Assembly: GCF_004010195.1 (NCBI RefSeq)
Contig: NC_057719.1
Coordinates: 1,193,941 to 1,239,816 of the forward strand
Source of the DNA: Chiloscyllium plagiosum
Lineage: Eukaryota
Length of the DNA: 45,876 nt
Direction: 5' to 3'
The translations under genes and the position numbers were made by a program. Below are positions 1 to 45,876 of the stretch, piece after piece; within the stretch, counting starts at the first letter, position 1, and each line of letters begins with the position of its first letter. The notes under the pieces are model-generated. The model made no database searches. It saw only the letters and a program-made list of their open reading frames with translations, and was not told the DNA's origin.

Positions 1-345
1 TGGACTTCAACAGCTTCCTCATTTCCCCTTCCCCCACCTCATCCTAGTTTCAAACTTCCAGTCCCCTTGACTTGTCCGGACTTGTCCGACCTGCCTAGCT
101 CCTTTTCCACCTATCCACTCCACCCTCTCCTCCCTGACCTATCACCTTCATCCCCTCCCCCACTGACCCATTGTACTCTATGCTACTCTCTCCCCACCCC
201 CACCCTCCCCAAGCTTATCTCTCCATGCTTCAGGCTCACTGCCTTTATTCCTGATGAAGGGCTTTTGCCCGAAACGTCGATTTTGCTGAAGCTCCTCGAT
301 GCTGCCTGAACTGCTGTGCTCTTCCAGCACCACTAATCCAGAATT
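1..345 (+). mobile_element. Penelope-like element 3' end/pLTR (family A)
   Basis: Begins in the '..DFNSF' tail typical of the PLE GIY-YIG C-terminus, followed by a pyrimidine-rich UTR, an HHR and a 'gatgctgcctga..ctgctgtgctcttccagcac' terminus shared with 28990 and 38130. Confidence 0.7.
247..282 (+). ncRNA. Minimal hammerhead ribozyme motif (family A), core intact
   Basis: uc-CUGAUGA-A-GGGC-uuuu-GCCC-GAA-ACGU-C|ga. Predicted cleavage is after 278. Confidence 0.75.
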
Positions 346-349
346 AGGT

Positions 350-570
350 TGTCATAGTCTTACCAGACCATAGGGGCTGCTCTCTTATTAGAGAGAAGTA
401 GCTGATGGTGATTTAACTGGAGGGCCACCAAACCCCAGGCAAGTGAGGAGGTTGAGAAGGAAAACCCTTCATGGTAACCTCAAACCAGTGATGGGAATTG
501 ACCCCATGCTCTTGGCATCACACTCCTCTACAAACCATCAATCCAGCCAACTGAGCTAAACCAATTCCCA
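350..570 (-). mobile_element. tRNA-derived SINE (non-HE1)
   Basis: The minus strand begins gggaattggtttagctcagttgg (A box), followed by gggtcaattccc (B-box-like). Confidence 0.55.
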
Positions 571-1157
571 GCATCATTATAGTGAATGAAATTTGAAGAG
601 AGAAAGACAATGAAGGTCAATTTTGTTTCCTATTCTTCTGATTTATTTCTTGGATTTTGCTCCTAGCAGTGACCAAATCAATCTTCGATTGCTGGAGACT
701 TCAGGGTTGGAGAGTTGGTAACTCTAGGATATGATGCTGCCATCCAGACCCTTTGGATCTATACTGTTTGATATTCTGCTGCAAATGTCATTTTTGATTT
801 TATAATTGTACTTTTTGCAGTTGATTGCAGCAGTACCTGCACATTGGGTCTGGAAGGATGACACAAACACACTTGAATTAGTCAGGTACGTGAATGAATC
901 TGTTCATACCAAAGACTACCCGCAGTGTTCCCCCTCTGTTGATGTGTTCAGTCAGTTGTTCTGGGAAAAGGCTAACTCAGATTGTACGCAGGTTCCTGCC
1001 CATAACCTGGTGAGCTCTGAAAGAAACAATTTATGTTCGAGGAGAGTCATAGAATCATAGAGCTATACAACATGGAAGCAGACACTCCAGTCCAACACAT
1101 CTATGCCAACCAGATATCCTAAATTTATCTAGAGTATTGGTGAACAAAGACGTACCT

Positions 1158-1190
1158 TGCAAAGCTTTTCATCTTGAACTTATCAGGACC
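1158..1190 (-). ncRNA. Degenerate HHR-like motif (family E)
   Basis: Reverse complement reads guc-CUGAUAA-guucaagau-GAA-AAGCUU-U. It is the inverted partner of 1596-1627. Confidence 0.35.
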
Positions 1191-1595
1191 ATACACAAGG
1201 ATACCAATGTACAGGGGAACAACCTTACGTACTGAATGAGAAAAGAGTGCTGGTTAGTTAGCAGATTGACTCTGATTGGTAGGAGCGGACCATTAAGCCC
1301 CTCAAACCTGCTTCACCATTTAATAAGATTATCGCTAATGTGCATTTTTCGAGTTAGAATTAGGTTTATTATCACGTTGTTCAAGCACAGGGATAAGCAA
1401 ATACAGTGAAAAGCGTACAAAATTCCGAATCCTGGCACCATTTTAGGTACAAAGATACCTCGATACAAAATCCAGTACAGTATGAAATGCTGGAGATCAC
1501 AGTGGGTCAGGCAGCATCCGTGGGGAGAGAGCAAGCTAACATCTTGAGTCTAGATGAAATTCCATTTCATTTGTCATTAGTGTTTCTTATGAATT

Positions 1596-1627
1596 ATCCT
1601 GATGAATTCAAGATGAAAAGCTTCACA
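1596..1627 (+). ncRNA. HHR-like motif (family E, hexamer palindrome)
   Basis: CUGAUGA-auucaagau-GAA-AAGCUU-C. Stem II is only about 2 bp. Confidence 0.4.
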
Positions 1628-1863
1628 AAGTACATTTTACTCAGCAATACTGAGTGCAGCAAGTGCTGCAGCAGTGAAGATGCAACGCCCTCTGCAACCA
1701 TGTCCTGGAGTGCTGGTTTGCTTCAGCAACATCAACGGTGTGGTGGACCTGGCCTGGAATGCTAACGGCCCGGGATTCCAACGTTCCGAATCGAGGTGAG
1801 TTCAGCCCAGAATTCCAATGGCCTAGGATAGCTTGAGGTGGCTTTTGTGGTGTCTTCCAGCCT

Positions 1864-2075
1864 GGGATTCCCACGGCCCAGAATGGTGGCTTGGGATTCC
1901 CAAGGCCCAGAATGGTGGCTTGGGATTCCCATGGCCCAGAATGGTGGCTAGGGATTCCCATGGCCCAGAATGGTAGCTAGGGATTCCCACGGCCCAGAAT
2001 GGTGGTCTGCTTCAGCAGCTTCAGCAGTGTGGTGGTCCGGTCTGGGATTCCCACGGCCCAGAATGGTGATCTGCT
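1864..2075. repeat. 29-bp minisatellite
   Basis: The unit gggattcccayggcccagaatggtggctw starts at 1864, 1893, 1922, 1951 and 1980, with a further copy near 2045. Confidence 0.9.
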
Positions 2076-2269
2076 TCAGCAGCTTTAGGGGTGGGGGAGG
2101 TCCAGCCCAGGATTGGGTGGCTTCAATGTCATTGTTCTGCAGCGGTGGAGAAGGTGGTTTCTGTCTTTTCCTTGACCTTGAGAACCACATTGTATTTATT
2201 CTATCCATGCTCCTCAATGTGAATTGAACAAACCTGGACTTTGTCTAATTTTTTTTATATATGTAATTT

Positions 2270-3170
2270 CTGTTATCAAAATTTGAGGTGTAGTGGACAG
2301 TGAAGAAGGTTACCTCAGAGTACAAGAGGATCATGATCAGATGGGCCAATGGGCCGAGGAGTGGCAGATGGAGTTTAATTTAGATAAATGTGAGGTGCTG
2401 CATTTTGGAAAGGCAAATTAGGGTAAGGCTTGTACACTTAATGGTAAGGTCCTGGGGAGTTTTGCTGAACAAAGTGACCTTGGAATGCAGGTTCATAGCT
2501 CCTTGAAAATGGAATTGCAGGTACATAGGATAATGAAGAAGGCATTTGTGCAGGAGTGTAGAAGTTGAGAGATTATGTTCCAGCAGTACAGGACATTGGT
2601 TAGGCTACTTTTGCAATATTGTGTACAATTCTGGTCTCCCTCCTATTGGAAACATGTTGTGAAACTTGAAAGAGTTCAGACAAGATTTACAAGGATGTTC
2701 CCAGGATTAGAGGGTTTGAGCGATAGGGAGAGGCTGAATAGGCTGGGGCTGTTTTCCCTGGAGCATTGGAGTCTGAGAATTGATCTTTCACAGGTTTATA
2801 AAATCATGAGGGACATGGATAGGGTAAATAGACCAGGTCTTTTCCCTGGGGTGGGGGAGTCCAAAACTAGACAGCATAGGTTTAACGTGCGAGAGGAAAA
2901 ATTTAAAAGGGACCTGAGGGGCACATCTTTCACACAAAAGGTGGTACGTGTATGGAATGAGCTGCCAGAGGAAGTGGTGGAGGCTGGTATAATTACAGTA
3001 TTGAAAAGGCATCTGGATGGGTATATGAATAGGAAGGATTGAGAGGGATATGGGCCAAGTGCTAGCAAATTGGGACTAGATTAATTTAGGATATCTGGTC
3101 AGCATGGACGAATTGGACCGAGGGATCTGCTTCCGTGCTGTAGATCTCTCTGACTCTATGACTCTATCTA
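2270..3170 (+). mobile_element. CR1 LINE 3' part (RT C-terminus and tail), decayed
   Basis: YRTLVRLLLQYCVQFWSP...KLERVQTRFTRM...RLNRLGLFSLE, ending in a (tctatgac)n tail. Confidence 0.9.
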
Positions 3171-3539
3171 TGTCTTTCCATGAATGCCTTAAAATTCTCT
3201 TGGCACAACCCTCCCTGTCTCTGTAATTTCCTTTAACTCCAAAACTTGTGAGATCTCTGCACTCCATTAATTCTGCTCTTATGAGCATCTCTGATTTTAA
3301 TCACTCTTTCATTGATCATGGTACCACCAAACTCTGGAATTCTATCCCTGTGCCAATCCACTTTGTTACCTCACTTTTCTCCTTAAAACCCACTCTTTGG
3401 CCAAGCTTATGGTCAATTATCCTTGTAGTGATTATAACGAGGTCAGCCAGATGGAGCTCATAGAATGAGTTCCCTAATTGGGGCTGTTAATCTGGTCCAA
3501 TCAGGGAGCCCTGGCTGACAGATAAAATGGATGAGTGTC

Positions 3540-3791
3540 TCTATGCCTTTATGGAGAGGTGGGAATCATGGAGTGCTTCATTTCTGCCTCCAATTCTATT
3601 TTGATTTAGTCTCCTCCTCCTCTCCCTATCTGCCCACATTTCACTTTTTGATACAAGCATTGCCCTTGTCGGGCTCTGCTTGTTAACGTTCCACTAGCCA
3701 CATGAGTATTTTTCCTGGTGGTGGAGAATATAGAATAAAGTCTTTGCACAGTGGTGTATTTTAAGAAAAGCAAAGAAAACAGAAAAACAAA
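3540..3791 (+). mobile_element. 5'-truncated retroposed fragment (probably an L1/Tx1 3' end)
   Basis: 10-bp direct repeat gatgagtgtc at 3530-3539 and 3792-3801, AATAAA near 3734, an A-rich tail, and a YAFMERWESW-like ORF end. Confidence 0.6.
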
Positions 3792-3835
3792 GATGAGTGT
3801 CAGAGATACTGACACTCTGGTGCCTGACCCTGAAT

Positions 3836-4130
3836 GATTAGATTAGATTACTTACAGTGTGGAAACAGGCCCTTCGGCCCAAAAAGTCCACACCAACCCG
3901 CAACCCACCCAGACCCGTTCCCTACATTTACCCCTTCACCTAACACTACAGGCAATTTAGCATGGCCAGTTCACCTAACCTGCACATTTTTGGACTGTGG
4001 GAGGAAACCGGAGCACACCCACGCAGACACGGGGAGAATGTGCAAACTCCGCACAGACAGTCACCTGAGACAGGAATTGAACCCGGGTCTCTGGCGCTGG
4101 GAGGCAGCAGTGCTAGCCACTGTGCCACCC
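3836..4130 (-). mobile_element. HE1-type tRNA-derived SINE
   Basis: Minus-strand A box tggcacagtgg, B box ggttcaattcc, conserved core gtttgcacattctccccgtgtctgc and a (tctaa)n tail. Confidence 0.9.
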
Positions 4131-4177
4131 ATAAATGAGGCAGACTAAAGTTAAGGACTGTTCATGTATAAGTCAAA

Positions 4178-4645
4178 GGTAACAGGAAGAAAGTTAGCCA
4201 CCAGGATACATGAACACTAGCTAGCCACACAAAAAGACATGACCCTCTCTCCCTCGTTGCCCTACACACGGAGGAAAAAAAACCCACCATTTTGACTGGG
4301 ACAACACATCTATCCTGGGACAGGCTAAGCAAAGACATGCCAGAGAATTCCTAGAGGCCTGGCAATCCAACCACAACGCCATAAACAAACACATAGATCT
4401 AGGTACCATCTATCAACCCCTCAGAAAACGAACAGGAAATGACATCACCACAAACCCCAGGAATCCCATCCAGGACAAACATATAAATAGAAAGGAGGAG
4501 ACAACAGCTTTGCTTCACTTGGAGGTCGCCACTGATGATGTTACCTAGCCAGGTAATGAAATGTCTGGATACCAATCCTACAGCTCAAAGAGCAAACCTA
4601 CACCCTAAACCTCAACATGAGCTACAAACCTTCACAAACCTTGCA
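4178..4645 (+). mobile_element. Penelope-like element 3' fragment (family C)
   Basis: GIY-YIG C-terminal remnant (TGRKLATRIHEH...HFDWDNTSIL), closely similar to 34915-35478, and carries an HHR. Confidence 0.8.
4529..4568 (+). ncRNA. Minimal hammerhead motif (family C)
   Basis: CCA-CUGAUGA-U-GUUACC-uagcca-GGUAAU-GAA-AUGU-C|UGG, with stem I CCA/UGG. Confidence 0.7.
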
Positions 4646-4674
4646 GTCACCCTACAAACTTGTATGTGTGTGTA

Positions 4675-6808
4675 CCCCACCACAAAAATGGATCCCATGA
4701 GTCTTGCAGCAGACACGGAGGACTTCATCAGAACGAATGAGGCTCCAGGAATTCTTTCAAGAAGCCAGCAGTGATCCCAGTGAGCCCACCGAGGAAGCAG
4801 AACAGTCATCAGAGATGTCTGTAGAGGAGTGACCAAAGAAGGAGTCAATTTGGACCCCACTGGAGGGCTGCCCTGGGTGTGACATGTGTGCTCAAACTGT
4901 CAGGAAATATATAAATGCCAGATGCATCAGCCGTACCCGTAAGGTAGAGCAAAACATCACCGGTTCACAACACAACACCATCCATGCTCTCAAAACCAAT
5001 CACAACATTGTCATCAAATCAGCAGATAAAGGAGGAGCCATCGTTATTCAGAATAGAACGGACTACTGCAAGGAAGTGTACCGACAACTGAACAACCAGG
5101 AACACTACAGGCAACTACCGGCTAATCCGACCAAAGAACACACCCGTGATCTAAACACATTGATCAGGAGTTAGGATCCAGTCCTTCAGGGTTCCCCACG
5201 CACTCTCATCCCACGTACTTCTCGCATAGGAGACTTCTATTGCCTTCCAAAATACATAAAGCCAACCCACCAGGACGTCCCATCCTATCAGGCAATTGGA
5301 CCCTGTGTGAGAATCTCTCTGGCTAGATCAAAGGCATCTTGAAACCCATTGTAGAGGGGACCCCAAGCTTCTGTCACAACACTACAGATTTCTTACAGAA
5401 ACTCAGCATTGCCCGGACCAGTCGAACCAGGAACATTCCTCGTCACAATTGATGTTTCAGCACCCTACAACAGCATCCTCCACAATGAAGGCATCACAGC
5501 AACAGCCTCAGTACTCAGTATCAACAACTGCCAATCTCCAAGCACCATCCTACAACTCCTCATCCGCTTTATCCTCAACCACAGCATTTTCACCTTTGAC
5601 AACCAGTAGTTCATCCAGATACATGGAACAGCCATGGGGACCAAATTTTCACCCCAATATGCCAACATTTTCATGCACAGATTCAAAAAAGTCTTCTTCT
5701 CTACGTAGGACCTCCAACCAACACCATATACCAAGTATATTGACGATAGTTATTTCCTCTGGACCCATGGTGAGGAGTCACTGAAACAACCACACAGTGA
5801 TATCAATGAGTTTCATCCCACCATCAGACTTACCATGGACTACTCTCTACTATCTGTCTCATTCTTGGACACATGCATCTCTAAGGATGGGCACCTCAGC
5901 ACCTCATTCTACCATAAACCCATGGATAACCTCACGATGCTGCACTTCTCCAGCTTCCACCCAAAACATATTAAAACAACGACCCCGAAAGACAAGCCCT
6001 ACGCATACACCGGATCTGTTCAGATGAGGAGGAACATGATGGGCAATTGGAAGTACCTACGGATGCCCTCATAAGAATGGAGTATGATGCTCAACTCATC
6101 GACCGCCAGTTCTGACATGCCACAGTGAGAAACCGTAATGACAGACACGAGCTGCAACCGACAGGGTACCCTTCATTGTCCGGTACTTCCCAGGAGCCGA
6201 AAAACTAAGCCATATTCTTCGCGGCCTGCAGCACATTATCAATGAGGATGAGCACATGACCAAGACCTTCCCTACACCTCCACTGCTCGCTTTTAAACAA
6301 CCACCAAACCTCAAACAGATAATTGGTCGTAGCAAACTGCCCAGCTTTCAGGACGATACCATACAAACTTGTCACGGTTGTGAGACATGTCAGAGTGTCA
6401 TCACAGGCAACACCATTACACGTGGGGACCCCTCCCACCATGTATATGGCAGGTACTCATGTGACTCGGCCAAAGTTGTCTGCAGGCAAGGATGCCCTGA
6501 GACATGGTACATTGGTGAGACCAAGCAGAGGCTACGGCAACGGATAAATGAACACCACACAGCTATCAACAGACAGGAGTGTTCCCTTCAAGTCAGAGAA
6601 CACTTCAGCGGTCCAGGACACTTGACCTTGGATCTTTGGGTGATCGTCCTCCAAGGCAGACTTCGAGACAGGCAACAACGCAAAGTGGCTGAGCAGAGGC
6701 TGATAGCCAAGTTCGGTACCCATGGGGATTGCCTCAACCCCAGAACCTCGGGTTCATGTCACACTACAAGTGACCCCTTTGCACTACGCACACAGAGACA
6801 TACACAGT

Positions 6809-6864
<56 letters not shown>

Positions 6865-7132
6865 TCCTACAGACCCAGACATTCACGCAGACCCTCTCTC
6901 ATACGTTCACACATGCACCCCCACACTCACACACCCTCTCACAAACCTGTGCCCCTTTACACTCACCCTCACGCACATGCACATACTCTCTCACAGACAC
7001 TTATACCCCGCTGTGCACACACACCCACATGCACGCACACACACACGTATAAGTTTGTGAAGTGAATTTGTACTTGCAGAATTGCATTTTATTTTGCTCA
7101 AAAACTGCGTGAATCCATGTAAGATTCTGTAA
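4675..7132 (+). mobile_element. Penelope-like element (family D), near full-length decayed RT + GIY-YIG ORF, 5' part
   Basis: Motifs IVIKSADKGGAIVI, FYCLPKIHK..PGRPI, LVTIDVSAPYNSI, GTAMG, KYIDD, SFLD and WYIGETKQRLRQRINEH, with multiple stops and frameshifts. A (CA)n-rich 3' UTR follows. Confidence 0.92.
6809..6862. repeat. (CA)n microsatellite in the PLE 3' UTR
   Basis: Seen directly in the sequence. Confidence 0.95.
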
Positions 7133-7734
7133 TTTTTTTTTTATTTCAAAAATATACTTTATTCATAAAATACTTTGATGATCTGTACAACTGGACATGC
7201 CATACATATGTAAACATTCCATTTGTTTGCATACCGAAAACAGAGTAATCATTCCTATTTACAGGTCTGTACAATTACATTTTTAGCTGAGGCGTCAGCA
7301 GAGCCCAAATTACTGCGTGGGCCCCTGTTCTTCTTCGTCAGGCAGATGTTACAAGGTGGTCTTTCCCCACCGCGCCTTGGGGCAGCTGCCCCAAGCTTCA
7401 GCGCCTCCCTCAACACGTAGTCCTGGACCTTGGAATGTGCCAGTCTGCAACACTCAGTCGGGGTCAACTCCTTCAGCTGGAAGATCAACAGGTTTCGGAC
7501 TGCCCAGAGAGCGTCCTTCACCGAGTTGGTGATCCTCCAGGCACAGTTGATGTTCGTCTAGGTGTGCGTCCCGGGGAACAGGCCGTAGAGCACGGAGTCC
7601 CGCGTCACGGCGCTGCTCGGGACGAACTTCGACAAACACCACTGCATTCCTCTCCAGACTTCCTCTGCGTAGGCACATTCCAGAAGGAGGTGTGTGACAG
7701 TCTCGTCCCCCCCGCAACCGCTTCGAGGGCAGCG
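7133..7734 (-). mobile_element. Tx1/L1-clade LINE 3' segment (ORF2 C-terminal Cys/His region, AATAAA, polyA)
   Basis: Minus strand reads RCPRSGCGGDETVTHLLLEC...KDALWAVRNLLIFQ...VQDYVLRE. A T-tract at 7133 abuts the TSD. Confidence 0.88.
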
Positions 7735-10695
7735 TAAACATTCACTGGCTTTGGCCTAACGCCAATTCAGGTACCAGCCAACCTCAGAGCTATGGTCTCA
7801 GCAGCCGCTTGTAGCCCAGGCCAGGGCATTCACAACACAGTCAGGGTGACTGTGAAGAAGGTGGAGGAGCACACAAGTCGATCGGACAGTGTTTGTGAAG
7901 ATTTTGCTGGAGTGCTGCGGGTTCGAAGCCGCGGACGTGTACTGCCTGCAGGATTTCCCTGCGGCAGGCTATTTCGATGTGACCTTCAGGAGTGTGAAGA
8001 ATTGCGAGCAGCTCCTGAAGGTCTTCAAGGAGAAGGAAGGGGAACCTCTGTTCTCCATCTTGTCGGCGGTCCCATTGTGTGTGCTTCCTGCGCAGAGGAG
8101 TCGGGTTGTAACAATCCAGATGTACAACCCTCACGTCCCAGCAGCAGATCTTGAAAAGATACGTCCAGGTCGAGGGAGAGAGTACCGATGTGGTCGATCC
8201 TTTCGGGATCTGAACCAGCAAACGACAGGTCAGGGTAACCCTGAGGGTCGATGCCAGTGGGAACATCCTCCACCCACCCTCCAGCTTTGCCATCGGAGGA
8301 AGCAGAGGTTACCGGACATACGCAGGGCAGCTGAAAGTGTGCTGTACCTGCGGGAGGTCAGGCCACATGGCGGCGGATTGTAAGGTGACCATCTGCCTAA
8401 ACTGCAAGCAGGAAGGCCACCCGACCAAGGAATGTAAGGAGGCCAAGAACTGCAATCTGTGCAGAGAGGCGGGCCACATGTACAAGGCCTGCCCAAGACG
8501 AGGGGCCGCCACCTAAGCACAGATGGCCGGAGGTGGCAACACGAGCCGTGGACCGCCTAAGACCAGCAAGGTACCACAAAACAGCACGGTGTCTGGAGGC
8601 ACCCAGAAGGAAGGGCAGGCTGTAGCGGAGCAGACGGCAGACAGCGGGGAGGTGCAGCAGCCGATCCAAGCTCCTTCAAGACAGACAGAGGAAATGGAAG
8701 AGAAGGGACCAAAGGAAGCAGAGGATTGGATTACTGTCAAAAGCAGGAAGAGGAAACCTCCCAAAGCCACCCAGCGAAGGGGGAAGCAACACCTACATGA
8801 CGAGGATACAGGCAGCTCTTCCGACGCTGAGAACGGGCGCAAGGAGGGTCATCACCAGAGGAAGAGACAGAGCGCCGTGGGGAAAAAGGAGGGCAGCACC
8901 GCCCAAGCATGGAAAGACGATCCCTCTGAGGGACAGGTAAAGCCCTCCCCCCACCCGGTGAGAACCAAGAGGTACCCACCGGCCCACAGCTCCAGGTAAC
9001 TGGGAGCAGCGGTCCTGTGACAGCCCCGCTGTCAGATGGAGAACTGGACTATACGGACCCTGGGCCTGACCCGAAGACACCAGAGCGGGGAAATGGCTCC
9101 AGCGTGGAGCCGGACAGCTACCTCAGCCCTGGGATGGTCCTGCAGTTTGCTGTCACCACGGGGATGCACACAGCTACCCCAGAGGGGCAAGACCAGCAGC
9201 AAACGGACAGTGTCAACCTTGTAAACTGTTAAAATGGGGTTAAAAATTGCCAGCATCAATGTGTGTAGCATCAAATCGGCTACGCGATGTGTTTCTACGA
9301 TGGCCTTCCTGGCCAACGTTAAAGCCGACGTCCTGTTCCTGCAGGAGTGTGGGATACCGCACCTCAGCAGCTACAGGAGATGGTCGAGCTTGTGGGCCCA
9401 TGGGCCATCAGTTTGGTCGGGGGGCAACAATAACCGCGCCTCCGGCNNNNNNNNNNNNNNNNNNNNNNNNNNNNNNNNNNNNNNNNNNNNNNNNNNNNNN
9501 NNNNNNNNNNNNNNNNNNNNNNNNNNNNNNNNNNNNNNNNNNNNNNNNNNNNNNNNNNNNNNNNNNNNNNNNNNNNNNNNNNNNNNNNNNNNNNNNNNNN
9601 NNNNNNNNNNNNNNNNNNNNNNNNNNNNNNNNNNNNNNNNNNNNNNNNNNNNNNNNNNNNNNNNNNNNNNNNNNNNNNNNNNNNNNNNNNNNNNNNNNNN
9701 NNNNNNNNNNNNNNNNNNNNNNNNNNNNNNNNNNNNNNNNNNNNNNNNNNNNNNNNNNNNNNNNNNNNNNNNNNNNNNNNNNNNNNNNNNNNNNNNNNNN
9801 NNNNNNNNNNNNNNNNNNNNNNNNNNNNNNNNNNNNNNNNNNNNNNNNNNNNNNNNNNNNNNNNNNNNNNNNNNNNNNNNNNNNNNNNNNNNNNNNNNNN
9901 NNNNNNNNNNNNNNNNNNNNNNNNNNNNNNNNNNNNNNNNNNNNNNNNNNNNNNNNNNNNNNNNNNNNNNNNNNNNNNNNNNNNNNNNNNNNNNNNNNNN
10001 NNNNNNNNNNNNNNNNNNNNNNNNNNNNNNNNNNNNNNNNNNNNNNNNNNNNNNNNNNNNNNNNNNNNNNNNNNNNNNNNNNNNNNNNNNNNNNNNNNNN
10101 NNNNNNNNNNNNNNNNNNNNNNNNNNNNNNNNNNNNNNNNNNNNNNNNNNNNNNNNNNNNNNNNNNNNNNNNNNNNNNNNNNNNNNNNNNNNNNNNNNNN
10201 NNNNNNNNNNNNNNNNNNNNNNNNNNNNNNNNNNNNNNNNNNNNNNNNNNNNNNNNNNNNNNNNNNNNNNNNNNNNNNNNNNNNNNNNNNNNNNNNNNNN
10301 NNNNNNNNNNNNNNNNNNNNNNNNNNNNNNNNNNNNNNNNNNNNNNNNNNNNAACATGGGAGAGGCTGGACCAGCTGCTATCTCTGGACGAGCTGACCAA
10401 GGTCCTCGAGTCCTTCGAAAAGAATAAAACTCCTGGAAGCGACGGCTTACCGGTCGAGCTCTATTCCGCTCTGTGGGACTTGATTGGCCAGGACCTGCTG
10501 GAGGTGTATGTCAGTATGCTTCGGGCAGGTACCATGAGTGAATCCATGAGGAAAGGCATCATCACCCTCATCTACAAGCGGAAGGGGGAGAGGGAGGAGC
10601 TCAAAAATTGGAGACCAATCTCACTGTTGAATGCGGATTACAAAATTCTGTCAAAGGTAATCGCCAACCGGGTCAGGTCTGCTCTGGGGTTGGTG
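7735..10695 (+). mobile_element. Tx1/L1-clade LINE 5' segment (inverted): ORF1 with three CCHC knuckles, ORF2 APE endonuclease and start of RT
   Basis: ORF1 starts at ATG 7792 and is frameshifted. It contains CCTCGRSGHMAADC, CLNCKQEGHPTKEC and CNLCREAGHMYKAC, with a stop at 9230-9232. ORF2 starts at ATG 9234: IASINV...DVLFLQE, then KTPGSDGLPVE...WRPISLLNADYKIL after the gap. Confidence 0.9.
9447..10352. other. Assembly gap (others at 15305-15804, 17528-18334, 36748-37247 and 37592-38004)
   Basis: Runs of N. Confidence 1.
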
Positions 10696-11092
10696 ATGTA
10701 AGATTCTGTAAATCCCTTTTTTAGATTAGAATCAGTCTGAACGTTGGGGCACAGACAGCCTCACACAGGGCACCTCACACCTTCAATGCATTATCTGGGC
10801 CAGTGTGGCCCCTATTGTTGAAGTTCACTTGAGAATGTAACTTTAAGAAATTTACATATGGAAGAACTGAAACAACATGCCCATTCTAAAAGATGAGAGA
10901 CTTAACAAACAACCCAGGTCTTTTTCAATATATAATTTCAGTTACATCACATTGTAAACTTTTGCTGTAAATTCTGTGTCCTACGATCTTATACTGCACA
11001 ACCACCTGATGAAGGAGCAGCGCTCCGAAAGCTCGTACTTCCAAATAAACCTGTTGGACTATAACCTGGTGTTGTGTGATTTTTAACTTTGT
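10696..11092 (+). mobile_element. Penelope-like element (family D) pLTR, continuation after the Tx1 insertion
   Basis: Resumes at the duplicated atgtaagattctgtaa and is colinear with the uninterrupted copy at 22060-22480. Confidence 0.92.
11003..11037 (+). ncRNA. Minimal hammerhead motif (family D), core intact
   Basis: CAC-CUGAUGA-A-GGAGC-agc-GCUCC-GAA-AGCU-C|GUA. Confidence 0.75.
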
Positions 11093-11432
11093 ATGACTCT
11101 ATGACTTCTATGGAATCTGACTCTGAACACATAGGGGTGGCTGGGTATACCCGAGGTCCCTGCTGCTGTCTCTATAAACCTGGGAACTCAAAACCAGTTT
11201 GGTACACCTAACCTCTGGACAGTCACAACAGAGAACCGAGATAGCACCATTTCTGCCTACTACATTTCTTCCTGATTGTATTTAGGATCATGTTGATATG
11301 CCTTGCACAACCTGCGTAAACAGTACAGTTGGCAAATCCTTGGGTGACAAACTGGCTTTATTTGTAACTTGCAAATCTATTTTTAGCAGAAACCATCTCT
11401 TAGGAAGCCATTGTACAGTAGCAAATGCTAGT

Positions 11433-11752
11433 GGGCGGCACGGTGGCACAGTGGTTAGCACTGCTGCCTCACAGCGTCAGAGACCCGGGTTCAATTCCCG
11501 ACTCAGGCGACTGACTGTGTGGAGTTTGCACATTCTCCCCGTGTCTGCATGGGTTTCCTCCGGGTGCTCCGGTTTCCTCCCACAGTCCAAACATGTGCAG
11601 GTCAGGTGAATTGGCCATGCTAAATTGCCCATAGTGTTAGGTAAGGGGTAAATGTAGGGGTAGGGGTATGGGTGGGTTGCGCTTCGGCGGGGTGGTGTGC
11701 ACTTGTTGGGCCGAAAAGCCTGTTTCCACACTGTAAGTCATCTAATCTAATC
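11433..11752 (+). mobile_element. HE1-type SINE, full length
   Basis: Head gggcggcacggtggcacagtggttagc, B box ggttcaattcc and a tctaatctaatct tail. Confidence 0.93.
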
Positions 11753-11857
11753 TCGTGATCTTAAATGTGAATAAAACGTGCCAGGAAGACTTTGGGAATG
11801 AGATACAATCAGGACATGAGGAACACTTACTTTTTTCTTAAATTTAGCTAATATTTC

Positions 11858-11965
11858 TATTCAACCTGTTCAGGGATGTTATGACACACCTCTGGAGCTG
11901 GTGGGACTTGAACCTGGGCCTTCTGATCCAGGAGTAGGGACACTACCATTGTGTCACAAGAGGGC
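11858..11965 (-). mobile_element. Short tRNA-derived SINE-like element
   Basis: The minus strand has B box ggttcaagtcc followed by gctccagaggtgtgtcataacatccctgaacaggttga. It is an inverted homolog of 12095-12205. Confidence 0.55.
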
Positions 11966-12094
11966 CTGGGTCTTTTATATGCAGCAAATGGTAATTGGCA
12001 ATGTTAGAAATGACAGCTCCTTCTAAGAATAAAACTACTTGAGTTAACTGAAAGTGGGTGATGCTATTGGAGTTAAGAGTTGGAGTGTTTTAGG

Positions 12095-12205
12095 GCTCTG
12101 CTGATGCAGTGGTTTGTGTCCCTATTTCTCATCCATGAGGCCAGTGTTAAAGCCCCACCTGCTCCAGAGGTGTACCATGACATCTCTGAACAGGTTGATT
12201 AGGAA
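12095..12205 (+). mobile_element. Short tRNA-derived SINE-like element (diverged)
   Basis: Shares gctccagaggtgt..catgacatctctgaacaggttgattag with the previous element. Confidence 0.5.
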
Positions 12206-13174
12206 AATAAGGGCTGGGATTTTCCTGGTGCTTTTGGAGAGGGAGCTCAATGTGTTTGCAGCACTCATGAAACTTTTCAGGTCATTGAATACTGTAAGGG
12301 CTGGAGTGCATCTTCTTTGATTTAGTAAGTATTCCTCCATTATTTCAAACTAAAGTTATGGTGCCCATAATAGGGCTACTTTGTATGAGAATAGGATAGG
12401 GACTGGATTGAGAAGGGAAGAGTAGAAACTGGTGCATGTACAGGTCTATAGTTTAACAAAAAAACACTTGTAAATCATGGTCAGTCTGCAGCTGCCTAAT
12501 TCAGTATATGCATATTTGTATGTTCAACAATAAAGACCTGGAAGGTGTTGTCTATGAGGGCAGTGGAAGCAGAGACGCTGATTGATTCGTAAAAGGAATT
12601 AAATGGACAATTGAAAGCAATACATATGCAGGAGTAATGGGGATTGCGAGGGGCTGTTGAACTCCAAGATGCAATGCAGGATCTTACAGGAACTGACCGT
12701 TGCAATAAAGCAACACCACTTTAGCAGGCAAGGGCAAAGACACTGAGTGCATTCTTGATGGATATGGAGCAGAAGGCAAGGTGGGTGGAACACTGTCAGG
12801 TGGCCTTAAAGCAGCCCAGCCCCAGCTCCAAGTACAAATTCAGTGAGAGTAATGCATCTCAGCAACTGAAGGTCTAACTGGGAGACATTGACAGGTCCGA
12901 GGTCCAAAGAGTCAGCAAGAACTAAATGAACAACAAGGTGCCTGGGATCAGGGATGCTAGCAGAGCTGTTGAAGCAATGGCAGGAACACCGTCAGAACAG
13001 AGCACAAACAACATGGTCAGCAGGATACCAGCTTGAGAGTAACCATCATGTCATTATCAAGTTGCCAAGGAAGGGGACCTTCAGTGACTGCAATAATGAG
13101 GGAGTCACCACACTGTGGTCAGTCCCTGGCAGTGCTCCTTAACAGGTTAAAAACTGAAGTAAGCAGGGCCTTCC

Positions 13175-14445
13175 ATAAGATATAGGAGCGGTATTAGGCC
13201 ATTCAGCCCATCGACACTGCTCCACCATTCAGTCATGGCTGATACGTTTCTCATCCCCATTCTCCCATTTTCTCTCTGAAATCTTTGATCCTCTTACCAA
13301 TCAAAGACCTATTTCATAAATTACTGGAAAAGCTCAACTGTTCTTCTCTCTCTTTGGGCTCTATGTCCACTTATTGTTTACTCTTTACCCCCTTCCTCCA
13401 CCCTATCTTCTGCATATAAAACAACATTTTCCGTGCAGAGAAATCAGAGTTAACATTTTGGGTCCAGTGACCCTTCCTCAGAACTGGGTATGTTCGGAGG
13501 AACGGTCACTCGATCCGAAACATTAACTGATTTCTCTCCACAGATGCTGCCAGACCTGCTGAGCTTTTCCAGCAATTTCTGTTTTTGGTCCTTAACTACC
13601 TGTTGTTGTATGGAGGGATTTTCTTGCTGTATGGTTAATGGTTGTTTCACAGCTAATGAATGGGTTGGCCCGCACAGCCCTGTGTGATAATGAGTTCCAC
13701 AGGTTCACCACCCTCTGACTGAAGAAATTCCTCCTCACGACTGCTCTAAAGCATCATCCCTTCACTCTGAGGCTGTGCCATTAGGTCCCAGTCTCTCCTA
13801 CTAGTGGAAGCATCTTCTCCATGTCCACTCCATCCAGGCCTCTCAGTGTTCTAGAAGTTTCAATCAGATCCCCCTCACCTTTCTAAACTCCATTGAGTAC
13901 AGACTCACAGTCTTCAACTGCTCTTCATAGGACAATCCTTTCGTCCCCAGGAGTATTCTTGTAAATCTCCTCTGGACTCCCTCCAAGGCCAGCACATCCT
14001 TCCTTAGATATGAGGCCCATAACTGCTCAGAATATTCAAAACGTGGTCTGACCAGAGCCTTATACAGCCTCAGCAGTACATCTCTGCTCTTGAAATGAAT
14101 GCTAACATTGCATTTACCTTCCAAACTGCCGACCGAACCTGCATGTTAACCTTAAGAGAATCCTGAACAAGGACTCCCAAGTCCCTTTGTGCTTCAGATT
14201 TCCAAAGCCTATCCCCATTTCAAAACAACCTCTATTCTTCCTCCCAACGAGGACAACCTCACATTTTCTCACATTGAACTCCATCTGCCATTTCTTTGCC
14301 CAGTCTCCTAGCCTGTCCAAGTCCTTCTGCTGACTCCCCACTTCCTCAGTACTACCTGTCACTCCACGTATCTTTGTGGCATCTGAAAATATAGCAACAA
14401 TGACCTCAGTTTGTTTGTCCAGATCATGAATGTGTAACATGAATC
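13175..14445 (-). mobile_element. CR1 LINE 3' part, interrupted at about 13320-13670
   Basis: FSDATKI..DLDRLGDWAKKWQMEFNVRKC and LYKALVRPRFEYSEQLW..LEGVQRRFTR. Confidence 0.88.
13449..13527. ncRNA. Back-to-back pair of degenerate HHR motifs (family B)
   Basis: Minus 13449-13484: GUU-CUGAGGA-A-GGGUC-acug-GACCC-aAAAUGUU-AAC. Plus 13492-13527: GUU-CgGAGGA...GAAACAUU-AAC. Confidence 0.5.
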
Positions 14446-14964
14446 GCAAAGGACGAGCAGATTTACAGACTGGCAGATGATACCGTTATGATAGAGTACA
14501 GAGTCTGGTCTCAGGAACTACTTGTTGTCAATGTCTCTGATTTCAAGAAGGTTTTCCATATCATCCATTGACAGTCACTCTGTGACGATATAACATTGGT
14601 TAGAGTCTGGTGTTGGGAGGTGTATATTAAAATCTTCAAAGGTCTTTTACTGCAATTCCAGTTGCTGCATCCAGGCCAGTGTGCACCCCAGACCCCACCA
14701 GGCTGCACACTCTCCCCATTCCTTCCCTCTCACTCAGTAGCTACATTGTGGGGAAGGTAGCAGCTGTATCCTACAGTCAACACTGGTGGCTGACGGGTCT
14801 GAGTTAGATAAACGGCTATACCTGCTCCTTGATGGCTGAGAAATCACATGCACTCCACCACACTCTCCGGTCCTCGGAGTGGTGATACCAACCCATTCAT
14901 TGGCTGTGAGACAACCATTAACCGGACAGCAACAAAATCCCTCCATTCAACAACAAGTAGTTAA

Positions 14965-15260
14965 GGACCAAAAACAAATTTCTGGAAAAGCTCAGCAGGT
15001 CTGGCAGCATCTGTGGAGAGAAATCAGAATTAACGTTTTAGATCAAGTGACTCTTCCTCAGAACTGATGGTAGCGAGGAAAATGTTGCTTTATATGGAGA
15101 AGATAGGGTGGAGGAAGGGGGTAAAGAGTAAACAATAAGTGGACATAGAGCCCAAAGAGAGAGAAGAACAGTTGGACAGACAAAGGAGTGGATAATGATC
15201 CAGTTAGGAGGGTGAATAGCTGTTAATGGGGACTGTTAGTGTTGGTGGAGAGAATGAATG
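14965..15260 (-). mobile_element. Penelope-like pLTR (family B) with a degenerate HHR at 15029-15064
   Basis: Terminus cagatgctgccagacctgctgagc shared with 13540, 19900 and 31945. Confidence 0.65.
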
Positions 15261-16209
15261 TTTAAGGTGTAATACCTTAAAGATATGGTGCCAGTGAAAC
15301 GGGCNNNNNNNNNNNNNNNNNNNNNNNNNNNNNNNNNNNNNNNNNNNNNNNNNNNNNNNNNNNNNNNNNNNNNNNNNNNNNNNNNNNNNNNNNNNNNNNN
15401 NNNNNNNNNNNNNNNNNNNNNNNNNNNNNNNNNNNNNNNNNNNNNNNNNNNNNNNNNNNNNNNNNNNNNNNNNNNNNNNNNNNNNNNNNNNNNNNNNNNN
15501 NNNNNNNNNNNNNNNNNNNNNNNNNNNNNNNNNNNNNNNNNNNNNNNNNNNNNNNNNNNNNNNNNNNNNNNNNNNNNNNNNNNNNNNNNNNNNNNNNNNN
15601 NNNNNNNNNNNNNNNNNNNNNNNNNNNNNNNNNNNNNNNNNNNNNNNNNNNNNNNNNNNNNNNNNNNNNNNNNNNNNNNNNNNNNNNNNNNNNNNNNNNN
15701 NNNNNNNNNNNNNNNNNNNNNNNNNNNNNNNNNNNNNNNNNNNNNNNNNNNNNNNNNNNNNNNNNNNNNNNNNNNNNNNNNNNNNNNNNNNNNNNNNNNN
15801 NNNNCTCATTTGCTCATTTTGCTGTTGATTGTGTCTTTATAATGATGAAAGGCTTACCCTCATATTGCACTTTTCACAACCGCTCAGGATTGTTGTAGAG
15901 AAAAAAAATCTTCAGCCCATTGTATCTGAGCTGATCAAAAACAACTACGTAACGATTCTGATCCCATTTCCCAGGACTTGGCCCCAGCCCTGGATGCCTT
16001 GATATCACAAATGCACGTTGAAATCCTTCTTCAATGTTGTGGGGATTCCTGCCTCTCCCACTCTCAAAGGCAGCGAGTTCTAGATTCTCCACCACCCTCT
16101 GGCTGACACAGCTTTTCACCACCTCTCCTATAACTTCCTGGCCCTTGCCTTAAATCTATCTACCTTGGTCACTGATCCCTCCATCAAGGGGGAAGGTTCC
16201 TTGCTGTCA

Positions 16210-16372
16210 TTTAATCCCTACAGTGTGGAAACAGGCCATTCGGCCCAACAGGTCCACACCAACACTCCGAAGACCATCCCATCCAGACCTACCTTATCCC
16301 TGTAACCCTGCATGTCCCGTGGCTAACCCACCTAGCCTGAACATCCCTGGACACTCTGGGGCAATTTACCAT
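16210..16372 (-). mobile_element. HE1-type SINE 3' fragment
   Basis: ccctacagtgtggaaacaggcc...ggcaattta matches the other HE1 copies. Confidence 0.75.
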
Positions 16373-16376
16373 GGTG

Positions 16377-16506
16377 GGAGAAAGTGAGGCCTGCAGATGC
16401 TGGAGATCAGAGCCCAGAGTGTGGTGCTGGAAAAGCACAGCAGGTCAGACAGCATCTGAGGGGTAGGAGAGTCGACGTTTCGGCCAGAAGTCCTTCATCA
16501 GGAATG
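16377..16506 (-). mobile_element. Penelope-like pLTR end (family A) with an HHR at 16471-16505
   Basis: Reverse complement reads uuc-CUGAUGA-A-GGAC-uucu-GGCC-GAA-ACGU-C|GAC, followed by the family A terminus. Confidence 0.75.
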
Positions 16507-16761
16507 TCCTCATTTTCTTCTGTTACCTCAGCATGCCGTGTACCTTTACAGATAAATGGTGCTTTTTTAAAGCGTGTGAAGATTTCTTGCGAGAGGCCGG
16601 TATTTCTTTCTCAGATTGCTCTTTGCTCTCACCCCTTCAGGTGGCAGTTAGCTCTCCCTGTCTGTCCAATTGCCCCTCTGTTATATACCTCACCCCCATG
16701 ACACATCAAACACTCCCGTTGAGCTATGGCGGGGTCTTACTCATTACTTCCTGTACTTTAG

Positions 16762-17079
16762 GAGTTGGATGAAGGTTTGCTTCTGAGGAAGACCATTGAG
16801 CAGGAGAACAGTATGCTCCGAGAGAGGCTGGCAGAGTGCCAGCGAGCTCTGGGCACTGCGTGCCATGCACAGGCCCTCAATGCCAAACAGGTGAGTGAGC
16901 TGGATGACCGTTTGCACAGCAGCAGCTACCGAACCAGAGCTGCCAACCTGCTGCACCAGACTTTCCTCGACCAGCTGGCTGCGTTGCTAAGCGATGGATT
17001 TACCAGCGTTCCCGCCACGGAGGAAGCCATCAAGGACAAAGTGAAGGAAATTCGTGGGAATGACTGGAGCCACGTAGCT
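16762..17079 (+). CDS. CCDC170-like: Internal coding exon (318 nt, phase 0/0) of a CCDC170-like coiled-coil protein
   Basis: Acceptor ctgtactttag|GAG and donor GCT|gtgagt. The frame is open: ELDEGLLLRKTIEQENSMLRERL...FLDQLAALLSDGFTSVPATEEAIKDKVKEI, resembling the CCDC170 segment 'F..KLAALL...EEAILEKIREM' as I recall it. It is non-repetitive sequence in a repeat-rich background. Confidence 0.8.
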
Positions 17080-17249
17080 GTGAGTACCAAGGGATTGATG
17101 TAACATTTTCCCAGGATCCGCACTGGGAGAGCGGAGGGGTAGCAGCAGTACAGGCCATTCATTTCAAAGAGAATGGAACATATAACCACAGCAGTGGGAG
17201 GGTGGGGGAGTGGGATGGGGGTGGTTTATAATAGTTTACACATGGCTCC

Positions 17250-17527
17250 GGTCAGACCACAGCTGTGGAACATTTTGGGTTCCTTATTGACAGAAAGGTG
17301 GACTGGCTGTAGAGGCAGTCCAGAAAAGGTTCATTCGGCCAGTCCCAGATAGAGTCACGGAGCTGTACACACTCTTCAGTCCAACTTGTCCATGCTGACC
17401 AAACATCCTTGTAAATCTTTTCTGAATCCTTTCACGTTTCACAACATCTTTCCGATAGGAAGGAGACCAGAATTGCACACAATATTCCAACAGTGGCCTA
17501 ACCAATGTCCTGTACAGACACAACATG
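17250..17527 (-). mobile_element. CR1 LINE fragments
   Basis: LYRTLVRPLLEYCVQFWSPSYRKDVVKRERIQKRFTRM. Confidence 0.85.
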
Positions 17528-18334
17528 NNNNNNNNNNNNNNNNNNNNNNNNNNNNNNNNNNNNNNNNNNNNNNNNNNNNNNNNNNNNNNNNNNNNNNNNN
17601 NNNNNNNNNNNNNNNNNNNNNNNNNNNNNNNNNNNNNNNNNNNNNNNNNNNNNNNNNNNNNNNNNNNNNNNNNNNNNNNNNNNNNNNNNNNNNNNNNNNN
17701 NNNNNNNNNNNNNNNNNNNNNNNNNNNNNNNNNNNNNNNNNNNNNNNNNNNNNNNNNNNNNNNNNNNNNNNNNNNNNNNNNNNNNNNNNNNNNNNNNNNN
17801 NNNNNNNNNNNNNNNNNNNNNNNNNNNNNNNNNNNNNNNNNNNNNNNNNNNNNNNNNNNNNNNNNNNNNNNNNNNNNNNNNNNNNNNNNNNNNNNNNNNN
17901 NNNNNNNNNNNNNNNNNNNNNNNNNNNNNNNNNNNNNNNNNNNNNNNNNNNNNNNNNNNNNNNNNNNNNNNNNNNNNNNNNNNNNNNNNNNNNNNNNNNN
18001 NNNNNNNNNNNNNNNNNNNNNNNNNNNNNNNNNNNNNNNNNNNNNNNNNNNNNNNNNNNNNNNNNNNNNNNNNNNNNNNNNNNNNNNNNNNNNNNNNNNN
18101 NNNNNNNNNNNNNNNNNNNNNNNNNNNNNNNNNNNNNNNNNNNNNNNNNNNNNNNNNNNNNNNNNNNNNNNNNNNNNNNNNNNNNNNNNNNNNNNNNNNN
18201 NNNNNNNNNNNNNNNNNNNNNNNNNNNNNNNNNNNNNNNNNNNNNNNNNNNNNNNNNNNNNNNNNNNNNNNNNNNNNNNNNNNNNNNNNNNNNNNNNNNN
18301 NNNNNNNNNNNNNNNNNNNNNNNNNNNNNNNNNN

Positions 18335-18468
18335 GTTCGGGTTGGTTTATATACAGAATAACAGATACCCCGGGAGGGAGTTACAGACTGGAATCTAATC
18401 GAGGGGTTCGGGGTGGTTTATATACAGAATAACAGACACCCGGGAGGGAGTTACAGACTGGAATCTAA
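18335..18468. repeat. ~71-bp satellite at the edge of a gap
   Basis: Two copies of ggtttatatacagaataacaga.acccgggagggagttacagactggaatctaa. The array probably continues into the gap. Confidence 0.8.
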
Positions 18469-18574
18469 CTGCTGATTTGGGGATTTTTCTTTAGCTGCTG
18501 TTTTTATCCTGTTTTCCCATCACAGCCGATTTATCTTTTCCTCTAGTTTTCCAGCATTGAGAAGCGGAATTGTT

Positions 18575-18806
18575 CTTTTTCACAATGAACTGGCTCTGTG
18601 GTGTTGTCCTGCCCTGTCTCTGTATTCCCCCTTGTCCTGTAGAATCCTGTGAGATACTTGTGTCCCGCTGGGGCTGTCCCTTTGTGCCATCTTTTTCACA
18701 ATGAACTGGCTCTGTGGTGTTGTCCTGCCCTGTCTCTGTATCCCCCTTGTCCTGTAGAATCCTGTGAGATACTTGTGTCCCGCTGGGGCTGTCCCTTTGT
18801 GCCATT
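18575..18806. repeat. 116-bp tandem duplication, near-identical
   Basis: cacaatgaactggctctgtgg... occurs at 18581 and 18697. Confidence 0.92.
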
Positions 18807-19083
18807 GCCCTGTGAACGTGTCCATCACTGGTCTCTGTGTGAGCCCCCTGCACACTCACCTCCAAGGGTCCCTCTATAAAGCTCTCTCCCTGGATTTCCC
18901 CACTTTTGACAAGTTGGACAATCTCTGACCTTGACCAAGCCACTGGTCAGCAGTCGGACTATCCAACTGACACAACTCGGTGTCAACTTTAATCCGAGAG
19001 AGGGCTCCTGCCAGCTCCCTTGTGATGTTTTTATTATGTTAAGGGTGCTATCCAAATGCAAGTTGTGTTTTTTTTGTTGAAAG

Positions 19084-19284
19084 AAAGTGAAGGAAATGGA
19101 GGAGCGGGTGATGAATGTGACCAAACAGCTGGAACATCTGAATGACATCTACCACCAGGTCCTGGGCCGTGCTGAAAGGGCGGAGGAGACATTAACCCAA
19201 AGGGAGGAAATGCTCAGGCACCTGGAAGGACAGCTCGCTGCTGAGGGCTTACTGAAGGATGCTCGACAGTTTGAACGACAGAAG
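19084..19284 (+). CDS. CCDC170-like: Next internal coding exon (201 nt, phase 0/0) of the CCDC170-like gene
   Basis: Acceptor ttttttgttgaaag|AAA and donor AAG|gtaagg. KVKEMEERVMNVTKQLEHLNDIYHQVLGRAERAEETL...LEGQLAAEGLLKDARQFERQK aligns by eye with recalled CCDC170 'FHQKALQRAQKAE...HLEAELVSGGVLRDNLNFEKQK'. It is in frame with the previous exon. Confidence 0.82.
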
Positions 19285-19309
19285 GTAAGGCTGTATTAAA
19301 ATAAATTCA

Positions 19310-19935
19310 AGAACTGCAGCTGCTGGACATCTGTAAGAGCTCAGCAAGTCTGGCAGCAACTGTGAAGAGAGAAACAGAGTGAACATTTTGTGTTCAGTGA
19401 CCCTTCTTTAGAACCGATAGCAGATAGAAGGGGTGAGGTATTGGGGGCCGCGGGGTGGTGGTGACTGGATAGCTGAAGCTGGGGCCCAGAGCAAGAGTAA
19501 GTTCTTGAGACAAGGGGATGGCCAGTTGTAAACCAGGGAAGGAGCAAAGCCAGGAATGGGGGCGATGAATGGGTGAGAATGTGTCAGGTATGCAACCAGT
19601 GGGGGACCTGGGGTAAAGGACATGCAGAGGCTCTCAGATTATTGAACTCGATGTTGAGTCCTGAAGGATTTCCAAGCAGAAATGCAGTGCTGTTCTTCCA
19701 CCTTGCACTGAGCTTTGCTGGAGCACTGCAGCAAGCCTGAGACAGAGATGTTGGCCAGGGAACAGGGTGGGGTGTTAAAGTGACAGGCAACTGGAAGCTC
19801 AGGGTCATTTTTTTCATTTCCCCACCCCTTGTCTTCAGCCTTTTCCCAGCTACAAACACTCCTGAAGAAGGGTCACTGGACCTGAAACCACAGATGGGGC
19901 CAGACCTGCTGAGTTTCTCCAGTCATTTCTCGGTT
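19310..19935. mobile_element. Penelope-like remnant (family B) with inverted HHR-bearing ends
   Basis: Degenerate minus HHR at 19379-19414 and truncated plus HHR at 19862-19889. The internal minus strand reads LLGNPSGLNIEFNNL, like the GIY-YIG C-terminus. Confidence 0.7.
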
Positions 19936-20084
19936 CTGAACCTTGCACCTCAGGTATTGGCCTTGGAGGAGCATCAGTTCATTACAATGTCATCAGCACT
20001 ACAGTCAGGTTAAAGTGCAATTGAACTGAAATAAGCTAAAAACCACACAACACCAGGTTATAGTCCAACAGGTTTATTTGGAAG

Positions 20085-20119
20085 CACTAGCTTTCGGAGC
20101 GACGCTCCTTCATCAGGTG
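20085..20119 (-). ncRNA. Minimal hammerhead motif (family D), best-preserved copy
   Basis: Reverse complement reads CAC-CUGAUGA-A-GGAGC-guc-GCUCC-GAA-AGCU-A|GUG, with all stems pairing. Confidence 0.82.
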
Positions 20120-20487
20120 GTTATGGAGTATACGATTGTAAGACACAGAATTTATAGCAAATGTTTACAGTGCGATGTAACTGAAATTATATATTGAAAA
20201 AGACCCGGATTGTTTGTCAAGTCTCTCATCTTTTAGAATGACCATGTTGGTTTAAGTTCTTCCAAATGTAAATCCCAGAACTTTTTAAAAGTTACATTCT
20301 CAAGTGAACGTTAACAATTGGGGTCATGTCGGCCCAGATAATGTATTGAAGGTGTGAGCTGCCCTGTGTGAGGCTGTCTGTGCCCCAATAGTCAGAGTGA
20401 TCCTAATCTAAAAAATGGATTTACAGAAGCTTACATGGATTCATGCAGTTTTTGGGCAAAGTAAAATGTTATTCTGCAAATAGAAAT

Positions 20488-20519
<32 letters not shown>

Positions 20520-22389
20520 AAGGGGTACAATTTTGTGAGAGGGTGCATGTGTGAGTGTAGGAGTGTATGTGTGAGAGAAGGTCTGCATGAGTGTGTGTGT
20601 CTGTAGGAGAGTGCACATGTATGTGCATGTGTGTGTGTATAGTACAATGGGGTCACCTGTAATGTGACATGGACCCAGGGTCCCGGTTGAGGCCATCCCC
20701 ATGGGTACCGAACTTGGCTATCAGCCTCTGCTTGGCAACTTTGCATTGTTGCCTGTCCCGAAGTCCACCTTGGAGGACAGTCACCCGAAGGTCCGATGTC
20801 GAATGTCCTGGACCGCTGAAGTGTTCTCTGACTGGGAGGGAACACTCCTGTCTGTGGATTGCTCTGTGGTGTCCATTCATCTGTTGCCGTAGCCTCTGCT
20901 CGGGTCTCCCCAATGTACCATGCCCCAGGGCATCCTTGCCTGCAGCGAATGAGACAAACAATATTGGCTGAGTCACATGAGTTCAACTCATCAACCGCCA
21001 GTTCTGATGTGCCACAGGGAGGAACCGTAATGACCTCCTCAGGAGACAGACACGGGCTGCAACCGACAGGGTACCCTTCATTGTCCTGTATTTCCCAGGA
21101 GCTGAGAAACGACGCCATGTTCTTCGTGGCCTGCAATACATTATCAATGAGGGTGAGCACCTCATCAAGACCTTCCCTACACCTCCACTGCTCGCTTTTA
21201 AACAACCACCGAACCTCAAACAGATCATTGTTCACAGCAAACTGCCCGACCTTCAGGACAATACCATACAACCCTGTAACGGTAGATGGTGCAAGACGTG
21301 TCAGAATGTCGACAGGGATACCACCATTACACTTGGGGACACCTCCCACCATGTCTGGCAGGTACTCATGTGACTTGGCCAATGTTGTCTATCTCATACG
21401 CTGCAGGCAAGGATGCCCTGGGGCATGGGGGAGACCGAGCAGAGGCTACAGCAATGAATAAATGGGCACCGCACAACAATCACCAGGCAGGGGTGTTCCC
21501 TCCCAGTCGGAGAACACTTCAGCGGTCTGCGACATTCGACCTTGGACCTTCGGGTGACCGTCCTCCAAGGCAGACTTCAGGACAGGCAACAACGCAAAGT
21601 GGTCAATAGGCTGACAGCCAAGTTCGGTACCCATGGGGATGGCCTCAACCGGGACCTTGGGTTCATGTCATGCTACAGGTGACCCCATTGCACTACATAC
21701 ACACACACTCCTACACACACGTACACACACACACTCCTGCGCACACACACACACTCTCTCTCCTACAGACACACACACTCCTACAGACCCATACACTCAC
21801 GCAGACCCTCTGTCAAGCACAAGCTCTCTCTCATACGCTCACACATACACTCCCAAACTCAGACAAGCATACATAGAACCTCTCACAGACTTACACCCCT
21901 TTACACTCACACTCACTCACACACATACATGCACCCTCTCACTCATAACCCCCACCCCCACCCCCACACACTCACATGCACTCATATACATATACGTTTG
22001 TGGGGTGAATCTGTACTTGCAGAGTTACATTTTATTTTGCTCAAAAACTGCGTGAATTCATGTAAGAATCTGTAAATCCCTTTTTTAGATTAGAATCAGT
22101 CTGAACGTTGGGGCACAGACAGCCTCACACAGGGCACCTCACACCTTCAATGCATTATCTGGGCCAGTGTGGCCCCTATTGTTAAAGTTCACTTGAAAAT
22201 GTGAAAATGTGAATGTAACTCTTAAAAAGTTCTGGGATTTACATATGAAAGAACTGAAACCAACATGGTCATTCTAAAAGATCAGAGACTTAACAAACAA
22301 TCCAGGTCTTTTTCAATATATAATTTCAGTTACATCACACTGTAAACTTTGCTATAAATTCTGTATCTTACAATCATATACTCCATAAC

Positions 22390-22424
22390 CACCCGATGAA
22401 GGAGCAGTGCTCCGAAAGCTAGTG
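22390..22424 (+). ncRNA. Hammerhead motif (family D) with a core mutation, CCGAUGA
   Basis: CAC-CcGAUGA-A-GGAGC-agu-GCUCC-GAA-AGCU-A|GUG. Confidence 0.6.
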
Positions 22425-22639
22425 CTTCCAAATAAACCTGTTGGACTATAACCTGGTGTGGTGTGATTTTTAACTTTGTCCACCCCAGTCCAACACCGGC
22501 ATCTCCAAATCATGAACTGAAATATTTTCAAATTGGTCAGGGGTTTGATACAATAGAGATGGGGAAATCCATTTCCTCCGCTGGGGGAGTCTTTAATTTT
22601 TTTCCTGGCTTGGGGCATTGTTAGCAGTATATGGTAACA

Positions 22640-22920
22640 TAGGATGGCTAGGTGGTTAGCACTGCTGCCTCATGGTGCCAGGGACCCGGGTTCGATTCCA
22701 CCCTTGGGTGACTGTCTGTGTGGAGTTTGCACATTCTCCCCGTGTCTGCGTGGGTTTCCTCCGGGTGCTCCGGTTTCCTCCCACAATCCAAAGATGTGCA
22801 GGTCAGGGTGGATTGGTCATGGGAAATACAGGGTCACTGGGATAGGATGTGTCTGGTTGGGATTCCCGACAGAGGATCAGTATGGGCTGAATGGCCTGCT
22901 CCACACTGTAGGGATTCTAT
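22640..22920 (+). mobile_element. HE1-type SINE
   Basis: tRNA-like head, B box ggttcgattcc and the HE1 core. Confidence 0.85.
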
Positions 22921-23104
22921 AAACAAGGCCAGAATTTATTGCCATCACTACTTGCACTGGAGAAGGTGCTGAGGGACCACCTTTTTGTACTGTTTTGACA
23001 ACCGAAAGATTTGCTCAGTAATCTCGATGAGTCTTTTAGCAGCAACCACATTGCTGTGGCTCAGATTCATGTGGACATCTGTTTCTCCTCCTAAATTATA
23101 TCTT

Positions 23105-23790
23105 GGTCAGGAGTTTGTAGGGGGTGGTGTTCCCATGTATCTCCTGCCCTTGTCCTTCTAGATGTGAGTGGCTGTGGGTTTGGAAGGTGCTGCCTGAGGG
23201 TCTTTGGTGAGTTTCTGCAGTGGGTCTTGTAGATGGTACACACTGCTGTTACTGAGTGTCGGTGGTGGAGGGAGGGGGTGTTTGTGAATGTGGGGCCAAT
23301 CAAGTGGCTGCTTTGTCCTAGATGGTGCAAGCTCCTTGAGTGATGTTGGAGCTGCCCCCATCCAGGGCAAGTGGGGAGGATTCCCTCACACTCCTGACTT
23401 GTGCCTTGTAGATGGTGGACAGGCTTTGGGGAGTCAGGAGGTGAGTTACTCCCCGCAGTATTCCCAGTCTCTGACCTGCTCTTGCAGCCACTATGTTTAT
23501 GTGGTGAGTCCAGTTGAGTTTCTGTTCAATGGGGGATTCAGCGATGGTAACACCACTGAATGTCAAGGGGCAATGGTTGGATTGTGTCTTACTGGAGATG
23601 GCCATAGCCTGACATTTGTGTGGGGCGAGTGTCACTTGCCACTTGTCAGCACAAGCCTGGATATTGTCAAGGTATTGCTGCATTTGAACATAGACTGCTT
23701 CAGTATCTGAGGAGTCAGGAATGGTGCTGGACATTGGGCAACCATCGGTGAGCATCTCCACTTCTGACCTTCTGATGGAGGGATGACAAG
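23105..23790 (-). mobile_element. LINE (CR1/L2 group) RT C-terminus and 3' UTR
   Basis: LDNIQACADKWQVTLAPHKC..RAGQRLGILRGVTHLLTPQSLSTIYKAQVRS. Same family as 32020-32620. Confidence 0.8.
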
Positions 23791-25489
23791 GGGAATTTTT
23801 TTTAACACAAGTTGTGATCTGGAACGTGTCACCATGCCTTCACTCACCCCCACCCCATCTCAGTGAGTGGTGTGAATTGTTAAAAAAAGCTAAGCTCCCA
23901 GCACAGACCCCTGTGAGACTGCACTCATCACGTTCAGCTGGTCAGACAGTGACCCAAGTGTGTATACACTCTGTTTTCCAGTCTTCGATACATAGTAGTA
24001 CCTTAACCCCACACCATTTGCTTTCACTTTGCCCAATAACCTTTGATGTGCCGAGTGCCAGTTGGAAATCCAAATCCATCTGCTAGTTCCCTTTGACCTA
24101 CAGTGCCTGCCTGCTGCCCCAGCACAGAGAGACAGATAACTGGTTCAACACTAGTTCCCCCTCACCAAACCCTTCTGACCCCGTCAGTTACCTCCGGCAG
24201 ATTCTTCATGGACTCCGTGTCCGGTGGAATCGCACGGAAGTCCAGCGAGGACTATCTCGATGCTGGAAATATCTTGTTTCACCGTTGATGTTTTTCCCAG
24301 GTGCTGTGGGATTATTGCCTGCCAGCCTGTCTGTTAATGTCATAGTTCACCTCATTAACCTCCAGCTTCCTGTCTGACCAAACTCACCAAACAGACTTGA
24401 TGTTGCGGGTACCTGGAGGATTCAGATCGCTGCTCCCTCTAAATGCCCTCCATGTTGGATACTGGGCACCAACGTCTCAGGGCAGGGCCCATCGGCACCG
24501 CCCACCCACACCCGACATACAGAGACGTTGGTGTCTGACATGTGTCAGACTCCCACGGCCCATCTCTGATCCACTCAGAGGACACTCTGCCCTTCAGTGC
24601 TGGCCCTCAGTGCTGCTTGGGTAACTCTCACTGCGACAAGGATTGTGTGTGCGCAGGAACACCACACCCCCACTTCCCCCCGCTTCCCCACTCCCCAAGC
24701 CCCCACCTTAGGGGCTATACCGGGCTGTATCTCCTCACTCACTGTCACAACGCTCACTCACTCTGACTCTCACAGCCACCCCCTCCTCCTGAGGCTTCAC
24801 CCCCTTTGCCAATAATACCAGGCTGACTCTCCTTCTGCCCTGCCTGGCCATTTAGTGCAGACACTCAGGCTCAGGGGATCGCAGCACAGGGCAGCAAGAC
24901 AAGGGCAGCTTCCACCACTGGTCCAGGGGCTTGGACATGGTCAGGGTCAGGAGGGGGTCCATTCTGGGGCCTGAGGAGCAGAATGTCAGGGAGCTCAGCA
25001 CTGACAGTGACTCCCTCTACCCCGTTGCAGAGGGGTGGGGGGGGGGGGGTGGTCTGTCTACTGGAATAAGAGAGAGGGCGAGGTGTTTACGGGAGACGAA
25101 AGTTGGTGCAGGGGGTAAGGTGTCTGAGTGAGTGAGTGGGCAGCGCAGAGGGCACACACGGGTGGGTGACAGCGAGTGAGGGAAGGTGTTCAGGTGATAG
25201 TGAGTTTGGCATGGGCCCGCGTGGGAGATAGGACAGTGGCCAAGATAGAGTGAGTGTGAGGTATTGGGGAGAAGATGGTGTCACTCACCCTCGCATAGTG
25301 CAACATCAGGAGCCTGCAGACTCACTGTACTCATCTGGGTACACAATGAGACTTTAAAGATGGTGTGTGCCATCCAAGGGATACCCCAGGGAAAGGGGGG
25401 GGGGAATATCTACTGAGTGGCAGGTTATCCTGACAATAGTATGTAATCAAATAGATTTGAGGGGCATCAGAGGAACAGAATGGGTGGTT

Positions 25490-25832
25490 AATCATAGAAT
25501 CCTGACAGTGCGGAAGCAGCCAATTCAGCCCATCAAGCCCACACCAACCCTCCGAAGAGGATCCCACCCACCCCAACACACAACCCTGCATTTCCCATGG
25601 CCATCCCACCTAACCTTCCCATTCCTGAACATATGGGACAATTTAGCATGGACAATCCACCCTGATCTGCACATCTTTAGGGAGGGAGGAAACCGGAGCA
25701 CCCGGAGGAAACCTACGCAGACACGGGGAGAATGTGCAAACTCCACACAGAGAGTCAACCGAGGCTGGAATTGAACCTGGGCCCTTGGTGCTGTGAGGCA
25801 GCAGTGCTAACCACTGAGCCACCGTGCCGCCC
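25490..25832 (-). mobile_element. HE1-type SINE
   Basis: Minus-strand head gggcggcacggtggctcagtggttagc, with A and B boxes. Confidence 0.9.
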
Positions 25833-26179
25833 CTAACTGAGGTGAGTTAATGAGGTGAGCTTGGTCAGATACAGCAAGGCGGCTCTCTGGCCCTCATGAC
25901 AGAAATCCTTCCAAAAAACCCAGTAAAGCTCAGCCTTCTAAAGAAAAAACCCAAGATACAACCCCTTCTGGGTTTGCTGAGGCCCATCTAGAGCTCCATT
26001 GCTGACTGATTTGGGCACCTCCACATCACAAATGTCAGTGACATTAATCTGTAGTTTCTTGTCACCGACCTCCATCCTTTCAGAGATACCTTTGGATATT
26101 TGCTACTTTCCAGAGTTGAGTGAATTTTCTGGGAATGTTTGGGAGCTACATGTGGCTGTGGAGTCACAGGGAGCCAAGG

Positions 26180-26750
26180 TCAGAAGTCACACCACACCAG
26201 GTTACAGTCCAACAGGTTTATTTGAAATCACAAGCTTTCAGAGCGCTGCTCCTTCATTGGGTGAAGTGACGAGAGGTACACAGGCACAGAATTTATAAAG
26301 TTAAAAATCACGCAACACCAGGTTATAGTCCAACAATTTATTTCAAAGCACTAACCACCTGATGAAAGAGTGATGCTCCGAAAGCTAGTGCTTCCATATG
26401 AACCTGTTGGACTATAACCTGGTGAGGTGTGATTTTTAACTTTGTCCACCCCAGTCCTACACCGGCTCCTCCACCTCACGGAACTTATAATCAGAGAGAT
26501 CGAAAGATCAAACAACTGGTGTGGTTGGAGGTGAATGTCAGGTGAAGGGGTGACCTATATTCTGATTAATTGAGGCAGAGAGATAATTACAAAAGAAATG
26601 AAAATAAGGTGGTGCTGGAGACAAACTAAACGGCTGGAATAACATGATGGGAATAAGAGTCAGATGCCAAGGGTCTAGCCAAAGTAACAAGTAATCCAAA
26701 ACTGTACAAACTAATTAAGGCAGAGAGATCAGGGGGCCAAACCCTAGGGT
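26180..26750 (-). mobile_element. Older Penelope-like pLTR related to family D, with a degenerate HHR at 26230-26264
   Basis: acaccaggttacagtccaacaggtttattt...agctttcagagcgctgctccttcat resembles 20050-20115. The right boundary is uncertain. Confidence 0.55.
26299..26476 (+). mobile_element. ~180-bp palindromic PLE mini-element centred on an HHR (26355-26390)
   Basis: Inverted arms 26297-26353 and 26385-26442, TSD cacagaatttataa/cacggaacttataa (12 of 14 match), and the same two ends as 20034-22512. Confidence 0.8.
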
Positions 26751-27387
26751 AGGTCTTCCAGAGAGCTAGTACAGAGAGGGAGGACTGAATGGCCTCATTC
26801 TGAGCTGCTGTATGAATGCCGGGTGAGACAGGACAGCGTTATTCTGCTGCAGACTGTGAGGTTGATCCCAACACAATTCACTGTCTGATCCTTATCAAGG
26901 TTTAACAGAGAAACCGTGCCTCTCAGACGCAGCTTAATTGACCACCTACACACAGTAAGTGGTGTTGTTTCTTTTTAAATTAATTCCAGGAATATCATAT
27001 TGAAATCCTGTTTTTAAAATGAACTAATCCACTTGCTCTTTTACTGTGGTGAACCTCCTACCTTTTGATTGCTCTCCGAATAAACAAGTCACAAGCAGGG
27101 TTGAATGTAAGAGCTGGATATGAAAGGTCACAGCAGTTAGTGGGGACCCAGGCTGCACTCAGGGTGTCTGCAGCAAGACTCTCCCAAGCTGCAGTTATAC
27201 CCAGGGCCTCGGAGATGGACAGGATTCTGAACATTGCTGCATTTGTTAATCAGTGAGATTAAAACCTGCATTTATATAGCTCCAACCATACAGGTCAGGG
27301 CTCCCAAAGCAATTTCAGGGTGTTCATAATGGTAGGCAGCTGTGACACCAAGTTGATAAAGGCCACATTAACCTTAACCATGGGAAG

Positions 27388-27670
27388 GTGTAGAAGGAGC
27401 TTTACTCTGTATCTAACCCCGTGCTGACCCTGTCCTGGGACTGTTTGATGGGGACAGTGTAGAGGGAGTTTTACTCTGTATGTAACCCCGTGCTGTCCCT
27501 GTCCTGGGAGAGTTTGATGGGGACAGTGTAGAGGGAGCTTTACTCTGTATCTAACCCTAAGCTGCACTTTCAGGTTAAAAGAGGAGAGGGAGCTTCATAT
27601 TGTATCTAATCCCATCCTATACCTGTCTTGATTGTGTTTGTTGGGAACAGTGTAGTGGGAGCACTGCTTG
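27388..27670. repeat. 69-bp minisatellite
   Basis: gtgtagagggagctttactctgtatctaaccccgtgctg... at 27388, 27457 and 27526, with decayed copies out to about 27900. Confidence 0.88.
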
Positions 27671-28049
27671 CAGATTATAAGAGTAGAGGATGCTTTACTT
27701 TCAGTTTAAATGTGTTGAGGAACCTTTCCTTTACCTCAGCCTCTTGTCCTGGAAGTATTTGGTGATAGCACTGTCGAGAAAGCATGACTTTAATTTTATG
27801 AAAATGTAGAGGAAGCTTTCCTCTGTCTGGAACCTTTCCTCTGTCTGGAACCCTCGAGCTGTCCCTGGGGTAAATGATTGGGACAGTGTAGATGGAGGTA
27901 TAACACAGTGTTCCTGGATCACTGCCAAACCCATTTATTTAGAGCACCATGATAAATTGTTAAATTAGTCAACTAAATCTGTGTTCTCCTACCCTCTTGC
28001 TCCTTATATATGTCCAAAACACCATGAGGTTTTTCCTAAATCCTGTTAG

Positions 28050-29305
28050 CCAAAAGCATTTCATGGCTGCTTTTTACCTTCCTAATTCTTTGTTTGAGTT
28101 ATTTCCTGCTTTCTTTCTTATTTAAGGACTCTGTCTGCCCTCAGTTTCTGAAACCTTACTGACTGAGCTCTCACCTTCTTGTCATCCAAGATTTCCGGAT
28201 CTTGCCATCCTTACAGAACATAGAACATATCCTTCATTTTCGCAGGAACATGCTGGTTCTGAACTCTAATCAACTGGCCTTTAAAAGATTCCCACTTGAT
28301 AGATTTGAATTTACCCTCAAACAGCTGCCCCCGCCTCCCCCAATCCACATTCCCCAGTTCCTGCCTAATATTGTTGTATTTAGCCTTGCCCCAATTTAAT
28401 ACTTTCACCTGAGAACTACTCTTTACCTTAACCATAAGTAACTTAAAACTTACAGAATTATGATTACTGTTCCCCCACTGAAACTTCGATCACCTGGCTG
28501 GGCTCTAGTCTGGCCTCTTTCCTGGTTGGACTATTTGCATGTTGTTTTAAGAAAACTATCCTGGACATACCTTACAAATTCTGCCCCGTCTGAGGCACCA
28601 TGTGAGTCTTATTTAAATATTGGGGAAGTTAAAATCCCCCTCCGCATCAACCCTGCTGTCTTTCCAGTTTTCCATTATCCTCCAACCACACTGCATCACC
28701 ATCGTCTTCACCAGTTTCCTCATCTCTCCTCCCCCCACTTCATCCCAGACCCAACCCTCCAACTTGGCACCGCTCTCTTGAATTGCCTCAACTGCCCTCT
28801 TCCTTCCCACCTATCCACTCCACCCTCCTCTCTGACCTATCACAATCATCCCCCCCCACCTTCATCTACCTATCGCCTTCCCAGCTACCTGCCCCAGCCC
28901 CACCTCCACCCTCCAATTTATCTCTCAGCCCCCTTCTCTACCCCAACATTCCTGATGAAGGGGTTCTGCCCGAAACATCCATTCTCCTGCTCCTCGGATG
29001 CTGCCTGACCTGCTGTGCTTTTCCAGCACCACACTCTCGACTCTGACTCTCCAACATCTGCAGTCCTCTCTTTCTCCATTTTTTCCACAGTCTGTCCACA
29101 GATCTGTTCCTCCATTTCCCATTGGTTGTTGGGAGGCCTGTTGTACAGCCCCATCAAAGTGATTGCAGCCATCCGACTGCTGAGCTCTATCCATAATGCC
29201 TTACAGGATGAGCCCTCCAAGATGTCCTCCCTCAGTACAGCTCTGACATTCTCCCTCATCAGTACCGCACCTCACCTACGCCCCTCTCTATCTCGCCTGA
29301 AACAT
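28050..29305 (-). mobile_element. CR1 ORF2 endonuclease region, interrupted by a PLE
   Basis: ALWIEL..ITLMGLYNRPPN, GDFNFPNI and VKVLNWGKAKYNNIRQEL. Confidence 0.8.
28680..29077 (+). mobile_element. Penelope-like pLTR (family A) with an HHR at 28948-28982
   Basis: CUGAUGA-A-GGGG-uucu-GCCC-GAA-ACAU-C, followed by the family A terminus. Confidence 0.75.
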
Positions 29306-29799
29306 TGCATACCCTACATTATTTTGAATTTGAATTTGAATCATTTGTTGTCACATATATTTAACATAAAATACAGCGACAAGTTTAAACTGTTGCCAAG
29401 CATTGGCACCATTTTGAGTAACTTAAAAATTAAAAAAGAACTTAAAAGCTGCCGTCAAAAAGCTCCCTCCTCACTGCTGCTGTCAGAGTCCCACTCCATA
29501 CTTCACCAGGCGGCTGACTCTGTAGCTACTTTGCCTCCAGGACTCGGGCCTACACCACCACCGTCCCTAAAACCACCTTTGAAGCTGCTGCTGCTCTGGA
29601 TCCCATCGAAGACACCTTCCTACTGAACTCTCCTCAGAAGGTAAGTTAAAGCAAAAACTAACAAAAAAGGAAAAAGAAAATGAGAAAAGAAGAAGGAAAG
29701 CAGAGAGAGGGGACGATTCCCAGCCTCAGCAGCCTGGACGCTGCCTACTCCGTCACCACCATCTTGGAAAGGCTTGGCTGTCAGTCTTCTCCCTCTCAC

Positions 29800-30810
29800 A
29801 ACCAAGTTTGTGTAATATCCACAACATCATAGCTATATGTATTAACCCAAGCTTTAAGCTCATCCGCCTGACCTGTCATAGTCCTCACATGAAAACAAAC
29901 ACACCTCAGACGGCTCATGTTCATTAATCTCTTCCTGTCTGTTTTTCCACTCAGCTGTACTGACCTTCATTTCTGACTCCTCCTCGGTTATTTCACTTGC
30001 CCACTGCTCTGGTTCCCGCTCCCCTGCCACACTAGTTTAAACGCTGCCAGTGGCACTGCCAGGGTATTGGTGCCCCTCCAGTTTAGGTGCAGCCCATCCT
30101 TCTTGTCCAGGTCTCACCTGCCCCAGAAAACATCCCCAATGATCCACAGACTTCAAGCCCTCCCTCCTACACCAGCTCTTCAGCCATGTATTTTACTGTA
30201 CTGCTTTCTGATTCCTAACTTCACTGGATCGTAGCGCAGGAAGTAACCCAGGGATTACAACCCTTGATGTCCTGATTTTCAACTTCCTCTCTAACTCCTT
30301 GATCTCTCTTTCTGTCTGTTTTGTTGGTACCAATCTGGAGAATCACCTCTAGCTGCTCCTCCTCCTCCTTCAGAATATCCTGTCCCCGCTCAGAGACATC
30401 CTTGATCCTGACAGTGGGAAGGCAACACACCATCTTGGAATCTCGCTCACGGTCACAGAAACACCTCCCTGTGCCCCTGATGATAGAGACTCCTATCACT
30501 GCTGCTCACCCACACTTCAACCCTCCCTGCAGAGGCAATCACGGTGCCACTGACTTGGCTGCTGCTGCTTTCCCCAGGGGCCATTCCCCCCATCAGTATC
30601 CAAAATGATATCCCTATTTGAGAGGGGGATGGCCACAGGGGACCCCTGGACTGCCTGACCCACTTACCAGTCTTCCTGGTGGTCACCCAGCTCTCTTCTC
30701 TCTGTGTAGCCCCTTCCTAGTGGTGTGACCAGCTGACTAAATGTGATAGCCATCCTACACTCAGCCTCATGGATGCTCCATAATGAGTCCGTCTGCAACT
30801 CCAGGCGCTC
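29800..30810 (-). mobile_element. CR1 ORF1 remnant (SGNH esterase-like)
   Basis: IGVSIIRGTGRCFC..MVCCLPTVRIKDVSER..VILQIGTN matches the GDS..R / HIGTND blocks of CR1 ORF1. Confidence 0.8.
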
Positions 30811-30820
30811 CATACAGCAA

Positions 30821-30925
30821 GGAGAAAGTGAGGACTGCAGATGCTGGAGATCAGAGCTGAAAATGTGTTGCTGGAAAAGCGCAGCAGGTCAGGCAGCATC
30901 CAAGGAGCAGGAGAATCGACGTTTC
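30821..30925 (-). mobile_element. PLE family A terminus truncated within the HHR
   Basis: Near-identical to 37460-37565. Only CGAAACGUC of the ribozyme remains. Confidence 0.75.
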
Positions 30926-31883
30926 GTCGCAAATCAGGAGCTGCAGCTGAACACACTTCCTGTTTACGGAGTCACCATGGAGACTGGGAGTGTCCCTGTT
31001 TTCCCACCTGGTGCAGGAGGAGTCGTCCCATAGGGTTGGGTTCTCCATGATCCTTACAGATGACAGACAGCCCTCGAGGAACTGATGACACGCCCTTTCC
31101 CACTTGTCACCAAACTCTGGCCTCTCACTCCCGTTGTGTATTCTAAGCAGACTACGCCCACAGAAAGTCAGCACTTTATCCCACTCCAGATACTCAGTCT
31201 GCAAACCTGGTTCCTGAGCAACCAAGCCTATACCCATAATCCCCCTCAGTCATGGTGGATAAGCCAACTTCTCCCAGAATCCTCCTCAGTTGCCCGCTCA
31301 ACCCAGACCCCTCAGGTAAACTCCACCTGGACCTGAAAAATTGTCAGTCCCCACCAATTCCCTGGTGATTGCAATTTCACCGAGTTTCCCTTCTTCCTTC
31401 AACCCTCCAGATTTTCAGATATTAGTGATTTGTATCCTCTATGGTGAAGACAAAATGCAAAATATTTATTCATTGCATCTGCCATTTCCTTACTACTGCA
31501 TTCTCAGTCCCTGGAGAACCAGCATTCACTTTACTTTCCTGTTTATTTTGGCAACGTTTGCTGGCAACCGTCAACTTTGGGCAACTTATTCACACGTGCT
31601 AACCCGGAAACACCAACACGCATGTTCCAGACATTACATCAGCACATAGAACACACATGAGGTAGCACACATAAACACTGCACTGCGCACCCGCACTGAG
31701 ATGGGATTTGGTGGCAGGGAGTTAGGATGTGGGCGGTGGGACTCTGAGGGAGAGCAGAGAATCGGATTGGGGGGAGGGGAGAGTGAATCATGGGGTTTGG
31801 CAGGGAGGGGGTGAGTGAGAATGGGGGTGGGAGGTGCTGCAAACACAGCCTTCTCTTTTCAGAAACTTGTGGAAGCACTTACT

Positions 31884-32010
31884 GAGTTCTGAAGAAGGGT
31901 CACTGAACTCGAAATGTTAACTCTGCTTTCTCTCCACAAATACTGCCAGACCTGCTGAGTTTCTCCAGCAATTTTGTTTCAGATTCCCAGCATTTGTAAT
32001 TCTTTGTTTT
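31884..32010 (+). mobile_element. PLE family B terminus starting at an HHR (31884-31923)
   Basis: GAGUU-CUGAAGA-A-GGGUc-acug-aACUC-GAA-AUGU-U|AACUC, with a 5-bp stem I. Confidence 0.7.
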
Positions 32011-32019
32011 ACTTTAGTG

Positions 32020-32620
32020 TGAAGCATTGACCAGAAACTGAACTGGAATAGTTACATAAACACCGTGCCTACAAGAGCAGGTTAGAGGTTAGGAATCCTG
32101 CAGCGAGTAACTCATCTCCTGACCCCCCCAAAGCCTGTCCACCATCTACAAGGCACAAGTCAGGAGTGTGATGGAATCCTCCCCACTTGCCCTGGATGGG
32201 GGCAGCTCCAACAACACTCAAGAAGCTTGATTGGCACCACATCCACAAACATGCCCTCCCTCTAACACTGATGCACAGTAGCAGCAGGGTGTACTATCTA
32301 CAAGATGCACTGCAGAAACTCACCAATTATCCTCCGACAACACCTTCCAAACCCATGGCCACTTCCATCTAGAAGGACAAGGGCAGCAGATACATGGGAA
32401 CACCACCCCATGCAAGTTGCCCCCAAGCCACTCACCATCCCGACTTGGAAATACATCGCCCTTCCTTCAGTGTCACTGGGTCAGAATCGTGGAATTCCCT
32501 CCCCAAAGGCATTACACAGTATTTATATCACATTGCCTGCAATGGTTTAAGAAGGCAGTTCACCCCCATTTTCTCCAGGGCAAAGGGACGGGCAATAGCA
32601 TCCCACGAATTAATAAATAA
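32020..32620 (+). mobile_element. LINE (CR1/L2 group) 3' part
   Basis: Homologous to 23105-23530; ends in aataaataaa. Confidence 0.8.
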
Positions 32621-32874
32621 AAGCAGAATCGAACAACGTGTTGTCTGGGATGGAAGTAATGAAAACATGTTTCACGCTATTGATCTCATGGAAAACATCA
32701 AAATCATCTACCTGTCCAAATTGTTTGCAAAAATTCAAAGGATCTGCCTTTTGAAAATTGGTGACCGTTTGTTATTGGCTCAGGGGCAAGTGGTCATGTG
32801 CAAAACAGGAGGCCAAAAGATGTAGGAGCTGAAATATTCAGCTGGTGGAGTCTGCTCTATCACTCAATGAGATC

Positions 32875-33255
32875 ATTCTGGTCTCCATCCTATCAGAAAG
32901 ATGTTGTGAAACTTGAAAGGGTTCAGAAAAGATTTACAAGGATGTTGCCAGGGTTGGAGGATCTGAGCTACAAGGAGAGGCTGAACAGGCTGGGGCTGTT
33001 TTCCCTGGAGCGTCGGAGGCTGAGGGGTGACCTTATAGAGGTTTACAAAATTATGAGGGGCATGGATAGAGTAAATAGACAAAGTCTTTTAGCAACATTT
33101 AAAAGGCATTTGGATGGGTATATGAATAGGAAGGGTTTGGAGGGATATGGGCAGGGTGCTGGCAAGTGGGACTAGATTGGGTTGGGATATCTGGTCGGCA
33201 TGGACGGGTTGGACCAAAGGGTATATTTCCATGCTGTACATCTCTATGACTCTAT
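32875..33255 (+). mobile_element. CR1 3' end with an internal deletion
   Basis: FWSPSYQKDVVKLERVQKRFTRMLPGL..RLRGDLIEVYKIM and a tctatgac tail. Confidence 0.9.
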
Positions 33256-33269
33256 GGTTTATTTAATAA

Positions 33270-34165
33270 ACCTCAATTCCATTTTCCTGCCCTTTCCCCA
33301 TAACTCTCAATTCTGTTACTGATTAAACCTCTCTCTCTCTCAGCCTTGAATATCCTGAATGCCCCAGTCTCGACAGCCCTCTGTGGGAAAGAATTCCACA
33401 GATTCACTCCCCTCAGAGAGAAGAAATCTCTCCTCATCTTTGTCTGAGATGTGTGACTCTCTATTCTGAGATGATACCCTCTGGTCCACACCAAGAAAAA
33501 CAACCTCTCCACATCTCCCTTGTCATATCCCCTAAAAACCTTGTCTGTTTCAATAAGGTCTCCTCTCATTCTCCACAACTCCAATGAGTACAGGCCCAAT
33601 CCACTCAATCTCTCCTCATACCTTCTCTGGATATTCCTCCAAAGCCAATCTATCTTTCCTTAGGCAAGGGACTAGTATTCCAGCTGACTAGTACCTTGCG
33701 TAGTTTTAGCAAAACTTTCCTATTTTTATACTCCTTTTTTTTCGAAATGTAAAATAACTTCATTTGTCTTCCCTGTTACTGCAGAGAATCATGGAGATGT
33801 ACAGCATAGAAACAGAGCCTTCGGTCCAACTCATCCATGCTGACCAGATATCCTAAACCTAATCTAGTCCCTTTTGCCAGCACTTGGCCCATATCCGTCC
33901 AAACCCTTCCTATTCAAATAGCCATCCAGATGCCATTTAAATGCTCTAACTGTATCAGCCTCCACCACCTAATTACCAGTTGTACCTGCAGACCAACCTT
34001 CTGTGATTCATGCACAAGGACACCCAGGTCCCTCTCCATAGCAGCATGCTGCAACCTCTTACCATTCAAGTAACAGTCCTTTTTAACGGTTACTCCTACC
34101 GGAATGGATGACTTTACATTTATTAACATTGTATTCCATCTACCAGACCATTGCCTACTCACTTA
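33270..34165 (-). mobile_element. Cluster of CR1 3' fragments
   Basis: LGLYSLELWRMRGDLIE and ERDLGVLVHESQKV, with a CR1 tail at 33785-33965. Confidence 0.8.
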
Positions 34166-34671
34166 TGGTCACAATAATGAGGGTTGTGATAGTAGAAGCT
34201 TTCAACTTTAGAGTGAGACTGCCAGTGTTAAGGGCTTGGATGGGGAGAAATTTCTTAAATGTGTTCAAGAAAATTTTCTTTATCAATATGTATCTCCTAG
34301 AGAAGGAGCAACACTTGACCATCTCTTGGAAAATAAGACAGAGCAGGTGGCTGAAGTATTAGTGGGGGAGCACTTTGGGACCAGTGGTCATAATCCTATT
34401 ACTTTTACAATAGTTATGGAAAAGGACAAGCCTTGTATTGAAGTTCTAAACTGAAGGCCACGTTTTGCTCCTTCTGTAGTCGGGTACCTATTGATTAAAC
34501 AAGTCCAATTTGATGGTACCAGACAGGAACATTCAGAAGTTAATTGGGGAGGCTGTTCGCAGGTCAAGGAATGACTGGTGAGCGGTAGGTTTTCAAAAGT
34601 GAGATAACAAAAGTTTTGAGACTGCATGTTCCTGTTAAAGTGAAGGACAAATATGATAGGAGTAGGGAACA

Positions 34672-35476
34672 AGTTTTGAGAAGATTTGTAGCTCAGGTTG
34701 AGGTTCTGGATGTGGGCTTGCTCGCTGAGCTGGAGGGTTCATTTCCTGGCATCATTGCCAGACTACTCAGACCTCTTGGCATCATGGTAGCCCACAAACC
34801 CACCAACACACTAAAACAGCAGCTAATGAACTTGAAAGACCCTATACAGACAACAAGCAAAACTAATGTCATTTACAAAATACCGTGCAACGACTGTAAC
34901 AAACACTACATTGGACAAACAGGAAGAAAACTAACCACCAGGCTACATGAACACCAACTAGCCACGAAAAGACATGACCCTCTCTCACTAATATCCTCAC
35001 ATACAGATGAGGAAGGACACCACTTCGATTGGGACAACACAAACAGAGAGATGCACGAGAAATCCTAAAAGCATGGCATTCCAACCAGAACTCTATCAAC
35101 AAACACATTGAGTTAGACCCCATCTACCACCCCCTGAGAAAAGGAACAGGAAATAGCATCACCCACAGGAAATAATGTCACCAGCCCAAGGAAACCCAAA
35201 CACATAAATAAAAAGTGGGCCATACCACCAGTGCTTCATCTGGAGGCTCACTGATGATGTTACCTAGTATGGTGACGAAACACCCCTGAGAAAAGGAACA
35301 GGAAATAGCATCACCCACAGGAAATAATGTCGCCAGCCCAAGGAAACCCAAACACATAAATAAAAAGTGGGCCATACCACCAGTGCTTCAGCTGGAGGTT
35401 CACTGATGATGTTACCTAGTATGGTGACGAAACATCTGAAAATGGACCTTTCAGCTCAGCGAGCAAACCTACATCC
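34672..35476 (+). mobile_element. Penelope-like element (family C): inverted 5' pLTR piece, GIY-YIG and tandem HHR repeats
   Basis: 14-bp TSD aggagtagggaaca at 34658-34671 and 35477-35490, and NVIYKIPCNDCNKHYIGQTGRKLTTRLHEH. The segment 34705-34744 is inverted relative to 35440-35478. Confidence 0.92.
35399..35440 (+). ncRNA. Minimal hammerhead motif (family C); a truncated sister copy lies at 35248-35282
   Basis: UUCA-CUGAUGA-U-GUUACC-uaguau-GGUGAC-GAA-ACAU-C|UGAA, with a 4-bp stem I. Confidence 0.72.
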
Positions 35477-37259
35477 AGGAGTAGGGAACACTGGATGACT
35501 AGAGATAATGGGGCTGTGGTCAACAAAAGGAACAGGTATATGTCAGGTATAGATACCTGGGATCAAGTGAAGCCCTTGAGGAATATAAGAGGAGTACAAG
35601 TACACTAAAGAGGGAAATCAAGAGGCAAACATTGGATAACAGATTGCTTTGGTCGATAAGGCAATGGAGAATCCAAAGAGAATTTTCAAATATATTAAAA
35701 GTGTTACTAGGGAGAGAATAAGGACCATTTAAGGTCAATGATGCCATCTATTTGTGGAACCACAGGAGATGGGAGAGATATTAAGTAAGTATTTTGCTTT
35801 GGTATTTACTGTGGAGAAAGACATGGAAACTAGGGAAACTGAAGGAAATAAATTGTGATGTCTTGAAAAGAGTCCTTATTACAGAAGAGGAAGTGCTGGA
35901 GGTGTTAATGCATAAAGGTAGTAAATCCCCAGGACCTGATCAAGTGTCTCCCAGGACATTGTGAGAAGCTAGGGAAGAAATTGTAGGGCCCATAGCAAAG
36001 GTATTTGTATCATTGACAGCTACAGGTGAGGTGGCCAGTATTGTGCCATTATTAAAGAAAGGCAGCGAATATAGATCAGTGAGCCTGACATCAATGATGG
36101 GTACGTTGTTGGAGGGGATTCTGAGGGACAGGATTTACATGCACTTGGAGAGGCAAGGACTGCTTAGGGATAGTCAACATTGCTTTGTGCTTGGGAAATT
36201 GTGTCTTACAAATTGGACGGAGTTTTTTGAGGATGTGACCAACAAGACGGATGAGGATGGAGCAATATACTTTGTCTAAGTGTGCTAGCAAGGTCTTTGA
36301 CAGGGTTCTGCATGGTTGACTGTTTAGTAAGGTTAAATCACATGGGATCCAGGAGGAGCTAGCCAATTGAAGACAAAATTGACTTGACAGTAGGAGACAG
36401 ATGGTTGTGGGTAGTGAGTTGTTTTTGGTCTGGACATCTATGACCAGCCGAATTCCTCAAGGGTCAGAGCTGGACCCACTGTTGTTTGTAATTTATTTAA
36501 ATGGGTGAGAATATAGGAGGCATGGTTAGTAAGCCTTCAGATGACACCAAAATTAGTGGGATAGTGGGCAGTGAAGAAGGTGATCTAAGAGTACAACAGG
36601 ATCTTGATCAGTTGGGCCAATGGGCCAAGGAGTGACAAATGGAATTTAATTTACATAAATGTGCAGTGTTGCATTAAGGTAAGACAAACCAGGTCAGGAC
36701 TTAGACAGTTACTGGTAGGGCCCTGGGGAGTGTTGTTAAACAGAGGGNNNNNNNNNNNNNNNNNNNNNNNNNNNNNNNNNNNNNNNNNNNNNNNNNNNNN
36801 NNNNNNNNNNNNNNNNNNNNNNNNNNNNNNNNNNNNNNNNNNNNNNNNNNNNNNNNNNNNNNNNNNNNNNNNNNNNNNNNNNNNNNNNNNNNNNNNNNNN
36901 NNNNNNNNNNNNNNNNNNNNNNNNNNNNNNNNNNNNNNNNNNNNNNNNNNNNNNNNNNNNNNNNNNNNNNNNNNNNNNNNNNNNNNNNNNNNNNNNNNNN
37001 NNNNNNNNNNNNNNNNNNNNNNNNNNNNNNNNNNNNNNNNNNNNNNNNNNNNNNNNNNNNNNNNNNNNNNNNNNNNNNNNNNNNNNNNNNNNNNNNNNNN
37101 NNNNNNNNNNNNNNNNNNNNNNNNNNNNNNNNNNNNNNNNNNNNNNNNNNNNNNNNNNNNNNNNNNNNNNNNNNNNNNNNNNNNNNNNNNNNNNNNNNNN
37201 NNNNNNNNNNNNNNNNNNNNNNNNNNNNNNNNNNNNNNNNNNNNNNNGATGGGTTTTGC

Positions 37260-37410
37260 CAGCAATCAATTCCGTTGATTCTTAATTCCAGCTTATTACT
37301 GAATCCAAATTCCACCATCTGCTGTGGTGGGATTCGAACCCGGGTCCCCAGAACGTCACCTGGGTCTCTGGCTTAACATTTCAGCAATAACAGCATTAAT
37401 CCATCACTGC
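37260..37410 (-). mobile_element. tRNA-derived SINE head (SacSINE1/Deu-like)
   Basis: Minus strand ggggacccgggttcgaatcccaccacagcagatggtggaattt contains a B box. The family name is from memory. Confidence 0.55.
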
Positions 37411-37456
37411 CTCTCCTGTCCTCTCCCTTGTTTGGTGGCTGGGAACAAAGGATTTA

Positions 37457-38170
37457 AGAGGAGAAAGTGAGGACTGCAGATGCTGGAGATCAGAGCTGAA
37501 AATGTGTTGCTGAAAAAGCGCAGCAGGTCAGGCAGCATCCAAGGAGCAGGAGAATCGACGTTTCGGGCATGGGCCCTTCATTCCTGAAGAANNNNNNNNN
37601 NNNNNNNNNNNNNNNNNNNNNNNNNNNNNNNNNNNNNNNNNNNNNNNNNNNNNNNNNNNNNNNNNNNNNNNNNNNNNNNNNNNNNNNNNNNNNNNNNNNN
37701 NNNNNNNNNNNNNNNNNNNNNNNNNNNNNNNNNNNNNNNNNNNNNNNNNNNNNNNNNNNNNNNNNNNNNNNNNNNNNNNNNNNNNNNNNNNNNNNNNNNN
37801 NNNNNNNNNNNNNNNNNNNNNNNNNNNNNNNNNNNNNNNNNNNNNNNNNNNNNNNNNNNNNNNNNNNNNNNNNNNNNNNNNNNNNNNNNNNNNNNNNNNN
37901 NNNNNNNNNNNNNNNNNNNNNNNNNNNNNNNNNNNNNNNNNNNNNNNNNNNNNNNNNNNNNNNNNNNNNNNNNNNNNNNNNNNNNNNNNNNNNNNNNNNN
38001 NNNNNTCGCATTCCCCACGCCCCTCCCCCAAGTCCCTCCTCCCTACTTTTTATCTAGACGTTTCGGGCATGAGCCCTTCATTCCTGAAGAAGGGCTCATG
38101 TCCGAAACGTCGATTCTCCTGCTCCTTGGATGCTGCCTGACCTGCTGCGCTTTTCCAGCAACACATTTTC
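37457..38170. mobile_element. PLE family A insertion with inverted termini spanning a gap
   Basis: 13-bp TSD aacaaaggattta at 37444-37456 and 38171-38183. Confidence 0.8.
38081..38114 (+). ncRNA. Minimal hammerhead motif (family A), core intact
   Basis: uuc-CUGAAGA-A-GGGC-ucau-GUCC-GAA-ACGU-C|ga. Confidence 0.72.
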
Positions 38171-38679
38171 AACAAAGGATTTACCCAAAGCCAAGTCCTA
38201 TGGTCAGAGGCTGGATGGGCTGAGCCCAGGGCTCCTACATCCCACCGGTCTCTCAGCTGGAGAGCTCAGGGAGATTCCAACACCCAAATCCCATTGTGAA
38301 AGCAGTGAACAACACGTTTTATACAGATCCCTTTCTCTGTAACAGAGACAAAGCCACTTGTCAGAATGCAGCCCATACAGTCCCTAGAGTTTGTGTGTGT
38401 CTCTGATCAGAGTGGCGTCTTGTCAGATACGATCCCAACAAGATGCGTGGAAGATGGGGCTCTAATTGGGGTGATCTGCCACTGAACTGCAGTGTGGTGG
38501 TAGGGGAGAGTTTCGCTGTGAATGAGATTACCTGCACTTTCATTGACGTTAAACAATTGTATTTCCATCACTGGTCCCCTCTATGAAAGGGAAGACATTG
38601 CATTCTCATAGAACCTCAGGATACTTTAAAGTGTTTCACAATCAATTAAATACCTTGCCAGTGATCACTGTAAACACAG

Positions 38680-39345
38680 GAAAGGAGTAGGCTATTTGGC
38701 CCCTCAAGTCTGTTCTTCCATTCAATAGGATCACGGCTGATCTGACATTCCTCACAACCAGGTTCCTGCCCTTGCCCCGTAATCCTCGATTCCCTGAATG
38801 ATCAAAACTCTATTGATCTCAGCCTTAAATATAGACAAGGACTCTGCCCCCACAGCTCTCTCTGCGACATGGAGTTGCAAAGACCTCTGGGAGACAAAAT
38901 TCCTCCTCATCTCCGTCTTAAACTGGAGCCCCTTTATTCTGAGACTGTGCCCTCTGGTCCTAGACTCTCCCATGAGGGGGAACATCCTCTCAGCATTGAC
39001 CCTGTCAAAGCCCCTTTAAGGATTATGTATCCTTCAATAAGGTCACCTTTCATTCTTCCAAACCCCAGGGAGTAGAGTCCCAACCTGTTTAGCCTTTGCT
39101 CATAAGACAATCTGTCCATACCAGAGACCATCCAAGTGAGCCTTCTCTAACCTGCCTCCACTGAAACGATGTCTTTATCTTAAATAAGGGACCAAAACTG
39201 CTCACAGTGCTCCAGATGTGGTCTCCCCAGCCCCTTGTCCGGTTGCAGTAAGACTTCCCTACTCTTAGACTCCAATCCCCTTGGAATAAGGGCCAACATT
39301 CCATTGGCCTTCCTGATTACCTGCTGTACCTGTGTGCTAGCTTTC
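38680..39345 (-). mobile_element. CR1 3' part
   Basis: LSYEQRLNRLGLYSL..KGDLIE and SRTRGHSLRI. Confidence 0.85.
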
Positions 39346-39904
39346 TGTGCTTCAAATCATAGAATTCATACCTGGTGGAAGCTGGCCATTTGAGCTATCC
39401 AATCTGCACCAACCTTCCAAAGAACATTTCACACCCCTACCCTATCCCTCTAAGCCCACATTTACTGCGGCCAATCCACCAAACCTGCACATCTTTGGAC
39501 ATCTTGTATTTCATCCACAAGTTTCCCCCCCGCTCCCTCCCAAGTCCCTTGTGTTGCAGCTTTCTGCAGTTCCTCTCCTTTTAAATATTATGATGCTCTT
39601 TGGTTCTCTATTCCAAAATAATCAGCTTCATATTTTCCAACATAATGCTCCATTTTTGCCCACTTGTGTAACCTATCCACATCTCTCTGTAAACTCTTCA
39701 TCTCCCTCTCTCGCACCTTGCCTTTTCTCCTTTTTATGTGTTGTCTGTAAAATTGTGTACAAGACATTCACTTTCCTCCTCCCAGTTATTAATACTGATT
39801 GTGACCAGTTGCATTCCCAGCACTGATCCCTGTGGAATCATCACTGGTTTGAACCAGCCCTCTGTCCATGCCAATACTCCACGCTGTACAGCTCTCTGAC
39901 TCTA

Positions 39905-40135
39905 AACATCAGAACATGGAGCATAGACCATTACAGCGCAGTACAGGCCCTTCGGCCCTCAATGTTGCGCTGGCCTGTGGAACCAATCTGAAGCCCAGCT
40001 AACCTACACTATTCCATTATCATCCATCTGTCTGTCCAATGAACATTTAAATGCCCTTAAAGTTGGTGGGTCTACTACTGTTGCAGGCAGTGCTTTCCAT
40101 GCCCTTACTGAGTAAAGAAACTACCTCTGACACTA
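39905..40135 (-). mobile_element. CR1-type 3' tail fragment
   Basis: acaggcccttcggccctc...catttaaatgcc resembles the other CR1 ends. Confidence 0.6.
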
Positions 40136-40378
40136 TGAATGTTTGAAGTATCCTTCACCATAAAAACTGTTTAACTCCTTTGCCATTTCCTTGTTCCCCA
40201 AAACTTCTCCCCAAATGCATTATCTAAAAGGCCGACATTAACTTTGATCTTTCTCTTGCTTTCATTAATATTTAAAGGAGCTTCTGTTGTGAGTTTTTAT
40301 ATTCCTTGCTAATTTGCCCTCAACGTTTATTTTCTCTCTCTTTACTATCTGTTTAGTTCTGCTAGATTCTGAATTTAT

Positions 40379-41151
40379 TTACAGACAAAGAAAACTGCAG
40401 ATGCTGGAATCCACAGTAGACAGGCAGGAGGCTGGAGGAACACAGCAAGCCAGGCAGCATCAGGAGGAACAGGCAGGAAGCTAGGGGAACACAGCAAGGC
40501 AGGCAGCATCAGGAGGGACAGGCAGGAGGCAGGAGGCTGGAGGAACACAGCAAGCCAGGCAGCAACAGGAGGGACAGGCAGGAGGCAGGAGGCTGGAGGG
40601 CTGGGAAGGGAGTTGGGGGATGGGAAGGGAGGTTATTTGAAATTGGAAAACTCAATGGGTTCGTCCGGGCTGTAGACCAGTCTGACCTCCCAGTCACCAC
40701 CCATTTTAATTCCCACTCCCATTCCATGACCATCCTTGGCCTCCTCCATTGCTGCAGTGAATCTGACCTCAAATTGGAGGAACAACACCTCATCTTCCGC
40801 CTGGGCAGCTTACAGCCCGGAGGGCTCAACATTGAGTTCTCCAATTTCAAGTAACCTCCCTTCCCAGCCCCTCCCCCTTCCACTCCTCTGACCAACCCTT
40901 CCTTCCAGTCACCAACCGGATTCATTCCTTCCATCAACCAACCAGGTTGTACCCTCTACCTGTCTTCACCTATTCCCCACCTCACCACCCTGGCCCTCTC
41001 CCCATACATTACCCTTCCTTCCTCCCACCCCCTTTATCTGCAGCTCCCTCTACACCCACCCCCAGTACTGAAGAAGGGTTACACCTGAAACATTGACTTC
41101 TCCACCTCCAGATGATGCCTGGCGTGCTGTGTTCTTCCAGCCTCCTGTTTG
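40379..41151. mobile_element. Penelope-like remnant with inverted termini and a degenerate HHR at 41065-41097
   Basis: TSD gattctgaatttat/gattctcaatttat, and KLEEQHLIFRLGSLQPGGLNIEFSNF on the + strand. The left terminus is tandemly reiterated at 40420-40600. Confidence 0.8.
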
Positions 41152-41424
41152 GATTCTCAATTTATCCCAATCCTCAGGGCTATCACTGACTTTTACCTCC
41201 TTAGCTTTTTCTCAACTGAATACTCTCCTTCACTTCCTTGGTTAGCCATGATTGAGTTTACCCCTGTCTTAAAAATTTCCCTCATTCCTGGGAAGTATTT
41301 TTGCTTGAATTACCTCCTTCAATATCTACCACGACTTTGCTACTGTCCTTCCTGCTAATCTATCCACCCAGTTCACTTTAGTTAACTCTACCCTCATCTC
41401 AAAGTAAAACTCCCTTTTCTCAAA

Positions 41425-42980
41425 GAGTCATACAGAAACTGGCCCTTCAGCCCCTCTCCTCCATACTGATCAGGTTTCCTAAACTGAACGAGTCCCATTA
41501 GCCCATATCCCTCTAAACCTTTCCTCTCCATTTCCCTGTCCAACTATCTTTTAAAAGTTGTAATTGTACCAACCTCCATCATTTCCTCTGACAGCTCATT
41601 CCATACACGCACCACCCTCTCTGTGAAAAAGTTGTCCCTTAAGTCTCTTTTGATCTTTCCCTTCTCACCTTAAACTTATGCCTTCTAGTTTTGGACTCCC
41701 CTGCCCTCAAGCAAAGACTTTTACTATTGTTATTATCTCGGCCAATTATGATTTTATAAACCTCTGTAAGGTCAGCCCTCAGCCTCTGGTGCTCCAGGGA
41801 AAACAGCCCCAGCCTATCTAGCCTCTCTTTTAACTCCAGTTTCAGTAACATCCATGTAAATCTTTTTTGCATCTTTTCCAGTTTAGTAACATTCCTCCTA
41901 TCGCAGAGCGACCAGCATTGTACACAGTACCCCCAGTATGGCAACTAGTACTGTGACTGGTGAAAGTGAGCGTGTCAAATACCTTCCTAACCACCCTGTC
42001 TACTAATGATGCCACCTTCAAGTAACCCTGGGTCCCTCTGTTCAACAACACTCCCAAAAATCTTTACCATTAACTGTGTAAGTCCTGCCCGGTTTGACTT
42101 ACCAAAATGCAACACATCACATTTTTAAAAATTAAACTTAAGTTAAACACAGTTGTTTCCCACCCAAGTTTCTCACTCTCAACCTGAATATTAAATGCTA
42201 TTAATTTATGATAACTGCTTCCTAGAGGATCTTTTACTTGGTGGTCATTTGTTCAACCCAACTCATTACCTATTACCAGATCCAGAATCGTGCTTGGCTT
42301 CATGACACATTGCTCTCGGAAACTATCACTAATACACACTTCGATTTCCAGTCTGATTAGCCCAATCAATATGAACACTGAATTGACCCATAATTATTGC
42401 TCTATTCTTTTCACAAGCTCCTATTATTTGATAATTGATATCCTTTCCCACAGAGTGGCTACTGTTTGGGGGTTTTCCTATCACAGCATCCTTTCCTTTG
42501 CTGTTTTGTACCTCTACCCAAACAGACTCCATCATCCAAGCCTAGATCATCTCTCAGAACTGTCCTCATTTCATCTCTTATTATCACTGCTACCCCTCCA
42601 GCCTTTCTATCCTTTCTGGGTCTCTGAAAGGTCACATATCCCTGAATGTTAAGTTCCCAATTTCAATCCCCTTTGTAACCAAGTTTCTGCTATCAGGGAT
42701 TGTATTCATTTATTCCAATTTGCTCCATCAGTTTGTCTACCTTATTCCGAATGTTCCGTGTCATGTGATAGACCTTTCCTCGCCATATACCCACCCAGAT
42801 GCCTTGTAAATGCTGTAATTGTACCAGTCTCCACACTTCCTCTGGCAGCTCATTCCGCACACACACCACCCTCTGCGTGAAAATGTTGCCCCTCAGGTCC
42901 CTTTTAAACCTTTCCCTGTCACCTTAAACCTATGCCCTCTACTTTCTACTGTATAGAAAAGATCTTGGCTATTCACCTTA
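41425..42980 (-). mobile_element. Cluster of CR1 fragments (3' end, EN region, 3' tail)
   Basis: YCVQCWS..KLEKMQKRFT..RLGLFSLE and MESVWVEVQNSKG..PPNS..IIMGQF. Confidence 0.8.
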
Positions 42981-43061
42981 TCCATTCCCCCCCAACAAAG
43001 TCTTTGCTCTGTTATTGAGTTTCCCTGCATTTTTATGTTTTCTTAGTCCAACATAACATTC

Positions 43062-43195
43062 TGGGAGAAAAAGTGGACTGCAGATGCTCGAGATCAGAGT
43101 CAAAATGTGTTGTGCTGGAAAAGCACAGCAGGTCAGGCAGTATCCGAGGAGCAGGAGAGCCAACGTTTCGAGCATTAGCTCATATTCCTGATTAA
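43062..43195 (-). mobile_element. PLE family A terminus with a decayed HHR
   Basis: ggagaaaaagtggactgcagatgctcgagatcagagtc...aacgtttcgagc. Confidence 0.7.
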
Positions 43196-43199
43196 CAGC

Positions 43200-43660
43200 A
43201 GCCAGGACTATCAACCCTGGCCACAGAGAACAGTGTATATTCCCCTGACAATACTATCCCTGATTACAACATCATTTCTCTTGTCTCCCCACATTTTGAA
43301 TGTCTCCCTGTACTGCATTGCTGGGGTCAGTTTGCTCAATCGCCCCACAGGCCCCACTCTCATCCACGCAGGGAGCAAGTATCTCAAACACGTTCGACAA
43401 ATCCAAGGGCTGAGGCTCCTTCAGCAGTGATTCCTCAATCCTTCTACCTGCCTTGCTTGTAGTCACACCCACCAGTCACTGACCATTGATCAGTTTTGAG
43501 GTAGCTAGTCTCAGGGCTATGACTGCCTCCTGAGGCACAGCTTCCAGGTAACTCTCCCCTTCCCTGATGTGGCGCAGTATTTGAAGCTCAGACTCCAGCT
43601 CATCGACTCTGAGCCAGAGTTCCTCAGACAGCCAACACTTGCTCTAGATGTGGTCACTAT
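43200..43660 (-). mobile_element. CR1 ORF1 N-terminal remnant
   Basis: EPQPLDLSNVFEIL resembles the 'L.NRF..L' motif that precedes the SGNH block of CR1 ORF1. Confidence 0.55.
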
Positions 43661-43742
43661 AAACTACATCACGCAGGCACAACACATGGCCTGGTCCTGC
43701 ATCTCTATTAATTTGTTCATTGAACATTTTCTACTGGTCTTT

Positions 43743-44068
43743 TAGATTAGATGAGATTAGATTCCCTACAGTGTGGAAACAGGCCCTTCGGCCAAACAAG
43801 TCCACACCGATCCTCTGAAGAGCAACCCACCCAGACCCATTCCCCTACATTCACCCCTGACTAATGCACCCAACACTACGGGCAATTTTTCATGGCTAAT
43901 TCACCTATCTTTGGACTGTGGGAGGAAACCGGAGCACCCGGAGGAAACCCACACAGGCACGGGGAGAATGTGCAAACTCCACACAGACAGTCGCACGAGG
44001 TGGGAATTGAACCCGGGTCCCTGGCACTGGGAGGCAGCAGTGCTAACCACTGAGCCACTGTGCCGCCC
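43743..44068 (-). mobile_element. HE1-type SINE, full length
   Basis: tRNA-like head with A and B boxes and a (tctaa)n tail. Confidence 0.92.
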
Positions 44069-44069
44069 C

Positions 44070-45876
44070 ATAGAGTTCCAGGGATGTGGAGGAGACGATC
44101 GGCAAAATGATTCTGGGTAGGAGTGAAAGGAACAGGGTGGTCATTATGGGGGCCTTTAACTTCCCCAACATTGACTGGAAATGCTATAACTCTAGTATGT
44201 CGGATGGATCAGTTTTTGTCCAATGTGTGCAGGAGGGTTTCCTGACACAGTATGTTGAAGGGTCGACAAGAGGGGAGGTCACACTGGATCTGGTGCTTGG
44301 TAATGAACCAGGCCAGGTGTTTGATTTAGTGGTAGGTGAACATTTTGGAGAGAGTGACCATAATTCGGTTACGTTTAGTTTCGCGATGGAAAGGGATCGG
44401 TACATTCCACAGGTCAAGAGTTATCGATGGGGCAAGGGCAATTATAATGTGATTAGGCAAGAATTAGGATGCATAGAATGGGGTAGCAAAATGCAGGGGA
44501 TGCAGACAATGGAAATGTGGAGCTGGTTTAAGGAACAGATATTGCGTGTCCTTGATAGGTATGTCCCTGTCAGGCAGGGAGGAAGTGATAAGGTAAGGGA
44601 AGCATGATTTACCACAGAAATTGCATCTCTTGTTATGTGGAAGAGAGAGGCTTATGTGACGCTGAGGTGAGATGGTACAGATGAGGCAATGGAGAGTTAC
44701 AGATCAGCGAGGAAGGATTTAAAGAGAAAGTTAAGAAGAGCAAAGAGAGGACACGAGCAGTCTTTAGCAAATAGAATAAAGGAGAACCCGAAAGCTTTCT
44801 ATACGTATGTGAGGAATAAAAGGATGATTAGGGTAGGAATAGGGCCAGTCAAAGACAGAAGTGGGAAGTTGTGTGTGGACCCTGTGGAGATCGGAGAGGT
44901 GCTAAACGAACATTTCTCATCGGTTTTCACTCAGGAAAAGGAGAATATTGTAGAGGAGAAGAATGAGGTACGAGATATTAGACTAGAAAGGATCGAGGTT
45001 ATTTACAAACAGGTGTTATCAATTCTAGAAGGAGTGAAAGTAGACAAGTCCCCTGGGTCGGATGGGATTTATCTGAAGATTCTCTGGGAAGATAGGGAGG
45101 TAATAGAGCCTTTGGCTTTGATATTTGAGTCGTCATTGTCTACAGGTTTAGCACTAGAGGGCTGGAGGATTGCAAATGTTGTGCCCTTGTTCAAGAAGGG
45201 CAGCAGAGATGACCCAGGTAATTATAGACCAGTGAGCCTTACTACTGTTGTAGGAAAGGTTTTGGAAAGGATTATAAGAGATAAGATTTATAATTATCTA
45301 GCAAACAACAATTTTATTGGAAATAGTCAACATGGTTTCGTCAAGGGTAGGTCGTGTCTCACAAACCTCACTGAGTTTTTTGAGAAGGTGACCAAGCATG
45401 TGGATGAGGGTAAGGCAGTTGACATAGTGTACAAGGACTTCAGTAAAGCCTTTGATAAGCTTCCACATGGTAGGCTGTTGGAGAAAATGCACAGGCATGG
45501 GATTGAGGGTGATTTAGCAGTTTGGATTAGAAACTGGCTTTCTGTAAGAAGGCAGCGAGTGGTGGTTGATGGAAAATATTCAGCCTGGAGTCCAGTTACT
45601 AGTGGTGTGCCACAAGGGTCTGTTTTGGGACCACTGCTATTTGTTGTTTTTATAAATGACTTGGACTCAGGCATAGATGGGTGGGTTAGTAAATTTGCAG
45701 ATGACACTAAAGTCGGTGGAGTAGTGGACAGTTTGGAAGAATGTTACAGGTTGCAGGAGATTTGGATAAACTACAGAATTGGGCTGTGAGGTGGCAAATG
45801 AAGTTCAATGCAGCTAAATGTGAGGTGATGCACTTTGGGAAGAATAACAGGAAGGCAGGGTACTGGGTCAATGGAA
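44070..45876 (+). mobile_element. CR1 ORF2 (EN C-terminus and RT), relatively young, runs off the window
   Basis: MGAFNFPNIDW..SDHN, then a 366-aa ORF with NYRPVSLT, QHGF, DFSKAFD, GVPQGSVLGPLLF and FADDTK. It has few disruptions. Confidence 0.95.

Follow-up and report, generated by a model that had tools for sequence, protein, structure and literature searches.

Minimal type-I hammerhead motifs, very probably from the 3' ends of Penelope-like elements, in a window of the Chiloscyllium plagiosum genome

The stretch of DNA analysed here (the window) comprises 45,876 nucleotides of the Chiloscyllium plagiosum genome (NC_057719.1, positions 1,193,941 to 1,239,816) and carries 23 hammerhead-derived sites, which belong to four repeat families (A, B, C, and D, defined by self-BLAST and genome copies) and one old A-like copy. 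A doubtful fifth family (E) is represented by a copy at 1575-1655 (+) that is kept outside this tally; its hammerhead-like string (1599-1624) has a stem II of only 2-3 bp, lacks the G10.1-C11.1 pair, and carries AAGCUU in place of helix III.

A broken, near-full-length Penelope-like element (PLE) of the B lineage begins at 4884 and runs to 7132 (+), where an RT and GIY-YIG frame (4884-6738) leads into CA-rich sequence and the initial portion of the 3' UTR. The rest of the 3' UTR lies at 10696-11092 (+) and holds a hammerhead (HHR) at 11006-11034 (GGAGC/GCUCC, AGCU), the element being split by a nested insertion of 3,563 bp (7133-10695) with a 16-bp target duplication (7117-7132 and 10696-10711). 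The frame contains six in-frame stops and two frame changes, with YIDD and CxxCxxC...YIGET still visible, and residues 1-633 of a 643-aa shark protein (P0002) align to it with 62-66% identity; P0002 itself has RVT_1 at residues 183-309 and a GIY-YIG-type C-terminus. A relative, P0012, passes the Pfam cut-off for GIY-YIG, and weak GIY-YIG matches are found in the window at 6142-6760 (E 0.036) and, in family C, at 34589-35065 (E 0.0035).

Family B also forms a head-to-head pair at 20034-22513, a single insertion flanked by an 11-bp target duplication (GAACTGAAATA, at 20023-20033 and 22514-22524). The minus arm (20034-20980) starts inside the EN coding sequence, reaches the 3' end without a tail, and includes an intact HHR at 20088-20116 (CAC/GUG, GGAGC/GCUCC, AGCU, A17), while the plus arm (20981-22513) has an HHR starting at 22393 (U4C) and bears the only tail, of 34 nt (22480-22513). 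A target duplication with a one-sided tail on a paired insertion is the layout given for PLEs (PMC8557442). Three further family B pieces lie within 26175-26445, namely 26175-26263 (-), with a core reading CCAA, 26305-26353 (-), a 3' part only, and 26348-26445 (+), with an HHR at 26359 in which the 10.1-11.1 pair is broken. The last two pieces form a hairpin that gives a weak Rfam match to MIR860.

Family C is present as an old fragment at 4181-4605 (+), comprising the end of the GIY-YIG coding region, UTR, and tail, with an HHR at 4532-4565 (GUUACCU/AGGUAAU, CCA/UGG, and a CpG-decayed AUGU), and as a 3' end at 34589-35480 (+), in which a GIY-YIG-like frame (34589-35065) precedes a 152-nt tandem duplication (35131-35282 and 35283-35434, 98% identical), with no other direct tandem present in the window. 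An intact HHR occupies 35403-35436 (UUCA/UGAA, GUUACC/GGUGAC, ACAU), and the one at 35251 ends early at the duplication junction.

Copies of families A and D are shorter. The family A copy at 247-333 (+) has its HHR at 251-278, composed of CUGAUGA, an unpaired A, GGGC/GCCC, GAAA, ACGU, and C17 (56.5 bits with a covariance model); upstream of it lies about 240 nt of older homology in common with 28706-28945. At 16377-16507 (-), the HHR (16474-16501) keeps an intact core and a stem II with one mismatch (GGAC/GGCC; 46.7 bits), and at 28946-29077 (+), the HHR (28952-28979) has a CpG-decayed ACAU and has lost stem I. Other family A copies are cut within the motif: one 5'-truncated at the GAAA box (30821-30926, -), one at about A6 of the core (37460-37591, -, adjoining an inverted head fragment and a run of N), and one near A6 (43054-43212, -, stem II GAGC/GCUC, with a 9-nt inverted head fragment on the plus strand). 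A head-to-head family A pair at 38057-38165 consists of a minus arm (38057-38081) also cut at about A6 and a plus arm with an intact HHR (38084-38111, GGGC/GUCC), and the old A-like copy at 41062-41101 (+) has an HHR at 41068-41094 (GGGU/ACCU, ACAU; covariance model E 0.018). Family D provides a head-to-head pair at 13433-13584, with HHR starts at 13481 in the minus arm (G12A) and 13495 in the plus arm (U4G), minus-strand copies at 14972-15067 (HHR start 15061, G12A) and 19340-19417 (decayed core, G5A and G12A), and plus-strand copies at 19856-19928, where the boxes are intact but helix III and the 3' strand of stem I are lost to a 19-nt deletion, and at 31883-31979 (HHR 31889-31918: GAGUU/AACUC, GGGU/ACUC, AUGU; 43.4 bits).

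Both catalytic boxes are kept at 13 of the 23 sites (251, 4532, 11006, 16501-, 19862, 20116-, 26359, 28952, 31889, 35251, 35403, 38084, and 41068). The cleavage site has nevertheless been lost at 19862, through the deletion, and at 35251, at the duplication junction, so that 11 of about 23 copies keep boxes and cleavage site and are intact on paper. Six are box-mutated (13481-, 13495+, 15061-, 19411-, 22393+, and 26260-, the last from CUGA to CCAA), and four are truncated within the motif (30926-, 37584-, 38057-38081-, and 43189-). The window copies are decaying relics in which CpG sites are the first to go, as the palindromes AUGU at 4532 and ACAU at 28952 illustrate for the helix III decay that a sequence-only reading of this DNA had described. 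Each coordinate given in that reading marks a real motif or a decayed copy; the list includes the doubtful 1599 and misses 30926-, 37584-, and 38057-38081-. Its four to five families are borne out, the fifth (E) being doubtful.

The boxes-only pattern CTGANGA-N6-30-GAAA has 16 matches on the two strands. Its counts in 100 dinucleotide shuffles average 3.89 (sd 1.83) and peak at 9, so that none reaches 16. Three of these matches are not of Penelope type: site 1599, which is doubtful, and an overlapping pair at 19812 and 19817 (-) without stem II or repeat relatives. A fuller descriptor, requiring both boxes, a stem II of at least 3 bp, and U-H after 0-6 nt, finds 10 sites in the window (251, 1599, 4532, 11006, 28952, 31889, 35403, 38084, and 41068 on the plus strand; 20116 on the minus strand) against 0.125 expected (sd 0.35, largest 2), and the observed count is reached in 0 of 200 first-order Markov shuffles. 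Across 312,358 bases, 102 core-intact motifs were found where 0.9 would be expected. Genome-wide, the intact motifs that match one of four strict family patterns exactly total 98,046 (A, 80,723; B, 15,205; C, 1,836; D, 282), and reversed patterns give none.

All of the stem II pairs (GGGC/GCCC, GGGUC/GACCC, GUUACC/GGURAY, and GGAGC/GCUCC) and stem I pairs (CAC/GUG, CCA/UGG, UUCA/UGAA, and GAGUU/AACUC) reported previously are seen; family A, absent from the stem I list, has only two contiguous pairs (UC/GA). Of the palindromes, ACGU and AGCU hold, whereas AAGCUU is confined to the doubtful 1599 and the mutated copy 26260-. Every A-D copy has an unpaired base after A9, and among 26 distinct rows the 10.1-11.1 position reads G-C in 20 and G-U in 6. 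Stems I and II do differ by family yet pair: 81.7% of cells in the aligned rows are paired, compared with 22.5-40.9% once the partner column is shifted, although the high value for stem II is partly circular because the rows were picked by a descriptor demanding stem II pairing. Changes on both sides of a pair are seen in 7 of 11 pairs; this covariation comes from three or four independent lineages, and 480 of 500 shuffles give at least as many such pairs. With a covariance model built from A, C, and D, family B reaches only 8.6-12.1 bits, so the signal common to the families is small, consisting of boxes and shape; in sequence they have only the catalytic boxes in common. Within families, core positions are more uniform (0.971/0.975/0.947) than other non-CpG positions (0.863/0.899/0.913).

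Taken together, the motifs are very probably minimal type-I hammerheads (min-HHRs) of PLE 3' ends, from at least four shark PLE lineages scattered through the window. The Penelope origin put forward earlier is supported by the RT and GIY-YIG frame, by the single head-to-head insertion with target duplication and tail, and by the position of the HHR, which in every family precedes the 3' end of the copy by 75-125 nt. In family B it falls in the 3' UTR behind a frame matching P0002 over its whole length, in family C it is downstream of a GIY-YIG-like frame, and one family A copy (locus L038) follows an RT/EN-like frame at a distance of about 400 nt; family D is linked to A through a shared downstream segment only. 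Copies are 5'-truncated and often head to head, and no direct pLTR-ORF-pLTR unit is present within the window. In active elements, the HHR would, from the literature, act on the element's own RNA, with self-cleavage after H17 when two copies pair via the helix III palindrome; in minimum-free-energy cofolding, stem II hairpins mostly pair with each other rather than through helix III.

The motif is of an already-known kind, and the shark provides an ordinary though unusually abundant example. The min-HHRs of PLEs (Cervera and de la Pena, 2014; PMC4209133) have the same type-I layout: the boxes read CUGANGA and GAAA, a single base stays unpaired between A9 and 10.1, G10.1 pairs with C11.1, helix II is long (4-7 bp) and helix I short (2-5 bp), and helix III is replaced by a palindrome at 15.2-16.2. 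Likewise shared are the occurrence of several families in one genome, with compensatory changes, a majority of solo copies alongside some on opposite strands 100-700 bp apart, and a tie to RT/GIY-YIG frames. The present case differs in its host, a cartilaginous fish, in its strict exact matches, far above the approximately 9,000 and 4,000 min-HHRs quoted for Xenopus tropicalis and the coelacanth (PMC4209133), and in the poly(A) signal directly 3' of the family B motif. The Rfam hammerhead families (Hammerhead_1 RF00163, Hammerhead_3 RF00008, HH9, HH10, and Hammerhead_II) share the catalytic boxes, but their models expect helix III and longer helices; Rfam reports no hammerhead at gathering score, nor with E relaxed to 10, an 81-nt stretch included.

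New here are polyadenylated family B transcripts with AAUAAA directly behind the motif. In RNA reads, poly(A) follows 12-15 nt past this signal, which in the minus arm lies at 20078-20073 with poly(A) junctions at 20061 and 20058. No sign of cutting at the predicted site is found in RNA reads or in the places where genomic copies begin: read depth in RNA run X21 is flat on either side of the predicted family B cut (1232.7 and 1181.5), with no position listed at which molecules start or stop, and none of 102 family A or 22 family D genomic hits has its 5' end at the predicted start of the 3' cleavage product. The reads say nothing about cleaved RNA, the short 3' product being out of reach of a library primed on poly(A).

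In the Poseidon PLE of Anolis carolinensis (PAc; PMC11167929), reverse transcription begins 111-118 nt beyond the start of the HHR-bearing ORF. As here, its HHR lies about 110-120 nt upstream of the genomic-copy end, the tail is optional, priming occurs on both DNA strands (which fits the head-to-head pairs), and RNA-seq reads ending at the cut site are absent. The PAc ORF starts inside the hammerhead, whereas no long frame was found there in families A-D (family A, from the AUG in CUGAUGA, meets a stop after 17 codons, judged by eye on the majority line of copies), and family B RNA 3' ends (20058 and 20061) do not coincide with genomic-copy ends (~20034-20037). Animal non-LTR retrozymes and the newt and Schistosoma satellite hammerheads (PMC7229834; 10.64898/2026.07.22.740005) share the type-I form, a weak palindromic helix III, and short non-autonomous units akin to PLE pLTRs; retrozymes differ in forming tandem arrays, canonical loop-loop contacts, and circular RNAs, the copies here being scattered singly or in inverted pairs.

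The short A and D units (~95-130 nt, from the 5' edge of helix I) could be self-contained, non-autonomous, retrozyme-like or SINE-like elements ('mini-PLEs'), in which the PLE RT copies a short RNA with its 5' end at the ribozyme, rather than random 5' truncations, a reading that is somewhat improbable. It is favored by the starts of 59 among 102 family A matches and 13 among 22 family D matches, which fall no more than a few bases from the 5' edge of helix I (BLAST boundaries being accurate to a few bases only), by conservation beginning about 5 nt ahead of CUGA in 70 A copies, by the sheer number of fully intact A motifs, and by the argument of a 2026 preprint that PLE pLTRs gave rise to the non-LTR retrozymes of animals (10.64898/2026.07.22.740005). 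Direct repeats of 9-14 bp flank 4 of 30 complete short A units (1.4% of controls have a repeat of at least 8 bp), but the other 26 lack a clear target duplication, about a dozen A copies carry the ~240-nt upstream extension, and one (in L038) follows an RT/EN-like frame, so that the short form could be a strong-stop truncation product.

It is unlikely that the motif was kept for a role other than cleavage, such as RT/EN recognition or RNA 3'-end handling, with the shark versions being poor ribozymes or none. The undiminished read depth and the missing cut-site starts among genomic copies would suit such a role, as would the weak in vitro activity of metazoan min-HHRs (PMC4209133) and, for PAc, HHR mutants without effect on insertion in vitro and the lack of reads ending at the cut site (PMC11167929). 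However, poly(A)-primed reads are uninformative on cleaved RNA, the invariant bases coincide exactly with the catalytic boxes, U-H is retained in intact copies, and the PAc hammerhead does cleave, with C3G and G8C mutants behaving as expected of a true ribozyme (PMC11167929). Chance pairing of two short boxes in repeat-rich DNA has a negligible probability as a general explanation and, while it may account for 2-3 of the 16 loose matches (19812/19817 and perhaps 1599; near the 3.9 expected), is ruled out for families A-D by the shuffles, by recurrence at the same position in four repeat families with paired stems, and by reversed patterns that match nowhere against 282 to 80,723 genomic matches per family.

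The hammerhead motifs of the window belong to an association that is already described, that of minimal hammerhead ribozymes (HHRs) with Penelope elements (PLEs), here seen in very many copies in a shark genome and with a self-cleavage that is predicted from sequence. The observation itself is confirmed. Within the 45,876 bases, of which 3,127 are N in five runs, the pattern CTGANGA-N6-30-GAAA has 16 matches, compared with a mean of 3.89 and a maximum of 9 in shuffled sequence (0 of 100 shuffles reach 16). A fuller descriptor comprising both boxes, a stem II of at least 3 bp (unpaired first base optional), and U-H after 0–6 nt finds 10 sites against 0.125 expected, with no more than 2 in any of 200 shuffles. 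The recurrence of the boxes reported by the sequence-only reading is thus far above chance on both counts, and its figure of about 20 motifs is borne out by the 23 sites of HHR-bearing repeat families that were found on reading every coordinate it named. All of the stem pairs that it quoted are present in the window; three truncated sites (30926, 37584, and 38057) had been overlooked. Both boxes are kept at 13 of the 23 sites and the U-H cleavage site also at 11, having been lost despite intact boxes through a 19-nt deletion at 19862 and at a duplication junction at 35251. Six sites carry box mutations, mostly transitions (e.g., G12A and U4C; 13495 has the transversion U4G), and four are truncated within the motif. 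The closest database proteins to the reading frames of the window are all from sharks.

Of the four to five families that had been proposed, four (A–D) are defined here by self-BLAST and searches of the assembly (3.56 Gb in 101,977 contigs), and a fifth is doubtful. Family A is characterized by stem II GGGC/GCCC and stem I UC/GA, with best genomic copies 87–92% identical, and family B, which is the youngest of the four, by GGAGC/GCUCC and CAC/GUG (best copies 93–97%). Family C carries GUUACC/GGUGAC and UCA/UGA (87–90%), and family D carries GGGUC/GACCC and (C/G)AGUU/AACUC (85–94%). A and D have a downstream segment in common, while B and C share only the ribozyme boxes with them. Site 41068 holds an old A-related copy, and the segment downstream of it recurs at 40383–40674 as several short partial copies, some inverted and others direct. 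The doubtful family is that of site 1599, a small family of repeats about 100 nt long (window 1575–1655, plus strand; loci L091–L098 outside the window; 124 first-look candidates). Its nine aligned copies mostly keep CUGAUGA and AAGCUU; the GAAA box is broken in four of them, and stem II at site 1599 has just 2–3 bp and lacks the G10.1-C11.1 pair. It may be a strongly reduced hammerhead relative or a chance likeness.

Families A–D show the features described for PLE minimal HHRs (Cervera and de la Pena, 2014; PMC4209133). In addition to the catalytic boxes and U-H, these include one unpaired nucleotide after A9, which is found between A9 and 10.1 in every parse of the four families (A in families A, B, and D; U in C) and is missing only at site 1599, and a 4–8-bp helix II whose basal pair is G10.1-C11.1. 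Among the 26 distinct rows of the A, C, and D alignment, this pair is G-C in 20 and G-U in the other 6, and helix II measures 4 bp in A, 5 bp in B and D, and 6–7 bp in C. Helix III is absent, its place being taken by a palindrome at 15.2–16.2, again as described; this reads ACGU in A, C (where it is often decayed to ACAU), and D, AGCU in B, and ACAU/AUGU in CpG-decayed copies, although with A15.1 and U16.1 fixed a palindrome is expected by chance in about one of four independent families. Helix I has 4–5 bp in the described ribozymes, whereas here it extends from a weak form in A (two contiguous pairs and one beyond a U-U mismatch), through 3 bp in B and 3–4 bp in C, to 4–5 bp in D.

Because MAFFT of all four families shifted B by one column at the GAAA box and so put it out of register, covariation was tested on A, C, and D alone, with 27 copies forming the 26 distinct rows. 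In this alignment, 81.7% of cells pair, compared with 22.5–40.9% when partners are slid by 1–3 columns; the figure is 97.6% for helix II, for the pairing of which the rows had been chosen beforehand, and 66.2% for helix I, where two inner pairs covary between families. The covariation score, to which three or four lineages contribute as independent events, is 0.593 versus 0.206 in shuffles, and none of 500 shuffles attains it. Covariation across families is seen in score and pairing, while both-sided changes, present in 7 of 11 pairs, are matched in number by 480 of the 500 shuffles. A covariance model built from the three families retrieves 15 window sites at E < 0.05 and gives family B just 8.6–12.1 bits, no significant score. 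Rfam searches of the whole window and of the 81-nt segment 20060–20140 around the best B copy returned no hammerhead match at E up to 10, and no window copy reaches the gathering threshold of the Rfam hammerhead families. Minimum-free-energy folding and cofolding of seven copies gave mostly hairpin-to-hairpin duplexes, helix III pairing being seen only in the D copy at 31889 and partly in the A copy at 38084. Dimeric PLE hammerheads were reportedly treated by Lunse et al. in 2017. Within families, the core is more uniform (0.971/0.975/0.947) than the other non-CpG positions (0.863/0.899/0.913), CpG being lowest at about 0.75, a pattern that fits copies decaying neutrally after selection on the elements that gave rise to them.

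The assignment to PLEs is supported by the coding sequence beside the repeats. Window 4884–6738 aligns at 62–66% identity to residues 1–633 of a 643-aa shark protein (P0002) that has RVT_1 at residues 183–309, and the translated window sequence shows YIDD and an endonuclease segment, CxxCxxC...YIGET, consistent with the single ORF of canonical EN+ PLEs, in which RT is followed by a C-terminal GIY-YIG domain. With six in-frame stops and a frame that changes twice, the window copy is dead. Pfam found no PLE domain above threshold on 25 long window frames; GIY-YIG on the B-lineage frame scored 14.8 versus a cut-off of 22.6 bits, which is passed by a lizard relative, P0012. The B-lineage 3′ UTR stops at 7132, resumes at 10696, and runs to the HHR at 11006, ending at 11092, with a 3,563-bp nested insertion at 7133–10695 that is marked by a 16-bp direct repeat on both sides. 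This insertion includes 906 N, has a T run at its start, and contains a frame at 7856–8380 (plus strand) matching the first RNA-binding domain of ZCCHC3 (PF23057, E 5.6e-14). Family C lies downstream of a GIY-YIG-like frame (E 0.0035); at locus L038 outside the window, an RT/EN-like frame is followed after about 400 nt by a copy of family A; and family D is tied to PLEs only via its kinship with A. In all families, the motif stands 75–125 nt before the repeat end; for PLE HHRs the described place is likewise the 3′ region or terminal repeat of an element that encodes RT and GIY-YIG (PMC4209133). A report on the Poseidon PLE of Anolis carolinensis (PAc; PMC11167929) places the start of reverse transcription 111–118 nt past the start of the HHR-bearing ORF, which resembles the spacing found here. 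An ORF start within the family A motif, as in PAc, was rejected since the frame that opens at the AUG of CUGAUGA meets a stop after 17 codons, and in many copies the box reads CUGAAGA.

Canonical EN+ PLEs have direct pseudo-LTRs flanking the ORF, whereas within the window no same-family direct pair was found around an ORF; the 4884–6738 frame has a family C motif (4532) upstream and a family B motif (11006) downstream. This C unit (plus strand) is on the same strand as the B-lineage RT-EN frame, about 320–350 nt upstream of it, and at L081 (positions 1501–3095), another locus outside the window, about 900 nt separate a C unit from RT-like matches downstream of it. Such units may represent an upstream pseudo-LTR or PLEs landing beside PLE ends. 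All three B-lineage copies have a CA-rich stretch (His-Thr repeats if translated) after the EN region, at 6760–7060, 20482–20660, and 21660–21990, and it is for this reason assigned to the element and not to its target.

Genome-wide, exact matches to strict patterns number 80,723 for family A, 15,205 for B, 1,836 for C, and 282 for D, giving 98,046 intact motifs, with none for the reversed-pattern control of any family. With a different and looser descriptor, approximately 9,000 minimal HHRs were found in Xenopus and 4,000 in coelacanth (PMC4209133); the present total is about ten times the larger of these counts.

The copies are commonly truncated and paired. At 20980/20981, two B pieces meet head to head, and an 11-bp target duplication on either side of the whole unit (20034–22513) marks it as one insertion event; a 34-nt extension ends its plus arm and is lacking from its minus arm. 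Inverted 5′-truncated partners and a 30–40-bp tail at one end are described for PLE insertions in PMC8557442, and the 5′ truncation, inverted partner, and one-end tail of canonical EN+ PLEs are all found in this unit. A survey of 312,358 bases (the window and 85 loci) gave 248 family matches, 85 of them being the copies by which the loci were chosen, and these include 35 head-to-head pairs (22 of A, 8 of B, 4 of D, and 1 of C) with varying arm ends and spacers. Many matches start no more than a few bases from the 5′ edge of helix I, namely 59 of the 102 in family A and 13 of the 22 in family D, and none of either set starts where the 3′ cleavage product would. On one reading, a short template RNA beginning at the helix I edge would account for the truncation preference there. 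About a dozen A copies have an upstream extension of approximately 240 nt, and among 30 complete short units of this family 4 have flanking direct repeats of 9–14 bp, versus 1.4% in controls.

A broader account, which we regard as speculative and rather improbable, is that the approximately 10^5 intact minimal HHRs derive from a family A stub of about 130 nt that would have turned into a self-propagating non-autonomous element, its RNA starting at the ribozyme 5′ edge, and that in family B cleavage and polyadenylation would be alternative fates of one transcript, giving a polyadenylated message in one case and an RNA without a tail in the other. If true, this would offer a natural setting in which to study the function of PLE hammerheads.

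RNA reads bear on the family B layout. In a poly(A)-primed single-cell library of the same species label, of which about 2% of the run was sampled, 2,317 reads were placed on 19950–20950, with a depth of about 1,200 over 20052–20119 and an orientation that is mostly that of element-sense RNA; a second run of this sample placed no reads and so carries no information. T runs, which derive in part from the primer, precede 20058 in 603 reads and 20061 in 452, corresponding to poly(A) 12–15 nt past an AAUAAA at 20078–20073 (minus strand); some 10 nt separate this signal from the predicted cut upstream of it, which follows A17 at 20088. These are taken to be real poly(A) sites because DNA contigs seldom end at 20061 (7, versus 220 at 20037) and the sequence beyond is not A-rich; genomic B copies extend 21–27 nt past them. 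AAUAAA or AUUAAA occurs at the same place in 39 of 54 B copies, and in 4 of 70 A, 2 of 40 C, and 0 of 15 D copies. Read depth is equal on either side of the predicted cut and no pile-up of read ends is listed there, indicating that the sampled RNAs are uncut, which is no evidence against cleavage since the library could not capture the short cut-off piece. A CA insertion behind 20084 is present in 442 of 1,721 RNA reads and at about 0.1% of DNA contig depth; expression therefore comes mainly from a minority B subfamily or from a few loci. The drop in depth at 20120 was rejected as an RNA 5′ end, the clipped parts (at 20119 and 20128, compared with the window by eye) being diverged homologous upstream sequence of another B subfamily. 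A literature search on Penelope polyadenylation and transcription start (virilis) found no relevant report.

There is little that is new in kind, PLE minimal HHRs having been known since 2014 in fishes, coelacanth, amphibians (Xenopus), and reptiles (PMC4209133). A search for hammerhead ribozymes, Penelope, and sharks found no specific report, and a 2026 preprint (10.64898/2026.07.22.740005) has one cartilaginous fish in its survey of PLE-derived retrozymes. Possibly useful are the scale and the family B arrangement of ribozyme, AAUAAA, and poly(A) with RNA reads, which together offer a concrete place to test in vivo cutting by PLE hammerheads.

For annotation, stubs of 95–130 nt and the hairpins that they form in pairs should be treated as PLE ends and masked, and hairpins of the type at 26300–26439 should not be called microRNA precursors. 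The MIR860 match there (minus strand), the sole notable sub-threshold Rfam match in the window, scored 32.3 bits versus a gathering score of 89, and its hairpin consists of two inverted B copies. The sole direct HHR tandem in the window is a 152-nt duplication of the family C end (35131–35434, plus strand; 98% identical), the junction of which lies 2 nt before the predicted cleavage site with 2–3 nt of microhomology; as a trace of a ribozyme cut it was set aside, being a single case with no direct tandem at 28 other C loci. Toward the window end, 44074–45789 (plus strand) is of LINE type, with an AP-endonuclease frame (PF14529, E 7.4e-8) followed by an RT frame (PF00078, E 8.5e-28).

Follow-up and report, generated by a model that had tools for sequence, protein, structure and literature searches.

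The stretch of Chiloscyllium plagiosum DNA analyzed here (the window; 45,876 nt of contig NC_057719.1) contains a short palindromic unit with a hammerhead ribozyme motif, flanked by a target-site duplication (TSD). The question was whether this unit belongs to a small family that propagates in its own right or is an ordinary insertion of a Penelope-like element (PLE) that happens to be extremely short. We compared the unit with the other PLE copies in the window, with assembled contigs from three organisms (A, B and C) and with RNA reads.

Anatomy, target site and decay of the unit

The unit spans positions 26299-26478 (180 bp). Its inverted arm is 55 bp long, and its direct arm, of 127 bp, carries a minimal hammerhead and a tail of ~33 bp (Table 1). 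In an alignment, 26299-26353 paired with 26386-26441 (55 versus 56 nt) with 8 mismatches and 1 gap, in agreement with the inverted arms of about 55 bp given in the preliminary description. The RNA fold of 26285-26495 had a predicted energy of -78.4 kcal/mol (z = -9.35), and none of 200 shuffled sequences was as stable. Together with the flanking duplication, these results confirmed a TSD-flanked palindrome of ~180 bp. The CTGATGA core, stem II and the GAAA all lie within the 32-nt loop. The arms had been thought to enclose just the hammerhead core; what they enclose is instead part of a direct pLTR fragment that begins 6-7 nt upstream of the core and continues into an unpaired tail. All of the unit is Penelope pLTR sequence; neither arm extends beyond the pLTR, so that no ORF or UTR remains and the unit indeed encodes nothing. 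The inner joint of the two arms is a 2-nt TA microhomology, where TA is self-complementary, and the junction at 26353/26354 occurs a single time in the window at up to 3 mismatches.

Table 1. Features of the 180-bp unit, its host and related copies in the window.
Feature	Position	Strand	Details
Left TSD, 10-12 bp, inside host pLTR	26287..26298	+	last AA also fits inverted arm
Right TSD	26479..26490	+
Inverted, 5'-truncated pLTR arm without tail	26299..26353	-	inner end maps to 26386-26388 of direct arm
Direct pLTR arm, 5'-truncated, with hammerhead, 3' end and tail; poly(A) signal decayed	26352..26478	+
Minimal type-I hammerhead	26353..26393	+	core 26359-65, extra A 26366, stem II 26367-79, GAAA 26380-83, palindromic AGCT
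Family AATAAA position	26397..26402	+	broken here by two changes
AC-rich tail, one end only	26446..26478	+
Host 3' part, older sister Penelope-like copy: tailless pLTR, hammerhead decayed	26178..26298	-	left TSD 26167-26177
Host 5' part, same older copy	26491..26729	-	right TSD 26730-26740
Same-family reference insertion, 2.5 kb	20034..22512	+	~950-bp inverted arm; ~1530-bp direct arm (EN fragment, pLTR, tail)
Same-family direct copy ending at no-tail site	10696..11092	+
Long decayed RT + GIY-YIG copy of partner family	4884..7132	+

The two ends of the unit had been described as those of the 2.5-kb element, and they matched base for base and in register. The direct arm was 91% identical to the 3' end of that element over 122 nt. 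In layout and register the unit is the same as the 2.5-kb copy, and only the length of the arms differs.

The two TSD copies agreed at 10 of 12 positions, or at 12 of 14 if they are extended by a CA that also ends the tail, and their register was exactly that of the perfect 12/12 TSD of the 2.5-kb element (20022-33 and 22513-24). As a control for chance, we compared 20,000 random flank pairs and found agreement at 10/12 or better, with a slack of ±5, in 85 of them. Only 6 of the 42,737 12-mers in the window matched the left copy at 10/12 or better, and two of these were the TSD copies themselves. A 10/12 duplication is also compatible with the decay of the unit (P about 0.3-0.6). Because the AA of the left copy also fits the inverted arm and TG seems to follow in the family tail, the boundaries of the unit are uncertain by 2 nt on each side, and the TSD is therefore 10-12 bp long. 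A duplication belonging to the unit, with a fixed register, is thus present as first described, but not at the length of ~14 bp that had been given for it.

The target was AT-rich, contained ATT and lay inside a related pLTR, and the left TSD copy was homologous to the TATAAATT motif of the invading family itself, ~40 nt upstream of its hammerhead. The Anolis element PAc favored ATT in vitro, in its own pLTR (PMC11167929), and the target site of the unit, a single case, resembles this preference.

The 180-bp unit interrupts an older Penelope-like sister copy (26178-26729, minus strand). That host has a TSD of its own (10/11) which brackets both of its halves, so the nesting is established without an empty allele. 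Contigs from organisms B and C ran from the unique left flank into the host end and stopped at 26215 and 26224, with no empty site among those displayed; the host is therefore common to all three organisms, and these contig ends inform on the host only, not on the unit.

We then compared the hammerhead of the unit with that of the family. The predicted cut lies between 26387 and 26388. The direct arm differed from the majority of the three in-window copies at 9 of 93 positions, five of which were in stem II (G10.1 to A plus four more changes), and the predicted energy of stem II was -2.1 kcal/mol in the unit versus -7.2 kcal/mol in the in-window majority. At 26367, where the unit has A, G made up 96-99% of the family depth, and the change breaks the G10.1-C11.1 pair, which is highly conserved (PMC4209133). 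The inverted arm had 5 differences from the in-window majority and the direct arm had 3 private differences and 1 in common with the 2.5-kb copy; no derived change was common to both arms. An Rfam scan did not detect the minimal hammerhead, and its sole hit, a sub-threshold match to the MIR860 miRNA hairpin, was rejected. Judging from these changes, the unit has probably decayed neutrally since insertion and is probably inert, and a damaged ribozyme in what had been called a ribozyme-only element fits neutral decay.

PLE minimal hammerheads are mostly single motifs from truncated copies, and the motif in the unit is like the solo and opposite-strand motifs of truncated PLEs (Cervera and De la Pena 2014, PMC4209133) in its minimal type-I core, its extra base between 9 and 10.1 and its palindromic 15.2-16.2. 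Unlike in those motifs, the ribozyme is in one arm only, stem II has 5 bp and G10.1-C11.1 is broken.

Family ends, partner protein and fold-back joints

Copies of the family end at one of two sites. In the window, the no-tail site is the end point of the 10696-11092 copy, of the host and of the two inverted arms; both direct arms finish at the tail site. Both classes were abundant among the contigs of the three species, with 528-921 contigs per row for tail ends at 26473/26478, 455-630 for tail-bearing copies at 26175 and 409-603 for no-tail ends at 26179. The ends of the unit are thus the two usual 3' ends of the family and give no sign of a separate family. Given two reverse-transcription start sites, every fold-back of this family is expected to have these ends, whatever its length. 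In PAc, a Poseidon element of Anolis (Frangieh et al. 2024, PMC11167929), an AC-rich tail likewise separates two classes of 3' end.

RT and GIY-YIG fragments were encoded by the 2.5-kb copy and by the 4884-7132 copy, which covers most of the RT and endonuclease and whose 3' end stops short of the pLTR. When a 120-aa fragment was searched against proteins, with only longer proteins considered, 21 of 80 candidates were returned, and the best of these were carpet-shark proteins at 77-78% identity. The homologues were shark RT + GIY-YIG proteins with a C-x4-CxxC linker. This motif was found in the window at 20984-21370 and in homologues P0003 and P0008, and P0008 also had an RVT_1 domain; a Pfam search of two window fragments gave no significant match. 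A CX2-5CxxC motif in the RT-EN linker is reported for Neptune and Nematis and not for Penelope/Poseidon (PMC8557442). By this linker motif the partner ORF is of Neptune/Nematis type, in a shark, and differs in this respect from PAc (PMC11167929).

The unit is linked to an EN+ family, with RT and, at the C terminus, a GIY-YIG endonuclease, through the 91%-identical 2.5-kb copy. It also has the layout of an EN+ PLE insertion: a minimal hammerhead in the pLTR, a 5'-truncated copy in inverted orientation, a tail of 30-40 bp on one side and a TSD. A usual PLE insertion combines a direct copy with an adjacent inverted one that is 5'-truncated, carries its tail of 30-40 bp on one side only and frequently has an 8-10-bp TSD (PMC3846280, PMC8557442). 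The unit is like the complex EN+ insertions in these reports (Arkhipova et al. 2013, PMC3846280; Craig et al. 2021, PMC8557442) in its head-to-head arms, its tail at one end, its TSD of ~10-12 bp and its insertion into another Penelope copy. Unlike those insertions, it is extremely truncated and belongs to a shark family of very high copy number. Scans for the tail-end pattern found 0 loci in metagenomes, 0 in prokaryote genomes and 0 in viruses. A shorter core pattern gave 1 + 3 loci, all of them bare 20-mer chance matches that we rejected.

To describe the inner joints of other fold-backs, we viewed 15 of 998 joint rows and 12 of 602 intervening-letter rows. Eleven joints were readable by hand, nine from the former and two from the latter, after one same-orientation joint and five with unknown letters had been dropped. 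All eleven differed from one another, in a sample that was small, chosen by depth and biased toward arms ending within the examined stretch, and in which a joint identical to that of the unit cannot appear. Among the contigs displayed none spans the unit, even in the best-matching organism, A, so that absence is uninformative. Six of the 22 arm ends were concentrated in a 7-nt stretch along the hammerhead's upstream edge, compared to 1.7 expected (P = 0.006), and three fell within the 5 nt around the predicted cut, compared to 1.2 expected, which was not significant (P = 0.12). In this small sample the breakpoints of similar short copies were therefore diverse, yet not random: the joints all differ, but arm ends are concentrated at the hammerhead edge. 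Because one arm end clusters there, a junction like that of the unit could arise more than once.

A different very short fold-back, with the joint 26357 -> 26437 (X1), was present in one contig of summed depth 982 and in one RNA read. It was not among the displayed rows of the other two organisms, and it could reflect either a junction that recurs or the way contig depth is built up.

Origin of the unit and of its inverted arm

We put the probability at about 0.8 that the unit is a one-off, very short insertion, into an older sister's pLTR, of an EN+ PLE whose linker is of the Neptune/Nematis type. One of the readings first offered for this locus was a single, extremely truncated insertion, and it is supported by the layout, by the shared family ends and by the differing junctions of the other short copies.

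How the inverted arm arose is a separate matter, and we lean toward priming from both target ends rather than fold-back self-priming. An RT-endonuclease complex would nick both strands of an AT-rich site, with 10-12 nt between the nicks, and reverse transcription would be primed from both of the free 3' ends. The direct arm would start at the tail-end site and stop 127 nt later, at the hammerhead's upstream edge, the inverted arm would start at the no-tail site and stop 55 nt later, and the two cDNAs would be joined head to head via the 2-nt TA microhomology. The scheme is like L1 twin priming, in which both target nicks prime cDNA and an inversion with junction microhomology results. The two L1 segments are non-overlapping, whereas the arms here start within ~35 nt of each other, and the product is therefore a palindrome. 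With PAc in vitro, both target strands were cut and extended, and the tail was the interval between two reverse-transcription start sites (PMC11167929); that element is of the Poseidon clade, a different clade from the shark family, and the PAc mechanism, in the available portion of the paper, leaves inverted arms unexplained. Our literature search found no paper on two-end priming as a source of the inverted arms of Penelope.

A possible but appreciably less probable route to the same one-off insertion is that the cDNA primed itself by folding back and was then trimmed by the endonuclease, which would change the mechanism and not the identity of the unit. Self-priming has been proposed for PLEs (PMC3846280), as has EN-mediated resolution of the tail (PMC8557442). 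The TA at the junction is self-complementary, and the turn of the fold-back at 37444-38183 is formed by a natural hairpin at the edge of the hammerhead. Against this route, the inverted arm stops at the no-tail position of independent direct copies (10696-11092 and the host), as expected for a priming site, and no derived base links the arms, though old decay would hide one. Stem I of the hammerhead was also considered as the fold-back primer and was rejected, as its register does not yield the junction.

It is unlikely that the two arms were copied from two RNAs, one uncut, whose copying ended at the hammerhead's front edge (the direct arm), the other self-cleaved and copied to run-off at the cut (the inverted arm). 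The inner end of the inverted arm (26386-26388) does bracket the predicted cut, a match that we noticed post hoc, and in Anolis no reads were reported to end at the hammerhead cut site (PMC11167929). If the two-RNA reading were true, the stubs would be a genomic footprint of in vivo Penelope hammerhead cleavage and of two-RNA priming by a dimeric complex.

The preliminary description had also raised a non-autonomous, retrozyme- or MITE-like derivative mobilized by Penelope. We regard a family of such palindromes, propagating as whole units that the Penelope protein copies, as quite unlikely. The unit does keep the hammerhead region and both start sites. Rotifer pLTRs alone mobilized cargo in trans (PMC3846280), non-autonomous Chlamys elements exist (PMC8557442), and the joint 26357 -> 26437 is on a contig of high depth (X1), though contig depth is not copy number. 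Copying as a unit would, however, need a stop exactly at the left edge of the parent, and since that edge is the no-tail start site of the family, new priming is simpler. The ribozyme, furthermore, is decayed at a position where nearly all of the family depth has G, and the junction is found once in the window at ≤3 mismatches. Metazoan non-LTR retrozymes resemble the unit in size, in having a hammerhead, in being non-coding and in having a TSD of >4 bp (Cervera and De la Pena 2020, PMC7229834). They form head-to-tail tandem repeats, typically with canonical hammerheads, and circular RNA (PMC7229834), whereas the unit is single and head-to-head with a minimal, decayed ribozyme. In its sequence we found neither head-to-tail tandem units nor a canonical type-I hammerhead. 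Shared ends are expected of every insertion of the family and the joints displayed all differ, and together these observations argue against the proposed family.

A longer palindromic insertion, like the 2.5-kb element, that later lost its center by microhomology-mediated deletion appears very unlikely. Long inverted repeats are prone to deletion and the junction has a 2-nt microhomology, both of which would suit such an event. The direct arm, however, starts at the upstream edge of the hammerhead like 6/22 of the other arm ends, which suits truncation at insertion, and the nearby 2.5-kb palindrome survived.

Finally, a MITE of a DNA transposon would explain a short, non-coding unit with inverted arms and a TSD, but is already contradicted by the asymmetric tail and by homology: 33 nt of tail are unpaired, so the repeats are not terminal on both sides, the whole sequence is Penelope pLTR, and TSD length varies among such units (11-14 bp).

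Family transcripts and other copies in the window

RNA evidence came from one raw run (X21), a poly(A)-selected single-cell library of which 2% was read. An untemplated A/T run began at 26414/26417, or at the equivalent host positions, in 1541 of 3705 reads (~42%; sum of four loose-end rows). The poly(A) ends of the family lie 12-15 nt after AATAAA, where the DNA is not A-rich, and most reads were element-sense. Since only 128 of the 3705 reads were at least 95% alike, the run reports on the family and not on the 180-bp locus, and no reads in the 2% mapped to the unique flanks of the unit. No pile of molecule ends was seen in this 3'-tag library, which cannot show a ribozyme cut.

These poly(A) ends lie upstream of both reverse-transcription start sites, so RNAs of this kind cannot template insertion. 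We infer from their positions that the insertion templates must be read-through RNA, and host transcripts or read-through ones may obtain functional poly(A) signals from the stubs. Literature searches on such poly(A) ends, mainly among open-access papers, listed one review and no research paper, and we make no claim of novelty.

The unit itself is ordinary, an extreme truncation of a known type of insertion. It is also a clean, minimal example of Penelope-like integration, a cycle that the available parts of the literature call undefined. The summed contig depth of the family stubs was ~1e5 times that of the flanks, a rough figure and not a copy number, and shark genomes would by this rough estimate from contig depth hold ~100,000 stubs. 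With so many stubs, arm ends, tail use and target sites become countable at scale, and such counts could discriminate between priming from both ends and fold-back, and show whether hammerhead cleavage takes place in vivo.

Several other hammerhead or repeat structures were observed in the window. A TSD-flanked (13/13) fold-back of another Penelope-like family, at 37444-38183, has its tail on the left and a central assembly gap of ~415 N, and its turn is at a natural hairpin just before the hammerhead core. A third family is represented at 40365-41165 by a TSD-flanked (13/14) fold-back of ~770 bp with three tandem 49-56-bp repeats in its inverted arm; its target and that of the 180-bp unit both contain GAATTTAT. 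The segments 13335-13668 and 14888-15174 form an inverted pair (79%) that includes a Penelope end plus flank. Preceding the hammerhead of the 13335-13668 copy are an inverted hammerhead-bearing piece and a short filler; this short fold-back, at 13430-13544, has two hammerheads. The stretch 35131-35434 holds a tandem pair of 152-bp units that are 98% identical; each has a hammerhead-like core of yet another family, at 35251 and 35403, and a similar core was found at 4532. Short tandem arrays with units of 69 bp and 29 bp were located at 27382-27643 and 1831-2097, respectively.
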